From Escherichia phage JLBYU08: a DNA stretch of 64,000 bases. Position 1 is the first letter of the stretch. Every line of letters begins with the position of its first letter. Made by a program: the position numbers and the translations under genes. The notes beneath the pieces are model-generated. The model was not told the origin of the DNA and searched no databases. It saw only the letters and a list, made by a program, of their open reading frames with translations. Location of the stretch: sequence record OK272482.1, one strand, 5' to 3'. Below, one piece after another: positions 1-64,000 of the stretch.

Positions 1-309
1 ATGTACAAGCATTCCAGAGATCTTGAAAAAGATGCTGTGTTTGGCGACCAGATGAAGGAGCTGATCAAACTTATAGGTAGAATGGAAGATAAGTTTGACA
101 CTAAAATCTACATCGATAGCAAGATCTTCAACCACAAAATATGGACAAATGTGTGTGTTGGGCTACATGGTGATAAAGATATTGTAAATTTGGTTGTAAT
201 AAAGTTCATAGTGTGGCAGAATAGGACTATACGTTATTCCGATCCACACTTACTTGTTTATCCTATAAAAGACCTACTACAGAAGGAGGACTGCAATGCC
301 GTTATTTAA
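1..309 (+). CDS. hypothetical protein (may be 5'-truncated by window edge)
   Basis: 102-codon ORF starting at base 1; overlaps next ORF by 14 nt operon-style; no motif recognised. Confidence 0.4.
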   Translation: MYKHSRDLEKDAVFGDQMKELIKLIGRMEDKFDTKIYIDSKIFNHKIWTNVCVGLHGDKDIVNLVVIKFIVWQNRTIRYSDPHLLVYPIKDLLQKEDCNAVI

Positions 310-565
310 TCTTGCTAAACCTGTAGAAGCACACCAGTTTGATGGAAGCTCTTCATCAGTATCTGATCTGCAACGGTGGATTGATACAGGTGTGTTTACA
401 TCGTCACCTGTTCGGACCAGAGATATTCGTCGCATGTGTGAGCTTGTTGAGCCGTTTGGCAACTTGGTTTTGTACCAGGGAGATTGGTTAGTTGACTTTA
501 TGGGAGACTGGTTGGTAATGAGTAAAGAAGAGATGTTTAAAATTTTTAAGGAAGAGGCCGAGTAA
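296..565 (+). CDS. hypothetical protein
   Basis: 89-aa ORF; its TAA overlaps the ligase ATG by 1 nt. Confidence 0.5.
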   Translation: MPLFNLAKPVEAHQFDGSSSSVSDLQRWIDTGVFTSSPVRTRDIRRMCELVEPFGNLVLYQGDWLVDFMGDWLVMSKEEMFKIFKEEAE

Positions 566-1848
566 TGCATCAAATCAAAACAACACTGTACGCACTGAAC
601 AAAGATGGCAGCTACCAACAGTGGAAAGTATTCACTGATGGCGAAAAGGTTATCGTAGAGTTTGGCAAGCTTGACGGTAAATTGCAGTACAAAGAGACGG
701 TATGTACACCTAAAAACGTAGGTCGTGCCAACGAGACTACAGCTGAGCAACAGGCCGAGCTTGAGGCTATCAGCAAGTGGGAAAAACAAGTCCGTCTGGG
801 GTATGTTGAAAACATGGAAGATTGCGAGCAGGGTGTTGATCTTTTACCTATGCTGGTGCATGACTACCTGAAGCGTGGCAAGGCACTTAAATTACCTTGC
901 TGGATCTTGCGTAAGTTAGATGGCCTTCGTCTGCTTGTTGTTTTCCAAAATGGTGAGCCTAAATTTATTTCCCGTGGTAATAAGTCCTACCCTATTCAAG
1001 GAAAGCTTTTAGAGCAACTTCGTTCTTTCCATTCTACCACTGGGATTAAACAACTTGATGGGGAACTATACATTCATGGTCTTCCTTTGCAGAAAATAGT
1101 GTCTCTTGCTAAACGGTGGCGCACACAGGAAGAGATTCAGGCCGAGATCGATAAAGACTATGAGGCAGATAAAAAACGCCGTCATGCAGCAATTAAGGCA
1201 GGCTTATCAACATACAAAAACTTCAACAAGGTAGATATTCCTGTCGATGTTGAGCCTGTTCGTGATGATTTGCGTTACGGTGGATACTGTAGCTACGATC
1301 TGGAGTATCACATTTTTGATATTCCTAGCGACAAGGTGTGGTGGGATCCAGAAACAGAGTCTGGACGCTGCAAGGATCTTATGGATGCAGAGGATACCGT
1401 TACCACTCTGATGCTTGATCATATCAAGGTTGTTGACGCAGAGCTTGCGTACACAGTTGATCATTGCGAAGAATCTGTTGGTATATTCATGTCCGAAGGA
1501 TATGAAGGTACTATCATGCGTAATTTCTGCGGTAAATATGAGTATGGTCAGCGAACATCTGAAGCATTGAAATGGAAAAAGTTCAACGACGCAGAGGTGA
1601 AAGTTATTGACGTTGAGAAAGATAAGAATGATGAAGGTGTTCTTATCTGTGTTGACAAGGAAGGTGTTGTTGTTAAAATGAAGATGAAAGGCACGCACGA
1701 GGAGCGTAGCTATGACAGGATGCAGGAAATGATCGGCAAGTTTGTCACCTTCAAATACCAAGCAAGGACAGAAGACAACAACTACCAATTCCCTGTCGGT
1801 ATCTGCGTCCGAAATGTTAACCCAGACACTTGGGAGGTGCTTGAATGA
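565..1848 (+). CDS. ATP-dependent DNA ligase
   Basis: 427 aa; nucleotidyltransferase motif I KxDG (ILRKLDGLR), motif IV EGTIMR, motif V LKWKKF. Confidence 0.85.
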   Translation: MHQIKTTLYALNKDGSYQQWKVFTDGEKVIVEFGKLDGKLQYKETVCTPKNVGRANETTAEQQAELEAISKWEKQVRLGYVENMEDCEQGVDLLPMLVHDYLKRGKALKLPCWILRKLDGLRLLVVFQNGEPKFISRGNKSYPIQGKLLEQLRSFHSTTGIKQLDGELYIHGLPLQKIVSLAKRWRTQEEIQAEIDKDYEADKKRRHAAIKAGLSTYKNFNKVDIPVDVEPVRDDLRYGGYCSYDLEYHIFDIPSDKVWWDPETESGRCKDLMDAEDTVTTLMLDHIKVVDAELAYTVDHCEESVGIFMSEGYEGTIMRNFCGKYEYGQRTSEALKWKKFNDAEVKVIDVEKDKNDEGVLICVDKEGVVVKMKMKGTHEERSYDRMQEMIGKFVTFKYQARTEDNNYQFPVGICVRNVNPDTWEVLE

Positions 1849-1971
1849 TGTAGGAAGGTTCAGTAGGTAACGGTAGCCAATTGAATGATGGTTTTCAATC
1901 GGCACCTACATAACCACACTGTGTAGTGTTGTTGATCGTGTTAGTTATGAGTAAACTGGAGAGTATGAAAA

Positions 1972-2442
1972 ATGAAACTTGATAAAAATGTTCAACGAAA
2001 AGCTTTCTTGGACATGATCGCATATTCGGAAGGCACAGATAATGGTAGGCAACCCACTAAGGATCGGGGATACGATGTCATAGTTGGTGGCAAGCTGTTT
2101 AGCGATTACAGCAAGCATCCAGGTGTGTACGTTAAGCTAAATGCTAAACTTACCTCCTCCGCTGCTGGTCGTTACCAGGTTTTGGAGAAGTTTGCTAAAC
2201 ACTACATGGAACAGTTAGGATTGCCAGATTTTGGCCCCGCCAGTCAGGACAAGATTGCGTTGCAACTGATCCGTGAGTGCAAGGCTCTCGCCGACATTGA
2301 CGAAGGGCGTATCCACGAGGCTATCCATAAATGCCGTTCCCGCTGGGCTTCGTTACCTGGTGCTGGATATGGTCAGCATGAACAGAAGATCGAGAAGTTG
2401 ATCGAGGTGTTTAAAAAGGCAGGCGGTGTTGTCCTTGATTGA
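1972..2442 (+). CDS. endolysin, lambda R-like lytic transglycosylase
   Basis: 156 aa; colinear with lambda R as I recall it (FLDMIAYSEGTDNGRQ, GYDVIVGG, AAGRYQ, WASLPGAGYGQ). Confidence 0.9.
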   Translation: MKLDKNVQRKAFLDMIAYSEGTDNGRQPTKDRGYDVIVGGKLFSDYSKHPGVYVKLNAKLTSSAAGRYQVLEKFAKHYMEQLGLPDFGPASQDKIALQLIRECKALADIDEGRIHEAIHKCRSRWASLPGAGYGQHEQKIEKLIEVFKKAGGVVLD

Positions 2443-2445
2443 TCA

Positions 2446-2474
2446 TTGACATAACCACACGGACGTGGTATTGT
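2446..2474 (+). promoter_or_regulatory. sigma70-type promoter
   Basis: TTGACA-N17-TATTGT upstream of 2506 gene. Confidence 0.5.
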
Positions 2475-2505
2475 TACCTCATAAAATGTTTAGGAGGGCT
2501 TAACC

Positions 2506-2712
2506 ATGAAAGATTTTCTGTTGGCAATTTTGTTCATGGTAGCATGTCTGTCCTGTGGTGTCGTGTTTGCAGGTGAAACAGCGTATCTTGTCGATGTATA
2601 TCGGGACAATGGTAAACGTATTTGCCTTTATGAGACAAGTCAAGGTGAGCTCTACGAGCTTGTGAAACAAGGTGAGGCAGGTTCCTGCCCTCGCACCCAT
2701 TTCTTTGAATGA
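2506..2712 (+). CDS. small secreted protein or lipoprotein (a lysis accessory role is only a guess)
   Basis: 68 aa; N-terminal hydrophobic segment FLLAILFMVACLSCG with Cys; RBS AGGAGGG 7 nt upstream; directly after endolysin. Confidence 0.5.
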   Translation: MKDFLLAILFMVACLSCGVVFAGETAYLVDVYRDNGKRICLYETSQGELYELVKQGEAGSCPRTHFFE

Positions 2713-2722
2713 GGGAGAACAC

Positions 2723-3187
2723 GTGGAAGACGGACGTTTAATGAAGTCTGAACGCAGGCTTATTGTGCAACTGATCCCAGAAACAGCTTGGTATAATAAC
2801 CTCCGAAACGCTGTGAAGAAGAGTGAGTGGGATAAGATACGTAAGAAGTGCTATAGAGAAGCCAACTACACTTGTGAGGTGTGCGGCGGTAAAGGCAGCA
2901 AACACCCAGTGGAGTGTCATGAACTTTACACTTTCGAAGAGGGAGTGATCCGGCTTGTCGGACTGATAGCACTGTGCCCGGATTGTCACACATCGGTGCA
3001 TCCTGGGTTAGCAAATATCCGTGGAAAGTATGCTCAGGCAGTTAATCAGTTGGCTAAGGTGAATAAGATCACCAAGAGTATGGCAGAGGCGTATTACCGA
3101 GACTGCTTTGCAGAGTGGCGTGAGCTTAGTAAAGTTCCAGAATGGAAGACTGACTTTTCGTGGATAGAGGGTTACCTTGATGGCTAA
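2723..3187 (+). CDS. HNH-type (beta-beta-alpha-Me, zinc-binding) nuclease-like protein
   Basis: CEVCGG...ECHELY...CPDCHTSVH pattern; start moved to GTG 2723 (RBS GAGGGAG) or ATG 2741; the track start 2672 overlaps the upstream gene. Confidence 0.55.
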   Translation: MEDGRLMKSERRLIVQLIPETAWYNNLRNAVKKSEWDKIRKKCYREANYTCEVCGGKGSKHPVECHELYTFEEGVIRLVGLIALCPDCHTSVHPGLANIRGKYAQAVNQLAKVNKITKSMAEAYYRDCFAEWRELSKVPEWKTDFSWIEGYLDG

Positions 3188-3470
3188 GAGACCTGTAAAA
3201 GAGAAATTCGATAAGACAGCTTTTGTATTCGATACACCTCTGGACGACATCATTAGAGGTATGCAATCATTGTATCGGAAGGCTGAATCTGAGCAGCTGT
3301 CGGAATCAGAACTTTACTGGCTCGGTTGGTGGGAGTTAAACCTGCCTAAAGCTGAAAGTTCTTCTCTGAGAACTGTTAAAACGTGCGCCCAAGAAAACGC
3401 TGCACTTGGAATCTACCACAAAAGGAAAAGATCAACAAAAAGCTCTCCAAGAAAGACTAAAAAGTCTTGA
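3177..3470 (+). CDS. hypothetical protein
   Basis: 97 aa; overlaps upstream stop; basic tail KRKRSTKSSPRKTKKS. Confidence 0.5.
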   Translation: MMAKRPVKEKFDKTAFVFDTPLDDIIRGMQSLYRKAESEQLSESELYWLGWWELNLPKAESSSLRTVKTCAQENAALGIYHKRKRSTKSSPRKTKKS

Positions 3471-3496
3471 CAAAAGTGTTATTAATCTGATATTAT
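3467..3496 (+). promoter_or_regulatory. sigma70-type promoter
   Basis: TTGACA-N18-TATTAT, 34 nt before ATG 3530. Confidence 0.6.
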
Positions 3497-3529
3497 CGGT
3501 CAGATATCTATAAACTAGGAGAACTAGAT

Positions 3530-3838
3530 ATGCTTAAAATTTTTATTGTTGAAGATAAAGATATTGTCCAGTTGTATGCAAACGAGAATCATAAAGGTAT
3601 GATTCTGAAGAAGGCAAGCAACCTTCATGAAAACACAATTCAACCTGGCGATGTAATTAAGATCTGTGGTTATATGATACCAGACTCCTTGATGAAAATA
3701 ACCCACCACTGGGGGTCTAATCCGTTCCTTTTTGAAAAGTATTGGGATGTTGAGTCACTTATTGCAGAGAGTGATGATGCATTCCATTACAGCATCCAAC
3801 CATCTTGCAGAATAACTAACAGGAGGGTCTTTGAGTAG
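3530..3838 (+). CDS. hypothetical protein
   Basis: 102 aa; preceded by promoter 3467-3496 and RBS AGGAG. Confidence 0.55.
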   Translation: MLKIFIVEDKDIVQLYANENHKGMILKKASNLHENTIQPGDVIKICGYMIPDSLMKITHHWGSNPFLFEKYWDVESLIAESDDAFHYSIQPSCRITNRRVFE

Positions 3839-4970
3839 AGAATATCCACTTATTGAGTCCATAGATTGTCTGGCTGATCTTCTTGAACCTGACGCTATAG
3901 TTTATTATGACTTCGATCAGGTTGCATATCAAGCTGCAGCAAGTTGTGAAAAAAGGACAATTGAGGTAACACACAAAGCCTCCGGACGTAAGAAGATGTT
4001 TAAAACACGAACAGAGTTCTGGGGGCGGCAGAAGAACACAGTTGGTGGTTGGTTAAAAGCTGAGAATACCAACCGTGAAGCTGCATGTAAAAAGGCTGGC
4101 AAGGAGTTTATTCCGTGGACACGAGAAGATTTCGATGTCTTGGATATCCAAACCCCTGATCCTGTAGAGAACTGCTTGCACACAATTAAGTGTAAAGCGA
4201 ATGCAGTCCTTAATTATCTCGGTATTCCGGAAGATCGGTGCGTGGGGGTACTTGGAGGCACAGGTAATTTCAGACTAGATCTTCCCATGCCGGAAAGATA
4301 TAAAGCCAACCGTAACAATACTCTTCGACCACTGCTGCTTGGAGATGCAAGACAGTATCTCCAAAAGCAGTATAATGCTCAAGTGATCAACGGTATCGAG
4401 GCTGACGACTGGTTAGCTATCCAGCAATTTGAAGGTTGGAACCACTACCAAAAAACAGGTAAGTTCAACAAGTTTATTATCTCTATTGATAAGGACCAAA
4501 GAACACTGCCGGGGCTTGTGTTCGATCCCATGCGAAACGATAAGGGAGATTTTGTAAGGGAAACCCCCATGCTGATCGATAACGGTATGGGGAACATCTT
4601 CATGAAGCCTAATGGAGAGGTTGGTGGTTACGGAATGCTGTTCTTCGGATACCAAATGCTGTGTGGTGACTCTGCCGACAATATCAAGCCGTATCAAGGA
4701 CTTATCGGTAAGGGTAAGTTCGGGGATGCCTCAGCATTCTACCTACTGTCTCAGTGCAGCACTCCAAAGGAGATGTGGGTGGCTATTATTGATCAGTACA
4801 AGAAGTGGTTCCCGAAAGGTGTTGTTAAGTATACTGACTTCAATGGTGTTGATCGTAGAATTTCCGTAGGTCAATGGATGAGTATAATTTTTGACTGTTT
4901 GTATATGAAGCGAACATTCAATGATCAAACAAAACTTGTTAACGTTCTTAGAAATGTTGGAGCAATTTGA
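3831..4970 (+). CDS. 5'-3' exonuclease / flap endonuclease (FEN family)
   Basis: 379 aa; TTG start after RBS AGGAGGG; acidic metal-site motif GIEADDW and H3TH-like GDSADNIKPYQGLIGKG. Confidence 0.7.
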   Translation: MSREYPLIESIDCLADLLEPDAIVYYDFDQVAYQAAASCEKRTIEVTHKASGRKKMFKTRTEFWGRQKNTVGGWLKAENTNREAACKKAGKEFIPWTREDFDVLDIQTPDPVENCLHTIKCKANAVLNYLGIPEDRCVGVLGGTGNFRLDLPMPERYKANRNNTLRPLLLGDARQYLQKQYNAQVINGIEADDWLAIQQFEGWNHYQKTGKFNKFIISIDKDQRTLPGLVFDPMRNDKGDFVRETPMLIDNGMGNIFMKPNGEVGGYGMLFFGYQMLCGDSADNIKPYQGLIGKGKFGDASAFYLLSQCSTPKEMWVAIIDQYKKWFPKGVVKYTDFNGVDRRISVGQWMSIIFDCLYMKRTFNDQTKLVNVLRNVGAI

Positions 4971-5302
4971 TGACTAAAAATTCTGTAGATAGTGCAATTA
5001 TGGAAGCTGTTTTTGAGGATGATCATACAACAGGGACACTTAAAACAAAAAATACATTCGTTGTTGCCACAGGTATGTGGCGGTTGTATGAAGATGACAC
5101 CATTTCATACATCCTGTACACTGATGATTACGCAGATGACCGTGTATGGTCTGCTGTTTTAAAAGAGGATTGTGAACTGATTGAGGGCGAGCGGTTATGC
5201 ATGTTCACCAGTGTGGAAACAGATGTTAAGCTTTGCTCTCTCGTCTTGTTCAAAGATAAGGCTTATGCTCCTGATGAAGGAGAGGAGGATGAGGAAGTAT
5301 GA
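4967..5302 (+). CDS. hypothetical acidic protein
   Basis: 111 aa; ATGA overlap with upstream gene; tail DEGEEDEEV. Confidence 0.5.
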   Translation: MMTKNSVDSAIMEAVFEDDHTTGTLKTKNTFVVATGMWRLYEDDTISYILYTDDYADDRVWSAVLKEDCELIEGERLCMFTSVETDVKLCSLVLFKDKAYAPDEGEEDEEV

Positions 5303-5928
5303 GAGAGCGTCTATTATCCATAGACCAGTCGTTGACACACACAGCTTGCGTTGTATGGGACGATGGAAAGCCTGTTCATAAGGTTGTGTTACGAACTCAA
5401 AGCTCATCTGCAAAAGAGAAGAAACCAGGGACGGTTTCTTTTGCAACAGCTGCTGAGCGTATTGACTGGATCTGCAAACAGGTCAGATATTATATCCACA
5501 CGCACGGAGTTGACACCGTGGTTATGGAAGGACTTTCCTTCGGATCTCGCGGGGATGCCACACGTGAACTGGCTGGGTTGTTTTACGGTCTCGAAGTTAT
5601 GCTTTGGGATGCTTTAGCTGATTGTGAAAATGACGGCCTGTTTAAGGTTCACACAGTGACACCAACAACTGCCAAAAAGTTTGCTCGTAGTCATCTTCCT
5701 GAAGAACTTGCTTTTGAGGAGAAGAAAAAGCTTGACAAAAAGACAGGTAAAGAGCATACTGTGAAGAAACCTGTTACGATGGATAAAAAGTTGATGGTTA
5801 AGGCCTGCGAAGTATCTGAACCAGGGTTCCTAGATGGGATCAATTTGGTACAAGGTAAGGCCGATCTCGCAGATGCTTATTGGATAGGCAGGGCGCATCT
5901 GGAGGGGTTATCGCAAAGCGTAAAATAA
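5299..5928 (+). CDS. RuvC-like Holliday junction resolvase
   Basis: 209 aa; N-terminal LLSIDQS (catalytic Asp) and VVMEGLSFGS (Glu), as in phage RuvC-family resolvases. Confidence 0.65.
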   Translation: MRERLLSIDQSLTHTACVVWDDGKPVHKVVLRTQSSSAKEKKPGTVSFATAAERIDWICKQVRYYIHTHGVDTVVMEGLSFGSRGDATRELAGLFYGLEVMLWDALADCENDGLFKVHTVTPTTAKKFARSHLPEELAFEEKKKLDKKTGKEHTVKKPVTMDKKLMVKACEVSEPGFLDGINLVQGKADLADAYWIGRAHLEGLSQSVK

Positions 5929-6485
5929 GAAAGAAAGCTGTCAAAGCCCCCGTTCATAGCGGGTGGCTAAAAGATTCTAAGGACATAGCCAACTTTCGAA
6001 AAGAATTGTCAGAGGAGCAGGATGGTCTTGATCCGATCTTGTGCGAGCCACTTCGTAAGCCTTGTTTAGATCATGATCATCTGACTGGTCGTTGCAGGGG
6101 TGTTTTGTCTCAGTGCACTAATACCTTTGAGGGGTATGTGCTTAAATACTGGATGAAATACTGTAACGAGTATACAGATTGCAGTTTATCAGAGGCGTTG
6201 CGCCGGATGGCTGACTATCTGGAGAAAGACTACAGCGACTTCCCGCTCCACAAAAACTACAGAGATGATATGACAAAGTTCTTGAGGAGATGCTCTAAAG
6301 CTACGATTATTGCACGAGCAGAATCAGATCTCAATCTTGTCATTAATCCAGAGTGCACCAAGCATGAGGCTATTGAGTCCTACATGCAGGAGTTTATAAA
6401 GAAAACTGAGGAGAGAGATTTCTATGGGGATGAAAAAGGTATTCAATCCTTGCGACTCAGTCCTGATCAGGATGAAATACCGTAA
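5880..6485 (+). CDS. endonuclease VII-family (HNH-like) nuclease
   Basis: CLDHDHLTGRCRGVLSQCTN matches the EndoVII DH-x-H-x-TG-x-x-RG-x-LC-x-x-CN signature. Start is uncertain: TTG 5880 has no clear RBS, and there is no in-frame ATG after the ruvC stop. Confidence 0.6.
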   Translation: MDRQGASGGVIAKRKIRKKAVKAPVHSGWLKDSKDIANFRKELSEEQDGLDPILCEPLRKPCLDHDHLTGRCRGVLSQCTNTFEGYVLKYWMKYCNEYTDCSLSEALRRMADYLEKDYSDFPLHKNYRDDMTKFLRRCSKATIIARAESDLNLVINPECTKHEAIESYMQEFIKKTEERDFYGDEKGIQSLRLSPDQDEIP

Positions 6486-6645
6486 CTGGAAAGGTGTTGT
6501 TGCAGATCGCTGCGTTACTGAGCCTAATTTATGGTTTGGCTCTACAGAGTATCATAAAGAAGAGCAGTGGTTGATGCATGCCTTTGATGTAGACAAGGGC
6601 GAATATCGTGACTTCGCTTTAAAAGACATTCTTCAGTTTTACTAA
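6424..6645 (+). CDS. hypothetical protein
   Basis: 73 aa; RBS GAGGAGAGAG 6 nt upstream; overlaps 3' end of upstream gene. Confidence 0.45.
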   Translation: MGMKKVFNPCDSVLIRMKYRNWKGVVADRCVTEPNLWFGSTEYHKEEQWLMHAFDVDKGEYRDFALKDILQFY

Positions 6646-6657
6646 GGAATTTTGACG

Positions 6658-7641
6658 ATGATGACAAAGTTAACTCTTGAGCAAATTTTAACACTAAAGC
6701 AGCAGGGATACACTAATAGACAAATTGCTCGTGAATTTTTAGGCCGTGAGTCACGTGAGAGTTGGATCCGACTACAGCTTAAACGTGCACAAGAGAATAT
6801 GTCAGAGATTGTAGGAGAAGCAACGGAGCGCTTCCTTGAAGAACACAAAGGAGCTAAAGTTTGGGTGTATGATACAGAAACATCACCAACAAACGGCTGG
6901 TTCTTTGGGCACTATAAGACCAACATTCAAACCTGCGGTATTGAAATTATGCCCTATATGCTAACTTTCGCAGGTAAGTGGTTAGACAGTCCTAGTGTGG
7001 TTGACTGCGCTCTTCCCGATTACAAAATGTGGGATGAGGATATTCACAATGACCTCGAATTGATTCAGGACTTGTGGTATTATCTGGATAAATGTGATGT
7101 CGCAGTAGCCCACAATTCAGGTTTTGACTGTGGGTGGGCAAACCAACGATTTGCATTTCACGGGTTGCCTCCAACAAGCCCATACAAAGAGGTTGACACC
7201 CTTAAAATGATCAAGAAGGCATTCCGTTTGAATGCAAACACTTTGGAGTATGCATGCAAATACTTCCAACTTGCCAGACAGAAACTGATTGACCACACAT
7301 TTGAAATGTGGATCAAGTGTGTTCATGGTGATCTTGAGGCGTTTAAACAGATGCGGGAGTACAATGTTGGTGATATCCTATCTCTGGAAGGCCTGTATTT
7401 GCTGGCACGCCCGTTTGCTAAGCAGCACCCCAACATGTCATTGTACTACCAGGATGAGGAGCCAAAAGTTCGTTGCCCACGCTGCGGTGGAGAACACCTT
7501 CACGAGGAAGAAGCTTTGGCGTATACTCAACTGAGTGCATTTAAAACATATCGCTGCGAAGGTTGTGGATCTGTTGTTCGTGACCGTAACAACATCCGTA
7601 CCAGAGAAGAAATGAAAAACACCCTGATTAAGATAATCTAA
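6658..7641 (+). CDS. DEDD-type 3'-5' exonuclease with N-terminal HTH and C-terminal zinc ribbon
   Basis: VWVYDTETSP and VAHNSGFD exonuclease motifs; N-terminal LKQQGYTNRQIAREFLG (HTH-like); C-terminal CPRCGG...CEGCGS. Confidence 0.6.
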   Translation: MMTKLTLEQILTLKQQGYTNRQIAREFLGRESRESWIRLQLKRAQENMSEIVGEATERFLEEHKGAKVWVYDTETSPTNGWFFGHYKTNIQTCGIEIMPYMLTFAGKWLDSPSVVDCALPDYKMWDEDIHNDLELIQDLWYYLDKCDVAVAHNSGFDCGWANQRFAFHGLPPTSPYKEVDTLKMIKKAFRLNANTLEYACKYFQLARQKLIDHTFEMWIKCVHGDLEAFKQMREYNVGDILSLEGLYLLARPFAKQHPNMSLYYQDEEPKVRCPRCGGEHLHEEEALAYTQLSAFKTYRCEGCGSVVRDRNNIRTREEMKNTLIKII

Positions 7642-7650
7642 TCAAGTATA

Positions 7651-7679
7651 GGGAGGCTTGCGCCTCCCTTTTCCTTTTG
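7651..7679 (+). terminator. rho-independent terminator
   Basis: GGGAGGC-TTGC-GCCTCCC followed by TTTTCCTTTT. Confidence 0.7.
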
Positions 7680-7687
7680 GAGGCACT

Positions 7688-8506
7688 TTGAGCAAGAAAG
7701 AGTCCAACGACAAATATTACACAAACCCTGAGTATGCAGAATATCTTGTTGGTAAAGTAAAAGATAAGTATGGAAATTGTGCATACGTTGAGCCTTCTGC
7801 TGGAAGGGGTTCTTTTTCAAAACTATTTTCAGAGATACTGTCTTACGATCTAGTACCAGATCCTGAATTTGAAGGACCAACACCGTGCATTCAGGCAAAC
7901 TTCTTGGAGGTGCATCCCAAGGCAGATGTCTTCATAGGTAACCCACCATTTGGCAAGAATTCATCTTTAGCTTGCAAATTCTTTAACCATTGTGCATCAT
8001 TGCTAGAGCTTGGAGGGGCTATAGCCTTCATCTTGCCACGGACATTTGAAAAAATATTTTTTGCAAACAAACTGGACATGTCGATGCACCTTGTCTACAG
8101 TGAAAGGTGCCCTAAGAACTCGTTTCTACTTAATGGCAAACCTTATGACGTGCCGTGTGTTTTCCAAATTTGGGAGAAAAAGGCGTGCAACAGGGATCCT
8201 GTAGAGATTGGGGAGAATAAGTTATTTTCTTTTAGCACTCCAGATGACTACGACTTCTGTGTAAGACGTGTTGGGTATAATGCTGGAAAAGTATTGGGGG
8301 AGGATGACCCAAAATCTGAAGAATCAACATATTTCATAAAATCTTTAGTTGACGGTGTTGACAGAGTGTTTGCTGAATGCTATTCTTCTTTTCAAGAAGA
8401 AGCAGGTAAGACTGCCGGAATGAAGAGTATAGGTAAGAAAGAACTACAATACATTTTGGAGACTAGGTATGATCAAAAGCATAGACTTGACCAAAGAACT
8501 TACTGA
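7688..8506 (+). CDS. N6-adenine DNA methyltransferase (gamma-class order)
   Basis: Motif I VEPSAGRGSF followed by motif IV NPPFGK; start moved to TTG 7688 (RBS GGAGG) because the track start lies inside terminator 7651-7679. Confidence 0.7.
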   Translation: MSKKESNDKYYTNPEYAEYLVGKVKDKYGNCAYVEPSAGRGSFSKLFSEILSYDLVPDPEFEGPTPCIQANFLEVHPKADVFIGNPPFGKNSSLACKFFNHCASLLELGGAIAFILPRTFEKIFFANKLDMSMHLVYSERCPKNSFLLNGKPYDVPCVFQIWEKKACNRDPVEIGENKLFSFSTPDDYDFCVRRVGYNAGKVLGEDDPKSEESTYFIKSLVDGVDRVFAECYSSFQEEAGKTAGMKSIGKKELQYILETRYDQKHRLDQRTY

Positions 8507-8927
8507 TGCAAAAGCTTTTGGTGAGACAGCGGTACAAAGGGGGCAGGCGATGGGACTGGCACTACCTTTCGTATTAAAAGAGCACTTTACAGATTTTCAA
8601 CTTATCAAGGGTGATAAGGGAATGCTTATCCTGGAGCATAAGTTGAGTAAGAAACGCTATAAAGTTGTTTTTAATTCTAAAGCTCCAACAAAACTGGGAT
8701 TCAGAACTTACAATCTTAACCCATCCTACACTAAGGGTGTTGGAAGGGTAGAACAACAGCATTTCAGTGCCAGAGCTTCTTTAGCCCCTTTGATGCTAAA
8801 TTTCTCAGGGGTGGCTTTAGGATACCTTGATAAGAAAAGAGTTCTTCATGTCCGTTTAACAGACTTTGTAACGCTTCTAGCCAACAACGAGGTTGATGAA
8901 AAGGGACGTGTAAAAACAAACTTCTAA
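8469..8927 (+). CDS. hypothetical protein
   Basis: 152 aa; overlaps MTase 3' end; no motif recognised. Confidence 0.5.
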   Translation: MIKSIDLTKELTDAKAFGETAVQRGQAMGLALPFVLKEHFTDFQLIKGDKGMLILEHKLSKKRYKVVFNSKAPTKLGFRTYNLNPSYTKGVGRVEQQHFSARASLAPLMLNFSGVALGYLDKKRVLHVRLTDFVTLLANNEVDEKGRVKTNF

Positions 8928-8954
8928 TAACGCATAGTATGATTGGAGAACGCA

Positions 8955-9146
8955 ATGACACTAAAGTTAACAATTCCAGACAGCTTTTCAGAAGACTTTA
9001 TCCCAGAAATGATGGGTAAGATGCGATCATTGCTTGATCAGATCGAGGAAGCTGTTTGGGAAGACGATGCTGTAGTGGCTAACGAGCTGGTAGATAAGTG
9101 TAAAAGTATTATTGATGCAGTTGAAGAATACCACGGAGGTTTTTGA
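8955..9146 (+). CDS. hypothetical acidic protein
   Basis: 63 aa from ATG 8955 (RBS GGAGA); ATGA-type junction with next gene. Confidence 0.5.
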   Translation: MTLKLTIPDSFSEDFIPEMMGKMRSLLDQIEEAVWEDDAVVANELVDKCKSIIDAVEEYHGGF

Positions 9147-9760
9147 TGGATATTATTGTTCTTAACGCCCCACCCAGCAGTGGTAAGGATCACATTGCAG
9201 ATCTCTTGTTGGAAGCTATTCCTAACTCACACCACCGTGAGGTTAAGGAGATGCTCTTCAGTGTGGCAATTAAGGCAGCTGGTGTAACTCCTCAACTCTG
9301 GAATGCACTTTATGACCGCCACTACAAAGAAGAGCCTTGCCCTTTCTTAATGATAGACGGCAAGCATGTTTCTCCGCGAGAATGGATGATCCATTGTAGT
9401 GAAAATCTGATTAAACCTATCTTTGGTGAAGATGCTTTCGGTAAAGCCGCAGTCGCATCTTTGAAGAAAGATTTCCCTAAAGGTAAAGGGGTTGTTGTTT
9501 ACTCCGATGGTGGATTCAAAGAGGAGCTGGCATGCCTTAGCGAGTACGCGTACAGCACAGGTGGAGATCTGTTGTTGTTCCGTATTCACCGTGTCGGATA
9601 TGACTGGGGAAATGATTCCAGAACCTATCTAAGTCTGGAAAAGAACGGAATAAAAGGAATTGAGTTCGATGTTGTAAACCCTGAAGGTGCACCTTGGGAA
9701 TGTGCATCGGAGATTGTGTGCAAGTATATTGATGCTAAAGAGGCCCAAGAAGAATGTTAA
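9143..9760 (+). CDS. deoxynucleoside monophosphate kinase
   Basis: 205 aa; P-loop NAPPSSGKDHIAD resembling T4 gp1-type dNMP kinases. Confidence 0.65.
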   Translation: MMDIIVLNAPPSSGKDHIADLLLEAIPNSHHREVKEMLFSVAIKAAGVTPQLWNALYDRHYKEEPCPFLMIDGKHVSPREWMIHCSENLIKPIFGEDAFGKAAVASLKKDFPKGKGVVVYSDGGFKEELACLSEYAYSTGGDLLLFRIHRVGYDWGNDSRTYLSLEKNGIKGIEFDVVNPEGAPWECASEIVCKYIDAKEAQEEC

Positions 9761-10347
9761 TCGGTATTGATGTAGATTTGACACTGGTAGATTCAGGAAC
9801 AGCATGGTGGGAGTGGTTGGAGCGTTTATATGGTCCAGCCAGTAAGACAGTCACTAAACCTTCTAATGGGTTAATGTATTACGATCTGTCAAAGTATTGG
9901 CCTGATCGCCCCAAAGAAAACATCATAGGGCCTTTTGATTTCTGGAGTGACCCGTTCCTCTACGACTTTCTTAAGCCTGAAGAGGGGGCTATTGAGGTTA
10001 TGAAAGATTTGGTGGCTCGTGGTCACAAGCTTGCATTTATCTCGGTATGCAAGAAAGGTCACCTTGCATCTAAATCAAGGTTCTTAAAGCGTTGGACTAG
10101 TGATTTTATGGATCTGGACGATCACACCCAGGGTCACGGCTTCTACGCCACGCATTTCAAGGGAAATGTGGCTGTAGATGTTATAATTGACGACAGGCAT
10201 GAATACCTGAACCAATTCGCTTCACGCCCTGAAGTTATTAAAATCCTAAAAGATACGCCTTATGAGCAATTTGAGGAGTTAAAGGTTAGTGTTGACTATA
10301 CCGCTAATAGCTGGTATAAAATAGGAAAGTTTTTAGAAGGTATTTGA
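9754..10347 (+). CDS. HAD-superfamily phosphatase (possible 5'(3')-deoxyribonucleotidase)
   Basis: 197 aa; HAD motif I IGIDVDLTLVD at N-terminus, DD near C-terminus (IIDDRHE); sits among nucleotide-metabolism genes. Confidence 0.5.
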   Translation: MLIGIDVDLTLVDSGTAWWEWLERLYGPASKTVTKPSNGLMYYDLSKYWPDRPKENIIGPFDFWSDPFLYDFLKPEEGAIEVMKDLVARGHKLAFISVCKKGHLASKSRFLKRWTSDFMDLDDHTQGHGFYATHFKGNVAVDVIIDDRHEYLNQFASRPEVIKILKDTPYEQFEELKVSVDYTANSWYKIGKFLEGI

Positions 10348-10348
10348 A

Positions 10349-10549
10349 ATGGGCAGATGTTCTAAAGGTGGCGATCCTGTAGTCAGATACGGTGACTGGC
10401 TAGAGGTGTATGATCTGGGAGGTAAGCTGGTGTATGCCTCCAGGATCACCCAAGACATGTGCTCCGATATGTTCAACAGATACCTTGCATTTAAGGCCAA
10501 CATAAACCCAGACGAAATTTCCAAAATTAAAACAAGGAGAGCTAAATAA
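10349..10549 (+). CDS. hypothetical protein
   Basis: 66 aa; tightly packed between neighbours. Confidence 0.45.
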   Translation: MGRCSKGGDPVVRYGDWLEVYDLGGKLVYASRITQDMCSDMFNRYLAFKANINPDEISKIKTRRAK

Positions 10550-11532
10550 TGCTAAAACTGTGCACTGCAAAGATCATTGCTGACAGCATTTCCGAGAAAG
10601 GTAAGCGCATCACAACTTTTGAGCTAGAGTATCCTCGAATTATTCACTCAGAGCTTATGACGCACCGAGTGTTCAGCCGAAACGCCATGTCTTCCCGTGC
10701 AGTGCCTGTCGGAAAGATGCTACAACAGATTGTGGAGAATCCGGCAATGCCAGTTCGCTTCGGTGTAAATAAGCGAGGAATGGAAGATGGTGGGGAACAC
10801 GATCAAAAGATCCGTGTAGAGTACACTGATATGGAGCTAACTCCGGAAGAGTTTTGGAAAGAAGCTGCAAAAAACGCCGCTTGGCATGCAGAGAAGTTTG
10901 CCCTTGCTGGTTACCATAAGCAAGTATGTAACCGCTTAGTGGAGCCTTTTCAGCGCATGAAAACAGTTGTAACAAGCACCGAGTGGAATAATTTTTTCCA
11001 CCTCCGTTGCTGGCACGATGCGGATCCTACGATTCAGATGTTAGCTAATTGTATGTGGGAGGCTCTTGTGAATAGCACTCCTGAAATCCTTAAACCGGGT
11101 CAATGGCACACTCCATATGTAGAGCACGTTTATTTGGACGGGGAGTTTAACTACGCTGTACGTGACACAGAAGGAAAGCTCTGCATTCTCGATACTAAAG
11201 AAGCTCTGTCTATCAGTGCTAGTTGCTGTGCACAAGTATCTTATCGAAATATTGACAGCACGTTTGAAAAGGCAGACAGTGTGGCTAAAAAATTGATTGG
11301 TGGGGATCGTATTCATGCAAGCCCTTACGAGCACCAGGCAACACCTATGGATCACGATAACGCAATGGAACGTTTAAACTACTACCTGTCTTCATGTGAA
11401 ATCACACAAGACATCAGTACTTGGCAGGAAGGTGTAACCCATCAAGACCGTGATGGTAAATTCTGGTCTGCCAACTTTTGTGGGTGGGTTCAGCACAGAC
11501 AACTGCTTAATAACCACTTCGTGAAAGGTTAA
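10549..11532 (+). CDS. thyX: flavin-dependent thymidylate synthase
   Basis: 327 aa; ThyX signature (T)HRxxSxxxxSxR seen as THRVFSRNAMSSRA. Confidence 0.9.
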   Translation: MLKLCTAKIIADSISEKGKRITTFELEYPRIIHSELMTHRVFSRNAMSSRAVPVGKMLQQIVENPAMPVRFGVNKRGMEDGGEHDQKIRVEYTDMELTPEEFWKEAAKNAAWHAEKFALAGYHKQVCNRLVEPFQRMKTVVTSTEWNNFFHLRCWHDADPTIQMLANCMWEALVNSTPEILKPGQWHTPYVEHVYLDGEFNYAVRDTEGKLCILDTKEALSISASCCAQVSYRNIDSTFEKADSVAKKLIGGDRIHASPYEHQATPMDHDNAMERLNYYLSSCEITQDISTWQEGVTHQDRDGKFWSANFCGWVQHRQLLNNHFVKG

Positions 11533-11561
11533 TCCTATCACAGCGATAGGTAACTTTTGTG

Positions 11562-11590
11562 TTGACTAATAGTATTAGATAATCTATAAT
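11562..11590 (+). promoter_or_regulatory. sigma70-type promoter
   Basis: TTGACT-N17-TATAAT. Confidence 0.65.
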
Positions 11591-11630
11591 AATGGCTCAC
11601 TTTGTTGGTGAGCCAGAAATGGAGACAGAT

Positions 11631-12092
11631 ATGAGTAATGTTATGATTCCTAAAAAGACATTTATTTCAGTTACTTTGGATTTCCTATCTACCGTTCCCG
11701 GGTTTAACGTTCGCACACGAAACGGTCTCCGAGCTGCACTCTTTGCCGTAGGGTTTGATTTAAAAAGTATTGATGTTCTTCGTGGAAAAAACGTTCGATG
11801 CAAAAATAAGCCAACACATTATCGAAAGGCAGATGTATTTGCTGGTGTCATGCGTGCAGACTTTAGATACCCGCAAATGTATAACGGTGTAGATATTTTA
11901 GATGTGGATAAAGCACCTGGTGAGGCAATGCTTGTTCAAGATCTTCCGTATGATATTCCTGTAGAGGATCGTGTTAATGTAAGAAAGTATACAAAACAAT
12001 CTGAAAAGGCTGAAGATATTCATATTGTTGATGAACCTTTCAATTTTGAAGATCTGCATCGCCTGGAAAAATTATTCGGTATTGAAAGCTAA
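11631..12092 (+). CDS. hypothetical protein with helix-hairpin-helix resembling RNAP alpha-CTD
   Basis: The track ATG 11592 lies 2 nt after the -10 of promoter 11562-11590, so start is moved to ATG 11631 (RBS GGAGA). Contains VPGFNVRTRNGLRAALFAVGFDL. Confidence 0.5.
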   Translation: MSNVMIPKKTFISVTLDFLSTVPGFNVRTRNGLRAALFAVGFDLKSIDVLRGKNVRCKNKPTHYRKADVFAGVMRADFRYPQMYNGVDILDVDKAPGEAMLVQDLPYDIPVEDRVNVRKYTKQSEKAEDIHIVDEPFNFEDLHRLEKLFGIES

Positions 12093-12102
12093 GGTGGTGA
12101 AG

Positions 12103-12333
12103 ATGAGTCATAACTCCAAGTGGAAGGATCTTGGTTTTGCAAGTCGGTCAGAGTATGTTGGTTGGCTTTGGTTCAACGGCCTGACAAACGATATTAAAAT
12201 GTATGATGATGTTTATTATGACGAGTATACAGGCAAAATTATAAATATCTCTGTAGAAGAGGATACCTTTATCCAGCAAGATACTGATACCTGCCTTGAT
12301 AAATACGTTGATGAAGTGGAGGAAGCAAATTGA
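12103..12333 (+). CDS. hypothetical protein
   Basis: 76 aa from ATG 12103 (RBS AAGGTGG); stop overlaps nrdA TTG start. Confidence 0.5.
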   Translation: MSHNSKWKDLGFASRSEYVGWLWFNGLTNDIKMYDDVYYDEYTGKIINISVEEDTFIQQDTDTCLDKYVDEVEEAN

Positions 12334-14645
12334 TCACCAAGGTAATTAAAAGCAACGGATGTGAAGTGGCATTCGATCCAGAACGTTTAAATAAGGCAGC
12401 TATTTTCGGTGACGACGGTAACGGCAATTGGTCACATATTGCACTGGATGCATACAAACGACTGTATGATGGATGTACAACCAAAGAAGTTAACCAAGCT
12501 ATCATAGACTCCTGTGTTAGCCGTAAAGACGAAGCACATTCCCGTATGGCTGGTCGTGTTCTTATTGGTCAGATTTATAAAGAGGCTTTTGGAGGGTTTA
12601 CAAAGATCCCTTCCTTACCATCATTTTACAACGACATGGTTGAGAAAGGGTATTGGGAGGATATGGGATATAGCTTTACCGAGCTAAACACTTTAGACGC
12701 TGTTATTGACCACAGTAAAGATCTCGGTTATGGCTATGCAGTCCTTAAACAGTTTCGCGACAAATACGGGATCAAGGATACTCTTAAAGACACCTTGTTT
12801 GAATCTCCCCAGATGATGTTTATGGGGATAGCAATGGCTGTCATGAAGAATATGCCGAAAGAACGTCGTATCAACGATGTTGTAAAATTATACACTTATC
12901 TGTCCGACTTAAAGATCAATGCCCCGACACCGTACTTAAACGGGCTGCGCACAGGTAAGACAGGGTATGCATCTTGTTGTGTAATAAAAGCTGACGATAC
13001 AGCAAAATCTATTGGTGTGGCACGTGAAGTTGCGTACACAATGACGGTTAACCAAGCAGGTATCGGCTACTATTTATCATCAAGATCTGCAGGTGATGGT
13101 GTTCGCGGTAACACTATTAAACACATGGGTAAGATTCCATATTATCGAGGTATTGATGCTGGTGTTAAGGAGAACAGACAACAATCACGTGGCGGTTCTG
13201 CAACAGTATCATTCCTTGCACTGGACCCGCAGATTGATGAGCTAATCCGTTTGAGAAACCCTATGACTGTTGCTTCAAAAAGAATCAACACCATGGACTA
13301 CTCCATCGGTATTAATAGGTCGTTTATCAACCGTGTGGCTAAGAATTTAGATTGGATGCTTGTTTCTTATAAGCACGCTCCTCAACTGCATGAGGGTATC
13401 TTCACCATGTCTATGGAGGAGTTCGATGCAGAGGTTGAGCGTATTGCTAAAGATGACAGTATTCCTAAGACATGGATCCGGGCTAGAGATCTTGCTGTTG
13501 AGCTGATCACGCAGCGTACTGAGGTGGGAAGGCTGTACGTATACTGGACAGATGAGATGAATAGACATACACCTTTTAAAGATGTGATCTATTCAAGCAA
13601 CCTGTGTGCAGAAATAGCCCTCCCGACAAAAGGCTATTCAGATATGCGTAATATCTTCAAGTACGATGTTGATGATGGTGAGGTTGCATTGTGCTTCCTG
13701 TCATCTCTTGTAGCTGGAAGGGTTACCCCAGAGGAGTATGAGGATGTTGCATACTACACGGTGCTTATGATTGACAATGTTATGGAAATCATGACATATC
13801 CGTATGAAAACATGGAGAGTACTGTTAAAAAACGCAGATCCATCGGGGTTGGCCTTACCAATGTTGCACATTTTATTGCCAGCCACAAGGTTACTTACGG
13901 ATCTCCTGAAAGTAAACAGCTTGTTCACGATCTTGCAGAACTTCACAGCTACAGCTTGCATAAGGCAAGTTTACGGTTGGCAAAAGAGCGTGGTGTCTGC
14001 GAGTGGATGTATAAAACAAAATATCCAGAAGGTTGGTTACCAATCGACACTTATAACAAAGAGGTCGATAGTGTGGTGAAAGATCCTTCTCTTAAACAGG
14101 ATTGGGAAGGGTTACGTAAAGAAATCATTGAAAATGGTGGGCTACGTAATAGCGTTCTTGAAGCATATATGCCTAATGAAAGCTCTTCGCTGGCAACAAA
14201 CACCACTAACGGGGTTTATCCTGTCCGTGAGCACATTATCTTTAAAAAGTCGCCACAAGGGCAGGTGCTGTTTATCGTTCCTGAATACGATGAGTTGAAA
14301 GAGTATTACACTTCGGCTTGGGACGTTGATACTAACGACATGATCGATATGTATGCTGTGATTCAAAAATTCACAGGTCAGGCAATCAGCGCGGATTTAT
14401 ACATAGACTACACCAAGTTGAAAGATGGTAAAATTTCAATGAAGGAGCAGCTAGGGTACCTTATCCGTGCCACTAAATTCGGGATGAAGACATGGTATTA
14501 TTTAAACTCTAGGGTTGGTGCTGGTGACTCCTTGGCAGAGGAACTTCATGCCAAGAAACAGGCTGAAGATGAAACCAGAAAGAACTATCCTTTGATTGCA
14601 GATAGTTCAGTTGAAGATCCGTATTGCGAAAGCTGTGCACTATAA
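12330..14645 (+). CDS. nrdA: class Ia ribonucleotide reductase, alpha subunit
   Basis: 771 aa; N-terminal ATP-cone-like region, active-site NLCAEIALPT, C-terminal redox pair YCESCAL; TTG start. Confidence 0.95.
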   Translation: MITKVIKSNGCEVAFDPERLNKAAIFGDDGNGNWSHIALDAYKRLYDGCTTKEVNQAIIDSCVSRKDEAHSRMAGRVLIGQIYKEAFGGFTKIPSLPSFYNDMVEKGYWEDMGYSFTELNTLDAVIDHSKDLGYGYAVLKQFRDKYGIKDTLKDTLFESPQMMFMGIAMAVMKNMPKERRINDVVKLYTYLSDLKINAPTPYLNGLRTGKTGYASCCVIKADDTAKSIGVAREVAYTMTVNQAGIGYYLSSRSAGDGVRGNTIKHMGKIPYYRGIDAGVKENRQQSRGGSATVSFLALDPQIDELIRLRNPMTVASKRINTMDYSIGINRSFINRVAKNLDWMLVSYKHAPQLHEGIFTMSMEEFDAEVERIAKDDSIPKTWIRARDLAVELITQRTEVGRLYVYWTDEMNRHTPFKDVIYSSNLCAEIALPTKGYSDMRNIFKYDVDDGEVALCFLSSLVAGRVTPEEYEDVAYYTVLMIDNVMEIMTYPYENMESTVKKRRSIGVGLTNVAHFIASHKVTYGSPESKQLVHDLAELHSYSLHKASLRLAKERGVCEWMYKTKYPEGWLPIDTYNKEVDSVVKDPSLKQDWEGLRKEIIENGGLRNSVLEAYMPNESSSLATNTTNGVYPVREHIIFKKSPQGQVLFIVPEYDELKEYYTSAWDVDTNDMIDMYAVIQKFTGQAISADLYIDYTKLKDGKISMKEQLGYLIRATKFGMKTWYYLNSRVGAGDSLAEELHAKKQAEDETRKNYPLIADSSVEDPYCESCAL

Positions 14646-14652
14646 TTTTAAA

Positions 14653-14671
14653 GGGGCTTCGGCCCCATTTT
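14653..14671 (+). promoter_or_regulatory. GGGGC-UUCG-GCCCC hairpin between nrdA and nrdB (possible attenuator or processing site)
   Basis: Perfect 5-bp GC stem with UUCG tetraloop followed by ATTTT, 13 nt before the nrdB ATG. Confidence 0.5.
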
Positions 14672-14683
14672 AGAGGTAGAATA

Positions 14684-15772
14684 ATGGCTGTATTTAATGC
14701 TGAGAACACCGCTCATAAAACTGGTGACTATCCGCTGTTTCTGGGACAGCAAATGGGTATGTACGACTCTATCAACAAAAAATATCCACAACTGTTTGAA
14801 CTATACAAAAAACAAAAAGAGCAAGATTGGGCAGAGGATGAAGTGGATTTGTCGCAATCTATTTCAGATTTTGTAACATGCTCAAAGTCAACTTATGACG
14901 TGATGGTGCAGACCTTGATGTGGCAATGGGAGGCTGATAGCGTTGCGGCAAGATCGATCATCTGCCTCTTTTCACCATTCATCACTAATAGTGAGCTTTT
15001 CACTCTATTGATGAAACAGTCAGAGATTGAAGTTCTTCACGCACTAACTTACTCAGAGATTGTTAGACAATGCCTCCCCAATGCCCGTGAGATTATAGAA
15101 GAGATTCAGGAAAACCAAAACGTTCTGAGCAGATCCGGCGTTATTGTCAAATACATGCAAGAGCTTGAGGTTATTGGTGCAAAATACCGACTGGATCCTT
15201 CTAGTGTTGAAGAAGATATTGTGCGGAAATGCATTCTTAGAGCGCTTTTTGCACTTTTAGCCCTGGAAAGTATTGAGTTTATTGCAAGTTTTGCATGCAC
15301 TTTCGCAGTAGCTGAACAGGGTATTTTTGTTCAGGTGGCGCAGCTTGTTCAAAAAATCATGCTTGACGAAATGCTACATTCGAAAGGTGATTTTGCCATC
15401 ATTGATATCTTGCTTAACGATCCCGCATGGGAGAAAAGCTTCCTGGAGATAAAAGGGGAGTTAAAAGAGATTCTTGATGAAGTACGAACCAAAGAGTACG
15501 GTTGGAGTGACTATATTTTCAGCGAAGGAAGAGCGATTATAGGTCTTAACTCACCGTTGCTTAAAGAATGGGTTGACTATAACTGTTCACCGATTTATGA
15601 TTACTACGACATCGACAAAGACTTTGTGCCGCCAACAAAGGACCCGCTACCGTTTATGCAGGTGTGGATGAAACCTTCATTGCAACAGACGGCGAACCAA
15701 GAAATGTCGAACACTGACTACCGCGTCAACACAACTGTTAACGACGCTGAAGAAGAAATTTGGGAGTTTTAA
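14684..15772 (+). CDS. nrdB: class Ia ribonucleotide reductase, beta subunit
   Basis: 362 aa from ATG 14684 (the track start 14624 would read through the hairpin); ExxH iron ligand EVLHALTYSE; acidic tail EEIWEF. Confidence 0.9.
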   Translation: MAVFNAENTAHKTGDYPLFLGQQMGMYDSINKKYPQLFELYKKQKEQDWAEDEVDLSQSISDFVTCSKSTYDVMVQTLMWQWEADSVAARSIICLFSPFITNSELFTLLMKQSEIEVLHALTYSEIVRQCLPNAREIIEEIQENQNVLSRSGVIVKYMQELEVIGAKYRLDPSSVEEDIVRKCILRALFALLALESIEFIASFACTFAVAEQGIFVQVAQLVQKIMLDEMLHSKGDFAIIDILLNDPAWEKSFLEIKGELKEILDEVRTKEYGWSDYIFSEGRAIIGLNSPLLKEWVDYNCSPIYDYYDIDKDFVPPTKDPLPFMQVWMKPSLQQTANQEMSNTDYRVNTTVNDAEEEIWEF

Positions 15773-15775
15773 TAT

Positions 15776-16054
15776 ATGAGCTGCGAAAAATCTTTTTTCA
15801 TCATCATTTACGGTAAGGATAACTGCCCACATTGTGTCAGAGCAAAAGAATTTGCAATCAGCAAAGGTCTGCCTTTTGTATATAAGACACTTGGCGAGGG
15901 ATACACAAAAGAAGAGCTTATTGAGAAGTGTAGTCCAATCGTCCCCAGAACGTTGCCGCAGATCTTCTTAGAAAGCGATCTTGACAGTATCCATATAGGC
16001 GGTGCCGACGATTTCATCTCTTTTGTTAAGAATGGTTTTGGAGAGAAAAAGTGA
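15776..16054 (+). CDS. glutaredoxin/NrdH-like redoxin
   Basis: 92 aa; CPHC active site in YGKDNCPHCVRAKE; located between nrdB and nrdD. Confidence 0.75.
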   Translation: MSCEKSFFIIIYGKDNCPHCVRAKEFAISKGLPFVYKTLGEGYTKEELIEKCSPIVPRTLPQIFLESDLDSIHIGGADDFISFVKNGFGEKK

Positions 16055-18174
16055 AAGTTGTAAAACGGGACGGTAGAGAAGAGTTCTATAACGGAATTAA
16101 GGTGATCAAGGCGGCAGAGTCCGCCTTACTTGAGTCTGGACATACTGAAGAAGAAGCTTACCGGATCGCTTGTGCGGTTAATGAAGTTGTTGCTAACAAT
16201 CTACCAACCGACCAGTGCACGATCTCTGTAAAAAATATCCATATCCTTGTTGAAGATGCTCTTATGGATATGGGTTTAAAATGTGCAGCCAGAGAATACA
16301 TCCAGTATAGACAGACAAGAGATAATAACAGAGAGGCAGGTGGAAAACTGCTTGCAGATATTAGTGGCTTCTTGGATCGAACTTGTGATGAATTTACAAA
16401 AGAAAACGCAAATAAGCCTACCAATCATGTACACACTCATCGTGACCTGCTTGCAGGCATCCTTAGCAAACACCTTGCATCAACACAGATCCTGCCAGAC
16501 CGTGTCTCAGAAGAGCACAATAAAGGCTTCATCCATGTGCATGATCTTGACTACTTGATCAGTCCGTTAACAAACTGTTGTTTGGTAAATTATCCAGATA
16601 TGTTGGAAAACGGATTCAACATTGGTAACGCCCATGTCAGTAAGCCGAAGTCAATAGGGGTTGCAACAACAATCCTTAGCCAAATCTCTAGTGCGGTAGC
16701 TAGTGCTCAATATGGGGGTCAGACTATGAGCCATATTGATCATTATCTGGCACAGTATGCTGAGGCGACTTATGAGAAGAACCTTAAATTTTGCCAGGAA
16801 CATTGGTTGCCAGATGCTGAGACTGTTGCAATGCAGATGACAGATAAAGACGTATTTGACAGCATGCAGACTTTACTCTATCAAATCAATACGTTAACTT
16901 CTGTCAACGGGCAAACCCCATTCATCACATTAAGTTTAGGTCTGGACACCTCAGTCTTTGGTAGAATGATTACCAAAAACTACTTGAAAGTCCACAAAAT
17001 GGGTCTTGGTGAAGAACGTATCACACCTGTGTTCCCTAAAGTGTTGTTCTTCCTAGAAGAGGGTGTCAACATGAACCCTGGAGATCCTAACTATGATTTG
17101 AAACGATTAGCTCTGGAATGCTCTGCAGAGCGGATTTATCCTGACTTTGTTTCTGTTCCACTAAATCGTAAAGTGACAGGCTCGACAGATGGTAAAGTAA
17201 CGAGCATGGGTTGCCGGAGTTTTCTTAGCAAATACAATGACTTGGAAACAGGCGAGGAGAAATACCTTGGCAGATTTAACTTAGGCGTTGTTAGCCTTAA
17301 TCTGCCAATGATTGCGGCAAAAGCTAAAACGGAAGGTGTTGATTTCTTTGCAGTTCTTGACGAATACCTAGATCTTGCATACGAGGCTCACCTTGTAAGG
17401 GTTGATCGTCTAAAAGGGACAAAGGCAGGGCAGAACCCTATCATGTGGTGTGAAGGCGCTCTTGCTCGCCTGGACCCTGAAGAGAGTATTGATAAACTCT
17501 TCTACGACGGGTACGCTTCCATCAGTATTGGGTATATTGGTGTGTATGAAACCTGTCAGATTTTGGGCAGGGAGGGTGACAAGGCTTTAGCTCTTGGAAT
17601 ACTTCAGCACATGAGAGATGCTTGTGAGAGATACAAGAAGGAAAGTAGACTAGCGTTTAGCTTGTACGGCACCCCTTCTGAGAGTCTATGCTATAAAGCT
17701 GCAACCTGTCTGGATCGTGAATATCCTGAAGTGTTGAAGCACGAGCATGAATATCTCACCAACAGTTTCCATCAGCCAGTATGGATCAATAGCTCTCCTT
17801 TTGATAAGTGGGAGTATGAGGAAGGTTTTGCTATGATCTCCTCTGGTGGCAACATCGGATACGTAGAGACACCAAATCTGAAAAAAAACTTAGATGCTTT
17901 GGAAGCTCTTGTTGATTTCGGATATAAACACATTATGTATTTTGGTATCAACCAGCCTGTGGATAAATGTCTCAAGTGTGGTTTCTCTGGTGAGTTCAGT
18001 GCAACAGCTAAAGGCTTTGTATGCCCAGAGTGTGGAAACCATGAAGAGGGAACGATCAGCGTAATTCGACGTGTGTCTGGATACCTTTCCAGTCCTAACT
18101 CTCGTCCTTACAATAAAGGTAAGCAAGCGGAAGTTATCGAGCGAGTTAAGCACTACGGAAGTTGTGGTTGCTGA
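16051..18174 (+). CDS. nrdD: anaerobic (class III) ribonucleotide reductase
   Basis: 707 aa; TNCCLVNY active-site loop, zinc site CLKCGF...CPECG, glycyl-radical motif RRVSGYL near C-terminus. Confidence 0.95.
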   Translation: MKVVKRDGREEFYNGIKVIKAAESALLESGHTEEEAYRIACAVNEVVANNLPTDQCTISVKNIHILVEDALMDMGLKCAAREYIQYRQTRDNNREAGGKLLADISGFLDRTCDEFTKENANKPTNHVHTHRDLLAGILSKHLASTQILPDRVSEEHNKGFIHVHDLDYLISPLTNCCLVNYPDMLENGFNIGNAHVSKPKSIGVATTILSQISSAVASAQYGGQTMSHIDHYLAQYAEATYEKNLKFCQEHWLPDAETVAMQMTDKDVFDSMQTLLYQINTLTSVNGQTPFITLSLGLDTSVFGRMITKNYLKVHKMGLGEERITPVFPKVLFFLEEGVNMNPGDPNYDLKRLALECSAERIYPDFVSVPLNRKVTGSTDGKVTSMGCRSFLSKYNDLETGEEKYLGRFNLGVVSLNLPMIAAKAKTEGVDFFAVLDEYLDLAYEAHLVRVDRLKGTKAGQNPIMWCEGALARLDPEESIDKLFYDGYASISIGYIGVYETCQILGREGDKALALGILQHMRDACERYKKESRLAFSLYGTPSESLCYKAATCLDREYPEVLKHEHEYLTNSFHQPVWINSSPFDKWEYEEGFAMISSGGNIGYVETPNLKKNLDALEALVDFGYKHIMYFGINQPVDKCLKCGFSGEFSATAKGFVCPECGNHEEGTISVIRRVSGYLSSPNSRPYNKGKQAEVIERVKHYGSCGC

Positions 18175-18237
18175 TTCTTGACAAAAGCCACAAGGATGTG
18201 GCATATTATTGACACACAGTGAGCTAGGAGGTGCAGT

Positions 18238-18354
18238 ATGTCATCAGGTATTTATAAAATTTGCAAGTGCGGCTGTAGTTGTAATCTTCGTTGGTGCAAG
18301 GCACTAGACGATTTTATTTGGCATTGCCCTAAATGTGATGCGGAGTATCTATGA
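18238..18354 (+). CDS. 38-aa cysteine-rich (zinc-ribbon-like) micro-protein
   Basis: Not in the track (<60 aa). RBS AGGAGG 7 nt upstream; MSSGIYKICKCGCSCNLRWCKALDDFIWHCPKCDAEYL; ATGA overlap with nrdG. Confidence 0.45.
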   Translation: MSSGIYKICKCGCSCNLRWCKALDDFIWHCPKCDAEYL

Positions 18355-18824
18355 ACATTGCTGGATACACAGAAATATCTTACACCGAAGGACCAGGTAT
18401 TAGAACTGCCTTGTGGGTATCTGGGTGCCCACACGCTTGCCATGGTTGCTTTAATCAGGCATTTTGGTCAAAAGATAAGGGGAGGAAGTTCACTGAAGAA
18501 GACTTGCAAAAAATCTTGTCAGATTTAGATAACCCGTTTGTGTGCGGTATCTCTCTACTGGGTGGAGAACCCTTAGCATACTATAATGAGCCAGATATTA
18601 TTAGCCTGATGGAGAAAATTAAGGAAAAATTTGGTGACAAGAAAACTATTCTTGTATATACTGGGTTCACATTTGACCATATCTCTAGTGATGTTCTTAA
18701 ACTGGCTGATATCATCATTGACGGTAAGTATGTAAAAGATTTACCAACCAAGAAACCGTTCCGAGGCAGTGATAACCAAAGAATGTTTAAAAAAGTATCA
18801 GGCGGTTGGGTTCAGGTAGACTAG
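18351..18824 (+). CDS. nrdG: anaerobic RNR activating enzyme (radical SAM)
   Basis: 157 aa; CPHACHGCFN (CxxxCxxC) cluster motif. Confidence 0.9.
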   Translation: MNIAGYTEISYTEGPGIRTALWVSGCPHACHGCFNQAFWSKDKGRKFTEEDLQKILSDLDNPFVCGISLLGGEPLAYYNEPDIISLMEKIKEKFGDKKTILVYTGFTFDHISSDVLKLADIIIDGKYVKDLPTKKPFRGSDNQRMFKKVSGGWVQVD

Positions 18825-18827
18825 TTG

Positions 18828-18857
18828 TTGACAAAGCTTTGTTGAGTTGGTTATAAT
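18828..18857 (+). promoter_or_regulatory. sigma70-type promoter
   Basis: TTGACA-N18-TATAAT after nrdG. Confidence 0.65.
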
Positions 18858-18886
18858 TGCCGTAATGAAAGCAGAGGAGGTGCCAA

Positions 18887-19000
18887 ATGGCTAAAAAAGC
18901 CTTGAAGAAGGCGTACAAGAAAGAGATTGCGCTTGAGCTTAAGAAAAAACACAAGCGCGAAAAGAAACATCATGAAGATGAAGAGGGGGTGCAACAGTGA
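18887..19000 (+). CDS. 37-aa lysine-rich micro-protein
   Basis: Not in the track; RBS GAGGAGG; MAKKALKKAYKKEIALELKKKHKREKKHHEDEEGVQQ; stop overlaps next GTG start. Confidence 0.4.
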   Translation: MAKKALKKAYKKEIALELKKKHKREKKHHEDEEGVQQ

Positions 19001-19347
19001 CACAAGAACGTATCGATTTGGCTAATAAGTTTGTAGATCTCATTTTGCCACGGTTAGTTACTCAACATGCAGATGCTATTTCTACTAATCTTGATGGCTT
19101 ACGCCTAATGCTGAATCGCACAGATGACCCTCGTATTCGGGCTGATTTAGAAGCCTCTGCCAACAAACTGGAAAAGTTCTTGCAAGTAGACACGCAAGAA
19201 GCCTTGCACAAGATTATGGTGGAAGGTTTCTCTAAAGAATTTACCATTAAAGAGCTTAAGGAGCTGATCCACCAAGAAGAGATGAATATCCGAGTTCAGG
19301 CTGTTGCAAGCAGCATGGAAGCGGCTATTGAAAAACTGTTGCAGTAA
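18997..19347 (+). CDS. hypothetical protein (helical)
   Basis: 116 aa; GTG start overlapping upstream stop. Confidence 0.5.
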   Translation: MTQERIDLANKFVDLILPRLVTQHADAISTNLDGLRLMLNRTDDPRIRADLEASANKLEKFLQVDTQEALHKIMVEGFSKEFTIKELKELIHQEEMNIRVQAVASSMEAAIEKLLQ

Positions 19348-19385
19348 AAGTACTTGGCACATCTCAATCTGAAAGGAGTCCCAAC

Positions 19386-20174
19386 ATGGGTCGAGCTAAA
19401 GAAACAAAACGCATGCGTGATGAAGCTAGAGAGGCTCGCAAATCTGATCGCCTGCGTAAGGCTGCTGAGAAATTTGCTGACGAAAGAGAGCACACCGCTC
19501 CAGCTCTCCGACCAATGAATAAGAAGCAGCAAAAGTATCTTGATTATCTAGGGTCACGTAAGATTATTATTGTAAACGGTGTGTTTGGATCCGGTAAGAC
19601 ATTCATGGCATCTGCATATGCAGGTGATCTTCTGCGTAAGAACGAGATTGATAAGATTATTGTTGCACGTCCTTACGTTCAGACAGGAAAGACTTCAGGA
19701 TTTAAACCTGGAAATGCAATGCAGAAACTGTGGCCCTATCTTCGAAGCATGATGGACACGATTTGTCGTCGTGTTGGCAAAGGTGCTTTTGCCGCAATGC
19801 TGGGAGACGGTCAGAACAGCCGTATCGAGATTTGTGAAGTTGAAAGCATTCGTGGTCGTAGTTTCGATGAGCGATGCTTTGTCCTGATTGACGAGGCACA
19901 GCAAACTAACCCTGAAGAAATGTTGTCAATTATCACAAGGATCTCTGATCAAGCCACCCTTGTAATTATGGGTGATAATAGCCAACGTGACATCCCTGGT
20001 AAATCTGGCCTTGCATGGGTGACGGATTTCTTTACTCGTCATCCAGATCCTGAGGTTGGAATGATCAGCTTTGATAGTCCAGACGATGTCGTTCGTTCTG
20101 GGTTGGGTCGTCAGATCGCACTCAATCTTATTGAGGATCGTGCAAATCATATTTGGACCCCTGTTTCCGAGTAA
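19386..20174 (+). CDS. phoH: PhoH-like ATPase
   Basis: 262 aa; Walker A GVFGSGKTFMA, Walker B VLIDEAQ, typical PhoH length. Confidence 0.9.
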   Translation: MGRAKETKRMRDEAREARKSDRLRKAAEKFADEREHTAPALRPMNKKQQKYLDYLGSRKIIIVNGVFGSGKTFMASAYAGDLLRKNEIDKIIVARPYVQTGKTSGFKPGNAMQKLWPYLRSMMDTICRRVGKGAFAAMLGDGQNSRIEICEVESIRGRSFDERCFVLIDEAQQTNPEEMLSIITRISDQATLVIMGDNSQRDIPGKSGLAWVTDFFTRHPDPEVGMISFDSPDDVVRSGLGRQIALNLIEDRANHIWTPVSE

Positions 20175-20180
20175 TACAGA

Positions 20181-20200
20181 AGGGTGGTTATTCCACCCTT
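20181..20200 (+). terminator. terminator-like hairpin after phoH
   Basis: AGGGTGG-TTATT-CCACCCT; weak T tract. Confidence 0.5.
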
Positions 20201-20218
20201 AAATATCTAAAACAGTTG

Positions 20219-20247
20219 TTGACAAATAGGTAAGCTTTAGATATTAT
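20219..20247 (+). promoter_or_regulatory. sigma70-type promoter
   Basis: TTGACA-N17-TATTAT. Confidence 0.6.
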
Positions 20248-20275
20248 TATCGGACAAAACAGAGAGAAGGACAGT

Positions 20276-20587
20276 ATGGCTACAATACAAGAGAAACTGA
20301 ATAAAATATACTGCCTGTTTGTCTATAACGGCGAGACAATTTTGGCAAATAAGGGATCCAAGAATGTGTGGACCAAGGACAGCGGTGGTAATATAATTAA
20401 CTTAGCGTTGCTACGTGAGCGCCGACACAGATTCTTTATCGAGTCTCGAATTATTGAAAGCAGCACTTGCTACAGAACAGGCGATAAAGTAATTGTTGAC
20501 AATGATACGTGGTATGTGGTAGACTGGCAATCATTGAGTTGTGATGCTTCTGACAATCGTAAGTATTCCATAGTGATTGCTAAATAA
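20276..20587 (+). CDS. hypothetical protein
   Basis: 103 aa; follows terminator 20181-20200 and promoter 20219-20247. Confidence 0.5.
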   Translation: MATIQEKLNKIYCLFVYNGETILANKGSKNVWTKDSGGNIINLALLRERRHRFFIESRIIESSTCYRTGDKVIVDNDTWYVVDWQSLSCDASDNRKYSIVIAK

Positions 20588-20647
20588 AGGTAAATGTGAA
20601 TCAGGTTTAAATAAATAGCTTTCAACTTCCAATATTAAGGATTTCTC

Positions 20648-21697
20648 ATGAATTTAACACCTCGCAGAACCATGGTACACGGCATGAAAGAAAAACAGAA
20701 CGGTTTCGAACCTATGAGTAATAAAATGTTTGGTATGCCGGGCGGTATCATGGAAACATACAGCTACCCAACACCTGTTGTTGACCACGTTCTTTATATC
20801 GACGATTTGGAAGACTTACAAGATCATATGTCTCGTCTGCAGACGATCCGTATGGCTCAGCCGGAAGAAAGCATTCGGGTGATCATCAATAGCACTGGGG
20901 GTTGCGTGCACATTGCAATGGCTTATCTGCAGGCATTCCGAGAGTCTCAGGCAAGCGTTGTTGCACATGCTGAAGGGATGTGCTGCTCTGCTGGAACAAT
21001 CTTATGGCTTGGTTGTAAAGAACGTACTGTGGCTCCGGACACAGAGTTTATGTTCCACTACTATCAAGGTGGCACTTATGGTAACGGTGTGAACATGAAT
21101 ACTCAGGTCAGCTACTGGAAAAAACGTTTTGAACGCCTGATCGAAAAATACTACGGTGGGGTGCTGACAGAAGATGAGATCGCATCCATCACAGCTGGTG
21201 GCGAAGTGTGGTTGGACGGAGAAGAGCTGGCAGCACGCACTGGAGCTATTATTCTGGATGAAGGCAACATACAACGCATCCAGAACGGACAAAAACCGAA
21301 AAATCTTCTGGCAAAAGGTGATGAAGAAGGCGTGTTAGGTGAAGCAGGTCTTCCGGAGATTCACCAGTGCACATCTTTAGATGAGTTAGTTCATGCTGTT
21401 GAATCTGCAAAAGCGGGTGGTTCGAAAGGTGATGTTCACACTGTGTTCCTGAATCTGCAGATGGAAAGTGGCGAGACCGTCAGAATTGCCCTGAGTGAGA
21501 TTACTTCAGAAGATCTGCAGAGATTCTCTGTCGTTGAACTTCAGGATATTCTGTCTCAATTGAAGACTACTCTGAACGGCGGTGAAGAGGTTAAGGTGAA
21601 AGATAAGACTCGCAAGCGTCTGGTGGACAATATTATTAAAACAGCAAAAGAGCTCAATGAAAAAATCCTGGGTGCAGGAATTGTCGAAGAAGCTTAA
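20648..21697 (+). CDS. ClpP-family (S14) serine protease with about 150-aa C-terminal extension
   Basis: IRVIINSTGGCVHIAMAYLQ, catalytic-Ser context GMCCSAGTILW, His context FMFHYYQGG; the acidic/helical C-terminal half has no ClpP counterpart. Confidence 0.7.
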   Translation: MNLTPRRTMVHGMKEKQNGFEPMSNKMFGMPGGIMETYSYPTPVVDHVLYIDDLEDLQDHMSRLQTIRMAQPEESIRVIINSTGGCVHIAMAYLQAFRESQASVVAHAEGMCCSAGTILWLGCKERTVAPDTEFMFHYYQGGTYGNGVNMNTQVSYWKKRFERLIEKYYGGVLTEDEIASITAGGEVWLDGEELAARTGAIILDEGNIQRIQNGQKPKNLLAKGDEEGVLGEAGLPEIHQCTSLDELVHAVESAKAGGSKGDVHTVFLNLQMESGETVRIALSEITSEDLQRFSVVELQDILSQLKTTLNGGEEVKVKDKTRKRLVDNIIKTAKELNEKILGAGIVEEA

Positions 21698-21710
21698 ACA
21701 TTAATTCTAA

Positions 21711-21733
21711 AGCCCTCTTCGGAGGGCTTTTAT
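21711..21733 (+). terminator. rho-independent terminator
   Basis: AGCCCTC-TTCG-GAGGGCT followed by TTTTA. Confidence 0.7.
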
Positions 21734-21748
21734 GATCTGGAGATTTGC

Positions 21749-22282
21749 ATGACTTGTGCTAGAAAACCTGATGAACAACGTAACGCCTACGATGAGTATG
21801 TGACACCGGAGTGGTGTGCAGAAGGGCTGTATGACCTTATTCCGTTCCCAGAAGACTGGACCTACTTAGAGCCTTGCAGGAATAGTGCCTCAGGTGTGTT
21901 CTACTCCCGTATGCCGTTAGGATCTGCATGGGGAGAAATACAAGAAGGTGTTGACTATCTGAATACAGAATACAACCATGTTGACTGTATTATCACCAAC
22001 CCACCATACAGCCTGGCTCGTGAGTTTGTAGACAAGGCGTTGAAAGATGCTGACGTAGTTATTATGCTTTTGCGTCTTAATTTTCTGGAAAGCAAAGCCA
22101 GATTTGAATGGTGGCTTGATAATGCACCTACTACTGTGATCACAATATCTAAGCGTCCATCATTTCAATCAAACGGCAGAACTGACGGGCAAGCATATGC
22201 ATATTTTGTGTGGGATAAGAAAAACCGTTTAGACTTGCCGCCGTTTATGTGGTTGGCACCCCCAGAGGTAGACCTGAAATGA
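21749..22282 (+). CDS. small N6-adenine DNA methyltransferase
   Basis: 177 aa; catalytic motif IITNPPYSLAREF; YVTPEW near N-terminus, as in phage orphan adenine MTases. Confidence 0.7.
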   Translation: MTCARKPDEQRNAYDEYVTPEWCAEGLYDLIPFPEDWTYLEPCRNSASGVFYSRMPLGSAWGEIQEGVDYLNTEYNHVDCIITNPPYSLAREFVDKALKDADVVIMLLRLNFLESKARFEWWLDNAPTTVITISKRPSFQSNGRTDGQAYAYFVWDKKNRLDLPPFMWLAPPEVDLK

Positions 22283-22563
22283 AAATGAGTGCTAAGGACA
22301 AATTACACCAGTTAGCGCTAAAACGCCCTGTAACGCTCCCTGACGAGCTTAACTCCATTTATGATGCGATTGTAGGGGAGATACAAAATAAAGCGTTAGC
22401 AGGCTTTCTGGGGTGCGGATTTTCGATAAATCTACCCTCGCATCTCTCAGATTACTTCCCGCACATTGTTGGAGATTTAAGGGCAGGAGGTCTGCAGGTA
22501 GATGTTGTTGGCATCTCCCCAGAGAAAAATAATACGGTTGCCTACTTGACAGTAACCTGGTAG
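22279..22563 (+). CDS. hypothetical protein
   Basis: 94 aa from ATG 22279; ATGA overlap with MTase stop. Confidence 0.5.
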   Translation: MKMSAKDKLHQLALKRPVTLPDELNSIYDAIVGEIQNKALAGFLGCGFSINLPSHLSDYFPHIVGDLRAGGLQVDVVGISPEKNNTVAYLTVTW

Positions 22564-22599
22564 TTGTGTATTGTTGTTTTCAACAAGAGGGGGTCATTT

Positions 22600-22839
22600 A
22601 TGTACAAGTCATTTTCAATCTACTCAAGACAGGCGAAACACTACACAGAGATCCTGATCACTCAGAAAAAATCTGTGGAAGGTGAGTGGGAATATCACCA
22701 TAAAATGTTGCGTCCAGACTGGGTTTTTGATAGACTTATTGCTATGATCCCTCTCGGAGAAGTATACCCTCTGACAGCCCATCGCGATGCTTGGGATTTA
22801 ATTGATTACATAGATTCATTTAAGGAGCCTAGATTATGA
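22600..22839 (+). CDS. hypothetical protein
   Basis: 79 aa from ATG 22600 (RBS AGAGGGGG). Confidence 0.5.
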   Translation: MYKSFSIYSRQAKHYTEILITQKKSVEGEWEYHHKMLRPDWVFDRLIAMIPLGEVYPLTAHRDAWDLIDYIDSFKEPRL

Positions 22840-23234
22840 AGATTGAGATTACTAAAGAAGGTAAGAAAGTGTCCGGCAACTATGCAACAGTAATTCGGGA
22901 TTTAATGTTTGAAGCCACCAAGATCGGTACATCTAAAGTTGGTCAAACTGTTAGTGTGAAAAGTAATATCTCCACAGGAGAGAAGGTATTCATTGTGGTC
23001 AAAGGGCAGGATCCCGTGGAAGGAACAGTGGGCCGAGGTGGCTACCTGTGCATTTCTGAAGAGCCGCGTATGTTAGTGGCTGACGCTACTATGGGTGGGA
23101 AACGTGTGTGCGAGGCGGATGAGGTAATGATTATCCAACCTGTTGATCCAGATGACCCAGCAACTTGGGTGGTAGGAAATGAAATCTTCTCTTTAGAAGA
23201 GTTATCCTTCCCAGCACCGCGCTCTGTTCAGTAA
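22836..23234 (+). CDS. hypothetical protein
   Basis: 132 aa; ATGA overlap; starts MKIEIT like the small-protein family. Confidence 0.5.
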   Translation: MKIEITKEGKKVSGNYATVIRDLMFEATKIGTSKVGQTVSVKSNISTGEKVFIVVKGQDPVEGTVGRGGYLCISEEPRMLVADATMGGKRVCEADEVMIIQPVDPDDPATWVVGNEIFSLEELSFPAPRSVQ

Positions 23235-23271
23235 TAATTTATCTTACCAGGGACGGTAGGTAGGAGGTAGC

Positions 23272-23505
23272 ATGAAAGTTAAATTTCTTACAGATTTAGG
23301 GTACCCTTCCTTGGTTGACTGTGTTGGTAAAATTGTGGAAGCAAAACGGCTATCTGCAAACGAGAATGTTGTCCTGGTTAAAGGGAAGGATTTACTAGCT
23401 GCAGGTGCAGAGTCTGGCAGGATCTCTCCTGATTATATGTATTACCTATCTTTAAGTAATCTGCCAGAGCGAGGCGGTAAAGGCCTTGAAGTTGTGGAGG
23501 AGTGA
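23272..23505 (+). CDS. small acidic protein, family A (MKVK...KGxDLxAAGA...EVVEE)
   Basis: 77 aa; RBS AGGAGG; shares N-terminal, central and C-terminal motifs with 26922, 27139, 29015, 29283. Confidence 0.6.
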   Translation: MKVKFLTDLGYPSLVDCVGKIVEAKRLSANENVVLVKGKDLLAAGAESGRISPDYMYYLSLSNLPERGGKGLEVVEE

Positions 23506-23510
23506 CAGGT

Positions 23511-24047
23511 ATGCTTCTGATTAACTGGGAAGACCTCTATGGGGACAAAGACCCTGTTGCGTTTGTTGATCGTAGGTGGAGATACACTGAAGAACAACTG
23601 GCGGCAAAAAATTTAACTGCAAAACGCAGAAAGATCATCCAGTGCAAGTACAAATACGCACAGTTTGCTGCAAAAGTGTCTCCACAAATCGAGAGCTTTG
23701 TGCTTAAATTGTATGACGAGTACCTCAAATTCAAATTGGATTTTGTGCAGGTGTACCGTGCACAGGTACGACCAGATACCAACATATGTAGATGGAAGGT
23801 TGTTTGTGAAGGTAAAGATTTGCCGCTCAGCTTGACAATTGAGTGGCGTTATGGGTATCATGAGTGTGGTCTGTATGATATTTGGGATGTCATTGTAGAT
23901 CCTGCTAAGCATCTGAACACAGAGGAGCTGGAATATATCAATAAGGTTATTCTCGATATGTTTTTCAGCTACACACATGAAAACTCTGAGAAAGAACGGG
24001 ATAATTTTCTTGACACCCTCAGCGACCATTTGCAGTGTACAATTTAA
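23511..24047 (+). CDS. hypothetical protein
   Basis: 178 aa from ATG 23511 (the track uses GTG 23502). Confidence 0.5.
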   Translation: MLLINWEDLYGDKDPVAFVDRRWRYTEEQLAAKNLTAKRRKIIQCKYKYAQFAAKVSPQIESFVLKLYDEYLKFKLDFVQVYRAQVRPDTNICRWKVVCEGKDLPLSLTIEWRYGYHECGLYDIWDVIVDPAKHLNTEELEYINKVILDMFFSYTHENSEKERDNFLDTLSDHLQCTI

Positions 24048-24065
24048 CCTACAAAGGGAGGACCA

Positions 24066-24293
24066 ATGAGTATAAATGTTGTGCTAATAGCTTACCTGGT
24101 AATGTCCGTTATAACAGCGGTATTCTTGACAGGTGTATGCATCGTGTCCAGACGAAGGGTGAAGTTTGATGATTTTATCACCATCATTACTGCTGCACCT
24201 TTTTGGCCTGTTGTTATCTTCATCGTAATAATGTGCCTAGTTTATTACTACAAGAATATCAGGAAGGAGAGTAGAGATGGAGACCGCACCTAA
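24066..24293 (+). CDS. small membrane protein (2 predicted TM)
   Basis: 75 aa; two hydrophobic stretches; RBS AGGGAGG. Confidence 0.55.
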   Translation: MSINVVLIAYLVMSVITAVFLTGVCIVSRRRVKFDDFITIITAAPFWPVVIFIVIMCLVYYYKNIRKESRDGDRT

Positions 24294-24429
24294 AACTATC
24301 TATACTGTTCTTAAAGAGATTGCGTTCTACGCAGATCTTAGCCAGGCACCTTTATGGGAAAAGAGCATGTATTTAAAATGGTGCGTTAATTTAGGGAGAC
24401 CTTCTAGTGTTTCAAGCCATGTTTATTGA
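24277..24429 (+). CDS. hypothetical 50-aa protein
   Basis: Not in the track; RBS AGGAAGGAG; overlaps upstream gene end. Confidence 0.35.
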   Translation: METAPKTIYTVLKEIAFYADLSQAPLWEKSMYLKWCVNLGRPSSVSSHVY

Positions 24430-24512
24430 GATGCTATCTGGGATATTGTTACTGGTAGCCATCTTAGGTGGTGCAGTTCTGATGTATAACTATCTTGAAA
24501 AAGGAGACAGCA

Positions 24513-24698
24513 ATGGCAAAAAATAAATCTTTAGAGCAGGCTGAAAACCTTCTCCACGAGCTGGTAAAGGAGTGGAAAGTTGAATACTTAGATTTTAATG
24601 CACGAGAGGGTGAAGATTATTGGCCTACGGAGCGCTCAGAGGGCGAATGGTATCAAGATTTCATAGAGTGGTTATATCAGACGTGCGATGAGGGGTGA
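24513..24698 (+). CDS. hypothetical acidic protein
   Basis: 61 aa from ATG 24513 (RBS AAAGGAG). Confidence 0.5.
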   Translation: MAKNKSLEQAENLLHELVKEWKVEYLDFNAREGEDYWPTERSEGEWYQDFIEWLYQTCDEG

Positions 24699-25156
24699 CG
24701 ATGTTTGTTAAATATGTAAAAACGTGCCTCAACAATCTTGGTAGAGAGCATTGGTACACCTTGCTTGAAAAAGGAGAAATTTTAACAAAATCTGGAAAGA
24801 TAACTTTAATACCCTTGGACGATAAAGACCCGTCACTACTTATCATAGATGATTACGTTACAGGTGTGTCGTACGAGGTCTCTGTGGGGAGGTTAATACG
24901 CAGATCTGGAGGTCCTTATGACCGAAGAGAGTATGTTTTCGATTCTATTACAGAGAAGGAAGATCCGTCTCTAATGTTTAGGATGGTAATCAGAGATATG
25001 AAATCATCTATAAATAGGATCGTAAAGGACATTAAGGAACCTTTTAGAGTAAAAGTTAAGAAGTTTTTCGATTCTAAGATTAACATACTCGCCGTTGCAC
25101 TAGGTGTAGTTCAACTTCTGTTAATTTTGCACTATTTTGGACTACTATTTAAGTAG
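24695..25156 (+). CDS. hypothetical protein with C-terminal TM anchor
   Basis: 153 aa; ATGA overlap; C-terminal ILAVALGVVQLLLILHYFGLLF. Confidence 0.5.
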   Translation: MTMFVKYVKTCLNNLGREHWYTLLEKGEILTKSGKITLIPLDDKDPSLLIIDDYVTGVSYEVSVGRLIRRSGGPYDRREYVFDSITEKEDPSLMFRMVIRDMKSSINRIVKDIKEPFRVKVKKFFDSKINILAVALGVVQLLLILHYFGLLFK

Positions 25157-25218
25157 TGGTTGAGATATGGCACAAAGGATGTGCCATAGTGAAATAAACT
25201 AAGAAAGAGGTAGAGAGA

Positions 25219-25566
25219 ATGCCAAAGATTAAAACGTTATTAATGTGGGTAGCTGTTTTAGCTTTTATAGGGTACTGGACTTGGGAAACTGAATTAAAAG
25301 ATATCGGATATACCAGTCTTGAGAGCAAGGCGTGCATTGGTATAACCGATGCATTCAGGCAAAATGCTATGGATCACGAATGTGTTGATGCAGATATAGA
25401 TGAGAAACTGTCTAAGGACAAGGATTTTTACCATGGGCATGCTTTGCTTGATAGTGGTGACACTGTAGAGTTCTGGTCGTGGTTCCGTGAAGATGGAACA
25501 ATAAAAACAGCAGTAAAGATCTCTAACAAAGAGTTAATGCTGTTGCAGCAGAAGGAGGCTCAATGA
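25219..25566 (+). CDS. hypothetical protein with N-terminal TM/signal segment
   Basis: 115 aa; LLMWVAVLAFIGYW near N-terminus. Confidence 0.5.
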   Translation: MPKIKTLLMWVAVLAFIGYWTWETELKDIGYTSLESKACIGITDAFRQNAMDHECVDADIDEKLSKDKDFYHGHALLDSGDTVEFWSWFREDGTIKTAVKISNKELMLLQQKEAQ

Positions 25567-25850
25567 TCTGGATATCCTATACTGATGGCACCATGCTGTA
25601 TACTGCAGGTACCCGATATGAGGTTCAGGAGGACGATAAAAAATTTATCGTAAAAACATTTGACAAGGACGACAACCTTTTGCTAGAATTGACTTACAAG
25701 GTTGGAGAGGTATCCGATATCCAATTGGATTGTGGTCATAAAGATAATCCACTCAAAAAACCTGGAATAGGCAAGGCTTCAGAAGAACGTTTGTCTCGTA
25801 TTGCAGAAAGCGTTTCTCCCCAAAAATCTAAGAAGAGGAGTAGAAAATGA
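25563..25850 (+). CDS. hypothetical protein
   Basis: 95 aa; ATGA overlaps on both sides. Confidence 0.5.
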   Translation: MIWISYTDGTMLYTAGTRYEVQEDDKKFIVKTFDKDDNLLLELTYKVGEVSDIQLDCGHKDNPLKKPGIGKASEERLSRIAESVSPQKSKKRSRK

Positions 25851-26047
25851 GTGACAAAATTCTTAAATTTAATACCTACTATGAGAATGATTTGAACGAT
25901 CTGTATTATATAGTGCGTAGCGAAAACCCGAATGTAGTACTGTTTTGCCGAGAACCTTTCAAAGGAGAGGAGATTGAATCTACCATGAATGTGGATCAGA
26001 TTTCACACCTGCTGCTCCTTGGATCATTAAAAGAGGCAGTATTCTAA
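25847..26047 (+). CDS. hypothetical protein
   Basis: 66 aa; ATGA overlap. Confidence 0.5.
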   Translation: MSDKILKFNTYYENDLNDLYYIVRSENPNVVLFCREPFKGEEIESTMNVDQISHLLLLGSLKEAVF

Positions 26048-26066
26048 ACCAGGATGGAGGGTTTTT

Positions 26067-26252
26067 ATGAAGCACTATTGTCTGTCTGGTAGGATGGGTG
26101 CAGATTGTGATTGGGTTTTCTTAAAACTTGTCAGTATTCGAGAGTTCATTCCAGAGGAAGAGCAAGAAAGTGAGCTGATGTCATGGATCAACCATTACGG
26201 TAACACTTTTCGGCATGTTAAGGTGGAAGAGTTGCCAAGCGAGGCTGATTGA
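26067..26252 (+). CDS. hypothetical protein
   Basis: 61 aa; RBS GGAGGG. Confidence 0.45.
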   Translation: MKHYCLSGRMGADCDWVFLKLVSIREFIPEEEQESELMSWINHYGNTFRHVKVEELPSEAD

Positions 26253-26254
26253 CT

Positions 26255-26344
26255 ATGATTGCATCAATATTAACGTTTATGGGTGGCGTGGCATTCGGAT
26301 TCATTGTTTGCCTGTTTATAGTGATTATGTCTATGCGAGGCTGA
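26255..26344 (+). CDS. 29-aa hydrophobic micro-peptide
   Basis: Not in the track; MIASILTFMGGVAFGFIVCLFIVIMSMRG; fills the gap between neighbours exactly. Confidence 0.4.
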   Translation: MIASILTFMGGVAFGFIVCLFIVIMSMRG

Positions 26345-26347
26345 ATT

Positions 26348-26641
26348 ATGAAACTTTTTGAGTGGTTTAAAAAGTTTAAATATAAAGCTGTAGCCATCGT
26401 GCCGTGGTCCATTCAGTGGGTGGACGATGATGGATTACCAATTCCAGGTGATAAAGACACGGGATACTGGATCATGCTTGAGAACGGGTTCGGTAAACGG
26501 AAATATTCCTGCACGGATACCTCAGGAGCATCTTTTAGGAGAATTCCTGGGTATAAATGTATGATTGTGTGGAAGATGTCTGGTGTACCTCCGGCCAATG
26601 CACAATATCTTACTACCAATCCAACCACAGAAGAGGACTAG
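26348..26641 (+). CDS. hypothetical protein
   Basis: 97 aa. Confidence 0.5.
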   Translation: MKLFEWFKKFKYKAVAIVPWSIQWVDDDGLPIPGDKDTGYWIMLENGFGKRKYSCTDTSGASFRRIPGYKCMIVWKMSGVPPANAQYLTTNPTTEED

Positions 26642-26643
26642 TA

Positions 26644-26925
26644 ATGAAAAAGATTTGCGATACAGATGTGGAGTTCAAGGTGTGTAGTAAGGAGACCTAT
26701 TGGGAAGTGAGACAAAAGGTATATTTGTTTGGACTTATCCCATATTGGTCTAAATTCTACTGGGGAGCAGATGAATTAGGGAGATATGCCACCAAAGCTA
26801 TGGCGCTTATAGGTATAGCTGAATATATTGCTGCTAGGGACAGGGCTGGAAAAACCTGCTACTACACTGCTGACGAGATTCGTAACAGTGTTTACGTCCC
26901 ACAACCACCTGATGGAGACCGTTGA
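26644..26925 (+). CDS. hypothetical protein
   Basis: 93 aa from ATG 26644; the track start 26557 overlaps the upstream gene. Confidence 0.5.
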   Translation: MKKICDTDVEFKVCSKETYWEVRQKVYLFGLIPYWSKFYWGADELGRYATKAMALIGIAEYIAARDRAGKTCYYTADEIRNSVYVPQPPDGDR

Positions 26926-27149
26926 TGAAAGTTAAAGTTTTAGATTCAAGCTTCTATATTGGTCAGGAGCCTTTAGTAGGGAAAGTGTTTACTGCTGTCC
27001 CTAACGAAGATTACCCTGACCTTTTAAAAATAAAAGGGGCAGATCTTATTGCCGCTGGTGCATCTCAGGACTGCTTTGACAGCCAGTGGGACTACAACTT
27101 TGCCCTAGGTGAGGATGTAGAGATAGTGGAGGACGATCATGAAGGTTAA
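26922..27149 (+). CDS. small acidic protein, family A
   Basis: 75 aa; MMKVKVLDSSFYIGQ...IKGADLIAAGAS...VEIVEDD. Confidence 0.6.
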   Translation: MMKVKVLDSSFYIGQEPLVGKVFTAVPNEDYPDLLKIKGADLIAAGASQDCFDSQWDYNFALGEDVEIVEDDHEG

Positions 27150-27393
27150 AATTCTTGATTCTAACGTCTACTTGGGGCAATCCTTCCTGAAAGGAAAGGT
27201 CGTCCCTGCGGTATACTTTGAAGGGTTGCCGTGGGATGATCCTGTGCGGCAACATCACAGTTATGTAGGCCACAACGTGGTGTTTATTTTAGGATCAGAC
27301 CTGATCACCGCTGGTGCACCTGAATATTATTTCGGGGAAGAGTCCTATTATGCCTTTGGGGTAGGGTCAGATGCAGATATTGTAGAGCTGTGA
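27139..27393 (+). CDS. small acidic protein, family A
   Basis: 84 aa; MKVKILDSNVYLGQ...LGSDLITAGAP...DADIVEL. Confidence 0.6.
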   Translation: MKVKILDSNVYLGQSFLKGKVVPAVYFEGLPWDDPVRQHHSYVGHNVVFILGSDLITAGAPEYYFGEESYYAFGVGSDADIVEL

Positions 27394-27405
27394 TGGGTAA
27401 CCGTT

Positions 27406-27804
27406 GTGAAAAATAAACTGTTCAAAGTTACAATGAAAATTCGCGGAGCTTGGAGCGTAAAGCAAGGGCGTATCCCAGAATTTGAGAAAGACTTCTACGT
27501 AGTCTCCACCTCGGAGGAGGCTGCATGCTGGCAGGCTGGCTATGCCTATGCAAGAACCTGGTACGAAGGATACCAGACTGGGGGCTATGACGGAGAAATT
27601 GTCAGCAAGGGTGTAGAAGAAATTAATGTGTTGACAAGTGAAAAAGTTTTTGTTATAGTGCATCCAGATTCCAGAGTGAAGCATTACTGGAATGCCAGAA
27701 CAAAAACTTGGACACCGTTTGCAGATTCTGCTACTCCACTTTTAAACCAGAAAGCTCTTGACTCTACCCCAAGTTATGGGGTTGTTGAAGAAAAGCTAAA
27801 CTGA
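27406..27804 (+). CDS. hypothetical protein, family B (paralogue of 29615-30010)
   Basis: 132 aa (GTG start, uncertain); shares HPxS...YW(N/D)...WTP...AT.L block with 29615-30010. Confidence 0.55.
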   Translation: MKNKLFKVTMKIRGAWSVKQGRIPEFEKDFYVVSTSEEAACWQAGYAYARTWYEGYQTGGYDGEIVSKGVEEINVLTSEKVFVIVHPDSRVKHYWNARTKTWTPFADSATPLLNQKALDSTPSYGVVEEKLN

Positions 27805-27821
27805 AACAGTGAGGTGTCACC

Positions 27822-28112
27822 ATGATGGATTTAATTCTAAATATTGATAACGCAGGAGAGTTTAAAGACGATGGTGTAACAAGCATGGACAAACCCTGCT
27901 CTGCTAAGGTTGACTCAAAATGGACCTATAAGTTTGATGGAGAGATCTTCGCAAATGATGAGAAGGTTGTAGATGCTGCAGCCATTTTGAACGCTCTAGG
28001 TTACGACCCTGTGAATTCTTTGATCAAGGATCCTGTTGAGTTTGCGGAGTATGTTCGAAAAATGGCAGATCTTGCTGTAGATATTTTAAAAACTATCGAC
28101 AACAAGCTATAA
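27822..28112 (+). CDS. hypothetical acidic protein
   Basis: 96 aa; RBS GAGGTG. Confidence 0.5.
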   Translation: MMDLILNIDNAGEFKDDGVTSMDKPCSAKVDSKWTYKFDGEIFANDEKVVDAAAILNALGYDPVNSLIKDPVEFAEYVRKMADLAVDILKTIDNKL

Positions 28113-28117
28113 AACTG

Positions 28118-28146
28118 TTGACACAATGCTTCAGCTATAGTATTAT
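28118..28146 (+). promoter_or_regulatory. sigma70-type promoter of hpf
   Basis: TTGACA-N17-TATTAT. The leader contains hairpin AGAGAGA-N10-TCTCTCT. Confidence 0.6.
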
Positions 28147-28198
28147 TGTTTTCAAAGAGAGATGGTTGTTACTCTCTCTTCCTTAAAAGGAGCACGTT

Positions 28199-28516
28199 AT
28201 GCAAATTGAAATCACTGGCAACGTAGAAATCACTGAAGGTATGGTGTCTTTCATTTCCCACAAAATGTCTAAGCTGGAGCGTTTGCACCCCTCTGCCAAC
28301 TATGCACGTGTGAGTGTAAAAGTTGAAAATGATCACCAGGAAGTTATGGCGTTCATTTTTGACAATTCTGGAAAAGAAGTTATTGCCAAGGCTAAAGGCA
28401 GTGATGCTTACGAGGCAACTGACCGTATGGTAGATGTTGCAGCACGTCAGCTGGCTAAATGCGGTGGAAAGAAAGGTAAGGGGAAAGGCAAAGTAAAGAT
28501 TGACTTTGGAGAATGA
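28199..28516 (+). CDS. hpf: ribosome hibernation promoting factor (HPF/YfiA family)
   Basis: 105 aa; MQIEITGNVEITEGMVSFISHKMSKLE and DAYEATDRMVDVAARQLAK are colinear with E. coli HPF (MQLNITGNNVEITEAL...DMYAAIDGLIDKLARQLTK) as I recall it; own promoter 28118-28146. Confidence 0.8.
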   Translation: MQIEITGNVEITEGMVSFISHKMSKLERLHPSANYARVSVKVENDHQEVMAFIFDNSGKEVIAKAKGSDAYEATDRMVDVAARQLAKCGGKKGKGKGKVKIDFGE

Positions 28517-28525
28517 GGTGCTACA

Positions 28526-28627
28526 ATGGGTGTGATTAAGAAATTAGCCCCAAATGTAGAGATTGCATGCTTTGAAATTATGTTTGCAATCGCAGTTGTA
28601 GTTAATGTGTTAGGTTACGGCTATTAA
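28526..28627 (+). CDS. 33-aa hydrophobic micro-peptide
   Basis: Not in the track; RBS GAGGTG; MGVIKKLAPNVEIACFEIMFAIAVVVNVLGYGY. Confidence 0.35.
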   Translation: MGVIKKLAPNVEIACFEIMFAIAVVVNVLGYGY

Positions 28628-28653
28628 TATCAAATAATTGAGGAGACCTCTAA

Positions 28654-28923
28654 ATGAAAATTAAATTATTCCAAACTGAGCTGGCAGACAAAAATTGTGG
28701 ACTGGTTGAAGGCATGATTGTTGAAGCACAACCAGTGGACTATATGAAGGTGGTTCGTGATGCCCTAGGTGAAGGTTTTGATCTGATGGAGCCAGCTCTG
28801 CGAGAAGATGTTATCGAGATGGCTAAAAAGCACACACCTGAAGGTTTGGTGGTGTTTGTTGCACCGGGTAACGGAGAAGAGTTGATTGTAACTCCCGATG
28901 TGTATGAGATTGTAGAGGAATAA
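28654..28923 (+). CDS. small acidic protein, family A (subgroup ii)
   Basis: 89 aa; MKIKLFQTE...VYEIVEE; RBS GAGGAG. Confidence 0.55.
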   Translation: MKIKLFQTELADKNCGLVEGMIVEAQPVDYMKVVRDALGEGFDLMEPALREDVIEMAKKHTPEGLVVFVAPGNGEELIVTPDVYEIVEE

Positions 28924-29014
28924 TCCTGCTTGGATTAGCATACTTCCTCGCTAAGGAAGATTTGTAATTATTTGTGGGAAAGGAGTCCCAATCTCTTACC
29001 AGAGGTGATACTAT

Positions 29015-29278
29015 ATGATTGTTTATTTTAAAACTTCAGGTGGATACCCTGATTCTCAAAGCTTGATCGGAAAAACGTGCACAGCATACTCACCTCTTGA
29101 TGAGGAGGTAAGCGATATTTTACGAAATATGTATCGGATTGACCCCCAAGAAGCCTTTGATCAAAACCTTGTATTTGTCAAGGGCTCGGATATGAAGTCT
29201 TTGGGAGCATTCCCTGAAGCAGATGATGATGCCGTTTATTCGTTCATGACTCCTTTTGAAGCTATGGTTGTTGGGTGA
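29015..29278 (+). CDS. small acidic protein, family A
   Basis: 87 aa; ...LIGKTCTAYSP...VKGSDMKSLGAF... Confidence 0.55.
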   Translation: MIVYFKTSGGYPDSQSLIGKTCTAYSPLDEEVSDILRNMYRIDPQEAFDQNLVFVKGSDMKSLGAFPEADDDAVYSFMTPFEAMVVG

Positions 29279-29282
29279 TAAT

Positions 29283-29615
29283 ATGAAAGTACGCTTTATT
29301 GGTGAAACAATTCCTGTGCATCTCCGGTCGCCTGAGGATTCTGCAGATCTTGCATCTCAAAAGGCGAGAGGTTATGATAAGAAAGTAACCTCAACCGATG
29401 TAGTGCTTGAGGCTACTAGTCTACCTGACCCTGCTGCATTCTTTAATCATTATGGGTACTATTTCAGCAATCTGATGAATATCGGTGAGCTTGTGTTTAT
29501 TAGTGGTGGAGAAATTGTTAGCAAGCTTGGCGGCGATCCGGATATCTTTCATGAAACCTGTCCTTTTGCATTTGTGGTAGGTTCAGATGTGGAAGTTATT
29601 GAGGAGGTGCGGTAA
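29283..29615 (+). CDS. small acidic protein, family A
   Basis: 110 aa from ATG 29283; MKVRFIGE...VVGSDVEVIEEVR. Confidence 0.55.
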   Translation: MKVRFIGETIPVHLRSPEDSADLASQKARGYDKKVTSTDVVLEATSLPDPAAFFNHYGYYFSNLMNIGELVFISGGEIVSKLGGDPDIFHETCPFAFVVGSDVEVIEEVR

Positions 29616-30010
29616 TGGTAAGCCTATACCGTGTTGAGTATAGCTCAGATACTGTATACAACGTAAGAAGCAAAGATCGCAGCGACAGAGTGCAAGAAAT
29701 GTATGTTCTTGCCGACAGTCCGTTATCTGCAGCGTTCAAGGCAGGGGCTCTTGCATCTCGTTGGAAATTTGAAGGTGGATCTTCCTATGAAGAAACCCTT
29801 GAAGATTCTGTTGTTATTTCTTCTGTAGAGGTTTCAGATGACTACGAAGGGAAAAAGTTCGTAATGCGGCACCCACACAGCAACATTGCGTACTACTGGG
29901 ATGTTCTGAACAACGAGTGGACCCCAGATCTTCAGAAGGCTACTGTGCTAACACCGTTTTTGGCAGATAAGTTCCCACCAGAAGGTAATTTATCCGCACT
30001 GTTTCAGTAA
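29615..30010 (+). CDS. hypothetical protein, family B (paralogue of 27406-27804)
   Basis: 131 aa; RBS GGAGGTG; HPHSNIAYYWDVLNNEWTPDLQKATVLTPFL aligns with the 27406 product. Confidence 0.55.
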   Translation: MVSLYRVEYSSDTVYNVRSKDRSDRVQEMYVLADSPLSAAFKAGALASRWKFEGGSSYEETLEDSVVISSVEVSDDYEGKKFVMRHPHSNIAYYWDVLNNEWTPDLQKATVLTPFLADKFPPEGNLSALFQ

Positions 30011-30018
30011 TTTTCTTG

Positions 30019-30047
30019 CACACAGGTGTTGACAACGCCAACCCTGT
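30019..30047 (+). promoter_or_regulatory. sigma70-type promoter
   Basis: TTGACA-N17/18-AATAAT/ATAATA, embedded in inverted repeat CACAGG...CCTGTG. Confidence 0.5.
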
Positions 30048-30089
30048 GTGAAATAATACCTTCATCTTAATAAGACAGGGGACCGATTG

Positions 30090-30347
30090 ATGAAGATTAA
30101 ATTGAAAAACCTTGAAACGGCAGAGATTCAGGACGGTGTTGATTTCCGTTCTAAAGATGGTGACATCTTAGAGGTAAATATTCCAACCTACGAGCTGATT
30201 AAAGGTTTTGGCAACGTTCCGGAAGAGGATATTACAGAAATTCTTATGATGTTGATTCTTGACGGAACTGTGTTTGTAGGTGAAGGTGAGAACGCTATTG
30301 CAATCCCAGGCCATTTTTATGAAGTAGTTGACGAAGAGGTGCTGTAA
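30090..30347 (+). CDS. small acidic protein, family A (subgroup ii)
   Basis: 85 aa; MKIKLKNLE...FYEVVDEEVL; after promoter 30019-30047. Confidence 0.55.
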   Translation: MKIKLKNLETAEIQDGVDFRSKDGDILEVNIPTYELIKGFGNVPEEDITEILMMLILDGTVFVGEGENAIAIPGHFYEVVDEEVL

Positions 30348-30698
30348 ATGAAAGTAGAAATTACCGGTTTTGATGTGAATGTGGTTCCGGAAGATATTTT
30401 AGCTAAACTTCCAGAAGGTTTTGGTAACGGCGTTGTGGTGGATGCTGTTCCTCCTACCAAAGACATTCTGCTGCAGTATGGTGTAGCAGAGGAAGATGTC
30501 GATAAAGTTCTTACAATGATGGCAATCGATCGTGTTGTCGTTGTTAAAGGTCTCGATAATTTTGAGAGTGATCCCCTGATTATTCGTGGAGATGACTACA
30601 AAATCATCGATAATGAAGGCCAAGAGTTCTATGAACCTTGTGCAGAAGATATTCTTAACTTATTACTGGAAGCAGGTACCGAAGAGGAGGACGAATAA
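30348..30698 (+). CDS. small acidic protein, family A (subgroup ii)
   Basis: 116 aa; MKVEITGFD...EEDVDKVLTMMAIDRVVVVKG... Confidence 0.55.
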   Translation: MKVEITGFDVNVVPEDILAKLPEGFGNGVVVDAVPPTKDILLQYGVAEEDVDKVLTMMAIDRVVVVKGLDNFESDPLIIRGDDYKIIDNEGQEFYEPCAEDILNLLLEAGTEEEDE

Positions 30699-31027
30699 TG
30701 AAGATTGACCCGTTACTGAAGGCTCGTGCAGAAAAAGCGTACACCATTAAGCTGACCAACCTGGTTCCTACTTGTCATCCAGATGTAGGTTGGCCTGAAG
30801 GTCTGGTAGAGGGGACTGTAACAGCTGCATACCTCCCTAACATCAAATACCTTATGGAAATCTTGGAGCTGGATGAGGAAACGGCAGAAGAGTTCCAGTT
30901 GGACATGAAACAAAGTGGGACTCTGGTTATTCACGGGTGGTATAATACTAAAGACGCAGAAGACCCTCTTGTAACTTCTAATCTGGCATATGAAATCTTA
31001 GGACCTTTGAACCTGGGGGAAGACTAA
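30698..31027 (+). CDS. small acidic protein (family A-related)
   Basis: 109 aa; 1-nt overlap junctions; ...AYEILGPL. Confidence 0.5.
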   Translation: MKIDPLLKARAEKAYTIKLTNLVPTCHPDVGWPEGLVEGTVTAAYLPNIKYLMEILELDEETAEEFQLDMKQSGTLVIHGWYNTKDAEDPLVTSNLAYEILGPLNLGED

Positions 31028-31314
31028 TGAAAGATCTGGTTAAGATTAAGATTAAAGATACCAACGGCGAACTCAGCCATTTTGGAATTAATGATGGTGA
31101 CGAGCTGATCGCACACCTGCCTACCAAGGAAGTTGTAAGCAAAGCAGTTGCCGGAGAAGAAGATGCAATGCAGGCTGCAGGTGTGGATGAAAACTATGTA
31201 GCCATGTGCATGTGCCGAGACCAGGTTGTTCTGTATAAAGCGTATCGACCAAACGGAGCCACGGAGTGGCTTGTATTCCGACCCGAAGGATATGAAATCT
31301 TAGAGGCACTATGA
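31027..31314 (+). CDS. small acidic protein (family A-related)
   Basis: 95 aa; ...EGYEILEAL. Confidence 0.5.
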   Translation: MKDLVKIKIKDTNGELSHFGINDGDELIAHLPTKEVVSKAVAGEEDAMQAAGVDENYVAMCMCRDQVVLYKAYRPNGATEWLVFRPEGYEILEAL

Positions 31315-31394
31315 TAAATCTTGCCAAGGTTGCAACGGCACTGTTAATTATTTGCTGGTCAGTAACCTTAACACTGTGTCTTGTATTTCAGTAA
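31311..31394 (+). CDS. 27-aa hydrophobic micro-peptide
   Basis: Not in the track; ATGA overlap; MINLAKVATALLIICWSVTLTLCLVFQ. Confidence 0.35.
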   Translation: MINLAKVATALLIICWSVTLTLCLVFQ

Positions 31395-31403
31395 GGTGCT
31401 TAT

Positions 31404-31667
31404 ATGAACATCCTGATGTGGGTTGTAGCAGTGGCGTTTGTTGCATGTTTTTGCTGCTGGGTTGCGGTGAGGATTTCTGTAGCTACCCTTCGGAAGTTGG
31501 GGTTCTCAGAGTGGGATATTAATATCCTTTCTTTTCGCAATGAAACAATCTCAGCCGCCCTGCTCTGTAAGAAATTCAAGTGGGAACCTTGCGAGGTCAT
31601 GAACTATCTAAGAACGGGAGATATCCCTGAAAGATTTAAAAAAGTTCTTGACGACAAGGATAAATGA
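31404..31667 (+). CDS. small membrane protein (N-terminal TM)
   Basis: 87 aa; ILMWVVAVAFVACFCCWVAV. Confidence 0.5.
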   Translation: MNILMWVVAVAFVACFCCWVAVRISVATLRKLGFSEWDINILSFRNETISAALLCKKFKWEPCEVMNYLRTGDIPERFKKVLDDKDK

Positions 31668-31676
31668 TAGTATAGT
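31648..31676 (+). promoter_or_regulatory. sigma70-type promoter
   Basis: TTGACG-N17-TATAGT inside the 3' end of 31404-31667. Confidence 0.55.
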
Positions 31677-31695
31677 GACTAACAAGAGGTGAGGA

Positions 31696-31836
31696 ATGAC
31701 TGATTTTACTGAAGCTTTAATGATGGCCTTGTCTGTTTTAGCGCTATCGGTGTGTTTTGGGGCGTTATTCACATCTCTGGTTAAAGTTTTACATACAGTA
31801 TTATTACCCAAGGAGCGCAGTAATGATGAAGATTGA
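31696..31836 (+). CDS. 46-aa membrane micro-protein
   Basis: Not in the track; follows promoter 31648-31676; RBS AAGAGGTGAGG; MTDFTEALMMALSVLALSVCFGALFTSLV... Confidence 0.45.
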   Translation: MTDFTEALMMALSVLALSVCFGALFTSLVKVLHTVLLPKERSNDED

Positions 31837-32074
31837 CTTAAATGCCGGAGACCATGTTGTTGTCAAATGCATCGGAGATTATCTTGGATTCACAATCGGC
31901 AATACTTACGAGGCGGTAGTGGCGAAGGTTTACCATGATAAAGTCCTCAGTCTTGTATTTGACTGCGATGATGATGGGGATGACCGATACGTCTGTGAGG
32001 TGCTGGCACGAGACGATAGTGAAGACCAGAAATTCCTGGTTATTGAACTGAACGGTATTTTTGTAGAACGTTAA
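31823..32074 (+). CDS. hypothetical protein with DDDGD..C motif
   Basis: 83 aa from ATG 31823 (RBS AAGGAG); VFDCDDDGDDRYVCEV. Confidence 0.5.
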   Translation: MMKIDLNAGDHVVVKCIGDYLGFTIGNTYEAVVAKVYHDKVLSLVFDCDDDGDDRYVCEVLARDDSEDQKFLVIELNGIFVER

Positions 32075-32102
32075 TTTAAAACAACATAAGGAGACTCTTA
32101 CT

Positions 32103-32408
32103 ATGGCTAAATCTAAAGTTGAACTGTTCACCTCTCTTCCTTCTGACACTGCAGAACGTGATCGCCTTCGCAAAACAATCGAAGAACTGGTGGAACTCCA
32201 ACTTCAGATTAAAGATCTGAAAGATGCCATCAAGGATATCATTCTTGTTGAGAAGCAGGATCATCTGTATTCTCCTAAATTCATCAAATCTCTGGTGGCT
32301 ACCGAGTTCGATATTCGATATGAGGCTGAAAAACGTCGAGCTAAAATCGAAGAAGAGGTTGAGCACATGTCCGAGGCAGACATTCTGTTCAAACGCTCTG
32401 TAGAATAA
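32103..32408 (+). CDS. hypothetical coiled-coil protein
   Basis: 101 aa; RBS AAGGAG; followed by strong terminator 32417-32440. Confidence 0.55.
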   Translation: MAKSKVELFTSLPSDTAERDRLRKTIEELVELQLQIKDLKDAIKDIILVEKQDHLYSPKFIKSLVATEFDIRYEAEKRRAKIEEEVEHMSEADILFKRSVE

Positions 32409-32416
32409 TGACAAAG

Positions 32417-32440
32417 AGAGGGGCTTGGGCCCCTCTTTTT
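32417..32440 (+). terminator. rho-independent terminator
   Basis: AGAGGGG-CTTGGG-CCCCTCT followed by TTTT. Confidence 0.75.
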
Positions 32441-32463
32441 ACTATCTATGAAGGAGATTTGAG

Positions 32464-32790
32464 ATGGGTATACCGATCACTGTAAAAGAATTGAATGAAC
32501 GTGATGCAGGCGGTCTATGGCCTGCACGAAAAATACGCTGTGTCTACATGAAAGAGAATCTTGAACATCTTGATCAACAGATCAAGGTCGGTGATATTTT
32601 CGAGGTCTTCTATTCCAATCGTCGCAACTGGGAAACCATTCAACCTTCTGGTTTTGTTCTTGCCAAACTTGACACTGGAGAAGTGATTATCCCAGGGTTG
32701 GATATTGTCTTCGAAATTATCCAGGAGTGGGATCCGGATAAGATTAGATACGAAGAGTTATTCGGTAAAGGTATTATCAAACCTGCGTGA
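32464..32790 (+). CDS. hypothetical protein
   Basis: 108 aa; RBS AAGGAG. Confidence 0.5.
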   Translation: MGIPITVKELNERDAGGLWPARKIRCVYMKENLEHLDQQIKVGDIFEVFYSNRRNWETIQPSGFVLAKLDTGEVIIPGLDIVFEIIQEWDPDKIRYEELFGKGIIKPA

Positions 32791-32798
32791 GGTGGATT

Positions 32799-33098
32799 AT
32801 GTCTACAAAGGCGGCTAAATACTCCTACATGCCATCAACCTCTGCAGAGGTAGACTTTAGTTTCGATGTGTTTCCACTGTTTGAGGTGGTTCTGGCATAC
32901 CCAACAATACTATCTACTCCCGAATCACTTGTGCCTGTTAAGTTGCAGAACGCTATGCATTCTATGCACTACAACAATAAATGTAGGCACAGATGGTGTC
33001 AGGACGGGGAAAAAGATCTGGATAGTTTGAGAGATTTTGACAGTCACCTTTTGACACCTTTCAGCTACTCCAACCTTGATAAGCCCTCGTGGGTATAG
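32799..33098 (+). CDS. hypothetical protein
   Basis: 99 aa from ATG 32799 (RBS GAGGTGG). Confidence 0.5.
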   Translation: MSTKAAKYSYMPSTSAEVDFSFDVFPLFEVVLAYPTILSTPESLVPVKLQNAMHSMHYNNKCRHRWCQDGEKDLDSLRDFDSHLLTPFSYSNLDKPSWV

Positions 33099-33123
33099 CA
33101 AAATATCAAATTTAAGACACCTA

Positions 33124-33149
33124 GGACGCTCTGTGGCGTCCTTTTCTTT
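33124..33149 (+). terminator. rho-independent terminator
   Basis: AGGACGC-CTGTG-GCGTCCT followed by TTTCTTT. Confidence 0.7.
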
Positions 33150-33311
33150 ATCTAGTGCACGATTGCATACCTTGGACAGGTAATCTCATTACAGAGCGTT
33201 TAAGAGCTTTCTGCAAACAACTCCATATTTCGAGCGTAGCGAGAACGCACGTCCGTTTTGACCCAAATCACCATACGCTCGGATTTTAACCAAACCCTCG
33301 CGGCGTTTCTG

Positions 33312-33345
33312 TTGACACATTACCGCCCTCGTGATATTATCCACA
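33312..33345 (+). promoter_or_regulatory. sigma70-type promoter overlapping a perfect DnaA-box 9-mer
   Basis: TTGACA-N17-TATTAT; TTATCCACA at 33337-33345 overlaps the -10. Confidence 0.55.
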
Positions 33346-33372
33346 CATCGTTTAGAGAATATAGGATACACA

Positions 33373-33462
33373 ATGAGAACATTGTCCGAAGTTTTAGTGG
33401 TGATCCTGATGATCATTACGTCCATAGCGGCTGTTGCCGGAATACTCACGGGTGGAACATGA
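33373..33462 (+). CDS. 29-aa hydrophobic micro-peptide
   Basis: Not in the track; first ATG after promoter 33312-33340; MRTLSEVLVVILMIITSIAAVAGILTGGT; ATGA overlap with next ORF. Confidence 0.4.
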   Translation: MRTLSEVLVVILMIITSIAAVAGILTGGT

Positions 33463-33671
33463 TCAACACACCTGTATCTGAAGAGACATTCAAAGAAGTG
33501 ACCATATGTCCCTTGGCTGAGCCAGGGAAAGAGGAAAACTTCGATTCTGAAGATTCTCCATCTTCGCTACAGGTAGATCCTGAGGCTGATGACCTGACGT
33601 GGGAGGACATCGTAGATATCTGGTTCTCTATTATGCCTGAGCACGAAGAGTTCAGGGGTGGTAGACTATGA
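33459..33671 (+). CDS. hypothetical acidic protein
   Basis: 70 aa from ATG 33459; the track ORF 33258-33671 would include the promoter itself, so it is shortened. Confidence 0.45.
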   Translation: MINTPVSEETFKEVTICPLAEPGKEENFDSEDSPSSLQVDPEADDLTWEDIVDIWFSIMPEHEEFRGGRL

Positions 33672-33791
33672 AGCACCGAGCACACACAGGTTCCTCATGC
33701 TAAAGCATGGCCTGAAGAGGCAAACGTGCATAATTCCTGTGCATTGTGACGTATAAAACCCGTCCACACTCTCATTTTCAGAGGAGATTTC

Positions 33792-34007
33792 ATGAAGATA
33801 GAAATATTTGGTGGAGCTGACAACACTCGTGGCCTGATTTACCTTGAATTCGATGAATCATACCTGCCAGAGGTGTTAAATATAGACTCTGTTGCGGAGG
33901 CTTTGGGAGTAAACCCTAAAGAACTCCACTCTTGTGCTGAGATCGATGGTTGGGAAGAGACCATGAACATTGATTTCAGTGAAGTAGAGGATGAACCGCT
34001 GGACTGA
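33792..34007 (+). CDS. small acidic protein (family A-like N-terminus MKIEIF)
   Basis: 71 aa; RBS GAGGAG; last gene of the + strand block. Confidence 0.5.
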   Translation: MKIEIFGGADNTRGLIYLEFDESYLPEVLNIDSVAEALGVNPKELHSCAEIDGWEETMNIDFSEVEDEPLD

Positions 34008-34134
34008 CACACAATTAGCTGCCCGGCTAAAGTGCTGGAAGCACCTATAACACATCTTTCAACTAAATTTCCTACAACCACAATCACTTACCTCCCACAC
34101 ATGACTGTTTGCTTGTTTAGTGAGCAGTCATGCC

Positions 34135-34162
34135 TTGACATTCTTGCCTATCCTGATAAAAT
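34135..34162 (+). promoter_or_regulatory. sigma70-type promoter firing into ORF-free DNA
   Basis: TTGACA-N16-TAAAAT. No credible ORF for >2 kb downstream. Confidence 0.45.
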
Positions 34163-34357
34163 TAAGTTCTTCTCTTTTCTTTTACCGAGTAATTCGGGTT
34201 TTCTGTTCTCTTCGGTTTGAAGGGGTATGGAGATACACCTGAGTGAACAGGGTGAACAACCGAACATTTGGCTATGGCATTAGCATGGCGAAGCGGACGG
34301 GTGACGAAAGAGGGGCCGGAGGACACCAGTCACTGCCATATGATATATGGGTGATAA

Positions 34358-34900
34358 CCTGAAGAGTCTGAATAAGTGTTTAAGTACCAGTCAGAGGAAA
34401 AGGTGAATGGTAGCCGAAGGGGGAGGGGGGGTTTCTTGTATCTTTAATTTGTATATTATGTATACACTTGTAAACCAATCTCATTTGAATTTGTTTACCA
34501 CACAAAGGGGATAGAGACAAATATTATCTATTAAACTTGAATTATTTATAGAAAATACCACAACACCACTTAAGTCTTTGATTTTACACACAAATCCTAC
34601 AGATATTCACCCTCCATATTTAACATACCTGTAACATATTCCATACCCTACCTGTCTGATCAATTCACCCAACCACACCCTCCATATTTTCCCTGTCTGT
34701 ACCACCCCTGCCCCGCCGGGAGTCCCGTCATATCTGGCTTTCCAGCAAATATCACACCCACAAATATCATTGCCTGAAGAGGGTTTCATCCCATAATACC
34801 TGCCTTACCTGAAGAGCGCTTCATATACCCCGTAAATTTTTTTAATTGACCTCCTCCCCGCCGCCGGAGGGGTCGGCTTTTCCCACACAGGCCTGAAGAG
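34358..34900 (+). repeat. four dispersed copies of CCTGAAGAG
   Basis: At 34358, 34773, 34808, 34892. The two central copies continue as CCTGAAGAG-sGs-TTCAT, 35 bp apart. Confidence 0.6.
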
Positions 34901-35143
34901 TCAGCCAGAAATATTTGAACAGGTCCAGTTATACCACGATTTTGACCTGACCGACAGGGAGGCCCGAAGGGTCTAGCTTTCAGCTAGAGTCCTTGCAGGA
35001 CCTACAGGAGCGCTGCCAGGCGGACGAAATGGGAATACTTCTCATTCTTATAACAATTCTCAAATATCAAGGCAGTGAGGCAAATTAATAGGTGAGGCCG
35101 TTCACATAGTGGCACAACATTTGCAATCTATTTTGTGTGGGGG

Positions 35144-35180
35144 AATGAGAATACATATCATTGTGAGAACCATTATCATT
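35144..35180 (+). promoter_or_regulatory. two tandem TGAGAA-N4-TATCATT boxes (Fur-box-like)
   Basis: aATGAGAATacaTATCATTgTGAGAACcatTATCATTa. Confidence 0.45.
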
Positions 35181-35532
35181 ACGGGCAATTTAACATAATA
35201 CCCATTATACGCACCACTGACGATACATACAGGGATTGATAACATGGGTTACTGTTTACGCATATAACAATTATATTTCTTACTATTTGTGTGGGATATA
35301 GTTAGCAGCCGATAGATTAGATATTGACCTGCGGACTTCTGACCGTCTAGACGTCTAAACGCCCACACAACAAGGCTTATACATACATCGCTGAATGTAA
35401 ACAGGGCCGCAAAAATGCTACCATACCAGATTGTAAATTTTTCATGCAGCACTTGACAAAGAGGAGAAAAACTTGTCTGACACAATATGACATACTGGGC
35501 ACATTAAACACACTTTAGACTTAATTGACATG

Positions 35533-35674
35533 CCTGACTGTTTACGCTGTCACTATTCACGCTATTACTATTCACTCCCTTTACTGTTCACGCTCTTACT
35601 GTTTACATGCTTAATGGTTTACATGCTTAATATACTGCATGTCTAATAGTTTACATAGCTAACTATTTATACAG
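35533..35674 (+). repeat. array of nine contiguous degenerate 14-17-bp units (core ACTGTTTAC / ACTATTCAC)
   Basis: Units start at 35533, 35547, 35562, 35577, 35593, 35610, 35626, 35642, 35659. The core recurs at 35251, 36058 and inverted at 35397. Confidence 0.7.
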
Positions 35675-35683
35675 ATATGATAA

Positions 35684-35908
35684 GCCATGCCATTCGTTTG
35701 CATGTTAATAATTTATGACATAATATAAAAGCAGGGCAACTATTAGCAGATCTATAGTTGCCTTGCTTGTCATGTCATGATTAACTAAATACAAGGCAAC
35801 TATGATCTGATTAATAGTTTGCAGACAAACTATCACGGGGGTGATGGTTACTGCTTTTATATTATGTCGCGACTCCGTCGCGCCATGCCATTCGTTTGCA
35901 TAGTTGCC
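35684..35908 (+). repeat. nested repeat structure (20-bp direct repeat, 16-bp inverted repeat, GGCAACTAT sites)
   Basis: GCCATGCCATTCGTTTGCAT at 35684 and 35882. CATAATATAAAAGCAG 35719-35734 versus CTGCTTTTATATTATG 35851-35866. GGCAACTAT at 35735 and 35795, inverted at 35754 and 35900. Confidence 0.75.
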
Positions 35909-36511
35909 TTATTGTTACAGATAAAATAATTGTATTGTTAATTATTTCTTATCTTTCTCTTAGTCATCTAATGATTCCAGTTAGTATAGTAATGTACAGT
36001 AAACATTAGACGACTAAAGATTTATATGCTTATAATAACTTACAGTGACAATTTCGGACTGTTTACGAAAAATGTTGACACCTGAGCCGATTTATGTTAT
36101 GCAGTTTACACGAATAATTATTTTATGCAGGTATTGACTATTCCGTTATTCCATGGTTGGAATAAATACTTAGCAGTCTATAGAATGGTGACGCTACGTG
36201 AATTCTGGAATTTAGTGGCTATAGTTATACTCGATTTTTCACGTAGAACACGCTTTTGTTAGTGTGTAAGTGTATGACTTATAAAGATTTTTAGTTGTTG
36301 ACAAGATACTGAAGATATGCATCAGGTTAAATTTTGTGCAATAGCGGCATTACGTGCAATTTTGGGAGAGAAAACGGGCAAAAATGGCCTTGCTACCACA
36401 CAATGAAAAATTATGCAATAGTTATTTTCCATGTATATTTGTACAGTGTGTGGGATTAATGGCTAGTCAATTATTCCACTTGCCAGGTAGGGCCGTTTAT
36501 GGTAGGAGAAG

Positions 36512-36542
36512 AGCAGACAAAAAGAAAGGGGCCTAAGCCCCT
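36512..36542 (-). terminator. rho-independent terminator closing the island
   Basis: Minus strand AGGGGC-TTAG-GCCCCT followed by TTCTTTTTGT, 20 nt after stop of 36562 gene. Confidence 0.7.
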
Positions 36543-36561
36543 TGATAATTCAGTTAAAAAA

Positions 36562-36981
36562 TTATAATGATTCGTATATTTCAAAAATCCGATTTGCCAG
36601 GTCGTTACGGTAGCGGAATTTTTCCTCACGTTTGATCATAAGATCTTTATAGCCGTACTCTTTAAGCACTTCATTAACTTTATGGCGGCATACTTTCATA
36701 TTATCCTGCGCGTCACCAATAAATCTGTTGCTATGGTGCATGGCTTTAATTTCTTCTTCCAGGACCAGGGCAACTATGCGGACCGGATCAAGCTGATAGG
36801 CGGTAACATCCATGCGGCATTGTAGACGGCTTTTAACGTCCGCCACCGGATATACTGCAACCTCTTCCCCGTCAACATTGACAATAATTAGTTTACCATC
36901 GATTTCGAATCCTTTCGCCGCCGGACCGTGACAAAAAGCGTTATCAAAGCTATATGCCGGATTATCAGATTTAATGTTCAT
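36562..36981 (-). CDS. hypothetical protein (island)
   Basis: 139 aa; own promoter TTGACA-N17-TATATT at ~37032-37060 (minus); followed by terminator 36512-36542. Confidence 0.55.
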   Translation of the reverse strand: MNIKSDNPAYSFDNAFCHGPAAKGFEIDGKLIIVNVDGEEVAVYPVADVKSRLQCRMDVTAYQLDPVRIVALVLEEEIKAMHHSNRFIGDAQDNMKVCRHKVNEVLKEYGYKDLMIKREEKFRYRNDLANRIFEIYESL

Positions 36982-37127
36982 GGTGTTTTTTTACCTCTCA
37001 GTTAATTTTCTTACAACTTCCCTTCAAAAAAGAATATAGCAAAACTGCCGATCCCTGTCAACCAAGGATAGCATAATTTTTATGTGATCAAGGGGCTTTA
37101 TTGCCCCTGACCATGTAACTTGTTGTA

Positions 37128-37391
37128 TTATTTGTTGCTCATCCAGTTTTCCCAAGCTGCCTGATAATCTGCCTCACTACGGCGGATCTCTTCTTGTTCT
37201 TCAAGTCGGATCTCTTCTTCCAGGTACCCCAAGATGTCAGCCTTTTTGGTCTGGCGTAGCATCCAGTCATCTTTTTTGCGGGTAAAGATCTTATAAGCTT
37301 TCTCGCAAACCTCTTTTTTGCTACCTTTCTGGACTTCCAGAACACGATAAGCCATATATTGAACTAGTTTGAGCTGGTCAAGACGTTTCAT
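37128..37391 (-). CDS. hypothetical protein (island)
   Basis: 87 aa, charged/helical; RBS AAGAGGAAA. Confidence 0.55.
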   Translation of the reverse strand: MKRLDQLKLVQYMAYRVLEVQKGSKKEVCEKAYKIFTRKKDDWMLRQTKKADILGYLEEEIRLEEQEEIRRSEADYQAAWENWMSNK

Positions 37392-37453
37392 GATGTTTTT
37401 CCTCTTTATGTGGTTTTTGTTTAGTGGGCCTTTTGGCCCGTGTCATTATCTTA

Positions 37454-37726
37454 TTACTTACGGCGGCAGAATTCAAGCGTTTTTAATTGATAATCTTCCT
37501 CAGCCTGGAGTACAACCGCCTCGATCATTTCGTTGGCATTGTTGAAGCCATACCCTTTAGCGAACTCATCCGCACCACCTTCGTGATCATGTTCTGCGTT
37601 CATCGCTTCCACGAAATGGAATTCAAGATTATTGAGATAAGGGCTTGATGTTCCGTCCTCTTTTTCGATGAGATCCCAAATAGCATTAAAACGTGATTCG
37701 ACTTCTTGATTAATCCAGCTTGACAT
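37454..37726 (-). CDS. hypothetical acidic protein (island)
   Basis: 90 aa; promoter-hairpin-RBS cassette upstream (hairpin 37756-37769). Confidence 0.55.
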   Translation of the reverse strand: MSSWINQEVESRFNAIWDLIEKEDGTSSPYLNNLEFHFVEAMNAEHDHEGGADEFAKGYGFNNANEMIEAVVLQAEEDYQLKTLEFCRRK

Positions 37727-37834
37727 AATGTTTTCCTCTCTTCTGGTTGTTGTGTGGGCACTTTTGCCCCTTCAAGATAAATGTTACCCCACCACCTGGC
37801 AGATGTCAACGGTTTTTATAGTTCTTATATGACA

Positions 37835-37863
37835 GGCAGGCCCGGTGATTGTCTCCCCCTGTT
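37835..37863 (-). repeat. inverted copy of the AACAGGGG..GAGACAATCACCGGGCCTGCC element
   Basis: Reverse complement matches 47398-47430 except for a 4-nt indel. Confidence 0.7.
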
Positions 37864-37945
37864 CCCAAGTGCCGCCCGTTTAATAAGAATAGCAAAAGGG
37901 GCCGAACAAGTCAACCCCCAAAATCAGTACCAAAACACTTTTTAT

Positions 37946-38257
37946 TTATACGGTCCGATCATTGGCCTTTGTCCAGGACCTGGCGATCCGTTTCCCGGTC
38001 ACCTGGAACGGAGACTGCATTGTGTGTAAGGAGTCCAGCGTAAGGGAGGACCGTTTACGGCGTATCTTCAGGATCGCTAACGTATTGTCCATCTCACGGC
38101 CAGGCCCTGGGCGGTATGGTGTGCCTCCAGCGTTAAGGTTGATGATCTCATGTATTGAGATCCGGCGTTGTTTTGCTTCCGCATCTTTGAAGATAGCCAG
38201 CGGAGGAGCTATGCGTTGCCGATACCAATCTAAAACGGTTGGCGTAATAGCGATCAT
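37946..38257 (-). CDS. hypothetical protein (island)
   Basis: 103 aa; ATGA overlap with upstream gene; the C-terminal third looks low-complexity, so the end is uncertain. Confidence 0.4.
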   Translation of the reverse strand: MIAITPTVLDWYRQRIAPPLAIFKDAEAKQRRISIHEIINLNAGGTPYRPGPGREMDNTLAILKIRRKRSSLTLDSLHTMQSPFQVTGKRIARSWTKANDRTV

Positions 38258-38445
38258 ATTTTACCCCCTATGTAGTCCGGTCGGTTTTTCTCTGTCATGC
38301 GCTTAAGCAATTCTTGCATATGGCTGATAGCTTGTAGCGTGTCTTCTTCCAGGCTTGAATCTACATAATCAGGATCGTCTATGACCTTTCTATGATTATG
38401 ATAACGCAGTACCGCCAATACCTTTCTAACTTGTTCAGTATTCAT
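38254..38445 (-). CDS. hypothetical protein (island)
   Basis: 63 aa; RBS AAGGGAG. Confidence 0.5.
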   Translation of the reverse strand: MNTEQVRKVLAVLRYHNHRKVIDDPDYVDSSLEEDTLQAISHMQELLKRMTEKNRPDYIGGKI

Positions 38446-38461
38446 TTTACATCTCCCTTAC

Positions 38462-38752
38462 TTATTGTTGGCGGTTTACGTAAGCTTTACCGTTTACGGT
38501 GATGGGCAGATCTTCCAGGTCTGGATCTTCCTTAAGGTCGCGAGCAAGCTCACCGCACCGGATACCCTCAAATCCGTAGTACTCTGTTGTACCGTCATTA
38601 AAAGTTTTAGTGGCAAGGCATAAGCGATAAGTAACCCCGATTCGATTGACGGCATGAATATCCGTTAGATTAACCTCTTTTGCCAGCTCATTAGCCATTG
38701 CAGGCGCACTAAGTCCAACAACCAGGGCAACCACTGCGATCATCTTTTTCAT
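38462..38752 (-). CDS. secreted small protein (island)
   Basis: 96 aa; clear signal peptide MKKMIAVVALVVGLSAPAMA. Confidence 0.6.
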   Translation of the reverse strand: MKKMIAVVALVVGLSAPAMANELAKEVNLTDIHAVNRIGVTYRLCLATKTFNDGTTEYYGFEGIRCGELARDLKEDPDLEDLPITVNGKAYVNRQQ

Positions 38753-38843
38753 TGTGTCTATCCTCTTTCTGCTACGTTTAAGGCGGCGGTAACCGCCTGT
38801 TTATGCTTTGTTGGTTAATTTTCGGGTATCGGTATAAATTAAA

Positions 38844-39059
38844 CTATGCTGTACGCTCAACTATAACAACGGTTTGGGGGATCTCCCCTTCCACCACTAG
38901 TAAGGCCTTTTTCTGCGTGATAGATATCTTTACCCGTTGCAGCGTGGCGGTGAAGTCTTTCATTTCGTCACGCGGTGTTTTAGTGCAGTACCAGATCTCA
39001 GGCTTGCCGATCTGTAAGTTGCGTAAAAATTCTGTTTTGCCTGTTTTGTTAGTGATCAT
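38844..39059 (-). CDS. hypothetical protein (island)
   Basis: 71 aa; RBS GAGGTTGG. Confidence 0.5.
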   Translation of the reverse strand: MITNKTGKTEFLRNLQIGKPEIWYCTKTPRDEMKDFTATLQRVKISITQKKALLVVEGEIPQTVVIVERTA

Positions 39060-39068
39060 TTGCCAACC

Positions 39069-39173
39069 TCACCCGATACCGTTGGAAGACAAGATCATAT
39101 TAGACATGGTTGCAATCAGGCCAATACCCAGGGCAATAACCAAGATCACTGCATCGATTAATTTCTGTTTCAT
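39069..39173 (-). CDS. 34-aa membrane micro-peptide (island)
   Basis: Not in the track; MKQKLIDAVILVIALGIGLIATMSNMILSSNGIG. Confidence 0.4.
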   Translation of the reverse strand: MKQKLIDAVILVIALGIGLIATMSNMILSSNGIG

Positions 39174-39250
39174 AGTGTTTATTCTCTTCTGTTAGTAACC
39201 TTATTCATGGGGCCGCTACCACAGCCCCAGGGTAAGGCGGCTATGTGCTT

Positions 39251-39496
39251 TTAGTGTTTCATTCCAACCATCGCGGCACGGATCGCCGTAGTGCTGTACT
39301 TGAAGCCGTCCGGGGTCTTATCTTGTCCGGTTAGCTCCAGAAAAAGCATCATATCCCGCGCCGCATCATTACGATCAGCATTAGCGTTAATAAATCCTTG
39401 GGCCAACCGGTACAATGACTCATCGTTATTAATCCAAAGGCTTACATTCCAATGAGTTTTGTTTTTGTAACCGTTATAACCTTTATTGCTTTTCAT
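39251..39496 (-). CDS. hypothetical protein (island)
   Basis: 81 aa; W-rich N-terminal motif THWNVSLWINNDESLY; cassette upstream. Confidence 0.55.
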   Translation of the reverse strand: MKSNKGYNGYKNKTHWNVSLWINNDESLYRLAQGFINANADRNDAARDMMLFLELTGQDKTPDGFKYSTTAIRAAMVGMKH

Positions 39497-39587
39497 GGTG
39501 TTTACCTCTTCTTTGTTCCGGGTGGCGGATCATTCCACCACCTTATGTATTATGCTTTGTTAGATGGTTGTTTGTTGTCAAACTATT

Positions 39588-39767
39588 TTAACGATAATCA
39601 TCGTACGCTTTATTAACCTGGCGAATATAACATTCAAAAGCTAGATCAATAGATTCATATTCACGGATATACTCACCATAGGAAACCACATACATTTCTA
39701 TAACTTCCTCATATGCGAGGAGAATAGAATCTAAGCCTACGATCTCGGTCTTTGCAATAATAGCCAT
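39588..39767 (-). CDS. hypothetical 59-aa protein (island)
   Basis: Not in the track; cassette TTGACA-N16-TATATA, hairpin 39794-39808, RBS AAAGAGGA directly upstream. Confidence 0.5.
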   Translation of the reverse strand: MAIIAKTEIVGLDSILLAYEEVIEMYVVSYGEYIREYESIDLAFECYIRQVNKAYDDYR

Positions 39768-39843
39768 GATTTTTTATCCTCTTTGTGGTTGGTGGGGCTT
39801 GTTGCCCCCTTTGATTTATATACTACAGTTTTATATGGTCATG

Positions 39844-40077
39844 TCAACTATTTTCAAAAAATTTTTCTGCTGTAATATTTTTCCCGGTAGGGTTCGCTAC
39901 TTTCAAAATTTTATCATGCACTGGACGCCCAAAAGAATAAGCGCCGTACACAGTGCACCAATAATCGCCGTCAGGCTGTACTATTACAGCCGCATAGGGT
40001 ACGCCTTTTTCGTTTTTGCTGACAAAATAGATCACGTTGCCATTAATAGCCTCGGCGCGTTTAATTTGTTCCATCAT
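39844..40077 (-). CDS. hypothetical protein (island)
   Basis: 77 aa; hairpin GGGGCCGAAAAGGCCCC in leader. Confidence 0.55.
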   Translation of the reverse strand: MMEQIKRAEAINGNVIYFVSKNEKGVPYAAVIVQPDGDYWCTVYGAYSFGRPVHDKILKVANPTGKNITAEKFFENS

Positions 40078-40132
40078 GATGATTTGCCTCTCTTTATTTT
40101 CATAATTGGGGGCCTTTTCGGCCCCGCCAGGT

Positions 40133-40417
40133 TTATTTATTGATAGCGTGCAGCGGGAAAGGTACGCCAGGTTGATAGATAACTTTTACAACCTCATCAG
40201 AGCAAAAGAAATTACAAAATTCACCCTGATAAGCCTCATCCTCTTTTAATTCTTCATCAACATACTGGAAAAAGTAGTCAATGCTTGGATAATCCTGACC
40301 GGGATTATATTCAACCATGGTTAATAACAATTCTTGATCATTCCGTATGATATGCATACCAGCTTTTAAGTATTTGGCTTCCATTTCTACTACATCGCCA
40401 ACGGTAACAATAGCCAT
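40133..40417 (-). CDS. hypothetical acidic protein (island)
   Basis: 94 aa; RBS TAGGAG. Confidence 0.55.
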   Translation of the reverse strand: MAIVTVGDVVEMEAKYLKAGMHIIRNDQELLLTMVEYNPGQDYPSIDYFFQYVDEELKEDEAYQGEFCNFFCSDEVVKVIYQPGVPFPLHAINK

Positions 40418-40549
40418 GGTTTTAACTCCTATCTATCCGGTTAATGATTGGAGGCCTCACCGCCCCCGACACCCTTTATTATCCATATTGTAGGACTTGA
40501 TGCAAGTACTTCTTTAAAAATTTTTTAAGCGCCTTGGGGGCCGCTGTAA

Positions 40550-40587
40550 CGCCAAAATAATAAAGGCTATGCAACCGCATAGCCTTT
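40550..40587 (-). terminator. rho-independent terminator
   Basis: Minus strand AAAGGCTATGC-GGTT-GCATAGCCTTT followed by ATTATTTT. Confidence 0.7.
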
Positions 40588-40622
40588 ATGTGATTATATC
40601 GCTGCAGGCCCTGCCAGGGACC

Positions 40623-40973
40623 TTATTTTGCATTCTTTCCTATATTGCCGCTACGGTACCAGCGTTTACGGTGAAAATGGTAATAATCACCATCGGCATT
40701 GAACATCAGATGATTTTCAATAACCAGCTTACGAAGGTGGGCCGGATCTTGTTCCATTCTTGCCAGATTCTGGCGGCTGTTACGTAAGCGGATAAATTCT
40801 ATATTCAGGCCGTTGATTGCAGCATGGATGTCAAAGTAACCACCTTTGAGACGTTCACGCATGGCGTTAAGCTCAACACAATATACAGATTTCTCACAAA
40901 TCAAGGTATTAGCCAGGGCGCGGACCTGGGCAAGGGGGTTAAGCTCATTAAGGTAATATAGTTTTACTTTCAT
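40623..40973 (-). CDS. hypothetical protein (island)
   Basis: 116 aa; followed by terminator 40550-40587. Confidence 0.55.
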   Translation of the reverse strand: MKVKLYYLNELNPLAQVRALANTLICEKSVYCVELNAMRERLKGGYFDIHAAINGLNIEFIRLRNSRQNLARMEQDPAHLRKLVIENHLMFNADGDYYHFHRKRWYRSGNIGKNAK

Positions 40974-40990
40974 AAAATCACCTGCTGAAA

Positions 40991-41290
40991 TTAGTTTGAG
41001 AAAACATCGTTCACAATAGCGATCACAATGCCGCCCACCTTGTCACGGTCAACAATGCACAAATCACCATAGATCATGTGGTAGTCTGGATGATCTTTGA
41101 CGGAATAGTCGATAAGTGTTTTCTTGTCATCCAGCTTACTAACTTCCATTCTCATAACGATATGAGAATCATCAAAGGCATTATTCCGAAAAGTCATAAC
41201 CTGACCGCCAGGGCACCCGGTGATTTCCACCTCCACGCCGTCTACGATCTGACCATCAAAGAAATAAAGATTATTAGCCTGGATAAACAT
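40991..41290 (-). CDS. hypothetical protein (island)
   Basis: 99 aa from ATG 41290 (RBS AAAGGAG); preceded by 44-bp promoter repeat 41335-41378. Confidence 0.55.
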   Translation of the reverse strand: MFIQANNLYFFDGQIVDGVEVEITGCPGGQVMTFRNNAFDDSHIVMRMEVSKLDDKKTLIDYSVKDHPDYHMIYGDLCIVDRDKVGGIVIAIVNDVFSN

Positions 41291-41334
41291 GATCATTACT
41301 CCTTTTTGCACTGATTATTTTAACAAGGTTTAAA

Positions 41335-41378
41335 TTTACTTTATTGATGGCCCTGGAGTCAAGGCCATCTAAAAATAA
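41335..41378 (-). repeat. 44-bp promoter-palindrome repeat, copy 1
   Basis: tttactttattgatggccctggAgtcaaggccatctaaaaataa. Minus strand reads GATGGCC-TTGACT-CCAG-GGCCATC...TAAATT. Confidence 0.8.
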
Positions 41379-41381
41379 ATT

Positions 41382-41582
41382 TTACAGGCCTACAATCTCT
41401 TTAATTCGTTTTACTGCTGCCTCAGCGCCTTGAGGGTAAAAATTATGGTAACCAATCACGCGAGTGATACTAATCGCCGTTTGATGATCTTCATAATCAC
41501 CTTTAAAGATTTCTTGACCGTCAATCAGCACGGCAATTTTTTCTTCTTTTTTGAAGTTAATAACGCGGATATTGTTGCTCAT
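41382..41582 (-). CDS. hypothetical protein (island)
   Basis: 66 aa; cassette with hairpin GGGGAGACACTCCCC upstream. Confidence 0.55.
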   Translation of the reverse strand: MSNNIRVINFKKEEKIAVLIDGQEIFKGDYEDHQTAISITRVIGYHNFYPQGAEAAVKRIKEIVGL

Positions 41583-41684
41583 TTTGTTTCTCCTTTTGGA
41601 ACTTTGTCTATGCGGTGGGGAGTGTCTCCCCGTTGATTGTTATTATCCATATTCTGGATCGGATTGCAACACTCAGGGAGAAAA

Positions 41685-41720
41685 AAATTTGAAAAGTTAG
41701 GCCCCCATGATCGGGGGGCC
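41685..41720 (-). terminator. rho-independent terminator
   Basis: Minus strand GGCCCCC-CGATCAT-GGGGGCC followed by TAACTTTTCAAATTTTTTT. Confidence 0.65.
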
Positions 41721-41724
41721 GTTC

Positions 41725-41844
41725 TTAGTTACTTACAGCGATAAAGTACATCCCTACGCCTAGCAATATTTCAAGGGCGATAATCTCAAGCCATACCATA
41801 ACGCGGCGCACCTTATCGGTGCATGGCTTATCCTTGGTTGTCAT
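41725..41844 (-). CDS. 39-aa membrane micro-peptide (island)
   Basis: Not in the track; RBS AAGGAAAGGGGGAG; MTTKDKPCTDKVRRVMVWLEIIALEILLGVGMYFIAVSN; terminator 41685-41720 follows. Confidence 0.45.
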   Translation of the reverse strand: MTTKDKPCTDKVRRVMVWLEIIALEILLGVGMYFIAVSN

Positions 41845-41953
41845 CGTCTCCCCCTTTCCTTCTGGTAGTAGTGACGCGATCTACAATGGCCCCCAGGAGT
41901 CCTATCCCGACACACACCACAAGAAAAATTATCTCCGCTGTTGTTCGATCCAT
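41828..41953 (-). CDS. 41-aa membrane micro-peptide (island; frame ambiguous)
   Basis: MDRTTAEIIFLVVCVGIGLLGAIVDRV... looks like a genuine TM segment, but it overlaps an alternative-frame ORF. Confidence 0.3.
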   Translation of the reverse strand: MDRTTAEIIFLVVCVGIGLLGAIVDRVTTTRRKGGDDDNQG

Positions 41954-42086
41954 TGTTATAAAATTCCTCAAGATCAGGCCTGAAAATAAAGCGTTCGTTA
42001 TTGAATCCATCCCGCCAGGCGGCTGGCTTCAAATCTTCACTAAAGGGATTAATTAACGTGGCATTATTTAAACGGCTGGTCCACAT
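41841..42086 (-). CDS. hypothetical protein (island; frame ambiguous)
   Basis: 81 aa from ATG 42086. The N-terminal two-thirds look protein-like; the C-terminal third overlaps the TM ORF in another frame. Confidence 0.3.
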   Translation of the reverse strand: MWTSRLNNATLINPFSEDLKPAAWRDGFNNERFIFRPDLEEFYNNGSNNSGDNFSCGVCRDRTPGGHCRSRHYYQKERGRR

Positions 42087-42435
42087 ATTTTCTATTCCTC
42101 TCAAATAGGCGATCCGCCTCAGTTAAACAAATCTCATGGGCGTGATCTCTGGTTTTAGCTTCATCGAAAACCTGTTGTGCAAGGCTGCAACGTAGGGAGA
42201 CTGGAAGATCACTATAATAGGCGTTGACAAACGTTTGAGCGTCGTACAGGTCTGAAAATACTTTACCCTTTCTATTATTCCCCTTGTCAACAATTGCAAG
42301 GATAACCAATACAATAGTTGCAACCACCCCCAGGAAAATAGATATAATAAACCATAAAAAGGCGGATCTTCCCATCTTGCCAGCGATCCAGGCGTTAAAC
42401 AAGGCAACCAATACAGCCAAAATAATAAATTCCAT
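42064..42435 (-). CDS. membrane protein, 2 TM + soluble C-terminal domain (island)
   Basis: 123 aa from ATG 42435 (RBS AAAGAGG); MEFIILAVLVALFNAWIAG...FLWFIISIFLGVVATIVLVILAIV. Confidence 0.55.
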   Translation of the reverse strand: MEFIILAVLVALFNAWIAGKMGRSAFLWFIISIFLGVVATIVLVILAIVDKGNNRKGKVFSDLYDAQTFVNAYYSDLPVSLRCSLAQQVFDEAKTRDHAHEICLTEADRLFERNRKYVDQPFK

Positions 42436-42459
42436 TCTATGTACCTCTTTTACAGTTCT

Positions 42460-42490
42460 GATTAACAATAAGGCGGCAAATATGCCGCCT
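42460..42490 (-). terminator. rho-independent terminator
   Basis: Minus strand AGGCGGCA-TATT-TGCCGCCT followed by TATTGTT. Confidence 0.6.
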
Positions 42491-42499
42491 GCTACCTGA

Positions 42500-42880
42500 T
42501 TAAAAATTATCGCCGTAAATCTTTCCGCTTTCTACCCATACCACCACGCGAGGCATACTATCCCACACGTCTTGTTTTAGATTGAGCGCGTGCAATTCTT
42601 CGGTGGTGCTCATACCGGGCACGGGCTGATTGTATACTGCAAAACGACCGCCTGCATAATCATAGGCCAGGGTTAAATCACACTGGATCATCTTTTTGAT
42701 CATGGTATTAAGCATGGCGTTAGCCGCATATTGATCACGTTTTAAAGGCAACTCTTTGATTAGTTTGCGATAGTTTTCGATATGGTCGCACACTGTTTCA
42801 CGAGGAAGATCTTTCATATCTTCACGGAATGTAACCAGGTTAAACATAACGGTGTCAATAGCCTTGGTAGTGTTTTTCAT
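42500..42880 (-). CDS. hypothetical protein (island)
   Basis: 126 aa; cassette TTGCAA-N17-TATATT, hairpin GGGGGCAAGACGTTTGCCCC; terminator 42460-42490. Confidence 0.55.
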   Translation of the reverse strand: MKNTTKAIDTVMFNLVTFREDMKDLPRETVCDHIENYRKLIKELPLKRDQYAANAMLNTMIKKMIQCDLTLAYDYAGGRFAVYNQPVPGMSTTEELHALNLKQDVWDSMPRVVVWVESGKIYGDNF

Positions 42881-42970
42881 GATGTTATCCTCTTTGTTTT
42901 GTGTTGGGGCAAACGTCTTGCCCCCTTGAGTTTTAATATAGCAGGTTTTTAGGTTATTGCAACACTTTAT

Positions 42971-43594
42971 TTATGAAAAAGTCATCTCACCATATTCATC
43001 GACATCAAACCGCCAATCATTGGCCTCGATAAGGCCGATCAGGTTTTCTGCGGTGAACTGTTCTAGATAGGCCTCCTCCAGGTCTACGTAAACCTTGCGG
43101 GATAGCTCCCGTACCGTCTCGGTGATCAGTTCTTCCAGGTCTTCCACTTTGTTTTCTTGTTTGGCGGTCAGATCTAGCCAAGTGGTATCAATGTACCCGC
43201 TTACAGTGTTTTCATGGCTGTAATGGCTGTACTTGTCGCGTTCAACACTGGCTGATAACTCGCCATCGTGCATTGTGCCGAACAAGTGACGAATTGATCG
43301 GAACTTGGTCAGGGCCTTTACTTTACGCAAAAATTTTTCTAAATCCACGTTTTCAGCACTGATTGACGCGCCGTCACCCTGGCACCAAAAGCCTGACCAA
43401 TGTACTTCGGTATCTTCAAGGCCATACTCTGGAAAAACATATTCTTTATAGTATTCAATTACACTTTCTGCAAAAAAGTTATCCCCGCTGTGTTCTTCTC
43501 TTTCGCGGACCATTTCAACGGCTTTTTCTTTTTGTTCGTCGGTCAGCACGTCGAAAGATAAATTGTAACCTGCGGTAATGTTAACGGTGGTCAT
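42971..43594 (-). CDS. hypothetical protein, largest island product
   Basis: 207 aa; conserved-looking HWSGFWCQGDGASI motif; cassette 43623-43679 upstream. Confidence 0.6.
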   Translation of the reverse strand: MTTVNITAGYNLSFDVLTDEQKEKAVEMVREREEHSGDNFFAESVIEYYKEYVFPEYGLEDTEVHWSGFWCQGDGASISAENVDLEKFLRKVKALTKFRSIRHLFGTMHDGELSASVERDKYSHYSHENTVSGYIDTTWLDLTAKQENKVEDLEELITETVRELSRKVYVDLEEAYLEQFTAENLIGLIEANDWRFDVDEYGEMTFS

Positions 43595-43622
43595 GATATT
43601 TTCTCCTATTTTCTTTGTTAGT

Positions 43623-43641
43623 GGCGGGAAGTTTTCCCGCC
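43623..43641 (-). promoter_or_regulatory. 5'-leader GC hairpin (example cassette)
   Basis: GGCGGGAA-AAC-TTCCCGCC begins about 10 nt after the -10, with no U-tract after it. Confidence 0.55.
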
Positions 43642-43651
43642 TGTGTGTTTA

Positions 43652-43679
43652 AGTATACTTATTGAGGCTTACTTGTCAA
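43652..43679 (-). promoter_or_regulatory. island promoter (example cassette)
   Basis: Minus strand TTGACA-N16-TATACT. Confidence 0.6.
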
Positions 43680-43929
43680 CACTATTTTTTAAATTATTGT
43701 GGCGCAAAATGTTTAAAATCTCCTCAACGTCATCAACACGGCGGCAATTTTTAAACGCTACCAATTGCCCCATGATTTTAATCACTGGGCGGCCTTGCCA
43801 GTGCCCTTGAATAAAGCGCGCCTTAACCTTATCGGTGGAACTATCCCGCCACCAAACGGCTTTATTATTGCAGTAGTAAAAATTATTTAGGACAACATCG
43901 ACTTTATCAAAATTTTTCAATTTACGCAT
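43669..43929 (-). CDS. hypothetical protein (island)
   Basis: 86 aa; promoter TTGACA-N17-TATACT at ~43957-43985 (minus). Confidence 0.55.
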   Translation of the reverse strand: MRKLKNFDKVDVVLNNFYYCNNKAVWWRDSSTDKVKARFIQGHWQGRPVIKIMGQLVAFKNCRRVDDVEEILNILRHNNLKNSVDK

Positions 43930-44112
43930 GGCGTTTACCCCCCTTACTTCTCGCTTTGATGTGATTAGTATAGCTAACCTGTTGACGATGTCAATGATAT
44001 TTTTAACGCCATGAAACGGCCCTGGGCGATGTTTTCAGGTTAAAGGGGGCGATTGCATAGGTGGGGGCCTTTTTGGCGCTTACAGGGCCAACCAGGGGCG
44101 CTATTCGTAGGA

Positions 44113-44144
44113 TAGAAATAAAAAGCCCCGCACAATGGCGGGGC
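44113..44144 (-). terminator. rho-independent terminator
   Basis: Minus strand GCCCCGC-CATTGT-GCGGGGC followed by TTTTTATTT. Confidence 0.75.
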
Positions 44145-44152
44145 GTTGGTTG

Positions 44153-44350
44153 TTATTTGTCTTTATGGCGGTATCGTTCTGCCTGTCGTTCACGTTCCAA
44201 AAGTAGGCCGGGCAATTTACGATCATAATGATTACGCCAGATCTTCCCAAACCTTTTTGGCTTATTCAGTTTATTGTTACGCTGGCGGCGTTCTGGCAGC
44301 TCTTCGGAATCATGAGGGCGCTTTACAATTTTCTCGAAATTAATTTTCAT
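44153..44350 (-). CDS. highly basic small protein (island)
   Basis: 65 aa from ATG 44350 (RBS AAGGGGGG); Arg/Lys-rich; terminator 44113-44144 follows. Confidence 0.5.
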   Translation of the reverse strand: MKINFEKIVKRPHDSEELPERRQRNNKLNKPKRFGKIWRNHYDRKLPGLLLERERQAERYRHKDK

Positions 44351-44693
44351 ATATTCCCCCCTTGCTAACTTCAATATTGGCCTGAATAGCCCGGATACGG
44401 CGCTTTATAACTTCCTGATCTGTGTGGTCGTATCCCCAAAAGTCTACAATTTTTGCGCCCCCCGCCTCCAGGCGGTATAGTGTTTCCTGCATTTTGTAAG
44501 CCGGGATCGGTCGCGGTGTTACTTGGTCACCTTCTTTATTTTTATACTTTATAATATAATCTTCGTTATCGTTGAATGCCCAAAATGGATATTCTGCAAG
44601 GGCGGTACTTCCTCTTTCCTTTTTATCCTGGATCTTATTTACAATTAAAGCCGTAGCAATAGCGCCAATAATAAAACTTGCCCCGCTGATCAT
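44340..44693 (-). CDS. N-terminally anchored membrane protein (island)
   Basis: 117 aa; MISGASFIIGAIATALIV. Confidence 0.55.
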   Translation of the reverse strand: MISGASFIIGAIATALIVNKIQDKKERGSTALAEYPFWAFNDNEDYIIKYKNKEGDQVTPRPIPAYKMQETLYRLEAGGAKIVDFWGYDHTDQEVIKRRIRAIQANIEVSKGGIYEN

Positions 44694-44767
44694 GTACTTT
44701 CTCCTTTCATGGTGTTAATAAATTATCTTTATAGATGGCCCTGCAACCAGGACCACCGAAAAAATAA

Positions 44768-45013
44768 CTATTTCACAATGCCTACAAAACAGATCCCGCC
44801 TTCACCTATATAAGCAATATCGGTCACTTTATAACTTGTCAAGATCTGCTTATTTAGTTCATTAATAAAATCGGTCATTGCGTTGGTGTAGTTGTCTTCC
44901 GTGTCTAAGGCATAATCCCAGGTGTACACCTTTTTACGTCCGAAGCCTTTTACCATGATACGGGCGCTTTTGGTGTTGGTAGGGGCATAATATTTGGTGA
45001 TTAGTGCTGCCAT
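44768..45013 (-). CDS. hypothetical protein (island)
   Basis: 81 aa; preceded by 44-bp promoter repeat 45057-45100. Confidence 0.55.
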   Translation of the reverse strand: MAALITKYYAPTNTKSARIMVKGFGRKKVYTWDYALDTEDNYTNAMTDFINELNKQILTSYKVTDIAYIGEGGICFVGIVK

Positions 45014-45056
45014 GGTTTTAACTCCTATGCATTAGTTCAGTGTTAACAGTATAAAG

Positions 45057-45100
45057 TTTACTTTATTGATGGCCCTGGTGTCAAGGCCATCTAAAAATAA
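45057..45100 (-). repeat. 44-bp promoter-palindrome repeat, copy 2
   Basis: Identical to copy 3 and 1 mismatch to copy 1. Minus strand TTGACA-N18-TAAACT with the -35 flanked by GATGGCC/GGCCATC arms. Confidence 0.8.
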
Positions 45101-45102
45101 GC

Positions 45103-45444
45103 TTACTCGTTTTCTTCCAGCTCCGCAAGCTCTTCTTTTGCTTCTTCTAACTCTGTCTGTAATTCCTGGTATTCTTCATCGTCCTCAATATCCAGGCTGT
45201 CGATGTAGTCGCTAAATCCGCAGCGGTAAGCGATAGGATCTAGCTCCTTGAGGATACGCGACGGAAGAAAAGAAATGTTTCCGATCATAATTTCGCCGTA
45301 GATCTCGTCTAACCATTCATCATAGTTTTCGTCGTACTTGTCCTCGTCGATTTCAAAGTTATCGATCTTATTCTCAAGGTCTGCGATCTGTTTTTTCAGT
45401 TCAGCGATCTGCATAGCTTTTTCTGAGGCGGTCATAGTAGTCAT
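45103..45444 (-). CDS. very acidic coiled-coil protein (island)
   Basis: 113 aa; about 40% D/E by eye; cassette with hairpin 45471-45483. Confidence 0.55.
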   Translation of the reverse strand: MTTMTASEKAMQIAELKKQIADLENKIDNFEIDEDKYDENYDEWLDEIYGEIMIGNISFLPSRILKELDPIAYRCGFSDYIDSLDIEDDEEYQELQTELEEAKEELAELEENE

Positions 45445-45495
45445 GGTGTTTTTCTCCTTTTGTGTGTTCTGGGAAGTTTTCCCGTTTATGTGCTT

Positions 45496-45523
45496 ATTAT
45501 ATCGATTTAAGTTAGCTTGTCAA
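45496..45523 (-). promoter_or_regulatory. island promoter (example cassette)
   Basis: Minus strand TTGACA-N16-TATAAT, followed by hairpin GGGAAAACTTCCC (45471-45483). Confidence 0.6.
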
Positions 45524-45643
45524 TTAAAAGTTTAAGAAAAATTTTGCGACACCGTTGGCGCTACCCATCAACATTTGCGCCAGGATGTACCCAATGATGC
45601 AAACGATGATGGTTACCTTTGTGTGCTGGCGTGTAGTGCTCAT
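45524..45643 (-). CDS. 39-aa membrane micro-peptide (island)
   Basis: Not in the track; RBS AAAGGAGG; MSTTRQHTKVTIIVCIIGYILAQMLMGSANGVAKFFLNF; preceded by promoter repeat 45678-45721. Confidence 0.5.
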   Translation of the reverse strand: MSTTRQHTKVTIIVCIIGYILAQMLMGSANGVAKFFLNF

Positions 45644-45677
45644 CTTTAAGCCTCCTTTTCCGCTCAACTGTGGTTAG

Positions 45678-45721
45678 TTTACTTTATTGATGGCCCTGGT
45701 GTCAAGGCCATCTAAAAATAA
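45678..45721 (-). repeat. 44-bp promoter-palindrome repeat, copy 3
   Basis: tttactttattgatggccctggtgtcaaggccatctaaaaataa. Confidence 0.8.
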
Positions 45722-45723
45722 AC

Positions 45724-46119
45724 TCAATAAGTTTTTAGTACTTTCCCGTCCAATCTGTCAAGCTGGATCTCGATAGCTGCAGAAAACCTATTGTAAACCA
45801 CATCGCCCAGGGAGTCCAGCCAATCTATGACGTTATATACCTGCTCTTTATTCTTGCAAGTCCGGATCCGTTTCATTACGTAAGACGGATCAATATTAGC
45901 GCTCTCGTTGTTGTGGTCCTGCGCCTGGCCTGCTGCGCTAGTTATAGATTTTACAACCACCTGAAAGGGCTTTAAGGTGCCTTTTGCGTTCATCTCACGC
46001 GCTTTTGCGGCGCGGTTGTTATATGTTACACAACGGCGGCAAATGTTGACCAAATGCATATCAATAATTTTTTCATCGTTTGCCAGTTCGTTCATGATGC
46101 GGCGTACGTTCTTATTCAT
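45724..46119 (-). CDS. hypothetical protein (island)
   Basis: 131 aa; promoter TTGACA-N17-TAAACT upstream. Confidence 0.55.
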   Translation of the reverse strand: MNKNVRRIMNELANDEKIIDMHLVNICRRCVTYNNRAAKAREMNAKGTLKPFQVVVKSITSAAGQAQDHNNESANIDPSYVMKRIRTCKNKEQVYNVIDWLDSLGDVVYNRFSAAIEIQLDRLDGKVLKTY

Positions 46120-46201
46120 GATCTTTTTCCTTTGTGCTGGCGGGAAACATTCCAGCCTTTTGTGTCTAGTTTACTTAAATTTTGCAGCGTGTCAATGATT
46201 T

Positions 46202-46600
46202 TTATTCGTGGGCGCATGTTACAATGTGTTTTTTATAGCCCAGGTGGTCAGCAAGTGCCGACAAAAACTCTTCTTCGTAGATCCAGCCGTCGGCAGTGAT
46301 CCCCATAGCATTTAATGCGCTCTCAAGTGCTGCGTTAGCTTTATCGTAACCGTGACCGCTCGCCTTGCCGCCAGTATAACCGTACTTATTGTTCTTGTTG
46401 TCGTGAATCCAAAACACGCAGTAGTGAGTGTTCCCGCTGGCGGCGGCATAATACCGGATCTCAGCTACTTCGTGCAAATTATTGTCATCGTCCAGGCCCA
46501 CCAGATTATAAGCCTTGTAAAATCCACGATCACGGCGGCAGTTCTTGACATCAGAAAAAGAAAAGTCTGCATTATCAAAATTAAAGGTAGTGGTTTTCAT
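46202..46600 (-). CDS. hypothetical protein (island)
   Basis: 132 aa; motif GGKASGHGYDKANAALESAL; RBS TAAGAGGA. Confidence 0.55.
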   Translation of the reverse strand: MKTTTFNFDNADFSFSDVKNCRRDRGFYKAYNLVGLDDDNNLHEVAEIRYYAAASGNTHYCVFWIHDNKNNKYGYTGGKASGHGYDKANAALESALNAMGITADGWIYEEEFLSALADHLGYKKHIVTCAHE

Positions 46601-46664
46601 GATTTTATCCTCTTAGTGTCTTTTGTGCTTTTAGTGTATTTGGTGTCGGACTGTATGTCAATAC

Positions 46665-46862
46665 TTATTTTTTATTAAACCAGTGGTTGATCTGACCTTT
46701 TGTCAGGGCGCAACGATTAAGCTGTTGCAGGGTATAGCTATGACCGCGACGAAATTTATAAAGGCCTTGCCCGTTGTTGATGGTTACATCCACCCGGCAA
46801 ATCACTTGATTGGTGACCACCTGGCGAGTGTTGCGACGTACTTTGATCCCGTATGCGTTCAT
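46665..46862 (-). CDS. hypothetical basic protein (island)
   Basis: 65 aa from ATG 46862 (RBS AAAGAGGA) downstream of promoter at ~46905-46940. Confidence 0.5.
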   Translation of the reverse strand: MNAYGIKVRRNTRQVVTNQVICRVDVTINNGQGLYKFRRGHSYTLQQLNRCALTKGQINHWFNKK

Positions 46863-46948
46863 AAATTTATCCTCTTTACTGGTTAGTGCGGTGTTGTTCA
46901 CCTTGTAGGGTAATAATACCATGATTAACCTTGTTGTCAACGACTATT

Positions 46949-47110
46949 TTAAATTATTTTTATGATAGAATCCACCTGCCGTCCCCGCCAGGTTAACCAC
47001 CATTTTTCGTACTCTTCTTTATGTTCCAACGCTCCCGCCATAGCCTTTTCAACCAGGGCGATAGCCTCAGAGTCATTAATAGCTACATTTTCCAGGGGGG
47101 ATCATATCAT
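46949..47110 (-). pseudogene. first island ORF, interrupted by in-frame TGA at codon 3 / C6-tract frameshift
   Basis: Strong RBS GAGGAGG, then ATG ATA TGA, continuing in frame for 50 codons (...VAINDSEAIALVEKAMAGALEHKEEYEKWW...). A second ATG 5 nt later is +1 out of frame across a C6 run (G6 at 47095-47100 on +). Confidence 0.3.
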
Positions 47111-47268
47111 TTTTGTACCTCCTCTTCAATTGTTACCTATCCTGTAGCATAGGCCCACCAGGTTTACAAGCCTTCATTCTCCCCTACCTGGTCAGTTAGG
47201 TCCTGCCAGGCTGGCCCCGCCAGGTGGCACAATATACCTATCGAAAGGACGGCAGGCACCGGTGACGG

Positions 47269-47285
47269 GGGAGACAACCACCGGG
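47269..47285 (+). repeat. GGGAGACAACCACCGGG (related core copy)
   Basis: 16/17 identical to 47408-47424. Confidence 0.55.
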
Positions 47286-47301
47286 GATGGGCGCTGCATA
47301 A

Positions 47302-47326
47302 AATGAGAACGGTTATCATTATCATT
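47302..47326 (+). promoter_or_regulatory. Fur-box-like operator
   Basis: GAGAACGGTTATCATTATC (47305-47323) matches the Fur consensus GATAATGATAATCATTATC at 15/19 by hand count; flanked by 8-bp inverted repeat TGCATAAA/TTTATGCA. Confidence 0.45.
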
Positions 47327-47397
47327 TAAAAATTTATGCAAAAAAAAAAATCCTTGCTTTCTTTGTCCTGTGTGATACTATAATAACAAGCCGGGGC

Positions 47398-47430
47398 AAC
47401 AGGGGCCGGGAGACAATCACCGGGCCTGCC
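47398..47430 (+). repeat. AACAGGGGccggGAGACAATCACCGGGCCTGCC element
   Basis: Directly downstream of a TATAAT (47379-47384). Inverted partner at 37835-37863. Confidence 0.7.
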
Positions 47431-47442
47431 CGTTATTCTGCA

Positions 47443-47490
47443 AACGAGAATGATTATCATTCAAAATTCTAAATGAGAACTCCTCGCATT
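47443..47490 (+). promoter_or_regulatory. Fur-box-like operator plus a degenerate third box
   Basis: GAGAATGATTATCATTCAA (47446-47464) matches at 14/19; second box aaATGAGAACtcctcgCATT at 47471-47490. Confidence 0.45.
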
Positions 47491-47571
47491 TAATAAATTT
47501 AATTAGCACGCTAATTACCCTCCGTAACAATTTACTATAAAATAGTATCCACTAAAATATTCCCATATAGA

Positions 47572-47760
47572 AATTTTAAAAATCCATTTCTGAAAACGAA
47601 AAATCGATTTCGTCCCCAAAAATTTCAGGTTGAGAGCCGGAACGATTTCCAGAAAATCCGATTCAGAAAACGAAAAACAGATCGAGTACTGAGAAATTTA
47701 TCGAGAAAAATTTTCAGAAAATCCAAGCCCTGAAATGAAAAGTAGATCGAGTACCTGGAA
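47572..47760 (+). repeat. three degenerate direct repeats, period ~64-73 bp
   Basis: Each unit reads GAAAATCC-N5-6-TGAAA(A/T)(C)GAAAA-N2-(A)GATCGAGTAC; the first unit is more diverged. Confidence 0.6.
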
Positions 47761-47925
47761 AGCTGCACCGCAACTTCAAGATAGCGGTTAGATTGTTACC
47801 ATAGAAGGTCAAGGGTAAGTGGAGGAAGTTCTAGTAGAGAGAGGTTAGCATGTGTGGGAAATCTATAATGGTGGCCTGGAATATGGTGCAAACGATAGGA
47901 TGAGTTATTCAGCTTGTCGCGCCTA

Positions 47926-48035
47926 CTCTGAAAAATCCATTTTAGTTTTCGATCCATTTTCTGATTTTCTAAGAATTTTAAAATATCCAGCCCGGTGAAA
48001 TATCAAAAGGAGGAAATCCATTTTAGAAATCCCCC
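47926..48035 (+). repeat. further AAATCCATTTT motifs in both orientations
   Basis: GAAAAATCCATTTTAG, CGATCCATTTTCTG, GGAAATCCATTTTAG. Confidence 0.5.
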
Positions 48036-48066
48036 TTATACTTGATATGCCAGAAATTTTCAAGTA

Positions 48067-48396
48067 TCAGTTGTCTTTGTTTTTAGGTTTGTACATGCGC
48101 AGAGGTATGGTCTTTGTAACATTCCATTTCCTCAACCCTTCCCAGCTCCAGTTGTGGGCGTGGTATCCGGTTATGCATGCACTACTGGAGTGATCGTAAG
48201 CATAAGAGAACGCTAAGCGCACCAGGTGGGGCCAGTCCTTCCATGGTTGTGGACCGTAAGCTTTTCTCCAACACCGACACAAACTAAATGTCTCAAGGAT
48301 AGGAAGGATAACAAACCCATACACTGTCACCAAAATAGCCAGTGCAATGATTGTCAGGAATACATACCCTGCAGTTGAAATGATGATCTCTGTCAT
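48067..48396 (-). CDS. N-terminally anchored membrane protein
   Basis: 109 aa; IIISTAGYVFLTIIALAILVTVYGFVILPIL. Confidence 0.55.
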   Translation of the reverse strand: MTEIIISTAGYVFLTIIALAILVTVYGFVILPILETFSLCRCWRKAYGPQPWKDWPHLVRLAFSYAYDHSSSACITGYHAHNWSWEGLRKWNVTKTIPLRMYKPKNKDN

Positions 48397-48590
48397 TTGT
48401 CCTCCCCTTTCTTACGAATATAGATGTGAGATCCTGCCTGTATATAAATTTCTCGACCATCTTCTGCAAAGATATGAAATACACGATCACCTTCGTACTC
48501 GATACGAGATATTTTCATAATGGTCTTTCCACCTGGGATACGGATCTCGTCCCCCACAGCGATGTTCCATGCAGATTTAAGCTTAAACAT
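48393..48590 (-). CDS. hypothetical protein
   Basis: 65 aa from ATG 48590 (RBS GGAAGGTG). Confidence 0.5.
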   Translation of the reverse strand: MFKLKSAWNIAVGDEIRIPGGKTIMKISRIEYEGDRVFHIFAEDGREIYIQAGSHIYIRKKGEDK

Positions 48591-48828
48591 CTGCACCTTC
48601 CTTTGGGAGCTCGAACTCTGGCATAGCCATATACGCCACAACAGGGTTGTAATCAAAGTAGAAATGACCGTTAATTATCCCAGTTTTGTGAGCATAGTCA
48701 CCAGATCCTGCAAGAACAACCTCGCAAACTCCGAAATCAACCTTGCCATTCTCATCTGCCATGGCTACAATATACTTTCCTAGAGGCATGTTTTTAACGC
48801 CGTCTACAAATGTCCACCCTTTGTTCAT
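48583..48828 (-). CDS. hypothetical protein
   Basis: 81 aa. Confidence 0.5.
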   Translation of the reverse strand: MNKGWTFVDGVKNMPLGKYIVAMADENGKVDFGVCEVVLAGSGDYAHKTGIINGHFYFDYNPVVAYMAMPEFELPKEGADV

Positions 48829-48849
48829 AACTTTATCTCCTGGACTTTC

Positions 48850-49182
48850 TTAAGGTAACCAGTAAACAATTTCGCCTTTCAGTTCCATGTCGTTACCGAC
48901 ATAGATTTTCCAGCCATCCATTTTAGCCACTGCAGGAGTGAAGTCCGAAGAACCACTAACCTCTTTCCAAGTCCCGTAGTCAGGTTGCCAGATATAGAAT
49001 CCACCTTCCTTGTCCCATGCTCCATATACCACATCGAGCAGGTTGCCCATTGCAACAATAGTAGGCCGTGGGAATAATACACCTACAGATGCACCACAAT
49101 TTCGGGTAGATTTTAAATTACAATCCCAAAAGATGTCTGCCAGTGTGGCGGCAATAGCTTTACGTCTTTCCAATGTTACCAT
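48850..49182 (-). CDS. hypothetical protein
   Basis: 110 aa. Confidence 0.5.
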   Translation of the reverse strand: MVTLERRKAIAATLADIFWDCNLKSTRNCGASVGVLFPRPTIVAMGNLLDVVYGAWDKEGGFYIWQPDYGTWKEVSGSSDFTPAVAKMDGWKIYVGNDMELKGEIVYWLP

Positions 49183-49192
49183 GGCACGATAC

Positions 49193-49384
49193 TCACTTGT
49201 TGTTAAGAAGTTCTAAAACTTTCTGTTTTACTTTGTCAAGGTCTGTGGATTCAAAAACTGTACGATATCCCCAACTTTGCCCATAGGAGTGACTGCAATC
49301 CCCGTAGCACCATTGCTCAATTTGATAGTATTCAAGGAAGGGGTGCTGTCTAACTATGATACCATCCCGGTTAAAAATTACCAT
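49193..49384 (-). CDS. hypothetical protein
   Basis: 63 aa; promoter 49416-49443 upstream. Confidence 0.5.
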   Translation of the reverse strand: MVIFNRDGIIVRQHPFLEYYQIEQWCYGDCSHSYGQSWGYRTVFESTDLDKVKQKVLELLNNK

Positions 49385-49415
49385 AATACATCACTCTCTG
49401 TTAGTTTATGCATAT

Positions 49416-49443
49416 ATTATACACTGCAGTTTTCAGATGTCAA
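49416..49443 (-). promoter_or_regulatory. sigma70-type promoter
   Basis: Minus strand TTGACA-N16-TATAAT. Confidence 0.6.
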
Positions 49444-49447
49444 TCTT

Positions 49448-49642
49448 TTACAGGTTACTCCAGTATAATCGGCATTTACATTTTGGGCAATGAGGTTCTT
49501 TTATGTAATAACCATCAGTCTTTGGAACACTTTTTGGTGCAGTTTTAAGATTGTACCTGGTAAAACATCGGAAGCAGGTTACCTCTCCCACCTGTTGATC
49601 GTTGATCCACTCACCAGAGTAAAGCTCTTTCTTGTTTCTCAT
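49448..49642 (-). CDS. zinc-ribbon small protein
   Basis: 64 aa from ATG 49642 (RBS GGGAGAG); CFRC...CPKCKC. Confidence 0.5.
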   Translation of the reverse strand: MRNKKELYSGEWINDQQVGEVTCFRCFTRYNLKTAPKSVPKTDGYYIKEPHCPKCKCRLYWSNL

Positions 49643-49668
49643 AATTCTCTCCCAAATCCTCTGCAATC

Positions 49669-49839
49669 TTATACCAAAATCTCCAGCCAGAAAGCACACG
49701 GGAACACCTTGAGGATTGAATCTTTACTTGGCTCGGAAGTTCTTTTTCCGTATGGTAGGTAGAAATACCCCCCTGCAGATTCGAATATAGCTCCTTCGGT
49801 TGTATCTACCACAGCAAGAATTAAGATTTTAGTCTCCAC
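49669..49839 (-). CDS. hypothetical 56-aa protein
   Basis: Not in the track; GTG start with RBS AGAGAGGAGAG; promoter TTGACG-N17-TATAGT just upstream. Confidence 0.4.
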   Translation of the reverse strand: METKILILAVVDTTEGAIFESAGGYFYLPYGKRTSEPSKDSILKVFPCAFWLEILV

Positions 49840-49893
49840 AGTGCTCTCCTCTCTTAGTTGTTGTGGAAACTATATCACCTCAGAAGATGGTCG

Positions 49894-50352
49894 TCAACAC
49901 TTTTTGTACTCTACTACAACCACATCAATATCTGTGGTTGCAAGATTAATTACATCTTCTACATGTTCCCACTTTAGACCGCCAATACCGCATCCAATTT
50001 TAGGAATGTAGAACGGCAATGACACACCTTTGAATACCTCGTTGACTCGCTCAAAACCTTTCATTATTGAGAAGTATTCAGCATTGGGCCCTGGGTAGAA
50101 CTGGGTATACAGGTTGATTCCATATACGACCCTGTTCTTGGCAAAATGCTCCCAACAAGAAAACATACCCAGCTTGTCCAGATTACCATAGGCAGTCTCT
50201 TTGTCGGCTGCCAGTGCTTGAGGGAACTCACGGGCAATATCTTTCGCTATGCCTGCACCCATTGTATGAAAGCAGTTACAACCGTGGATCAGGTGACCAG
50301 CACCGCTCTTAAAAAGGGAGATTAAATCTCCCGCTACAGTATCAATAATCAC
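49894..50352 (-). CDS. macrodomain protein, TARG1/OARD1/DarG-like
   Basis: 152 aa; GDLISL...LIHGCNCFHTMGAGIAKDI and IPKIGCGIGGLKWEHV align with TARG1 GDLFAC...LAHCISEDCRMGAGIA and MPRIGCGLDRLQWENV as I recall them. Confidence 0.75.
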   Translation of the reverse strand: MIIDTVAGDLISLFKSGAGHLIHGCNCFHTMGAGIAKDIAREFPQALAADKETAYGNLDKLGMFSCWEHFAKNRVVYGINLYTQFYPGPNAEYFSIMKGFERVNEVFKGVSLPFYIPKIGCGIGGLKWEHVEDVINLATTDIDVVVVEYKKC

Positions 50353-50767
50353 GGTATGTTAGCTCCTCTTCCGCAATTTCAAAAAACTCATCCCAACCTT
50401 GTGGCATATTTGAGTTGCCGAAGTGGCTTTCATAGTAAAGGTTCTCACCACTTGGGAGATAGAAATCTGTTACCTCGTAGAATCCACAATCGTCGCACTC
50501 GCCTTCTTCAAACTTGGCCTCAACCTTAATACCTAGGAAGGTGAAAAGTTTATGGATATCTTCAGTTTCGAACTCCCAGAAGATATTGTTTTCCGCATCG
50601 GTGTAGAACTGGATCAGCAGACCATTATCCAGTTTACCAAAATATTCTGTGAAGTAACTACCTTCCCAGAAATCTTTATGACAAATAATATCCATGCGCT
50701 TGCCCATGATAAAGGTGTGGGCGTTTTGGGCATCGTCACGAATCAGTTTTGGCATTTCATAGATCAT
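50342..50767 (-). CDS. hypothetical protein, translationally coupled to macrodomain gene
   Basis: 141 aa; 11-nt overlap with 49894-50352. Confidence 0.5.
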   Translation of the reverse strand: MIYEMPKLIRDDAQNAHTFIMGKRMDIICHKDFWEGSYFTEYFGKLDNGLLIQFYTDAENNIFWEFETEDIHKLFTFLGIKVEAKFEEGECDDCGFYEVTDFYLPSGENLYYESHFGNSNMPQGWDEFFEIAEEELTYRDY

Positions 50768-50835
50768 CTTAGTTCTCCGGGTTCAACAGGTGGGGGTGCT
50801 ACAGGAAGATCATAAAACATAGCTATCACAGTCTC

Positions 50836-51033
50836 TTACACAGGAATTGCTTCAAACAGGCCGTTATCTATACCGTCCTTCAGATAGAGATTATATTCTA
50901 TGTCGGTATCTGTATAAAGGGCAGCATCCAGCATTCTATCTGTGAGTCCATCCATTGGGTGGAGAAACCACCACCCACGCCAGTCAAAGTAACAGCCTGG
51001 TGCATCTTCTCTTACACGGATTCGATAAATCAT
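50836..51033 (-). CDS. hypothetical protein
   Basis: 65 aa. Confidence 0.5.
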   Translation of the reverse strand: MIYRIRVREDAPGCYFDWRGWWFLHPMDGLTDRMLDAALYTDTDIEYNLYLKDGIDNGLFEAIPV

Positions 51034-51129
51034 GGGCAGTGGCCTCCTGTTAGTTATACATCCCAGTTTTCTTCGTTCATCACGTCCTCCCGTTCTATGA
51101 AGTTATAATTGCACACCTTTCCACCTGTG

Positions 51130-51546
51130 TCAACAGAAAACTTCAACAAACTCTTCCACAGTTTTAATGTCGTGGGAAAAAGGTTTACGGCTATAACGGG
51201 CAATAGCACTATCAACCACCGCCCGGTACTCCAAATCTTCAGAATATTTCATGAAGCATTGCAGCGTCTCTGGGCAGATAGCTAAATAGCTCCACCACCC
51301 TTCTTCAGATTGGTAGTCGAATCCCATACTTTCCAACCATGAAGCATATACTCCTGCACCCTCAAGCCAGTGAGTATTTTCATCCAGAAACTTGTTAATA
51401 GACATGTGAGCTTCTAAGCATTTATCCAGCTCTTTTCCGTTAACCAGCCACGCACTGACCGTGGCGCATCCAAGGTCTACAGATTGAGTTGACAGGTTGT
51501 ATTGGTCATAGTTCTCAGGTTTAACAATGATATCTTCTAATGTCAT
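51130..51546 (-). CDS. hypothetical protein
   Basis: 138 aa; RBS AAGGAG. Confidence 0.5.
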   Translation of the reverse strand: MTLEDIIVKPENYDQYNLSTQSVDLGCATVSAWLVNGKELDKCLEAHMSINKFLDENTHWLEGAGVYASWLESMGFDYQSEEGWWSYLAICPETLQCFMKYSEDLEYRAVVDSAIARYSRKPFSHDIKTVEEFVEVFC

Positions 51547-51608
51547 TTTTTAGATCTCCTTATACAAAAATGCCCCACCCTTTCGGGCAGGGCTATGTTA
51601 ACTAAATG

Positions 51609-52835
51609 TTAAAATGGGATGTCATCATCAAAGACGTACTGTGCTGGATTCTGATCCATTGGGTCATCTTCCGCATCATTTACAGGAGGAGCGTCTACAG
51701 TGTTTTGCTGTGGAGCTGCTTCCTGTTTGGCAGCCTGAGGTTCTTGATGGTCAGTGGACTCAGCACCGTTCTTGATCCAATCGTACAACGGCTCAGCTAG
51801 ATTAGTCAAGACATCTTTTGCTTCTGCAGTAATTGCCACTGCAAAATCATCAACTTTCGTTTTCTTGTCAATACGGCGACAAGCGTTCAACACCGCATTA
51901 CCGACACTGGCACCTACTTCATCTTCAGTTCGGTTGGTGGCTTGAGCATACTCTTTCTTAAGCTCAATGGTGACTACGTGCAGTGTTTTAGCCACGCCCA
52001 GTGGGTCGTCTACCTTAAACCCGCGATCCAGGATGATCTGCAACGCATTGATGCTATGCCCCGTTTCCACACCGATAGGGTCGTAAGAGGATTTACGCTT
52101 GCCACCAGAGCCTTGAGTGCCGTTCTCTGCCTTAGGGGGATAGGCCTTGAAACCACTGATAATGTTTCCGGTGTCTTTGTCAACAATGGCTGCAACACGA
52201 CCACCTACCACCAGGTCTTTAAGCTGCTCATCAGTTACAACCATAGCACCTTCGCCAATCTTGTGGTCATTAACAGTAACCACGTTGCCAACAATCTGAG
52301 TCACATCACCATAGATGCGTAAAACGTCCTGATTGGCATTCTGCTGAGGTTTCTGCTTCTGGCCTTGTGATTGTGCACCTTGTTGCTGTTTTTGCTGCTG
52401 AGTCGCTGCTGGAGCCTCTCCTGCACCCAGCTTAACCATCTTAGCCAGTGAGCCCTTGTAATAGGTCTTACCGTTATGCTCGTTTGCCTTCAAAGGGATA
52501 TTTACGATCCATCCTGGCGTTACGGTTTCCCACTTGTCATCAATCTTAACAGAGACAGAGTCTTGATGACCTGGTTTAAGCAGCTTATCACCCATGCTGA
52601 TCCAGACTTCTTCACCACCTTGAAGCAGGTTATCAGAGGAATCCAGTTCAGAAATCAGTAAAGAGATGGTGTGGCTGGATTCAATTTTCTTACCTTGCCA
52701 CACAGTGGTTTTAATACCTGTTGTAGGATCAGCACCTTTGATAGGCTTAATGCTAACACGTTTAATCATGCCGTGAGCCAGTAAAACAGTTTCACGCGGA
52801 TTCATTGGGTTAGCGAATTGTTGAATAACGCTCAT
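51609..52835 (-). CDS. ssDNA-binding-like protein with bacterial SSB C-terminal tip
   Basis: 408 aa; ends in FDDDIPF (E. coli SSB ends DFDDDIPF); Q-rich linker QQQKQQQGAQSQGQKQKPQQ; located in the replication module. Confidence 0.55.
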   Translation of the reverse strand: MSVIQQFANPMNPRETVLLAHGMIKRVSIKPIKGADPTTGIKTTVWQGKKIESSHTISLLISELDSSDNLLQGGEEVWISMGDKLLKPGHQDSVSVKIDDKWETVTPGWIVNIPLKANEHNGKTYYKGSLAKMVKLGAGEAPAATQQQKQQQGAQSQGQKQKPQQNANQDVLRIYGDVTQIVGNVVTVNDHKIGEGAMVVTDEQLKDLVVGGRVAAIVDKDTGNIISGFKAYPPKAENGTQGSGGKRKSSYDPIGVETGHSINALQIILDRGFKVDDPLGVAKTLHVVTIELKKEYAQATNRTEDEVGASVGNAVLNACRRIDKKTKVDDFAVAITAEAKDVLTNLAEPLYDWIKNGAESTDHQEPQAAKQEAAPQQNTVDAPPVNDAEDDPMDQNPAQYVFDDDIPF

Positions 52836-53200
52836 TATTTATCTCCTTGTTCTTCGTTAGTGTTTGCCGTGTGTGCAAACCCTGCTTGAATTAATTTGTC
52901 CTGAACTTGAGCCAACAGGCCCATTGCAAAACTTGTGGTCCCAGAGAGGGCCATTAGCATATCTCGTTGTTGAGCTACCCAACCTAAGGCATAGTCCAAA
53001 CGACGATATTTTTCTTCTTCGCGCAGAGCCTGAAATAATTGTTCAGCCTCCGGTTGTTGTGTGAGCTCCTGAAGTCTTCCCATGAAAGAAGAAAGCACTA
53101 GCAAAAGAGACACTTGATCTTTACTTAACCCTAAGAAAAATTCTTGAGGTTGTTCTTGCTCGTTCATCGCAACCGACTCTTGATCGTTCATTTGTTCCAT
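52835..53200 (-). CDS. hypothetical protein coupled to SSB-like gene
   Basis: 121 aa; its TAA stop overlaps the downstream SSB-like ATG by 1 nt (TAATG). Confidence 0.5.
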   Translation of the reverse strand: MEQMNDQESVAMNEQEQPQEFFLGLSKDQVSLLLVLSSFMGRLQELTQQPEAEQLFQALREEEKYRRLDYALGWVAQQRDMLMALSGTTSFAMGLLAQVQDKLIQAGFAHTANTNEEQGDK

Positions 53201-53283
53201 TATGGAATCTCCGATTTTATTTGAACAACATAGAAGGAGACACTATTTTAGCATCCCCTTCTGTAAATTACAATAGGTATTTG

Positions 53284-53529
53284 TTAGTCAATCACTTCAA
53301 AAGTTCCCCAATTCCCGTCCAGCAGGCAGGTGATCGGATCCCCATCGTCGTCAAAGATTTCAAAGTTCTCAGCATCCAGGATGTGGCCCTCGAACACAAT
53401 ACTTTCGTCGCCACCACCAGAAATAACAGCGTATTCCTTACCTTGAGTCAAGTTTTGACATCCTTTGCCACCAAAACCTACTTCAACACAACGTACTTTC
53501 TGTCCTGCGCGAGCAACTACTTCAGTCAT
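53284..53529 (-). CDS. small protein with DDDGDPITC motif
   Basis: 81 aa. Confidence 0.5.
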   Translation of the reverse strand: MTEVVARAGQKVRCVEVGFGGKGCQNLTQGKEYAVISGGGDESIVFEGHILDAENFEIFDDDGDPITCLLDGNWGTFEVID

Positions 53530-53546
53530 CTTAAGGTCTCCTGATA

Positions 53547-53849
53547 TTAATCGTCAAGTTCAAAATAGATTTTAACAGCTTCATCAAAGATTGGAATCCC
53601 GATGTTGTTGATAAGCTGCCAAACTACCATATCTTTGCCTGGGTCTGGGAGAATGTCAACCTTTCTCCATGCGCTGTATATCCAGTTTGGACCACCTTCT
53701 GCACTAACTGGCAGATTTTCACCAGCCTCCTGCAGATACTTATACAGCAAAAGATATTCTGGATACTCTAGAACACTGTCCTCTGTAGTATATAGCAGTT
53801 CACGGTATACTTTTAAGAACCCTGCTGGGGTGATGTTTTCAGTCTTCAT
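53547..53849 (-). CDS. hypothetical protein
   Basis: 100 aa from ATG 53849 (RBS GGGAGAAG). Confidence 0.5.
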   Translation of the reverse strand: MKTENITPAGFLKVYRELLYTTEDSVLEYPEYLLLYKYLQEAGENLPVSAEGGPNWIYSAWRKVDILPDPGKDMVVWQLINNIGIPIFDEAVKIYFELDD

Positions 53850-54231
53850 TTGCTGCTTCTCCCGCATTCATCAGATCTGCCATAGCGTCACCCACGAAGA
53901 GAACAACCACATCGTTTACCGCGTCAGCATCATCTTTGTTGACGTTGCTGAATTTAGGACACACAGCAATAATCATATAGACACCGTTACCAACCTGAAC
54001 TGTCCGTGTGGTGCACATCATGGTGGTATTTGTGCCTTCTTTGAAGGCGAAGCCTTGAAGACGCTCCTCTAAAGTGTTACCGGTAGATTTCAGAAGCGCC
54101 AGCTCGTCCAAGGCATAGATGATATCTCCGGAAGTTAGTGTTGCCTTGCCATCAGACACCATAATAACTCCATCAGCACCGTCAAGCTTAGAGGCTTCAA
54201 AGATATCAATATCCCAAATATTTTTCATCAC
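53839..54231 (-). CDS. hypothetical protein
   Basis: 130 aa. Confidence 0.5.
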   Translation of the reverse strand: MMKNIWDIDIFEASKLDGADGVIMVSDGKATLTSGDIIYALDELALLKSTGNTLEERLQGFAFKEGTNTTMMCTTRTVQVGNGVYMIIAVCPKFSNVNKDDADAVNDVVVLFVGDAMADLMNAGEAANED

Positions 54232-54488
54232 GCTTCCTCGTCGTCTAAAGAGTTGAAGATTTCACCGAAGTATTCTAAGACTTCTAGCTCCCGTGTGGTG
54301 CAGAAAACACAGTCACCGTTGTCATCCTCGATAACGGCCTCTTTACCCAGCACATCTACTTCAAGTTTATCGTTCAACAGGACAGCCCCTGTGTAAACTT
54401 TGTCGGCTGTGCAGTCCCGAAAAGCAGAGTCTTTCTCCAGATAGTCTGGCTTAACCTTGGCTTTAATTCGTTGGTATTGTTTGGTCAT
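54228..54488 (-). CDS. small protein with EDDNGDCVFC motif
   Basis: 86 aa from ATG 54488, placed downstream of promoter 54520-54548. Confidence 0.5.
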   Translation of the reverse strand: MTKQYQRIKAKVKPDYLEKDSAFRDCTADKVYTGAVLLNDKLEVDVLGKEAVIEDDNGDCVFCTTRELEVLEYFGEIFNSLDDEEA

Positions 54489-54519
54489 TGCTGTGGTCCC
54501 CTTTCGTTTTGATAGGGCC

Positions 54520-54548
54520 ATTATATTAGGCTCCATCACTGTTGTCAA
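54520..54548 (-). promoter_or_regulatory. sigma70-type promoter
   Basis: Minus strand TTGACA-N17-TATAAT. Confidence 0.65.
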
Positions 54549-54551
54549 GTA

Positions 54552-54779
54552 TTAATGTTCAGGTTTTACAAAAACTACTTCATTAACAGTGCACCAGACA
54601 GAGTCTCCTTCATCATCTTTAAAGGTAAGGCACTGTGCTGAGTTTTCCAGCTCATCGATCTCTTCTTGTGATAAAGGGGCCCCTTCTTCCAGGAGGGCTT
54701 TTACCAGGGGGGTTCTCACAAAACTCTGCTTCATAAATTGCACCGACTGTGCAATCTTTAAAAGCTCGGTCATTTGCAA
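54552..54779 (-). CDS. small protein with KDDEGDSVWC motif
   Basis: 75 aa. Confidence 0.5.
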   Translation of the reverse strand: MQMTELLKIAQSVQFMKQSFVRTPLVKALLEEGAPLSQEEIDELENSAQCLTFKDDEGDSVWCTVNEVVFVKPEH

Positions 54780-54883
54780 CGCATTCTGACTTCAAAGTAA
54801 TTTTCATCTTGGCAGTCTCCTTAGTTATTTAAAAATCAACGCTCTGTTTGTGTGAAACATCTTATATCTAATCTTACTTCTTG

Positions 54884-55255
54884 TCAATGACTATTTTCAA
54901 TCAGCCACACAGGGTCGAGGTAAATTTGTTGGCGTGTTGCCCAATGACAAACTTCATTGTACATCTGAACCTCTTTGTCTGTCAATTCACGAATAGGCTC
55001 ATCTATACCCTCATTTTTGTGGTAATCCCAGTCGGCATCGATTTCCCACAGCCATGACTTGTTGTCACCACGCTTACGCACACAGAAGTCACCAGGACGG
55101 CCTGCCAGTGCATTTAAGAACTCGTTCTCTGCTCGCTCCTGAAGAATGCTAAGGAGCAAAACGTTAGAACATGACCGTAGAATATGCTTCAGCTCACAAT
55201 CATCAATCTCAACTTCAATACGCTGTTTGACTGTGTGAGTACCTTTTACTAACAT
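54884..55255 (-). CDS. hypothetical protein
   Basis: 123 aa from ATG 55255 (RBS GGGGAGG). Confidence 0.5.
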   Translation of the reverse strand: MLVKGTHTVKQRIEVEIDDCELKHILRSCSNVLLLSILQERAENEFLNALAGRPGDFCVRKRGDNKSWLWEIDADWDYHKNEGIDEPIRELTDKEVQMYNEVCHWATRQQIYLDPVWLIENSH

Positions 55256-55265
55256 CCTGCCTCCC

Positions 55266-55460
55266 CTATACAAACTCTGCAAGTGTTGTGTTGTTCACTG
55301 CACCGCAGTAAATGGAGTATCCCAGCCCATTAAAGTGCAGAAACCACGGCGTGCCGGAATTATCTTTCACGTAGACATCGCCGTTGCTTGTAAAGGGCCA
55401 ATATTCTTCACCAAGGGTGAAATACCTACTCATACCCTCAGCCAGATACTTTACTTTCAT
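55266..55460 (-). CDS. small protein, tandem paralogue 1 (..KDxxGxxWFL..)
   Basis: 64 aa; VYVKDNSGTPWFLHF. Confidence 0.5.
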   Translation of the reverse strand: MKVKYLAEGMSRYFTLGEEYWPFTSNGDVYVKDNSGTPWFLHFNGLGYSIYCGAVNNTTLAEFV

Positions 55461-55684
55461 AGGCCCTCTTCAACAGCTACAAACTTGGCAAGCAGGGTGG
55501 TTCCGTAGATATGATACTCACCGTTTGCCAGATGGGAGATAAACCAGGCAATCCCTTCCTCGTCTTTAATCATCTTGTTTGCACGATTTTTATCGTAATA
55601 AACCTCGTAGGTCTTTCCTTCTTTAAAGAATGACAGGTCTGTCATCTTTTCTTCTACAAAGGTAGCTTTAACCAAAGTCGTCAT
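55457..55684 (-). CDS. small protein, tandem paralogue 2
   Basis: 75 aa; MIKDEEGIAWFISHL. Confidence 0.5.
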   Translation of the reverse strand: MTTLVKATFVEEKMTDLSFFKEGKTYEVYYDKNRANKMIKDEEGIAWFISHLANGEYHIYGTTLLAKFVAVEEGL

Positions 55685-55965
55685 TGATCGGTCTCCTTCT
55701 TGTTAAGTCTGAATACTGCAATAATAGCATTCCCAAGGTGCAGTGTCAAGTCATTTCCAAGATACCACAGCATCCCACGGTCATCTTTAATGAAAGGGTA
55801 ACAATCTGGTGCCTTCCAGACATTGTACACTTTCCCAACCTGAAAGAAATCAGGCCCTGTTGGGATTTTGGTGCCAGGCCACACTTGAGATACCTGAACA
55901 CACTCCACCTGCATAATAACAGGAATGGTCATGGATGTAAATGTTTTTGTTGGCTCTACTACCAT
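55681..55965 (-). CDS. small protein, tandem paralogue 3
   Basis: 94 aa from ATG 55965 (RBS AAGAGGAG); FIKDDRGMLWYLGND; the longer track ORF would overlap polymerase exon 2. Confidence 0.5.
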   Translation of the reverse strand: MVVEPTKTFTSMTIPVIMQVECVQVSQVWPGTKIPTGPDFFQVGKVYNVWKAPDCYPFIKDDRGMLWYLGNDLTLHLGNAIIAVFRLNKKETDQ

Positions 55966-56014
55966 AAAAGTCTCCTCTTTGCTCAACAACACTTCCATGT
56001 GTTGATAGTTTACA

Positions 56015-56368
56015 TTAGTGACAATCACCCCAATTACGACCACACAAGTATTCACCTGTGATCTGGAACGGGACTCCCATCATTTTAGAAGCTTGCCAGA
56101 AGCAATGTACCACCATTTCGCCCACAGGACTCCAGATAAGTTCAAGCTTTCCGTCATCGTTCAAGATAGGATCGTACACCGTGTTTCCGTCTCTGTCAAC
56201 CACTTCGTTTCCGTTTTCATCCTTGCGTGCCTTTTTGTACTTATGACCGTCGAACACATGAAGTTTGGCCTCCTGCTCTGCCTTAAATGCTTCCAATTCT
56301 TCAATTGTGTCGAAGGTGTACACAGTCTTATACTTCGGTGTGTCAGGTACTTGAAGCTGATATTCATC
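56015..56368 (-). CDS. DNA polymerase (family A), exon 2
   Basis: Begins DEYQLQV (second half of motif C HDE) and ends ...GEYLCGRNWGDCH*, the typical Pol I-family C-terminus. Confidence 0.8.
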   Translation of the reverse strand, partial: DEYQLQVPDTPKYKTVYTFDTIEELEAFKAEQEAKLHVFDGHKYKKARKDENGNEVVDRDGNTVYDPILNDDGKLELIWSPVGEMVVHCFWQASKMMGVPFQITGEYLCGRNWGDCH

Positions 56369-56697
56369 CATCTGTTCAGGTAGGTCGTTAAGCTACCCCG
56401 CACCATTACGTGCATAGCCATACAGTTTCCTGTATGGATCGGACTACCTCACTGCCTTGGTAACAAGGCACCTCCCATTTCGACCGCACTTGCTGGCCTA
56501 CTCTACTCGCTTCTTCACACCAACCTATGTTGGAGCTATGCTTTCGATAGTCTCTGAACGTTCATCCTCTCGGATGCTTCGCTGCGGATTAGCATATTGA
56601 GCTTTTACCATACTCAGGTGTAAAAGTCAACTTAGCTTTCCCGTCAATTAAAGAGGTTATTCGACATAGATCACTCTATGAAGCCACAATGTTATTT
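56369..56697 (-). ncRNA. group I self-splicing intron (ORF-less) in DNA polymerase gene
   Basis: Minus-strand RNA contains P AAUUGACGGGAAAGCU, Q AAUCCGCAGC, R GUUCAGAGACUAUCG, S GAGGUAGUCCG in order. 5' splice site follows U, with exon CCAU pairing to intron GUGG. Intron ends in G. CAUU can pair with exon-2 GAUG (P10). Confidence 0.8.
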
Positions 56698-59121
56698 ATG
56701 GTAATAGATAATACGACGGACACCTTCATCGTACCACCCACGCTTCACCATTTGGTGGTGCATGAGTATCCCAACTAAGTCACACAACGATGCACCACCA
56801 TTTTGTTGGTATGCATTAAGTAAAGAGTGTTTAGATCGGGTCCAGATGGCATGACCATCAAAAGAGTATATAAACTTCTTACCAGTTGCTTCCCAGAATT
56901 TCTCCAGATCCTCTTTACGCCCCTTAAGACCAGGGTTGGCATCCCAAAGCGCATCGATTACCCTTTGCCCCAACTCTGGAGAGATATCCAGCATGTCTGC
57001 AACTTTATCTTTTTGTGCCCCGTACATAACCCCATACGTGATAGGTTTACCGTCGTTACGGGACACCTCTCTGCCTGCTACTTTTGTATATGCCTCAGCA
57101 TTGTTTTGGTGTGCGTCCCCGTTACTTACAACATCATAATACAAGCCGTTGTCGAACTCAAAGGCACCCCAAGCCCCGATAAGCTGCTCTAAGTTGGACC
57201 CGTCAATACCGATCTCAAAGTATCCTGGAGGAACACCCCACAGACTACGCATCTCTTTACCCATAACCACTTTAGGAGATGGTTTAGGCATGTTTGCACA
57301 AATACTGTGTTTCTGTCGGGAAGTGTTTGTTAGCCCAGAACTTTTAGCAGGAAGCTTATGGTCAATCTTCAAACGTGGGTGATTAAGAAGACCAGTATCA
57401 ACCTTATCCTCCTTGATTGGATCAAGGACCGATCTGCGGTTTCGCAATGATAACCACAAGACGATATCTTTAGCCATCTCTCCGTTCAATTTTTCAAGAT
57501 TTGGGCATAGGTGTCCAAACGTATCTTTCAGCTGCGGAGAAGTAATAAGTGCTCTGGCTTTTCTACGTATTTTCCCGAATACTTCCTTTTTAATCCTTTC
57601 GGAGTTAGGAAAGCTTCGGAACTTGTGCACGGTTGTCTGAAACTTAGCATCAGTTTTGTTCCAGAAGTTGATAATCAGGTCACAATACTCTGACTCTAAA
57701 AGCTCGTCCATGTATGCATATACTCGTGCATCAACATCTGCATCAGGTAGAGCTTTCTTCTTGCTGTCTTTAGTTACATCCTTAGTTCTCCACATTGTCG
57801 GAAGCCAACCAGCACTGATCAGGTATCGCTTAATGTCGTCCTGATTGCTGATTTTCATAGGTATCTTGCAGTCCGGCATTCGCTTCTGCTGTAGATCACT
57901 TATTGCCTGATCCATCAGCTCTTTAGGTAAAGGTTGTGGTGTGGAAGTGCCCTTAATATAGCCTCTCAAGAAATCAGCCATCTTATCAGGGTCTTTGCAG
58001 CCCATCTCTTCACACCATTTTATCCCCATCTTGCTGACATCTCCTGTGGAGGTAAATGCTCGCTTAGGCGGGGCTTTGAACTCCAAAGCACTCATGTCCA
58101 CAGGATAGCCAAGCTTATCTTTTAACCATTTCCAACCATTGTTGGAGATTGTCCCATCTTGGTTAAACGGCTTTTCAGGGAACTTGGGCCGCTGAGACAT
58201 TGACAGCTCTTTTAAAGGAAGTTGAGGTTCAACACGATCAGCGATTTCTTTCATCCACGCATCGCAACGGTCACGTAAAGCAATAGCTCCATCTATGTCG
58301 AAGTATACACCCTGACGGGCCTGCAGCTCCATCAGGAAGTGCTGCAGCATGCCTCGACGTAGTGCGTTCTTCCAGGTGATCTTCTTGAACCCTTTCGGCT
58401 TCTCTTTGGCTGGATCGTACATAAAGTTCTGCATGTCAGATTTGCCGTAGAATACACCTTTTGATTCCGCTACCAGCTCTTTCCAGAGCAGCTCCTGGAT
58501 GATAACGTCCTCGAATACACGATCCACATACTTCCACAACGGAAGATCGCGCCAGTCATCAATTTGAACTTTCTGGTTACCAAGGGCGTAGCCCCATGCC
58601 ATAAGGCCGTGAGGACCAACAGGCTGCATTTTCTTAGTAACCGGGTTGAATACAGAGTCCGGACAACCTTTTGGTAAAGGGCGATCAGGCCACAAGATTC
58701 GGCTCATCGCCAACGTATCAAACAGGTTAACCTGGTGGTCGTTGATAGTCCCCATACATTTAGGATCACGGAACATATCAAAATGAATACCGGATAATCT
58801 CTCCATCAGCATAAAGTCATAACTGTAGCAGTTATGGCAGTTCAAAGCTGTTGGTGACCAGTCGGAATTGCCTGTAAGCCAACCCTCCAACTCTGAAAAA
58901 TCTGCTATGCGAACTTCAAAATCTTTATAAAAAGTTTTCTTTGCCAGAATAAAGTTCTTAGCCTTCTCTATATCCTCTTCGGAGTAGTGTGTGCGGTCAT
59001 TTAGAGGAAGGAACAGCATAAAACGGTTCTTATTCAGCTCTTTAAACAGGCCGCAGTGATAATAAAGATCTGGGTCTTCCAGCAAACCGGATGACTCAAA
59101 ATCGAACGACCACATGCTCAT
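56698..59121 (-). CDS. DNA polymerase (family A) with 3'-5' exonuclease domain, exon 1
   Basis: 808 codons up to ...RRIIYYH; Exo I FDFESSG at N-terminus. The unspliced reading adds K* from intron sequence. Confidence 0.85.
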
Positions 59122-59179
59122 ATACAGTTCTCCTTAAAGGGGAGGTGGTTGTACTACCCCTCCCACTCTTTGTTAAACA

Positions 59180-61258
59180 TTAAAAAGGTGTTTCATCATC
59201 CTCAAAACCAGGGACCGGATCAGAGGATGGATCATCGTATTGGAGGTCTTCCTGCGTGTCAATAGGCTTGACAGTGGGTGTTACAACCTTATCAGCCACA
59301 ACCTTGCCCATAGGTGTTTCTACAACTGCATGCTCCTGATCCTCAAACATAGCCTGAGGTCTCCAAACAACCTCCCCACCTTCTCCGTCTGTGAACATCT
59401 GCATTTCTTTGTCCCAGTACCAATTACTGGCATCATAGAACTTACCTGTATGCGGATCCATAACTAAAGTGTCAGCAATACCTAAAGTTTTTGCTGGACG
59501 GTTTTTAAGACCTACCAGACGGACACGTCCACGAGAACGATCCACCATTTCTTCGGCCTCGACACCTATGACTACCCAACTCAACTGTTCAAGCCCAGCC
59601 GATCCTCGCAAATTCTCTTTTCGCACAGGATACCAGAAAGGTAATGGGTTACCATCCTTGTCCTTAGGGGGCACAATCTCTGTACGTTTGAGGTGAGCGA
59701 TCACCAAGATAAACACGTTAAACTGCTTACAAAACGCAGCCAGTTGGGTCATAGCCATGTCCAGTTCTTTTCGCTCATCCTTAACATTAAGCCCTGAAAT
59801 TACCATGGACAGGTGATCCAGCACAATATAACGACAATGGTACAGGCAAACCATTTGCTTAAGCTTGGTAATCAACTCGTCCACTGGAATAGACCCGAAA
59901 TGTTTGAACACTTTGATTTTTCCAGCTTTTGCCCATGATTGGTGAATCTCTGCGTGTTCTTGATCAGTTAAAAACTGGCTAGGATCTTCAACAAACTCTT
60001 TAACATCAAACCCTAACTGGTTTGCATACAAGGAGTTAATTGCTTCCTCTGGGTCCTCCTCAAGATGAATCATGCATAGACGATCATCCTCTTCATAGTC
60101 ATCGGCCTTCGGGCATGTCGGGTCCATTAGGTATCTTGCAATACAGTGTTCCAGTTTTTTAGCCACGGTTGTTTTACCGCCGCCTGATGGACCTGTAAGC
60201 ATTACAAGTGTCCCTTTGTGCAAGCCTTTTAGCATTTTTTGCAGTTTTGGGAACTCTGCACTGATATCTACCCCGTTGGAAGTCTTTTTCCGCAAAGACT
60301 CGATAGAGAAGTCTTCTAAATCCGACACAGCATCAGGCACATATTTAACAGGGTGCCGGAACATGTTGACAATATCTTCCAGCTTTTTAGCCTTCAGCAT
60401 GTCTCGGATATCTTTTACACCGTCAGGGTCATTTACTTCACCAGGGTATTCTACGTGGTAAACGTTATCAGCCATCAAAAATGCTGCGATATTGTGCGTG
60501 GCCTCAACACCTTTAATGACGTGTTTTTGCTTCTCTACCTCGTTAGCTGCATCGTTATCCATTGCCAGCACAACTGTTCCATAGCTACGGATAAACTTCT
60601 CATTGTTTGCAAAAGTATCTACTGCGTTTGCACATCCACAGTTAATTCCAACAAAAGGCAGGCAGGGTTTTCCTGCCAGATCACCACCGTTGATAACTGC
60701 GTCGATCCCGTCCTGGACCTCTTTAGCCCACTGCTTCACCTTTGCCGGGGCTTTAGCGTTGGTGAGAATCCCTTTTACTTGTATCTGATATGCAGCCTGC
60801 CATGCTGCAATAACATCACCTTCTCCCTCACAAACGTTAATCTGCTTACGGTTGTTGGAAGATGCACACAGCTTTTGACCAAACATCTGGGAGTTGGCCT
60901 TTACGATACCAACAACGGAGAAATGGCCCCTTTGCTCTTTAGGAATAGTCCAGTCACGCTTTTTGAAACCAGACAGATTTCCGTAGCGGTCGTAATATGG
61001 GAAATATGTTGCAGTGACTGTCACACCGTCTTCTTGGGACAATGCTGATCGCACACCAAAATATTGTGCAGCCATCAGACCGATATTTTGTTGTGGGACA
61101 GGGACAATTTTAGTATTTTCTAAAACAGTCTCTACAGTTTCAACTTCTTTTTCATCACGATAGTCTCGTTTCACACTTCCCCCACTTTTATACTTAGTTT
61201 CTTTCGGGTTTGGCTCACCGAAACGGTTGTATGCAGATGCCATAAATTTACTTCCCAT
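59180..61258 (-). CDS. bifunctional primase-helicase (T7 gp4-like)
   Basis: 692 aa; TOPRIM VCEGEGDVIA and AMDNDAAN; helicase Walker A LTGPSGGGKTT and Walker B IVLDHLS. Confidence 0.85.
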   Translation of the reverse strand: MGSKFMASAYNRFGEPNPKETKYKSGGSVKRDYRDEKEVETVETVLENTKIVPVPQQNIGLMAAQYFGVRSALSQEDGVTVTATYFPYYDRYGNLSGFKKRDWTIPKEQRGHFSVVGIVKANSQMFGQKLCASSNNRKQINVCEGEGDVIAAWQAAYQIQVKGILTNAKAPAKVKQWAKEVQDGIDAVINGGDLAGKPCLPFVGINCGCANAVDTFANNEKFIRSYGTVVLAMDNDAANEVEKQKHVIKGVEATHNIAAFLMADNVYHVEYPGEVNDPDGVKDIRDMLKAKKLEDIVNMFRHPVKYVPDAVSDLEDFSIESLRKKTSNGVDISAEFPKLQKMLKGLHKGTLVMLTGPSGGGKTTVAKKLEHCIARYLMDPTCPKADDYEEDDRLCMIHLEEDPEEAINSLYANQLGFDVKEFVEDPSQFLTDQEHAEIHQSWAKAGKIKVFKHFGSIPVDELITKLKQMVCLYHCRYIVLDHLSMVISGLNVKDERKELDMAMTQLAAFCKQFNVFILVIAHLKRTEIVPPKDKDGNPLPFWYPVRKENLRGSAGLEQLSWVVIGVEAEEMVDRSRGRVRLVGLKNRPAKTLGIADTLVMDPHTGKFYDASNWYWDKEMQMFTDGEGGEVVWRPQAMFEDQEHAVVETPMGKVVADKVVTPTVKPIDTQEDLQYDDPSSDPVPGFEDDETPF

Positions 61259-62042
61259 TAATTCTGCTCCTTACTGCAGGCTCGTTTGCTAAGAATACGG
61301 CTTTTGCCCAGCCACGTGGTGTGAGGCTTCGGATCATCTTCGTTCTTGCACTCTTTCCACCCAGCTTGGCGTGTTGCATGGAATACCCGCTAACCGCGTC
61401 AACTATTTGCTGGACAGGTTTTGTGGCCGGGATTATAAATCCATTACCTATCCAGCCGCAAGTTATTTTTGGATAGGCATCACGTGGAGCTATAAATTCA
61501 GGAAACCAGGGGTTTACATCATCCTCCGGTAAATACCCGCCATAGTCAGAAGGGTGAAAACGGTAATCAGGTTTGCGCCACAGTGTGGACATAACACCCA
61601 CAGGATTCTCTACATGCCACGGGCAATCGTAAATCTCTCCCAACTCTTCTGCAACCCGAGCATCCTTTACAGCATTAATCTGGATCAGCGGGTCCTTAGC
61701 CAGCTTCTTCTTAAAGTGTGCAGCACCTGACACCGCTAAGTGGGTGCACGGAGGAAATGCAAGAACAAAGTCCGGAGCTGGGTACATGCAGAAAGTTTCC
61801 TGAGGGAACCATGGATCAATCCAATAATCTACATAGTGAATATTTGGATGATCGGTGATCACCTCTGCATAACTGCCGTGGTCAGCACCTTCTGCGTTAA
61901 AGCACAGGCACAGATATCCAGCTTTTGCCCAGTCAATGACTGCACCGCCAGATCCGTCAAATAGACTCCACACAACACCTTTGTGGTAGTGTTCTTTATA
62001 GATAAATTTCAATTTGCTGTCTCCTAATGCAAAAAGCCCCAC
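61248..62042 (-). CDS. DNA (cytosine-5) methyltransferase-like protein, unusually short
   Basis: 264 aa; motif I SLFDGSGG, motif IV FPPCTHLAVSGA (Pro-Cys), motif VI HVENPVG. No obvious QxRxR or target-recognition domain seen. Confidence 0.55.
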   Translation of the reverse strand: MGLFALGDSKLKFIYKEHYHKGVVWSLFDGSGGAVIDWAKAGYLCLCFNAEGADHGSYAEVITDHPNIHYVDYWIDPWFPQETFCMYPAPDFVLAFPPCTHLAVSGAAHFKKKLAKDPLIQINAVKDARVAEELGEIYDCPWHVENPVGVMSTLWRKPDYRFHPSDYGGYLPEDDVNPWFPEFIAPRDAYPKITCGWIGNGFIIPATKPVQQIVDAVSGYSMQHAKLGGKSARTKMIRSLTPRGWAKAVFLANEPAVRSRINGK

Positions 62043-62063
62043 CCTTTCGGGCAGGGCCTAGTG

Positions 62064-62546
62064 TTAAACCCGGATACCTATTGTATACTCGGTGGATACC
62101 AATGTCAAATCTAAATTTAAAATTTCTTGCATCTCATAGTATGCATCCAGGGTGAGATACATTTCCCCATCCTTTTCTACATACTTGTCAAGGTGTTTGA
62201 GGCACTTTGGATAACTATTAAGGGCAGCCTTTAGGCACTCAAACTCTGTGCTGTTGATGAATCCTTCCATCTTGGCTACCCGTTCTGGGGTAACGATAGC
62301 ACTGTAGTGAGATTTAGCTTCCTGAATGCAATGGGTCCAAGCATCAACTTTCTCTTCGAAAAGTCCGAAGAACTTCTTTTTGGTGAGCTTCAGATTCTTT
62401 AAGTGCTTAAGCACTCGGTTGCCGATCACAGATACATCACGAAACTTAAAGATCACTTTGTCAATATCCTCGCGGCCTATTTTTACAAAGCAAGCCTCGC
62501 ACATTTCAGGAGAGGCATAACCTACTTTCCACATAAAATCTGACAT
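62064..62546 (-). CDS. hypothetical protein
   Basis: 160 aa. Confidence 0.5.
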   Translation of the reverse strand: MSDFMWKVGYASPEMCEACFVKIGREDIDKVIFKFRDVSVIGNRVLKHLKNLKLTKKKFFGLFEEKVDAWTHCIQEAKSHYSAIVTPERVAKMEGFINSTEFECLKAALNSYPKCLKHLDKYVEKDGEMYLTLDAYYEMQEILNLDLTLVSTEYTIGIRV

Positions 62547-62558
62547 AACACTCTCTCC

Positions 62559-62954
62559 TTATTCCTGAAAAGCAACGATATCATATGCACTTACCAATGA
62601 TTCCGGTGAAGAATGACTCCAGTCCAGGTTATCAGAGTATCCAGCGTGCTGTGCACCGCTACGTAGTTTGTATTTTACCCACTTACCTGGTGCAGGGTTT
62701 TCACCACCTTCCCATGCTTCCCAGTCTTCTGACAGGCCGTCCTGAGAGCAGTCATCCACTTCACTGATAATCTTAGGGTTTGGCACCAAGATCCCTGCAG
62801 GCTCCTCCTTCCGGATAAGTGTCCACACAGCGTAGGTGTCTGAGCAGGCGCATGATAGCAAAGTATATCCACTATTTAGAACTTCTGCAAGCTCTTTTTC
62901 AGCATCTTCCAATTTGGTTAAGTGGTATTGGATAATCTTCACACCTGTAATCAT
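62559..62954 (-). CDS. hypothetical protein
   Basis: 131 aa. Confidence 0.5.
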   Translation of the reverse strand: MITGVKIIQYHLTKLEDAEKELAEVLNSGYTLLSCACSDTYAVWTLIRKEEPAGILVPNPKIISEVDDCSQDGLSEDWEAWEGGENPAPGKWVKYKLRSGAQHAGYSDNLDWSHSSPESLVSAYDIVAFQE

Positions 62955-63298
62955 CAGAAACCTCCCACTTCTTCAGCAAATGCAGCTGCTGTCGTCGCTG
63001 CATCCAGATAGGACTCTAGTTCACGAGCTGCACGTTTGTAAATTGAGTGGCGAATATCGTTTGGCAGTTGGTGGAAGTCCACCTCTTCACCGTTGCGGTA
63101 AACATGCACATCAGTGATCTGTCTAAATCCGTAATAGTCAACATCAGAATCACGGCACTCCGGGTCTGGCAACTGGACAACTGCCTGAGCTTCTACAGTG
63201 AACATATCGTCAAGTTCGAAATCGATTTCAAAAGTGTATGGTTTATAACGTTTCATCATTTGATTGTACTCTTTATTGATCAGACTTATCTTTCGCAA
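62954..63298 (-). CDS. hypothetical protein
   Basis: 114 aa; 1-nt overlap with downstream gene. Confidence 0.5.
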   Translation of the reverse strand: MRKISLINKEYNQMMKRYKPYTFEIDFELDDMFTVEAQAVVQLPDPECRDSDVDYYGFRQITDVHVYRNGEEVDFHQLPNDIRHSIYKRAARELESYLDAATTAAAFAEEVGGF

Positions 63299-64000
63299 TT
63301 AAGGTCGGGGCAAGTTTGTAATAACGGAAGCCACCACCACCTTGCCAGTTTACAGACTTAGAAATACCACCTTGATCTTCACCGTCGATCACTTTTTCCA
63401 AGCGCGGAATAATATGGGTATGACAATGATCACCTAGCTCGATTGAGATCCAACATCTTTTCATCTTGTGAGCTACAGCGGCGGTAGTTCCCGAACCACC
63501 GAATGAATCCAATACCAAATCACCTTCTCGCGTACACATTTCGAAAATCCGCTTCAAAAGCGCTTCCGGTTTTTTCCCATTTTTGAAACTAACGCCGCCT
63601 TCATTTGCTATTCCATTCCAACTAATGTCTGTCCAAACATCAGTTATCAGTTCCGCAGGTTGCATCTCACCATCAATTTCCAAAAGCCTGTTGGAGTAAA
63701 AGACCATTTGCCTACCATTTGCGATATAAAATCCTTCAACATCCTCATTTGGATGTACATAAACCTTATCTCTATCTTTCTTTGACTTCTCTATAGTTTC
63801 TTTTCTCTTTATTTTAGCACCACCACCAATTGCAACAGATTGAAATACACGTTCTGCATTATCAATTGCGAATTGTGCTAATTCATCATCGAATGTATTA
63901 GGCAGTTTTTTCTTGGCTTCTTTTGCATCTTTATAGCCATTGGCCTTTGCAAACGCATCGGCAATACCGCACCACGTCCAATTTTTATAATGGTCGTCCG
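63273..64000 (-). CDS. beta-class N4/N6 DNA methyltransferase (5' end outside window)
   Basis: AdoMet motif LDSFGGSGTTAAVAHKM near the C-terminus. The reading frame stays open upstream of the track ATG (63707) to the window edge, so the DPPY-type motif is expected beyond 64000. Confidence 0.7.
   Translation of the reverse strand, partial: DDHYKNWTWCGIADAFAKANGYKDAKEAKKKLPNTFDDELAQFAIDNAERVFQSVAIGGGAKIKRKETIEKSKKDRDKVYVHPNEDVEGFYIANGRQMVFYSNRLLEIDGEMQPAELITDVWTDISWNGIANEGGVSFKNGKKPEALLKRIFEMCTREGDLVLDSFGGSGTTAAVAHKMKRCWISIELGDHCHTHIIPRLEKVIDGEDQGGISKSVNWQGGGGFRYYKLAPTLIAKDKSDQ

What the first reader, a model, noticed from the sequence alone, without database searches (positions are those of the whole stretch)
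35240..36110. Iteron-like array: nine contiguous ~16-bp units plus dispersed ACTGTTTAC sites (candidate origin or centromere-like site)
From 35533 to 35674 the sequence parses into nine head-to-tail units of 14-17 bp. Each has a core related to ACTGTTTAC (gACTGTTTACg, cACTATTCACg, tACTATTCACt, tACTGTTCACg, tACTGTTTACa, aATGGTTTACa, tATACTGCAt, aATAGTTTACa, aACTATTTATa). Exact or near-exact cores recur outside the array at 35251-35259 and 36058-36066, and in inverted orientation at 35397-35404. Phased arrays of a degenerate 9-mer inside AT-rich ORF-free DNA, between two convergent transcription units, are the classic signature of iteron-type replication origins or partition/centromere sites bound by a dedicated protein. 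No such initiator is identifiable in this window.
Basis: partly seen in the sequence, partly recalled or inferred. Interest (0 to 1): 0.6.

Follow-up and report, generated by a model that had tools for sequence, protein, structure and literature searches.

The report
Phased repeat array beside phage terminal repeat
The repeat array is real and conserved, but it lies directly against the 459-bp terminal repeat that marks the physical end of this rV5-like phage chromosome, so it more likely belongs to the DNA end-processing/packaging signal (as in phage T7) than to a free-standing replication origin, which is still not excluded.

Summary
Observation confirmed. Nine head-to-tail 15/16-bp units (35537-35677) share the core A-Y-W-R-T-T-Y-A-C. 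All four exact ACTGTTTAC copies in 64 kb lie within 35251-36066. The window is an rV5-like E. coli myovirus (Vequintavirus), and the array sits in the gene-free stretch that the rV5 paper only labelled 'non-coding'.

In 19 of 20 related genomes examined the 15/16-bp phase and the core are conserved. Spacers carry no information, and copy number runs from 2 to about 12.

The key new fact is the context. Two independent labs found 458/459-bp direct terminal repeats (DTR) in Vequintavirus virions. In the Gotham and HdK5 records that repeat maps to window 35019-35477. The array, and a ~10-bp TGACAY repeat before it, begin exactly at the right DTR boundary. Core copies also lie inside the DTR, and the other flank carries its own small variable repeat. 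T7 has the same layout (SRL/SRR arrays), checked here on the T7 sequence.

Best reading (about 0.4): a phased protein-binding platform of the concatemer-junction processing/terminase-recognition signal.

Main rival (about 0.3): an iteron origin. The least stable 100-mer of the whole window (35908-36007) lies beside the array.

A partition site is unsupported, and no binding protein was identified. Novelty: a new member of a known kind. Interest is moderate.

The parts
35537..35677 (+). Nine head-to-tail units of 15/16 bp, all in the same orientation. Core A-Y-W-R-T-T-Y-A-C-R-Y, followed by a spacer of about 5 bp under no constraint.
   Evidence: TRF; unit parse; PWM hits at 15/16-bp steps; per-position information 0.26-1.53 bits at positions 1-11 and 0.05-0.12 bits at positions 12-15 over 92 distinct units.
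35478..35536 (+). Short TGACAY/GACAY repeats with a period of about 10 bp, starting at the first base after the terminal repeat. The last 16 bp (35521-35536, TTAATTGACATGCCTG) are a degenerate extra unit of the main array.
   Evidence: Sequence; 2-5 GACAY copies in the array-bearing relatives (V18 has 1) and variable length; the Pr121LW record ends exactly at this TGACA junction.
35019..35477 (.). Direct terminal repeat (DTR) of the virion chromosome. It is present once in the window, as in a concatemer junction or a collapsed assembly.
   Evidence: Gotham repeat_region 1-459 and 136567-137025 are identical and align to 35019-35477. In HdK5 the first 459 nt equal the last 459 nt, with the same boundaries. 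Literature: PMC7471380 (459 bp) and PMC6563267 (458 bp). Mean pairwise identity is 93.6% across 17 genomes.
35251..35259 (+). Dispersed exact core ACTGTTTAC inside the DTR.
   Evidence: PWM 16.1. GTTTAC is kept in 18 of 19 genomes, with three alleles at the low-information third core position.
35397..35405 (-). Dispersed inverted core (CCTGTTTAC on the minus strand) inside the DTR, 72 bp from its right boundary.
   Evidence: GTAAAC is invariant in 19 genomes while the 5 nt upstream vary.
35999..36007 (-). Dispersed inverted core (AATGTTTAC on the minus strand) at the right edge of the AT-rich stretch.
   Evidence: invariant in 20 genomes.
36058..36066 (+). Dispersed exact core ACTGTTTAC, 9 nt upstream of a conserved TTGACA. 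A weaker core lies at 36101.
   Evidence: GTTTAC is invariant in 20 genomes while the 5 nt upstream are highly variable.
34955..35018 (+). Left flank of the DTR. Relatives carry 1-3 copies of C(A/T)GGAG(T/C)GCT at about a 16-17 bp period. The window has 2 copies (34955-34961 and 35005-35010), split by a 49-bp hairpin insert.
   Evidence: The 60 nt left of the boundary are only 62.8% identical between genomes.
35684..35901 (.). Facultative 198-bp module: exact 20-bp direct repeats (35684-35703 and 35882-35901) bracketing a perfect 18-bp inverted repeat and two GGCAACTAT-N10-ATAGTTGCC hairpins that resemble terminators on both strands.
   Evidence: Murica annotates a terminator here. FV3 lacks the module and keeps a single copy of the direct repeat.
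35908..36007 (.). AT-rich stretch that is the least stable 100-mer of the whole 64-kb window. It is a candidate unwinding or bending region.
   Evidence: Nearest-neighbour dG is -107.9 kcal/mol against a mean of -132.9 (sd 6.0). In FV3 it follows the array by about 26 bp.
35430..35459 (-). Leftward sigma-70-like promoter (TTGTCA-18-TACAAT) inside the DTR, ending 19 bp from the right boundary. It is a consensus match only.
   Evidence: The sequence is conserved in all relatives.

Best explanation
The array is a cis-acting, phased protein-binding platform belonging to the terminal region of a chromosome with fixed ends. In replicating concatemers each junction reads: short ACAGGAG repeats, then the 459-bp DTR, then TGACAY repeats, then 2-12 GTTTAC units at 15/16-bp steps.

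I propose that an oligomeric phage DNA-binding protein loads cooperatively on the GTTTAC units and on the cores inside the DTR at 35251 and 35397. The most likely candidate is the terminase small subunit or an accessory packaging factor. The bound protein would position the terminase nuclease for the sequence-specific cut at the invariant ...AAAACTTGTC|TGACA boundary, 43-59 bp away. It could also organise duplication of the DTR during maturation. A period of about 15.5 bp places successive sites on alternating faces of the helix and every second site (31 bp) on the same face, which fits DNA wrapped on or sandwiched by an oligomer.

Shown: the array, its conservation pattern, its uniqueness in the genome, and its position against the DTR boundary.
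Inferred: that a protein binds it, that this protein is part of the packaging machinery, and that binding directs the cut.
For: (1) Fixed ends. Two independent labs report 458/459-bp terminal repeats in Vequintavirus (PMC6563267; PMC7471380). In both the Gotham and HdK5 records the ends are exact 459-bp repeats with identical boundaries, mapping to window 35019-35477. A third record (Pr121LW) ends exactly at the TGACA junction.

(2) The right boundary sequence is invariant in 17 genomes, and the repeats begin at its first base.

(3) The core motif flanks that boundary on both sides: 35251 (+) and 35397 (-) inside the DTR, and the array outside it.

(4) Phase and core are conserved while spacers and copy number are free. 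GTTTAC is invariant at 35397, 35999 and 36058, and in all but one genome at 35251.

(5) The array is the only cluster of three or more PWM hits within 120 bp in a composite whole genome, apart from a minor trio at 36058-36101.

(6) The opposite DTR flank has its own small variable repeat.

(7) T7 has the same architecture, checked on its sequence: terminal repeat at 1-160, about 12 CCTAAAG-type units mostly 13 bp apart at 175-340, the same motif inside the repeat at 16, 40 and 59, and repeats before the right terminal repeat.

(9) From established knowledge: lambda cosB R sites, the P1 pac hexamers and SPP1 pacL/pacR are repeated terminase-binding motifs placed beside the cut site.
Against: - No binding protein was identified. 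The terminase genes lie outside the window, and none of the ten flanking proteins tested shows a convincing DNA-binding domain.
- The function of the T7 SRL/SRR arrays is, to my knowledge, not firmly established, so the analogy is architectural rather than mechanistic.
- Copy number varies 2-12, and the distance from the cut to the first strong unit varies 22-92 bp. That is loose for a positioning device.
- V18 is deposited without the array. If that assembly is right, the array is dispensable, which an essential packaging signal should not be.
- Two papers call rV5-like phages circularly permuted or headful on PhageTerm evidence (PMC8407724, PMC13211470).
- The strongest duplex-instability feature of the window lies beside the array, as expected for an origin.
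Confidence: 0.4

Rival explanations
1. Iteron-type replication origin placed next to the left chromosome end. A phage-encoded or host initiator would oligomerise on the GTTTAC units and on the flanking inverted cores. It would melt the adjacent AT-rich stretch (35908-36007) and load the gp4-like primase/helicase.
For: - Phased direct repeats with a constrained core and free spacers.
- The least stable 100-mer of the 64-kb window lies 230 bp from the array, and only about 26 bp from it in FV3, which lacks the hairpin module.
- That AT-rich stretch is bracketed by the array on one side and by cores at 35999 (-), 36058 (+) and 36101 (+) on the other.
- The cluster is unique in the genome.
- The phage has its own PolA, gp4-like primase/helicase and RecD-like helicase.
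- The rV5 authors could not locate the origin by skew analysis (PMC3606486), so the origin is still unassigned.
- T7 places a secondary origin (phiOL, nt 405) just inside its SRL array (position; its role as an origin is from my own knowledge). The two functions can therefore sit side by side.
- An origin can be dispensable in recombination-proficient phages, which would accommodate V18.
Against: - No initiator gene is recognisable next to the array.
- Units are 15/16 bp (1.5 helical turns) rather than the 17-22 bp units at about two turns typical of plasmid and lambdoid iterons.
- Copy number varies six-fold between genomes that are more than 90% identical in the flanks.
- The array begins exactly at the DTR boundary in every genome, which an origin has no need to do.
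- Resemblance to DnaA boxes is weak: the best-conserved unit positions do not coincide with the stringent DnaA-box positions (my comparison with TTATNCACA).
- Related genera that share the flanking gene and a comparable gene-free gap have no such array.
Confidence: 0.3
2. Binding sites for a transcription regulator, or RNA-polymerase-directed sites, acting on the end of the chromosome that enters the cell. The GTTTAC(A) core resembles a -35 hexamer (TTTACA against TTGACA). One dispersed site sits 9 nt upstream of a conserved TTGACA. The array would then regulate or titrate transcription around the terminus.
For: - The core at 36058 lies just upstream of a conserved TTGACA with an A-rich spacer.
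- Several TTGACA boxes and a leftward promoter-like site lie within a few hundred bp.
- T7 also has a leftward host promoter, A0, inside its SRL array.
Against: - The promoter scan calls no promoter inside the array.
- No -10 element stands at the correct distance from any unit (read directly).
- No gene is positioned to be controlled by nine tandem sites.
- The regulator reading does not explain why the array starts at the DTR boundary.
Confidence: 0.1
3. A functionless slippage-prone minisatellite in relaxed non-coding DNA at the chromosome end. Unequal exchange between DTR-proximal repeats during concatemer recombination would keep it expanding and contracting.
For: - Extreme length and copy-number variation: the segment is 42.7% identical against 93.6% for the DTR.
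- Other variable short repeats and indels bounded by direct repeats occur in the same region.
- V18 lacks the array.
Against: - Neutral arrays homogenise whole units, yet here the core is constrained and the spacer is not.
- The 15/16-bp phase is kept in every array-bearing genome examined.
- GTTTAC is invariant or nearly so at isolated dispersed sites whose neighbouring bases vary.
- The array is present in every matching phage record except the two that represent V18 (119 records).
Confidence: 0.12
4. Partition (centromere-like) site, or part of a structured non-coding RNA.
For: Only the generic resemblance of phased repeats to parS/parC-type centromeres. For an RNA, only that terminator-like hairpins lie downstream.
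Against: - This is a virulent myovirus with no partition-type domain detected in the ten flanking proteins tested.
- No Rfam match even at E<=1.
- The array strand folds no better than shuffled sequence, z = +0.38.
- No promoter is positioned to transcribe it.
Confidence: 0.03

Closest known systems
Phage T7 SRL/SRR short-repeat arrays flanking the 160-bp terminal repeat (Dunn and Studier 1983, from my own knowledge; sequence checked here)
   Same: Both are linear genomes with a short exact DTR. Both have a phased array of about a dozen short direct repeats beginning within tens of bp inside the left DTR. Both have extra copies of the same motif inside the DTR and repeats on the other flank as well. 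Both have a leftward host-type promoter near the boundary.
   Different: There is no sequence homology. The T7 unit is a 7-8-bp CCTAAAG core at a period of mostly 13 bp. Here the core is 9-11 bp at 15/16 bp, and a second ~10-bp TGACAY repeat precedes it. The host phage is a 137-kb myovirus with no phage RNA polymerase. Here the two flanks carry different motifs. The function of the T7 arrays is itself not firmly established.
Terminase recognition sites built of repeated motifs beside the cut site: lambda cosB (R1-R3), P1 pac hexamers, SPP1 pacL/pacR, T3 pacB (from my own knowledge)
   Same: Repeated short motifs lie within about 200 bp of a sequence-specific terminase cut, on one or both sides of it, and serve as a loading platform for an oligomeric small-subunit protein.
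   Different: Those sites have 2-7 motif copies in fixed number and mixed orientation. Here there are 2-12 tandem direct copies with variable number. Binding by a terminase subunit has not been shown here.
Iteron-type origins: lambda ori, P1 oriR, plasmid iterons, T4 oriE iterons, P4 ori type I iterons TGTTCACC (from my own knowledge)
   Same: Tandem direct repeats with a conserved core, an adjacent easily melted AT-rich stretch, and extra inverted copies nearby. The core of some units (TGTTCAC) resembles the P4 octamer by coincidence.
   Different: No cognate initiator gene is present. The unit and period are shorter (15/16 bp). Copy number is hypervariable between near-identical genomes. The array is positioned exactly at the DTR boundary. 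The phage primase/helicase is gp4-like, not P4 alpha-like.

Membership tests
Terminal-repeat-flanking short-repeat array (T7 SRL/SRR type) | Virion chromosome has fixed ends with a short exact direct terminal repeat | tested here: met
   In Gotham and HdK5 the record ends are exact 459-bp repeats with identical boundaries. Reported in PMC7471380 and PMC6563267. Caveat: this was shown for close relatives and not for the window's own phage, and two PhageTerm reports disagree.
Terminal-repeat-flanking short-repeat array (T7 SRL/SRR type) | Array lies in unique DNA within tens of bp of the DTR boundary | tested here: met
   The TGACAY repeats start at the first base after the boundary (35478). The first strong GTTTAC unit is 59 bp in, and 22-92 bp in relatives.
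Terminal-repeat-flanking short-repeat array (T7 SRL/SRR type) | Copies of the same motif also occur inside the terminal repeat | tested here: met
   Cores at 35251 (+) and 35397 (-) lie inside 35019-35477. In T7 the motif occurs at nt 16, 40 and 59 of its repeat.
Terminal-repeat-flanking short-repeat array (T7 SRL/SRR type) | Repeats on both flanks of the terminal repeat | tested here: inconclusive
   The left flank has 1-3 copies of C(A/T)GGAG(T/C)GCT at about 16-17 bp. It is a different motif and far fewer copies than on the right flank.
Terminal-repeat-flanking short-repeat array (T7 SRL/SRR type) | Sequence homology to the T7-group arrays | tested here: not met
   Different core, period and phage family. 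The resemblance is an analogy of architecture only.
Terminase recognition site (cosB/pac type) | Repeated motifs adjacent to the terminase cut site | tested here: met
   The motif flanks the 35477/35478 boundary on both sides. That the boundary is a terminase cut is inferred from its being a virion end.
Terminase recognition site (cosB/pac type) | Bound by the small terminase subunit and required for packaging | not testable with these tools
   This needs EMSA or footprinting and a packaging or transduction assay. The array-less V18 record would argue against a strict requirement, if the assembly is correct.
Iteron-type replication origin | Several direct repeats of a binding site in helical phase | tested here: inconclusive
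   There are 9 units (2-12 in relatives), but the period is 15/16 bp, which is 1.5 turns. Classical iterons are 17-22 bp at about two turns.
Iteron-type replication origin | Adjacent AT-rich DNA-unwinding element | tested here: met
   35908-36007 is the least stable 100-mer of the 64-kb window. It is 230 bp from the array here and about 26 bp from it in FV3.
Iteron-type replication origin | Cognate initiator (Rep/O-type) gene identifiable, usually in cis | tested here: not met
   Ten flanking proteins gave no Pfam hit above cut-off and only PHROGs of unknown function, apart from one generic 'transcriptional regulator'. The annotated replication genes are PolA, primase/helicase and RecD-like helicase only.
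Iteron-type replication origin | Replication initiates there | not testable with these tools
   This needs marker-frequency analysis or an origin-cloning assay.
Partition centromere (parS/parC type) | Adjacent ParA/ParB-type (or ParM/ParR-type) genes and an episomal lifestyle | tested here: not met
   No partition-type domain was detected in the ten flanking proteins tested. Vequintavirus phages are described as lytic (PMC3606486, PMC13211470).

The most novel reading that the evidence does not exclude
The array is a dual-purpose terminus organiser. A single phage protein would bind the GTTTAC units both to fire an origin at the adjacent AT-rich stretch and to mark the concatemer junction for terminase. 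This would physically couple replication initiation to end maturation in a large DTR myovirus. Rapid expansion and contraction of the unit number would tune that coupling, or would help the phage escape host factors that target it.
Probability: 0.1. Interest if true: 0.7.

Novelty: new member of a known kind. Interest (0 to 1): 0.4.

Why it matters
rV5-like phages are widely isolated and are used in E. coli O157 typing, biocontrol and therapy candidates. Even so, neither their replication origin nor their packaging signal has been defined, and the literature disagrees on whether their DNA is circularly permuted or has fixed ends.

Placing a conserved, genome-unique, phased binding-site array exactly at the boundary of the 459-bp terminal repeat has three uses:
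- It gives a concrete cis element to test for terminase recognition or origin function.
- It explains why so many deposited genomes start in this 'non-coding' stretch.
- It warns that assemblies and PhageTerm calls for this genus may misreport the termini.

It also bears on engineering. Where packaging-competent or replication-competent fragments lie determines how these phages can be rebooted or used for transduction.

Tried and rejected
- Collection scan of IMG/VR with GTTTAC-N9-10-GTTTAC-N9-10-GTTYAC. It returned more than 120 unrelated 15-bp tandem repeats, mostly on giant-virus contigs. The pattern is too unspecific and nothing useful came of it.
- Syntenic gaps in other genera that share the flanking gene (phAPEC8, nieznany, A73, W70). 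A gene-free or gene-poor gap of about 1.5-2 kb is conserved, but TRF finds no comparable array. The array is therefore specific to Vequintavirus in the strict sense, and no covariation with a protein could be exploited.
- Phage-specific promoter motif. The PHIRE elements annotated in phAPEC8 (GTAGGGCGGCAATGGTGCCG) are unrelated to the core.
- DnaA boxes. Some units reach 7-8 of 9 matches to TTATNCACA, for example TTATCCACG in one metagenomic relative. But the best-conserved unit positions do not match the stringent DnaA-box positions, and the 15/16-bp spacing is unlike the 11-bp arrays of oriC. I judged this unconvincing.
- P4 type I iterons (TGTTCACC). The resemblance is confined to some units, and the phage helicase/primase is gp4-like, not P4 alpha-like.
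- RNA explanations. No Rfam match at gathering threshold or at E<=1. The array strand folds no better than shuffles.
- tRNAs. None in the window.
- Flanking proteins. Pfam and PHROGs give no DNA-binding assignment apart from one generic regulator at 32103-32405. The 'FtsK' label in the isim record and the 'Rel homology' note in Murica were not reproduced by Pfam.
- Literature searches for rV5/Vequintavirus with origin, iteron, non-coding region or transcriptome. No description of the array was found. The rV5 paper only marks the stretch 'non-coding'.
- A search for T7 'pacB' mostly matched 'PacBio'.
Full report
**What the window is.** The 1.8 kb around the finding matches 119 phage records at 80-99% identity. 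All are rV5-like E. coli myoviruses of the genus Vequintavirus, apart from a set of mislabelled 'Campylobacter phage' records that the database itself files under Vequintavirus. The finding lies in a gene-free stretch of about 2.3 kb (window about 34220-36562). In rV5 this stretch runs from the end of ORF163 (+) to the end of ORF164 (-) and carries no annotated gene. The rV5 genome paper draws it as a grey box labelled 'non-coding'. The same paper states that skew analysis, undertaken to find the origin, only tracked changes in transcription direction (PMC3606486).

TRF finds two adjoining arrays at 35537-35603 (period 15) and 35601-35656 (period 16). Read directly, there are nine head-to-tail units starting at 35537, 35552, 35567, 35583, 35598, 35614, 35630, 35646 and 35662. 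The seventh is degenerate. All four exact ACTGTTTAC copies in the 64 kb lie at 35251, 35537, 35598 and 36058. ACTRTTYAC occurs 9 times against 2.3 expected, 7 of them here. An unbiased k-mer count makes ACTGTTTAC the top enriched 9-mer of the gene-free region, with 4 copies there and none elsewhere. I add a tenth, weaker unit at 35521-35536, a separate ~10-bp TGACAY repeat at 35478-35536, and further cores at 35999 (-) and 36101 (+).

**Conservation pattern.** I collected the homologous region from 19 relatives.
- The flanks are well conserved: 93.6% mean pairwise identity for 35019-35477, and 90.5% for the 620 bp to the right of the second 20-bp repeat.
- The array segment is only 42.7% identical, and its length ranges from 128 to 237 bp in the array-bearing genomes.
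- Every genome that has the array keeps the 15/16-bp step. Observed spacings are 15 or 16 bp, or 30-32 bp where one degenerate unit is skipped.
- The number of strong units ranges from 2 (ECML-10) to 11 (rV5), and a lenient parse gives about 12 for JES2013.
- Over 92 distinct units, positions 1-11 carry 0.26-1.53 bits each and positions 12-15 carry 0.05-0.12 bits.
- At the dispersed sites the GTTTAC hexamer is invariant at 35397, 35999 and 36058, and in all but one genome at 35251. Immediately adjacent bases vary freely.

This is the signature of selection on a phased set of protein-binding sites, not of a neutral satellite. The array strand has no unusual folding (z = +0.38). Rfam finds nothing even at E<=1.

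**The context that changes the reading.** Several GenBank records start within this stretch, so I looked into genome termini.
- Korf et al. report 458-bp terminal redundancies for HdK5 and EdH4 (PMC6563267).
- The Gotham record carries identical repeat_regions at 1-459 and 136567-137025.
- In the HdK5 record the first 459 nt equal the last 459 nt.
- Both repeats start GGCGGACG... and end ...GAGGAGAAAAACTTGTC, and they align to window 35019-35477.
- A third, independent record (Pr121LW) ends exactly at the following TGACA.
- The right boundary sequence is identical in all 17 genomes compared.

The 'convergence point' of the circular map is therefore the junction of the two physical chromosome ends. 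The TGACAY repeats begin at the first base inside the left DTR, and the GTTTAC array follows 43-59 bp further in. Two of the 'dispersed' cores (35251 and 35397) lie inside the DTR. Two other papers call rV5-like phages circularly permuted or headful on PhageTerm evidence (PMC8407724, PMC13211470). I give more weight to the two concordant exact boundaries, but the conflict is real.

**Both flanks carry repeats.** Directly left of the DTR, relatives have 1-3 copies of C(A/T)GGAG(T/C)GCT about 16-17 bp apart. The window has two copies separated by a 49-bp hairpin insert. That flank is only 62.8% identical between genomes.

**Uniqueness.** I scanned a PWM built from 64 good units over a composite whole genome: Gotham 1-103500 and 133500-137025, with the window covering the remaining part. 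Clusters of three or more hits within 120 bp occur only at the array, plus a minor trio at 36058-36101.

**Comparison with T7, checked on sequence.** The T7 terminal repeat is nt 1-160. From 175 to about 340 there are about a dozen CCTAAAG-type units, mostly 13 bp apart. The same motif occurs inside the repeat at nt 16, 40 and 59, and related repeats precede the right terminal repeat. A leftward host promoter (A0, nt 224) lies in the array, and phiOL (nt 405) follows it. The architecture here is the same. The sequences, the period and the phage family are not. [quoted passage not shown] From general knowledge, terminase recognition sites (lambda cosB, P1 pac, SPP1 pacL/pacR) are typically repeated motifs beside the cut.

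**Evidence that keeps the origin reading alive.** The least stable 100-mer of the whole window is 35908-36007 (dG -107.9 against a mean of -132.9, sd 6.0). It is separated from the array by a 198-bp module of hairpins bounded by exact 20-bp direct repeats. FV3 lacks that module and keeps one copy of the repeat, so in FV3 the array and the AT-rich stretch are about 26 bp apart. The AT-rich stretch is bracketed by the array on one side and by cores at 35999 (-), 36058 (+) and 36101 (+) on the other. The phage encodes PolA (interrupted by a group I intron), a gp4-like primase/helicase and a RecD-like helicase. No initiator is recognisable. Ten proteins flanking the region give no Pfam hit above cut-off, and only PHROGs of unknown function apart from one generic regulator.

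**Dispensability.** One phage, V18 (two records), has no array. Its TGACAY segment runs into an A12 tract and 36 bp of unrelated sequence before the hairpin module. None of the other matching records shares that arrangement. V18 is also the shortest genome at 129 kb. It could be an assembly artefact or a viable deletion, and I could not decide which.

**Other genera.** The gene next to the region (the ORF164 homologue) also occurs in Phapecoctavirus and in the A73/W70 group. In each it is followed by a gene-poor gap of about 1.5-2 kb, but with no comparable array. In phAPEC8 and nieznany the genes after the gap continue on the same strand, so the gap is not simply a convergence point.

**Verdict.** The array is real, constrained, unique in the genome and specific to Vequintavirus.
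- Most likely (about 0.4): a phased protein-binding platform of the concatemer-junction/terminal-repeat processing signal, analogous to the T7 SRL/SRR arrays and to repeated terminase-binding sites.
- Main rival (about 0.3): an iteron-plus-unwinding-element origin placed at the chromosome end. The two are not mutually exclusive.
- Less likely: regulatory sites (about 0.1) or a neutral minisatellite (about 0.12).
- Unsupported: a partition site or an RNA.

I found no description of the array in the searchable literature. One GenBank record (isim) tags it 'repeat_region' without comment. It is a new member of a known kind of element, of moderate interest. It gives a defined target for settling how rV5-like phages mature and replicate their DNA.

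Noticed in passing
window 35684-35901: A 198-bp module is bounded by exact 20-bp direct repeats (GCCATGCCATTCGTTTGCAT). It contains a perfect 18-bp inverted repeat (35717-35734 / 35851-35868) and two GGCAACTAT-N10-ATAGTTGCC hairpins that look like terminators on both strands. Phage FV3 lacks the module and keeps a single repeat copy, like an empty insertion site or a deletion between the direct repeats.
   Followed up: partly
window 34955-35018: The left flank of the terminal repeat carries 1-3 copies of C(A/T)GGAG(T/C)GCT at about 16-17 bp, depending on the phage. The window and ev156 have an extra 49-bp hairpin insert between two copies.
   Followed up: partly
window 35908-36007: This is the least stable 100-mer of the whole 64-kb window (dG -107.9 against a mean of -132.9, sd 6.0). 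It is 80% AT over 35917-35976.
   Followed up: partly
window 34094-36454: TGTGTGGG / CCCACACA occurs 10 times in the window against 1.9 expected. Six copies lie in the gene-free region, three of them inside the terminal repeat (35134, 35288, 35362). Meaning unknown.
   Followed up: no
window 35478-35536 (minus strand): The TGACAC repeats read GTGTCA on the minus strand. That contains the T7 gp4 primase recognition sequence 5'-GTGTC-3' (from my own knowledge). The phage encodes a gp4-like primase/helicase. A cluster of primase sites at the DTR boundary is possible but untested.
   Followed up: no
window 35430-35459 (minus strand): A conserved leftward sigma-70-like promoter (TTGTCA-18-TACAAT) lies inside the terminal repeat, 19 bp from its right boundary. 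At the left chromosome end it would give a run-off transcript of about 400 nt. T7 likewise has a leftward promoter, A0, in its SRL array.
   Followed up: no
window 56419-56707 (minus strand): A group I intron (Rfam RF00028, 72.5 bits) lies in the DNA polymerase gene region. In the relative Mangalyan the PolA gene is split there around an HNH homing endonuclease gene.
   Followed up: no
L024 (phage V18, NC_041937) 1760-1835: V18 has no GTTTAC array. An A12 run and 36 bp of unrelated sequence replace the array and the first 20-bp repeat. It is the only phage among the 119 matching records with this arrangement, and it has the shortest genome (129 kb). It may be an assembly artefact or a viable deletion.
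   Followed up: partly
L016 (phage I29, ON286975) about 900-1250: The I29 record contains a long perfect palindrome and a duplicated copy of the DTR-proximal sequence just left of the terminal repeat. This is possibly an assembler artefact caused by the terminal repeat.
   Followed up: no
window 34770-34824 (minus strand): Two near-identical short starts, ATGAAACCCTCTTCAGGCAA and ATGAAGCGCTCTTCAGGTAA, lie 35 bp apart. CCTGAAGAG occurs 4 times in the gene-free region. One of the starts begins the 60-aa ORF that Murica annotates as a gene. Whether these are real small genes is unclear.
   Followed up: no
literature and records for the genus: Published packaging calls for rV5-like phages conflict. 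PMC8407724 and PMC13211470 report circularly permuted/headful packaging by PhageTerm. PMC6563267 and PMC7471380 report fixed ends with a 458/459-bp DTR. Many deposited records start at arbitrary points, and several start exactly at a DTR boundary.
   Followed up: partly
L009 (phAPEC8) 5454-6964; L011 (nieznany) 5222-6904: Phapecoctavirus genomes keep a gene-free gap of 1.5-1.7 kb after the ORF164 homologue, even though the genes on both sides are on the same strand. The gap has no GTTTAC array, and its function is unknown.
   Followed up: partly

What the first reader, a model, noticed from the sequence alone, without database searches (positions are those of the whole stretch)
36512..47110. 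10.5-kb minus-strand island of ~32 tiny unknown genes, nearly each with its own promoter / 5' GC-hairpin / RBS cassette
In the flanking modules genes are packed with ATGA or 1-nt overlaps. In this stretch, 50-220 bp spacers precede almost every gene. Read on the minus strand, the spacers follow one blueprint: a TTGACA-like -35, 16-18 nt, a TATAAT-like -10, about 8-12 nt, a short GC-rich hairpin, then an A/C-rich leader ending in AAAGAGGA or AAGGAG and the ATG. Hairpin examples are GGCGGGAAAACTTCCCGCC (43623-43641), GGGAAAACTTCCC (45471-45483), GGGGCAACAAGCCCC (39794-39808) and GGGCAAAAGTGCCC (37756-37769). Most of these hairpins lack a following U tract and would sit at the extreme 5' end of the mRNA. 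5'-terminal stem-loops are known to protect E. coli mRNAs from 5'-end-dependent RNase E decay (ompA paradigm). I therefore infer a set of independently fired, individually stabilised monocistronic early transcripts. I recognised none of the products; they include at least six membrane micro-peptides, one secreted protein, one very basic protein and one very acidic protein. That mix is the usual profile of host-takeover or anti-defence accessory genes.
Basis: partly seen in the sequence, partly recalled or inferred. Interest (0 to 1): 0.6.

Follow-up and report, generated by a model that had tools for sequence, protein, structure and literature searches.

The report
Phage early-gene cassettes with leader hairpins
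A 10-kb stretch of an rV5-like E. coli phage carries 29 small genes of unknown function, many behind a repeated block (host-type promoter, short GC hairpin at the start of the message, U-poor leader, strong ribosome site) that recurs in two phage subfamilies and probably stabilises early messages and helps genes to be swapped.

Summary
The window is an rV5-like phage (Vequintavirus, about 95% identical to isim and Murica). The island is real. It holds 29 minus-strand ORFs plus one frameshifted gene. The median spacer is 82 nt, against 17 nt in the flanks.

The "one blueprint" claim holds only in part. About 10 of 22 spacers have promoter, a 10-12 nt gap, GC hairpin, U-poor leader, SD and ATG. 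Five strict instances were found against 0.065 expected. Four promoters have no hairpin. Four spacers carry a 49-nt repeat whose hairpin loop holds the -35. Four spacers have a hairpin and no promoter. Five are true terminators.

The hairpins are under selection. Stems are the least variable columns and loops the most variable. Natural variants keep far more stability than random mutants.

The same cassette occurs 13-14 times in phi92-like and phAPEC8-like phages, with a conserved motif between -10 and hairpin. GenBank annotators label these hairpins "terminators".

The closest known kind is the PeSL cassette of T4-type phages, but in RB49 the hairpin lies inside the promoter. A 5'-stabiliser role is plausible and untested. 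"Monocistronic" is not supported.

Verdict: new variant of a known kind, moderate interest.

The parts
36562..46862 (-). Island of 29 small ORFs (34-207 aa), each with an SD-like site. All match PHROG families of unknown function.
46117..46195 (-). Class A cassette of g27. TTGACA N16 TAAACT, 10-nt gap, hairpin 46139-46157, leader, ATG. The window copy has one mismatch; all 12 relatives have a fully paired stem (8 bp, e.g. GGCGGGAATGTTTCCCGCC, in most; 7 bp in two).
45442..45523 (-). Class A cassette of g25. TTGACA N16 TATAAT, 12-nt gap, hairpin 45471-45483 (GGGAAAACTTCCC), A/C-rich leader, AAGGAG, ATG.
43592..43679 (-). Class A cassette of g20. TTGACA N16 TATACT, 10-nt gap, hairpin 43623-43641 (GGCGGGAAAACTTCCCGCC), leader, ATG.
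   Evidence: z = -4.5
42878..42962 (-). Class A cassette of g19. TTGCAA N16 TATATT, 10-nt gap, hairpin 42906-42924, leader, ATG.
41580..41669 (-). Class A cassette of g15. TTGCAA N16 GATAAT, 10-nt gap, hairpin 41617-41631 (GGGGAGACACTCCCC), leader, ATG.
40415..40506 (-). Class A cassette of g12 with a weaker promoter. CTTGCA N17 GATAAT, 10-nt gap, hairpin 40450-40467 containing a G.U pair, leader, ATG.
   Evidence: z = -0.2 for the whole UTR
39765..39847 (-). Class A cassette of g10. TTGACA N16 TAGTAT, 11-nt gap, hairpin 39794-39808, leader, ATG.
39494..39581 (-). Cassette of g9 (DUF7249 gene). TTGACA, then CATAAT after a non-canonical spacing of about 21 nt, then hairpin 39521-39542, leader, ATG. 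This gene is absent from three of the relatives examined.
37724..37809 (-). Class A cassette of g3. TTGACA N17 TAACAT, 11-nt gap, hairpin 37756-37769, leader, ATG.
37389..37476 (-). Weak class A cassette of g2. TTGAAT N17 TAAGAT (the -35 lies inside the g3 coding sequence), 8-nt gap, hairpin 37426-37439, leader, ATG.
46913..46940 (-). Class B: strong promoter of g29 with no hairpin downstream.
46633..46661 (-). Class B: promoter of g28 with no hairpin downstream.
43967..43994 (-). Class B: promoter of g21 with no hairpin, downstream of terminator 44125-44144.
37033..37061 (-). Class B: promoter of g1 with no hairpin.
45676..45724 (-). Class C: 49-nt repeat TTATTTTTAGATGGCCTTGACACCAGGGCCATCAATAAAGTAAACT upstream of g26. 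The hairpin loop holds the -35 TTGACA, and TAAACT lies 18 nt downstream. This is the PeSL-like geometry.
45055..45103 (-). Class C: copy of the 49-nt repeat upstream of g24.
41333..41381 (-). Class C: copy of the 49-nt repeat (92% identical) upstream of g14.
44721..44769 (-). Class C: degenerate copy (69% identical) upstream of g23, with no good promoter hexamers.
40109..40125 (-). Class D: hairpin GGGGCCGAAAAGGCCCC, 7 nt after the g12 stop and 31 nt before the g11 ATG. No recognisable promoter and no U tract.
39208..39229 (-). Class D: hairpin upstream of g8, with no promoter and no U tract.
38781..38798 (-). Class D: hairpin upstream of g6, with no clear promoter and no U tract.
42471..42490 (-). 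Class D/E: hairpin AGGCGGCATATTTGCCGCCT followed by TATTGTT (a weak terminator), 35 nt before the g18 ATG.
44125..44144 (-). Intrinsic terminator: GCCCCGC..GCGGGGC followed by TTTTTATTT.
41700..41720 (-). Terminator-like hairpin followed by a distal T run.
40560..40589 (-). Intrinsic terminator: 13-bp stem followed by TATTTT.
37897..37919 (-). Terminator-like hairpin followed by TTTTG. Its loop holds TTGACT of a second, weak promoter.
36526..36543 (-). Terminator that closes the island. It is also the left junction of the g1 indel.
46949..47110 (-). Remnant of a 58-codon gene that is intact in isim and FFH2. In the window it is broken by a 6-nt deletion, an extra C in a C run and a 1-nt deletion.

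Best explanation
The island is the hyperplastic, host-RNA-polymerase-driven accessory-gene region of an rV5-like phage. It is assembled from small modular expression cassettes.

The main module is:
- an A-rich upstream tract;
- TTGACA, a spacer (usually 16-17 nt) and a -10 hexamer;
- a gap of 10-12 nt;
- a G-first GC hairpin of 5-9 bp;
- a U-poor, A/C-rich, unstructured leader of 20-35 nt;
- a strong Shine-Dalgarno site and ATG.

The hairpin is transcribed as the first structured element of the message that starts at its own promoter. It has no U tract, so it does not end transcription.

I think its most likely role is a 5'-proximal stem-loop that slows 5'-end-dependent decay (RppH and RNase E) and keeps the leader and ribosome site free of upstream sequence. 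The U-poor leader would offer few direct RNase E entry sites.

Transcripts are not monocistronic. Polymerases read through internal cassettes until one of five or six real terminators. Each gene is therefore covered by nested messages, and each internal start adds a fresh hairpin-capped 5' end.

The same conserved pieces (hairpins, leaders, a 49-nt promoter-in-hairpin repeat) also provide short homologies at which genes are gained, lost and swapped between related phages.

Shown here: the geometry, its enrichment, selection on the stems, conservation of the cassette in two subfamilies, and indel junctions that fall in cassette parts.
Inferred: the start sites, the effect on RNA stability, and early timing.
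For: GEOMETRY AND ENRICHMENT
- 5 strict promoter-plus-hairpin pairs against 0.065 expected.
- About 10 by relaxed criteria, all within 37.4-46.2 kb on the minus strand.
- All ten predicted 5' UTRs fold as one 5'-proximal hairpin plus an open leader. Six of ten have z <= -2.75.

SELECTION ON THE HAIRPINS
- In 12 Vequintavirus relatives, stem columns vary at 16%, loops at 49%, flanks at 25-27% and coding sequence at 23%.
- 40 natural variants keep a summed dG of -382.7 kcal/mol. Random mutants with the same number of changes give -232.5 +/- 15.7, and none of 500 reached the observed value.
- All variants still fold as hairpins.

DEEP CONSERVATION
- 13 cassettes in a phi92-like phage (shuffles give 0.48), 14 in a phAPEC8-like phage, and 2 strict ones in Certrevirus CR9.
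- In those paralogous copies the spacer between -35 and -10 is random (0.0-0.8 bit per position). By contrast, the gap motif KTAYCACRTAGG and the hairpin are conserved. The copies are therefore not recent duplicates.
- A 54-nt cassette probe hits 672 places in 151 phage records.

NOT TERMINATORS
- The 10-nt tails are 51% A and 17% T, with no T runs.
- Leaders are 12-14% U against 25% in the coding sequence. RNWUU-like motifs occur at 0.54 against 2.46 per 100 nt.

BACKGROUND ON 5' ENDS
- RNase E cleaves much faster with an accessible 5'-monophosphate end than with a base-paired one. The review that states this lists 5'-terminal stem-loop stabilisation (ompA, papA) among its references (PMC3997798).

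SHUFFLING
- g1 is present or absent between two similar hairpins, with an 18-19 nt junction overlap.
- g9 is lost between two RBS leaders, with a 32-nt overlap.
- A 265-nt insertion in JeffSchatz is flanked by a 28-nt leader repeat.
- Cassette parts form repeat families inside the island.
Against: - No transcription start has been mapped for any phage of these groups. I found no such data in the searchable library.
- With a start 7 nt after the -10, mostly 4-5 nt (range 0-6) would be unpaired at the 5' end. From memory of the ompA work, that is at the edge of what still protects.
- Four strong promoters have no hairpin, and four hairpins have no promoter. The hairpin is therefore not strictly a 5'-end device.
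- Mispairs in stems are not clearly biased towards G.U over A.C (11 against 8). RNA-level selection on the sense strand is therefore not demonstrated against a DNA-level palindrome.
- In RB49 a PeSL stem-loop lowered downstream lacZ expression as much as rrnB T1 (PMC2839356). A GC hairpin without an obvious U tract may therefore attenuate transcription.
- Two of the ten predicted UTRs are no more stable than shuffles.
Confidence: 0.5

Rival explanations
1. The hairpins are recognition elements for a protein, phage-encoded or host. They would be read either as RNA at the 5' end of every early message or as a DNA inverted repeat just downstream of the start site. This would give one factor control over the whole early set, for example timed shut-off, antitermination or 5'-end modification.
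For: - In Stephanstirmvirinae the hairpin is a sequence family, not just any GC stem. GGCGGGAAATGGTTTCCCGCC occurs six times unchanged in one phage.
- The apex AAT(G/A)GT recurs, and a conserved motif KTAYCACRTAGG precedes the hairpin.
- The spacer between -35 and -10 is random in the same copies.
- The position, about +4 to +25, is a classical operator or roadblock position (established knowledge).
Against: - In the window the hairpins differ widely in sequence: GGGGCAA.., GGGGAG.., GGGCC.., GGCGGGAA...
- Loops are the most variable columns.
- The distance between the outer half-sites varies (16, 17, 19, 21 nt), which does not fit a rigid dimeric operator.
- There is no boxA on the coding strand of the island, and there was no Rfam match.
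- No candidate binding protein was identified.
Confidence: 0.15
2. The hairpins are transcription attenuators or terminators, as proposed for PeSL stem-loops and as labelled in GenBank records. They would damp read-through from upstream cassettes so that expression does not pile up along the island.
For: - The RB49 PeSL211/210 stem-loop reduced downstream lacZ expression about as much as rrnB T1 (PMC2839356).
- WebGeSTer and TransTermHP call these hairpins terminators in phage ASO2A. Murica's record also marks several hairpin elements of the island as terminators, including two copies of the 49-nt repeat and the 42490 hairpin.
- Class D hairpins sit 7-17 nt after a stop codon.
Against: - In the main class the hairpin lies downstream of its own promoter. 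An efficient terminator there would abort the cassette's own message.
- None has a U tract, and tails are A/C-rich.
- The island has separate, canonical terminators with T runs.
Confidence: 0.12
3. The hairpins have no RNA function. They are DNA palindromes maintained because they act as recombination or template-switch sites that move gene cassettes, which is the PeSL shuffling role alone.
For: - Indel junctions fall in hairpins and leaders, with 18-32 nt of overlap.
- Loop inversions ("flips") between relatives, in g20, g27 and g8, show that the inverted repeats are active at the DNA level.
- There is no clear G.U over A.C bias.
Against: - A recombination role does not explain the fixed 10-12 nt offset from the -10 hexamer.
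- It does not explain the absence of U after the hairpin, or the fixed 20-35 nt distance to the ATG.
- Any conserved 20-30 nt would serve as homology, so pairing itself need not be kept. Yet stability is kept through substitutions.
Confidence: 0.1
4. The hairpins terminate antisense transcription that enters the island on the plus strand.
For: On the plus strand, six of the window's hairpins are followed by moderately T-rich tails and are flagged as terminator-like.
Against: - That T-richness is simply the complement of the A-rich gap and -10 region.
- In Stephanstirmvirinae the complement of the conserved gap is CCTAYGTGRTAM, which has no T tract.
- The plus-strand module ends about 2.9 kb before the island.
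Confidence: 0.05

Closest known systems
PeSL (promoter-early stem-loop) regulatory cassettes of T4-type phages RB49/phi1, PST and nt-1 (Arbiol et al. 2010, PMC2839356; Comeau et al. 2014, PMC4122927)
   Same: - A sigma-70-like early promoter with an A/T-rich upstream tract.
- A GC stem-loop of the form G(n)-loop-C(n).
- An A/C-rich leader, then SD and ATG.
- Repeated in front of small ORFans in a hyperplastic region.
- Gene indels with junctions inside the cassettes.
- The window's 49-nt repeat, with the -35 in the hairpin loop, has the PeSL geometry proper.
   Different: - In RB49 I found the stem-loop between -35 and -10, or across the -10, that is upstream of the start site. The paper calls these the commonest positions.
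- Here and in phi92- and phAPEC8-like phages the main class has the hairpin 10-12 nt downstream of the -10, inside the cassette's own transcript. The terminator/attenuator role proposed for PeSLs therefore fits poorly.
- This is a different phage lineage, not Straboviridae.
- The paper's own description of T-even elements as analogues rather than homologues suggests the same caution here.
- Mini-circles were not tested.
5'-terminal stabilising stem-loops of E. coli mRNAs (ompA, papA) and the 5' stem-loop of the T7 gene 10 leader
   Same: - A short stable hairpin close to the 5' end, with no U tract.
- It is followed by an open leader and a strong ribosome site.
- The known effect is protection from 5'-end-dependent RNase E attack (review PMC3997798; the T7 gene 10 case is from memory).
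   Different: - Here the start sites are not mapped.
- The predicted unpaired 5' segment is mostly 4-5 nt, at or beyond the tolerated limit as I recall it.
- The element is reiterated 10-14 times per genome as part of a conserved promoter cassette, rather than being a feature of a single gene.
RNase III processing sites between phage T7 early genes
   Same: Stem-loops sit between small early genes that are transcribed by host polymerase. They would leave hairpin-ended, individually stable messages (from memory).
   Different: - The class A hairpins are 5-9 bp, too short for RNase III, which needs about two helical turns (established knowledge).
- Only the 49-nt repeat could form a stem of about 20 bp with an internal loop.
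- In T7 the sites are not paired with promoters.
Lambda nut sites (boxA and boxB) and HK022 put RNAs
   Same: Small promoter-proximal RNA hairpins, some with A-rich loops. One here, GGGGCCGAAAAGGCCCC, has a GAAAA loop.
   Different: - There is no boxA on the island's coding strand.
- Loops are not conserved.
- There are tens of copies rather than two.
- No N-like protein was identified.
- There are only five or six terminators to override.

Membership tests
PeSL cassettes (T4-type phages) | Sigma-70-like early promoter with an A/T-rich upstream tract | tested here: met
   14 strong promoters in the island. An A-rich tract at about -40 to -44 is seen in paralogous cassettes.
PeSL cassettes (T4-type phages) | GC-rich stem-loop (G-run, loop, C-run) as part of the cassette | tested here: met
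   Every class A and class D stem starts with a G-rich arm. The same holds in RB49.
PeSL cassettes (T4-type phages) | Stem-loop placed inside or across the promoter (between -35 and -10, or over the -10), so that it is transcribed only by read-through | tested here: not met
   The main class has the hairpin 10-12 nt downstream of the -10. Only the four copies of the 49-nt repeat have the hairpin around the -35. [quoted passage not shown]
PeSL cassettes (T4-type phages) | SD and start codon at the 3' end; cassettes precede ORFans in a hyperplastic region | tested here: met
PeSL cassettes (T4-type phages) | Gene indels between close relatives with crossover points inside the cassettes | tested here: met
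   The g1, g9 and JeffSchatz indels have 18-32 nt junction overlaps in hairpins or leaders. Other indels (g4, g13) have junctions at gene ends without clear cassette homology.
PeSL cassettes (T4-type phages) | Stem-loop terminates or attenuates transcription; mini-circles are formed | not testable with these tools
   This needs reporter assays and inverse PCR. The sequence argues against termination, because there is no U tract.
5'-terminal stabilising stem-loop (ompA / T7 gene 10 type) | Hairpin within a few (about 2-4) nucleotides of the primary 5' end | tested here: inconclusive
   The gap from -10 to hairpin is 8-15 nt, most often 11-12. With a start 7 nt after the -10, 0-6 nt are unpaired. 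The true starts are unknown.
5'-terminal stabilising stem-loop (ompA / T7 gene 10 type) | Stable stem that is kept in evolution, with no terminator tail | tested here: met
5'-terminal stabilising stem-loop (ompA / T7 gene 10 type) | Removing the stem shortens mRNA half-life in a way that depends on RppH and the RNase E 5' sensor | not testable with these tools
   This needs an experiment.
Intrinsic (rho-independent) terminator | GC hairpin followed directly by a U tract | tested here: not met
   The class A and class D hairpins have A/C-rich tails. Only 44144, 41720, 40589, 37919, 36543 and, weakly, 42490 qualify.
Lambda-type nut site | boxA (CGCTCTTA) next to a boxB hairpin with a conserved purine-rich loop | tested here: not met
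   boxA is absent from the island; the two matches in the window are no more than chance gives. Loops are the most variable columns.
Any Rfam RNA family | Match to a curated covariance model | tested here: not met
   No match with E <= 1 in 33.5-48.5 kb.

The most novel reading that the evidence does not exclude
The conserved unit formed by the motif KTAYCACRTAGG and the G-first hairpin is a regulon-wide 5' tag on early messages of rV5-, phi92- and phAPEC8-like phages. A dedicated phage or host factor would read it to set the fate of all early mRNAs at once. The outcome could be protection while host mRNA is being destroyed, or a timed shut-off. On this reading it is not a passive stabiliser.
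Probability: 0.15. Interest if true: 0.75.

Novelty: new variant of a known kind. Interest (0 to 1): 0.48.

Why it matters
Two large and much-isolated groups of E. coli and Enterobacteriaceae phages, Vequintavirinae and Stephanstirmvirinae, are common in therapy collections. If the reading is right, they express their accessory early genes from one portable, strongly selected cassette.

Knowing this would:
- correct a systematic mis-annotation, in which "terminators" are placed between promoters and their genes;
- give a simple sequence rule for finding the early accessory genes of these phages, which is where anti-defence and takeover functions are expected;
- provide compact natural promoter-plus-leader parts for expression design;
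- extend the PeSL idea of promoter-plus-hairpin cassettes as units of gene shuffling beyond T4-type phages.

It does not overturn any principle.

Tried and rejected
- Rfam scan of 33.5-48.5 kb at E <= 1: nothing.
- tRNA scan of the window: none.
- IMG/VR search with the 207-aa protein: only two close relatives, so GenBank phage records were used instead.
- Pfam on all 29 products: only DUF7249 and Phage_1_1 pass the curated cut-offs.
- PDB sequence search of the six largest products: nothing.
- G.U against A.C mispair count, meant to decide between RNA-level and DNA-level selection: 11 against 8, uninformative.
- "G-rich arm first" as a strand indicator: rejected, because G(n)-loop-C(n) is its own reverse complement.
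- nut/boxB reading: rejected.
- RNase III reading for the short hairpins: rejected on stem length.
- Antisense-terminator reading: rejected, because the relatives lack the T-rich complement.
- phi92 and PVP-SE1 genome papers: not held in the library.
- The phi92 region I fetched turned out to be the structural module and was not used.
- tblastn with g3, to reach the RB49 homologue noted in the rV5 record: RB49 did not appear among the rows listed, so this link was not followed.
- Literature searches for transcriptomes or start-site maps of these phages: none found.

Full report
IDENTITY AND LAYOUT

The island region matches 302 phage records. The best matches are Vequintavirus (rV5-like) genomes such as isim and Murica, at about 94-95% identity over its full length.

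In rV5 terms the island is the distal end of the long leftward unit "genes 10-1-238-164", namely ORFs 164 to about 196.

I defined 29 minus-strand ORFs of 34-207 aa between 36562 and 46862, each with an SD-like site. A thirtieth gene, 58 codons and intact in isim and FFH2, is frameshifted in the window at 46949-47110.

All 29 products match PHROG families of unknown function. Pfam recognises only g9 as DUF7249 and g22 as T7 gp1.1-like Phage_1_1. The six largest products have no relative in the PDB.

Six products have a hydrophobic segment, one of which looks like a signal peptide. The most basic products have pI 10.6-11.2 and the most acidic pI 4.05.

Spacers. 22 of 29 genes have an upstream spacer of at least 50 nt; the other seven overlap or are tightly coupled to the gene upstream. 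With the same crude gene caller, the island has a median spacer of 82 nt and a coding fraction of 0.73. The two flanking blocks have 17 nt and 0.88-0.90.

Hairpins.

Enrichment. The strict scan required a -35 and -10 each matching at least 4 of 6 bases and 9 of 12 in all, then a perfect GC-rich stem of at least 5 bp starting 5-14 nt after the -10. It found five pairs on the island's minus strand, all with a gap of 10-11 nt. Two hundred dinucleotide shuffles gave a mean of 0.065 and a maximum of 1.

Localisation. With relaxed criteria over the whole window on both strands, every convincing instance lies at 37.4-46.2 kb on the minus strand.

BUT THERE IS NOT ONE BLUEPRINT

Reading each spacer gives five classes.

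- Class A, about ten spacers (g27, g25, g20, g19, g15, g12, g10, g9, g3, g2). The order is promoter, 8-12 nt gap, hairpin, 19-34 nt leader, ATG. Two have weak or non-canonical promoters: g9 has a spacing of about 21 nt, and g2 reads TTGAAT/TAAGAT.
- Class B, four spacers (g29, g28, g21, g1). A strong promoter with no hairpin.
- Class C, four spacers (g26, g24, g14, and a degenerate copy at g23). A 49-nt repeat, TTATTTTTAGATGGCCTTGACACCAGGGCCATCAATAAAGTAAACT. Its hairpin carries the -35 TTGACA in its loop.
- Class D, four spacers (g11, g8, g6, g18). A hairpin shortly after the upstream stop codon and 28-37 nt before the next ATG. There is no recognisable promoter, and no U tract except a weak one at g18.
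- Class E. Canonical terminators with T runs at 44144, 41720, 40589, 37919 and 36543.

So 14 strong promoters, 17-18 counting weak ones, serve 29 genes. Only five or six sites can stop polymerase.

The expected pattern is nested, read-through transcripts in about six terminator-bounded blocks.

ARE THE HAIRPINS SELECTED?

I located 14 hairpins by homology, not by structure, in up to 12 Vequintavirus relatives. Each was found in 6-12 of them.

- Every variant still folds as a hairpin at the same place.
- Stem columns are the least variable (30 of 188, 16%). Loops are the most variable (28 of 57, 49%). The 10-nt flanks vary at 25-27% and the adjoining coding sequence at 23%.
- Forty distinct natural variants keep a summed folding energy of -382.7 kcal/mol. 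Random mutants of the window hairpins with the same number of changes average -232.5, with an sd of 15.7. None of 500 random sets reached the observed value. The variants are phylogenetically related, so this is not an exact probability, but the gap is about nine standard deviations.
- Changes include G.U/G-C/A-U series (g12), an A-U pair replaced by G.U (g19), and inversions of the loop (g20, g27, g8).
- When the ten predicted 5' UTRs are folded, each gives one 5'-proximal hairpin and an otherwise open leader. z-scores run from -0.2 to -4.5, and six are at or below -2.75.

THE CASSETTE IS MUCH OLDER THAN THIS PHAGE

The small-gene regions of three distant relatives were scanned in the same way.

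- A phi92-like Justusliebigvirus (ESCO32) has 13 promoter-hairpin cassettes in 12 kb. Shuffles give 0.48.
- A phAPEC8-like Phapecoctavirus (vB_Ec-G1) has 14.
- Certrevirus CR9 has two strict ones.

In these phages the hairpin is a sequence family:
- GGCGGGAAATGGTTTCCCGCC, six identical copies in ESCO32;
- GCGGCAATGGTGCCGC;
- GCGGGAATAGTTCCCGC.

These resemble the window's GGCGGGAAAACTTCCCGCC, GGGAAAACTTCCC and GGCGGGAATGTTTCCCGCC.

Across 24 paralogous cassettes the spacer between -35 and -10 carries almost no information (0.0-0.8 bit per position). By contrast, the -35, the -10, a gap motif (G/T)TA(T/C)CAC(A/G)TAGG and the hairpin are conserved. The copies are therefore old, and the conserved parts are held by selection.

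Geometry over 33 cassettes:
- the gap from -10 to hairpin is 8-15 nt, most often 11-12;
- the distance from hairpin to ATG is 13-35 nt;
- the 10 nt after the hairpin are 51% A and 17% T.

A 54-nt probe spanning the -10, gap, hairpin and leader hits 672 places in 151 phage records. Nearly all are Stephanstirmvirinae, with some Vequintavirus.

WHAT HAS BEEN SAID ABOUT THEM

- The rV5 paper predicts 33 promoters and 20 terminators and does not mention leader hairpins. Its GenBank record marks six promoters in this region.
- In phage ASO2A the record places "rho-independent terminator (WebGeSTer/TransTermHP)" features about 10 nt after "promoter" features and about 12 nt before the gene. That arrangement makes no sense for real terminators. 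The paper only counts them.
- Murica's record labels the 49-nt repeat as a terminator.
- I found no transcriptome or start-site map for these phages in the searchable library.

MECHANISM

The hairpins after promoters cannot be classical terminators. They have no U tract, they lie inside their own cassette's transcript, and the island has separate real terminators.

Four features tie the hairpin to the message that starts at the promoter:
- its fixed offset from the -10;
- its fixed distance to the ATG;
- the open leader, which is U-poor at 12-14% U against 25% in the coding sequence;
- the four- to five-fold depletion of RNWUU-like motifs in that leader.

A 5'-proximal stem-loop hinders RppH and RNase E attack from the 5' end (background: PMC3997798). 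I would add that the leader seems built to avoid both internal structure and RNase E entry sites.

The weak points of this reading:
- The predicted unpaired 5' segment is mostly 4-5 nt if transcription starts 7 nt after the -10. From memory of the ompA work, that is borderline.
- Class B promoters do without a hairpin.
- Class D hairpins do without a promoter. Those may protect processed 5' ends or upstream 3' ends.
- The G.U against A.C count (11 against 8) does not prove RNA-level selection.

I put this reading at about 0.5.

SECOND ROLE: GENE SHUFFLING

Gene content differs between relatives, and several junctions fall in cassette parts with short overlaps.

- g1 is present or absent between the similar hairpins at 36543 and 37108, with an 18-19 nt overlap.
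- g9 is lost between two RBS leaders, with a 32-nt overlap.
- A 265-nt insertion in JeffSchatz is flanked by a 28-nt leader repeat.

Cassette parts also form repeat families inside the island: the 49-nt element (four copies), the leader-plus-ATG blocks, and hairpin plus leader shared by g20 and g25.

COMPARISON WITH WHAT IS KNOWN

The closest described kind is the PeSL cassette of T4-type phages. It consists of a sigma-70-like early promoter, a G(n)-loop-C(n) stem-loop, SD and ATG. It is repeated before ORFans in hyperplastic regions and mediates recombination (PMC2839356 and PMC4122927).

I read the RB49 cassettes directly. Their stem-loop lies between -35 and -10 (GGGGATC..GATCCCC) or across the -10, that is upstream of the start site. 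That suits the attenuator role proposed for them.

In rV5-, phi92- and phAPEC8-like phages the main class has the hairpin inside the transcript. Only the window's 49-nt repeat has the PeSL geometry.

I therefore file the finding as a new variant of a known kind. It works like a PeSL as a modular, shuffling expression cassette. It fails the positional feature, and it lies in a different phage lineage.

Readings as a lambda nut site, a T7 RNase III site or an Rfam family were tested and rejected.

VERDICT

The thing is real, selected and widespread. In database records its hairpins are labelled terminators, which the sequence does not support. Its proposed mechanism is plausible but unproven.

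Interest is moderate, 0.48. It is useful and tidy, not revolutionary.

Noticed in passing
window 33700-36500: About 2.9 kb with no ORF of 90 aa or more between the convergent plus-strand and minus-strand modules. It matches the "non-coding" box of the rV5 paper. A repeat-dense core at 35.5-35.95 kb holds an exact 20-nt direct repeat (35684 and 35882), a tandem 16-mer (35601-35632) and inverted repeats AAGCAGGGCAACTAT/ATAGTTGCCTTGCTT. In phage isim the genome ends were placed near here and repeat_region features are annotated. It could be a replication origin or a packaging or terminal region.
   Followed up: partly
window 34135-34207 (+): A near-consensus promoter (TTGACA N16 TAAAAT, with TG upstream) in the non-coding region. 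About 22 nt later comes a small hairpin, CCGAGTAATTCGG, followed by GTTTTCTGTT. This could give a very short transcript or small RNA.
   Followed up: no
window 47566-47761: Three copies of a 57-nt direct repeat (63-74% identical), spaced 65-74 nt apart, just upstream of the island in a poorly coding stretch.
   Followed up: no
window 46949-47110 (-): A 58-codon gene that is intact in isim and FFH2 is disrupted in the window by a 6-nt deletion, an extra C in a C run and a 1-nt deletion in an A run. It is either a pseudogene or a homopolymer sequencing error.
   Followed up: yes
window 47213-47229: Relative to all but one of the relatives compared, the window lacks about 50-70 nt between two copies of a 17-nt direct repeat (CACCTGGCGGGGCC..). 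This looks like a deletion by recombination between short repeats.
   Followed up: partly
window 39251-39496 (g9, DUF7249): This gene is shared at 75-92% nucleotide identity with unrelated phage groups, including Justusliebigvirus, Phapecoctavirus and about 350-kb jumbo phages such as slurp01. It is absent from several Vequintavirus relatives. It appears to be a mobile accessory gene.
   Followed up: partly
L018, L012, L010/L019/L003 compared with window 43623-43641, 39208-39229, 46139-46157: In some relatives the central part of a hairpin is replaced by its reverse complement (a loop "flip"), for example AAAACTT becoming AAGTTTT. This indicates template switching or inversion at the inverted repeats.
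   Followed up: partly
L021 1316-2548 (Phapecoctavirus vB_Ec-G1): Two adjacent genes annotated "goF mRNA metabolism modulator" lie next to the cassette-rich early region. The rV5 paper calls rV5 gp11 an Srd homologue. Both hint that these phages manipulate host mRNA decay, which would make protection of their own 5' ends relevant.
   Followed up: no
L023 (rV5 record), ORF167 and ORF205 notes: The rV5 annotation notes similarity of two island-region proteins to RB49 hypothetical proteins. RB49 is the phage in which PeSLs were defined, so ORFans may have been exchanged between the two lineages. RB49 did not appear among the tblastn rows listed for g3.
   Followed up: partly
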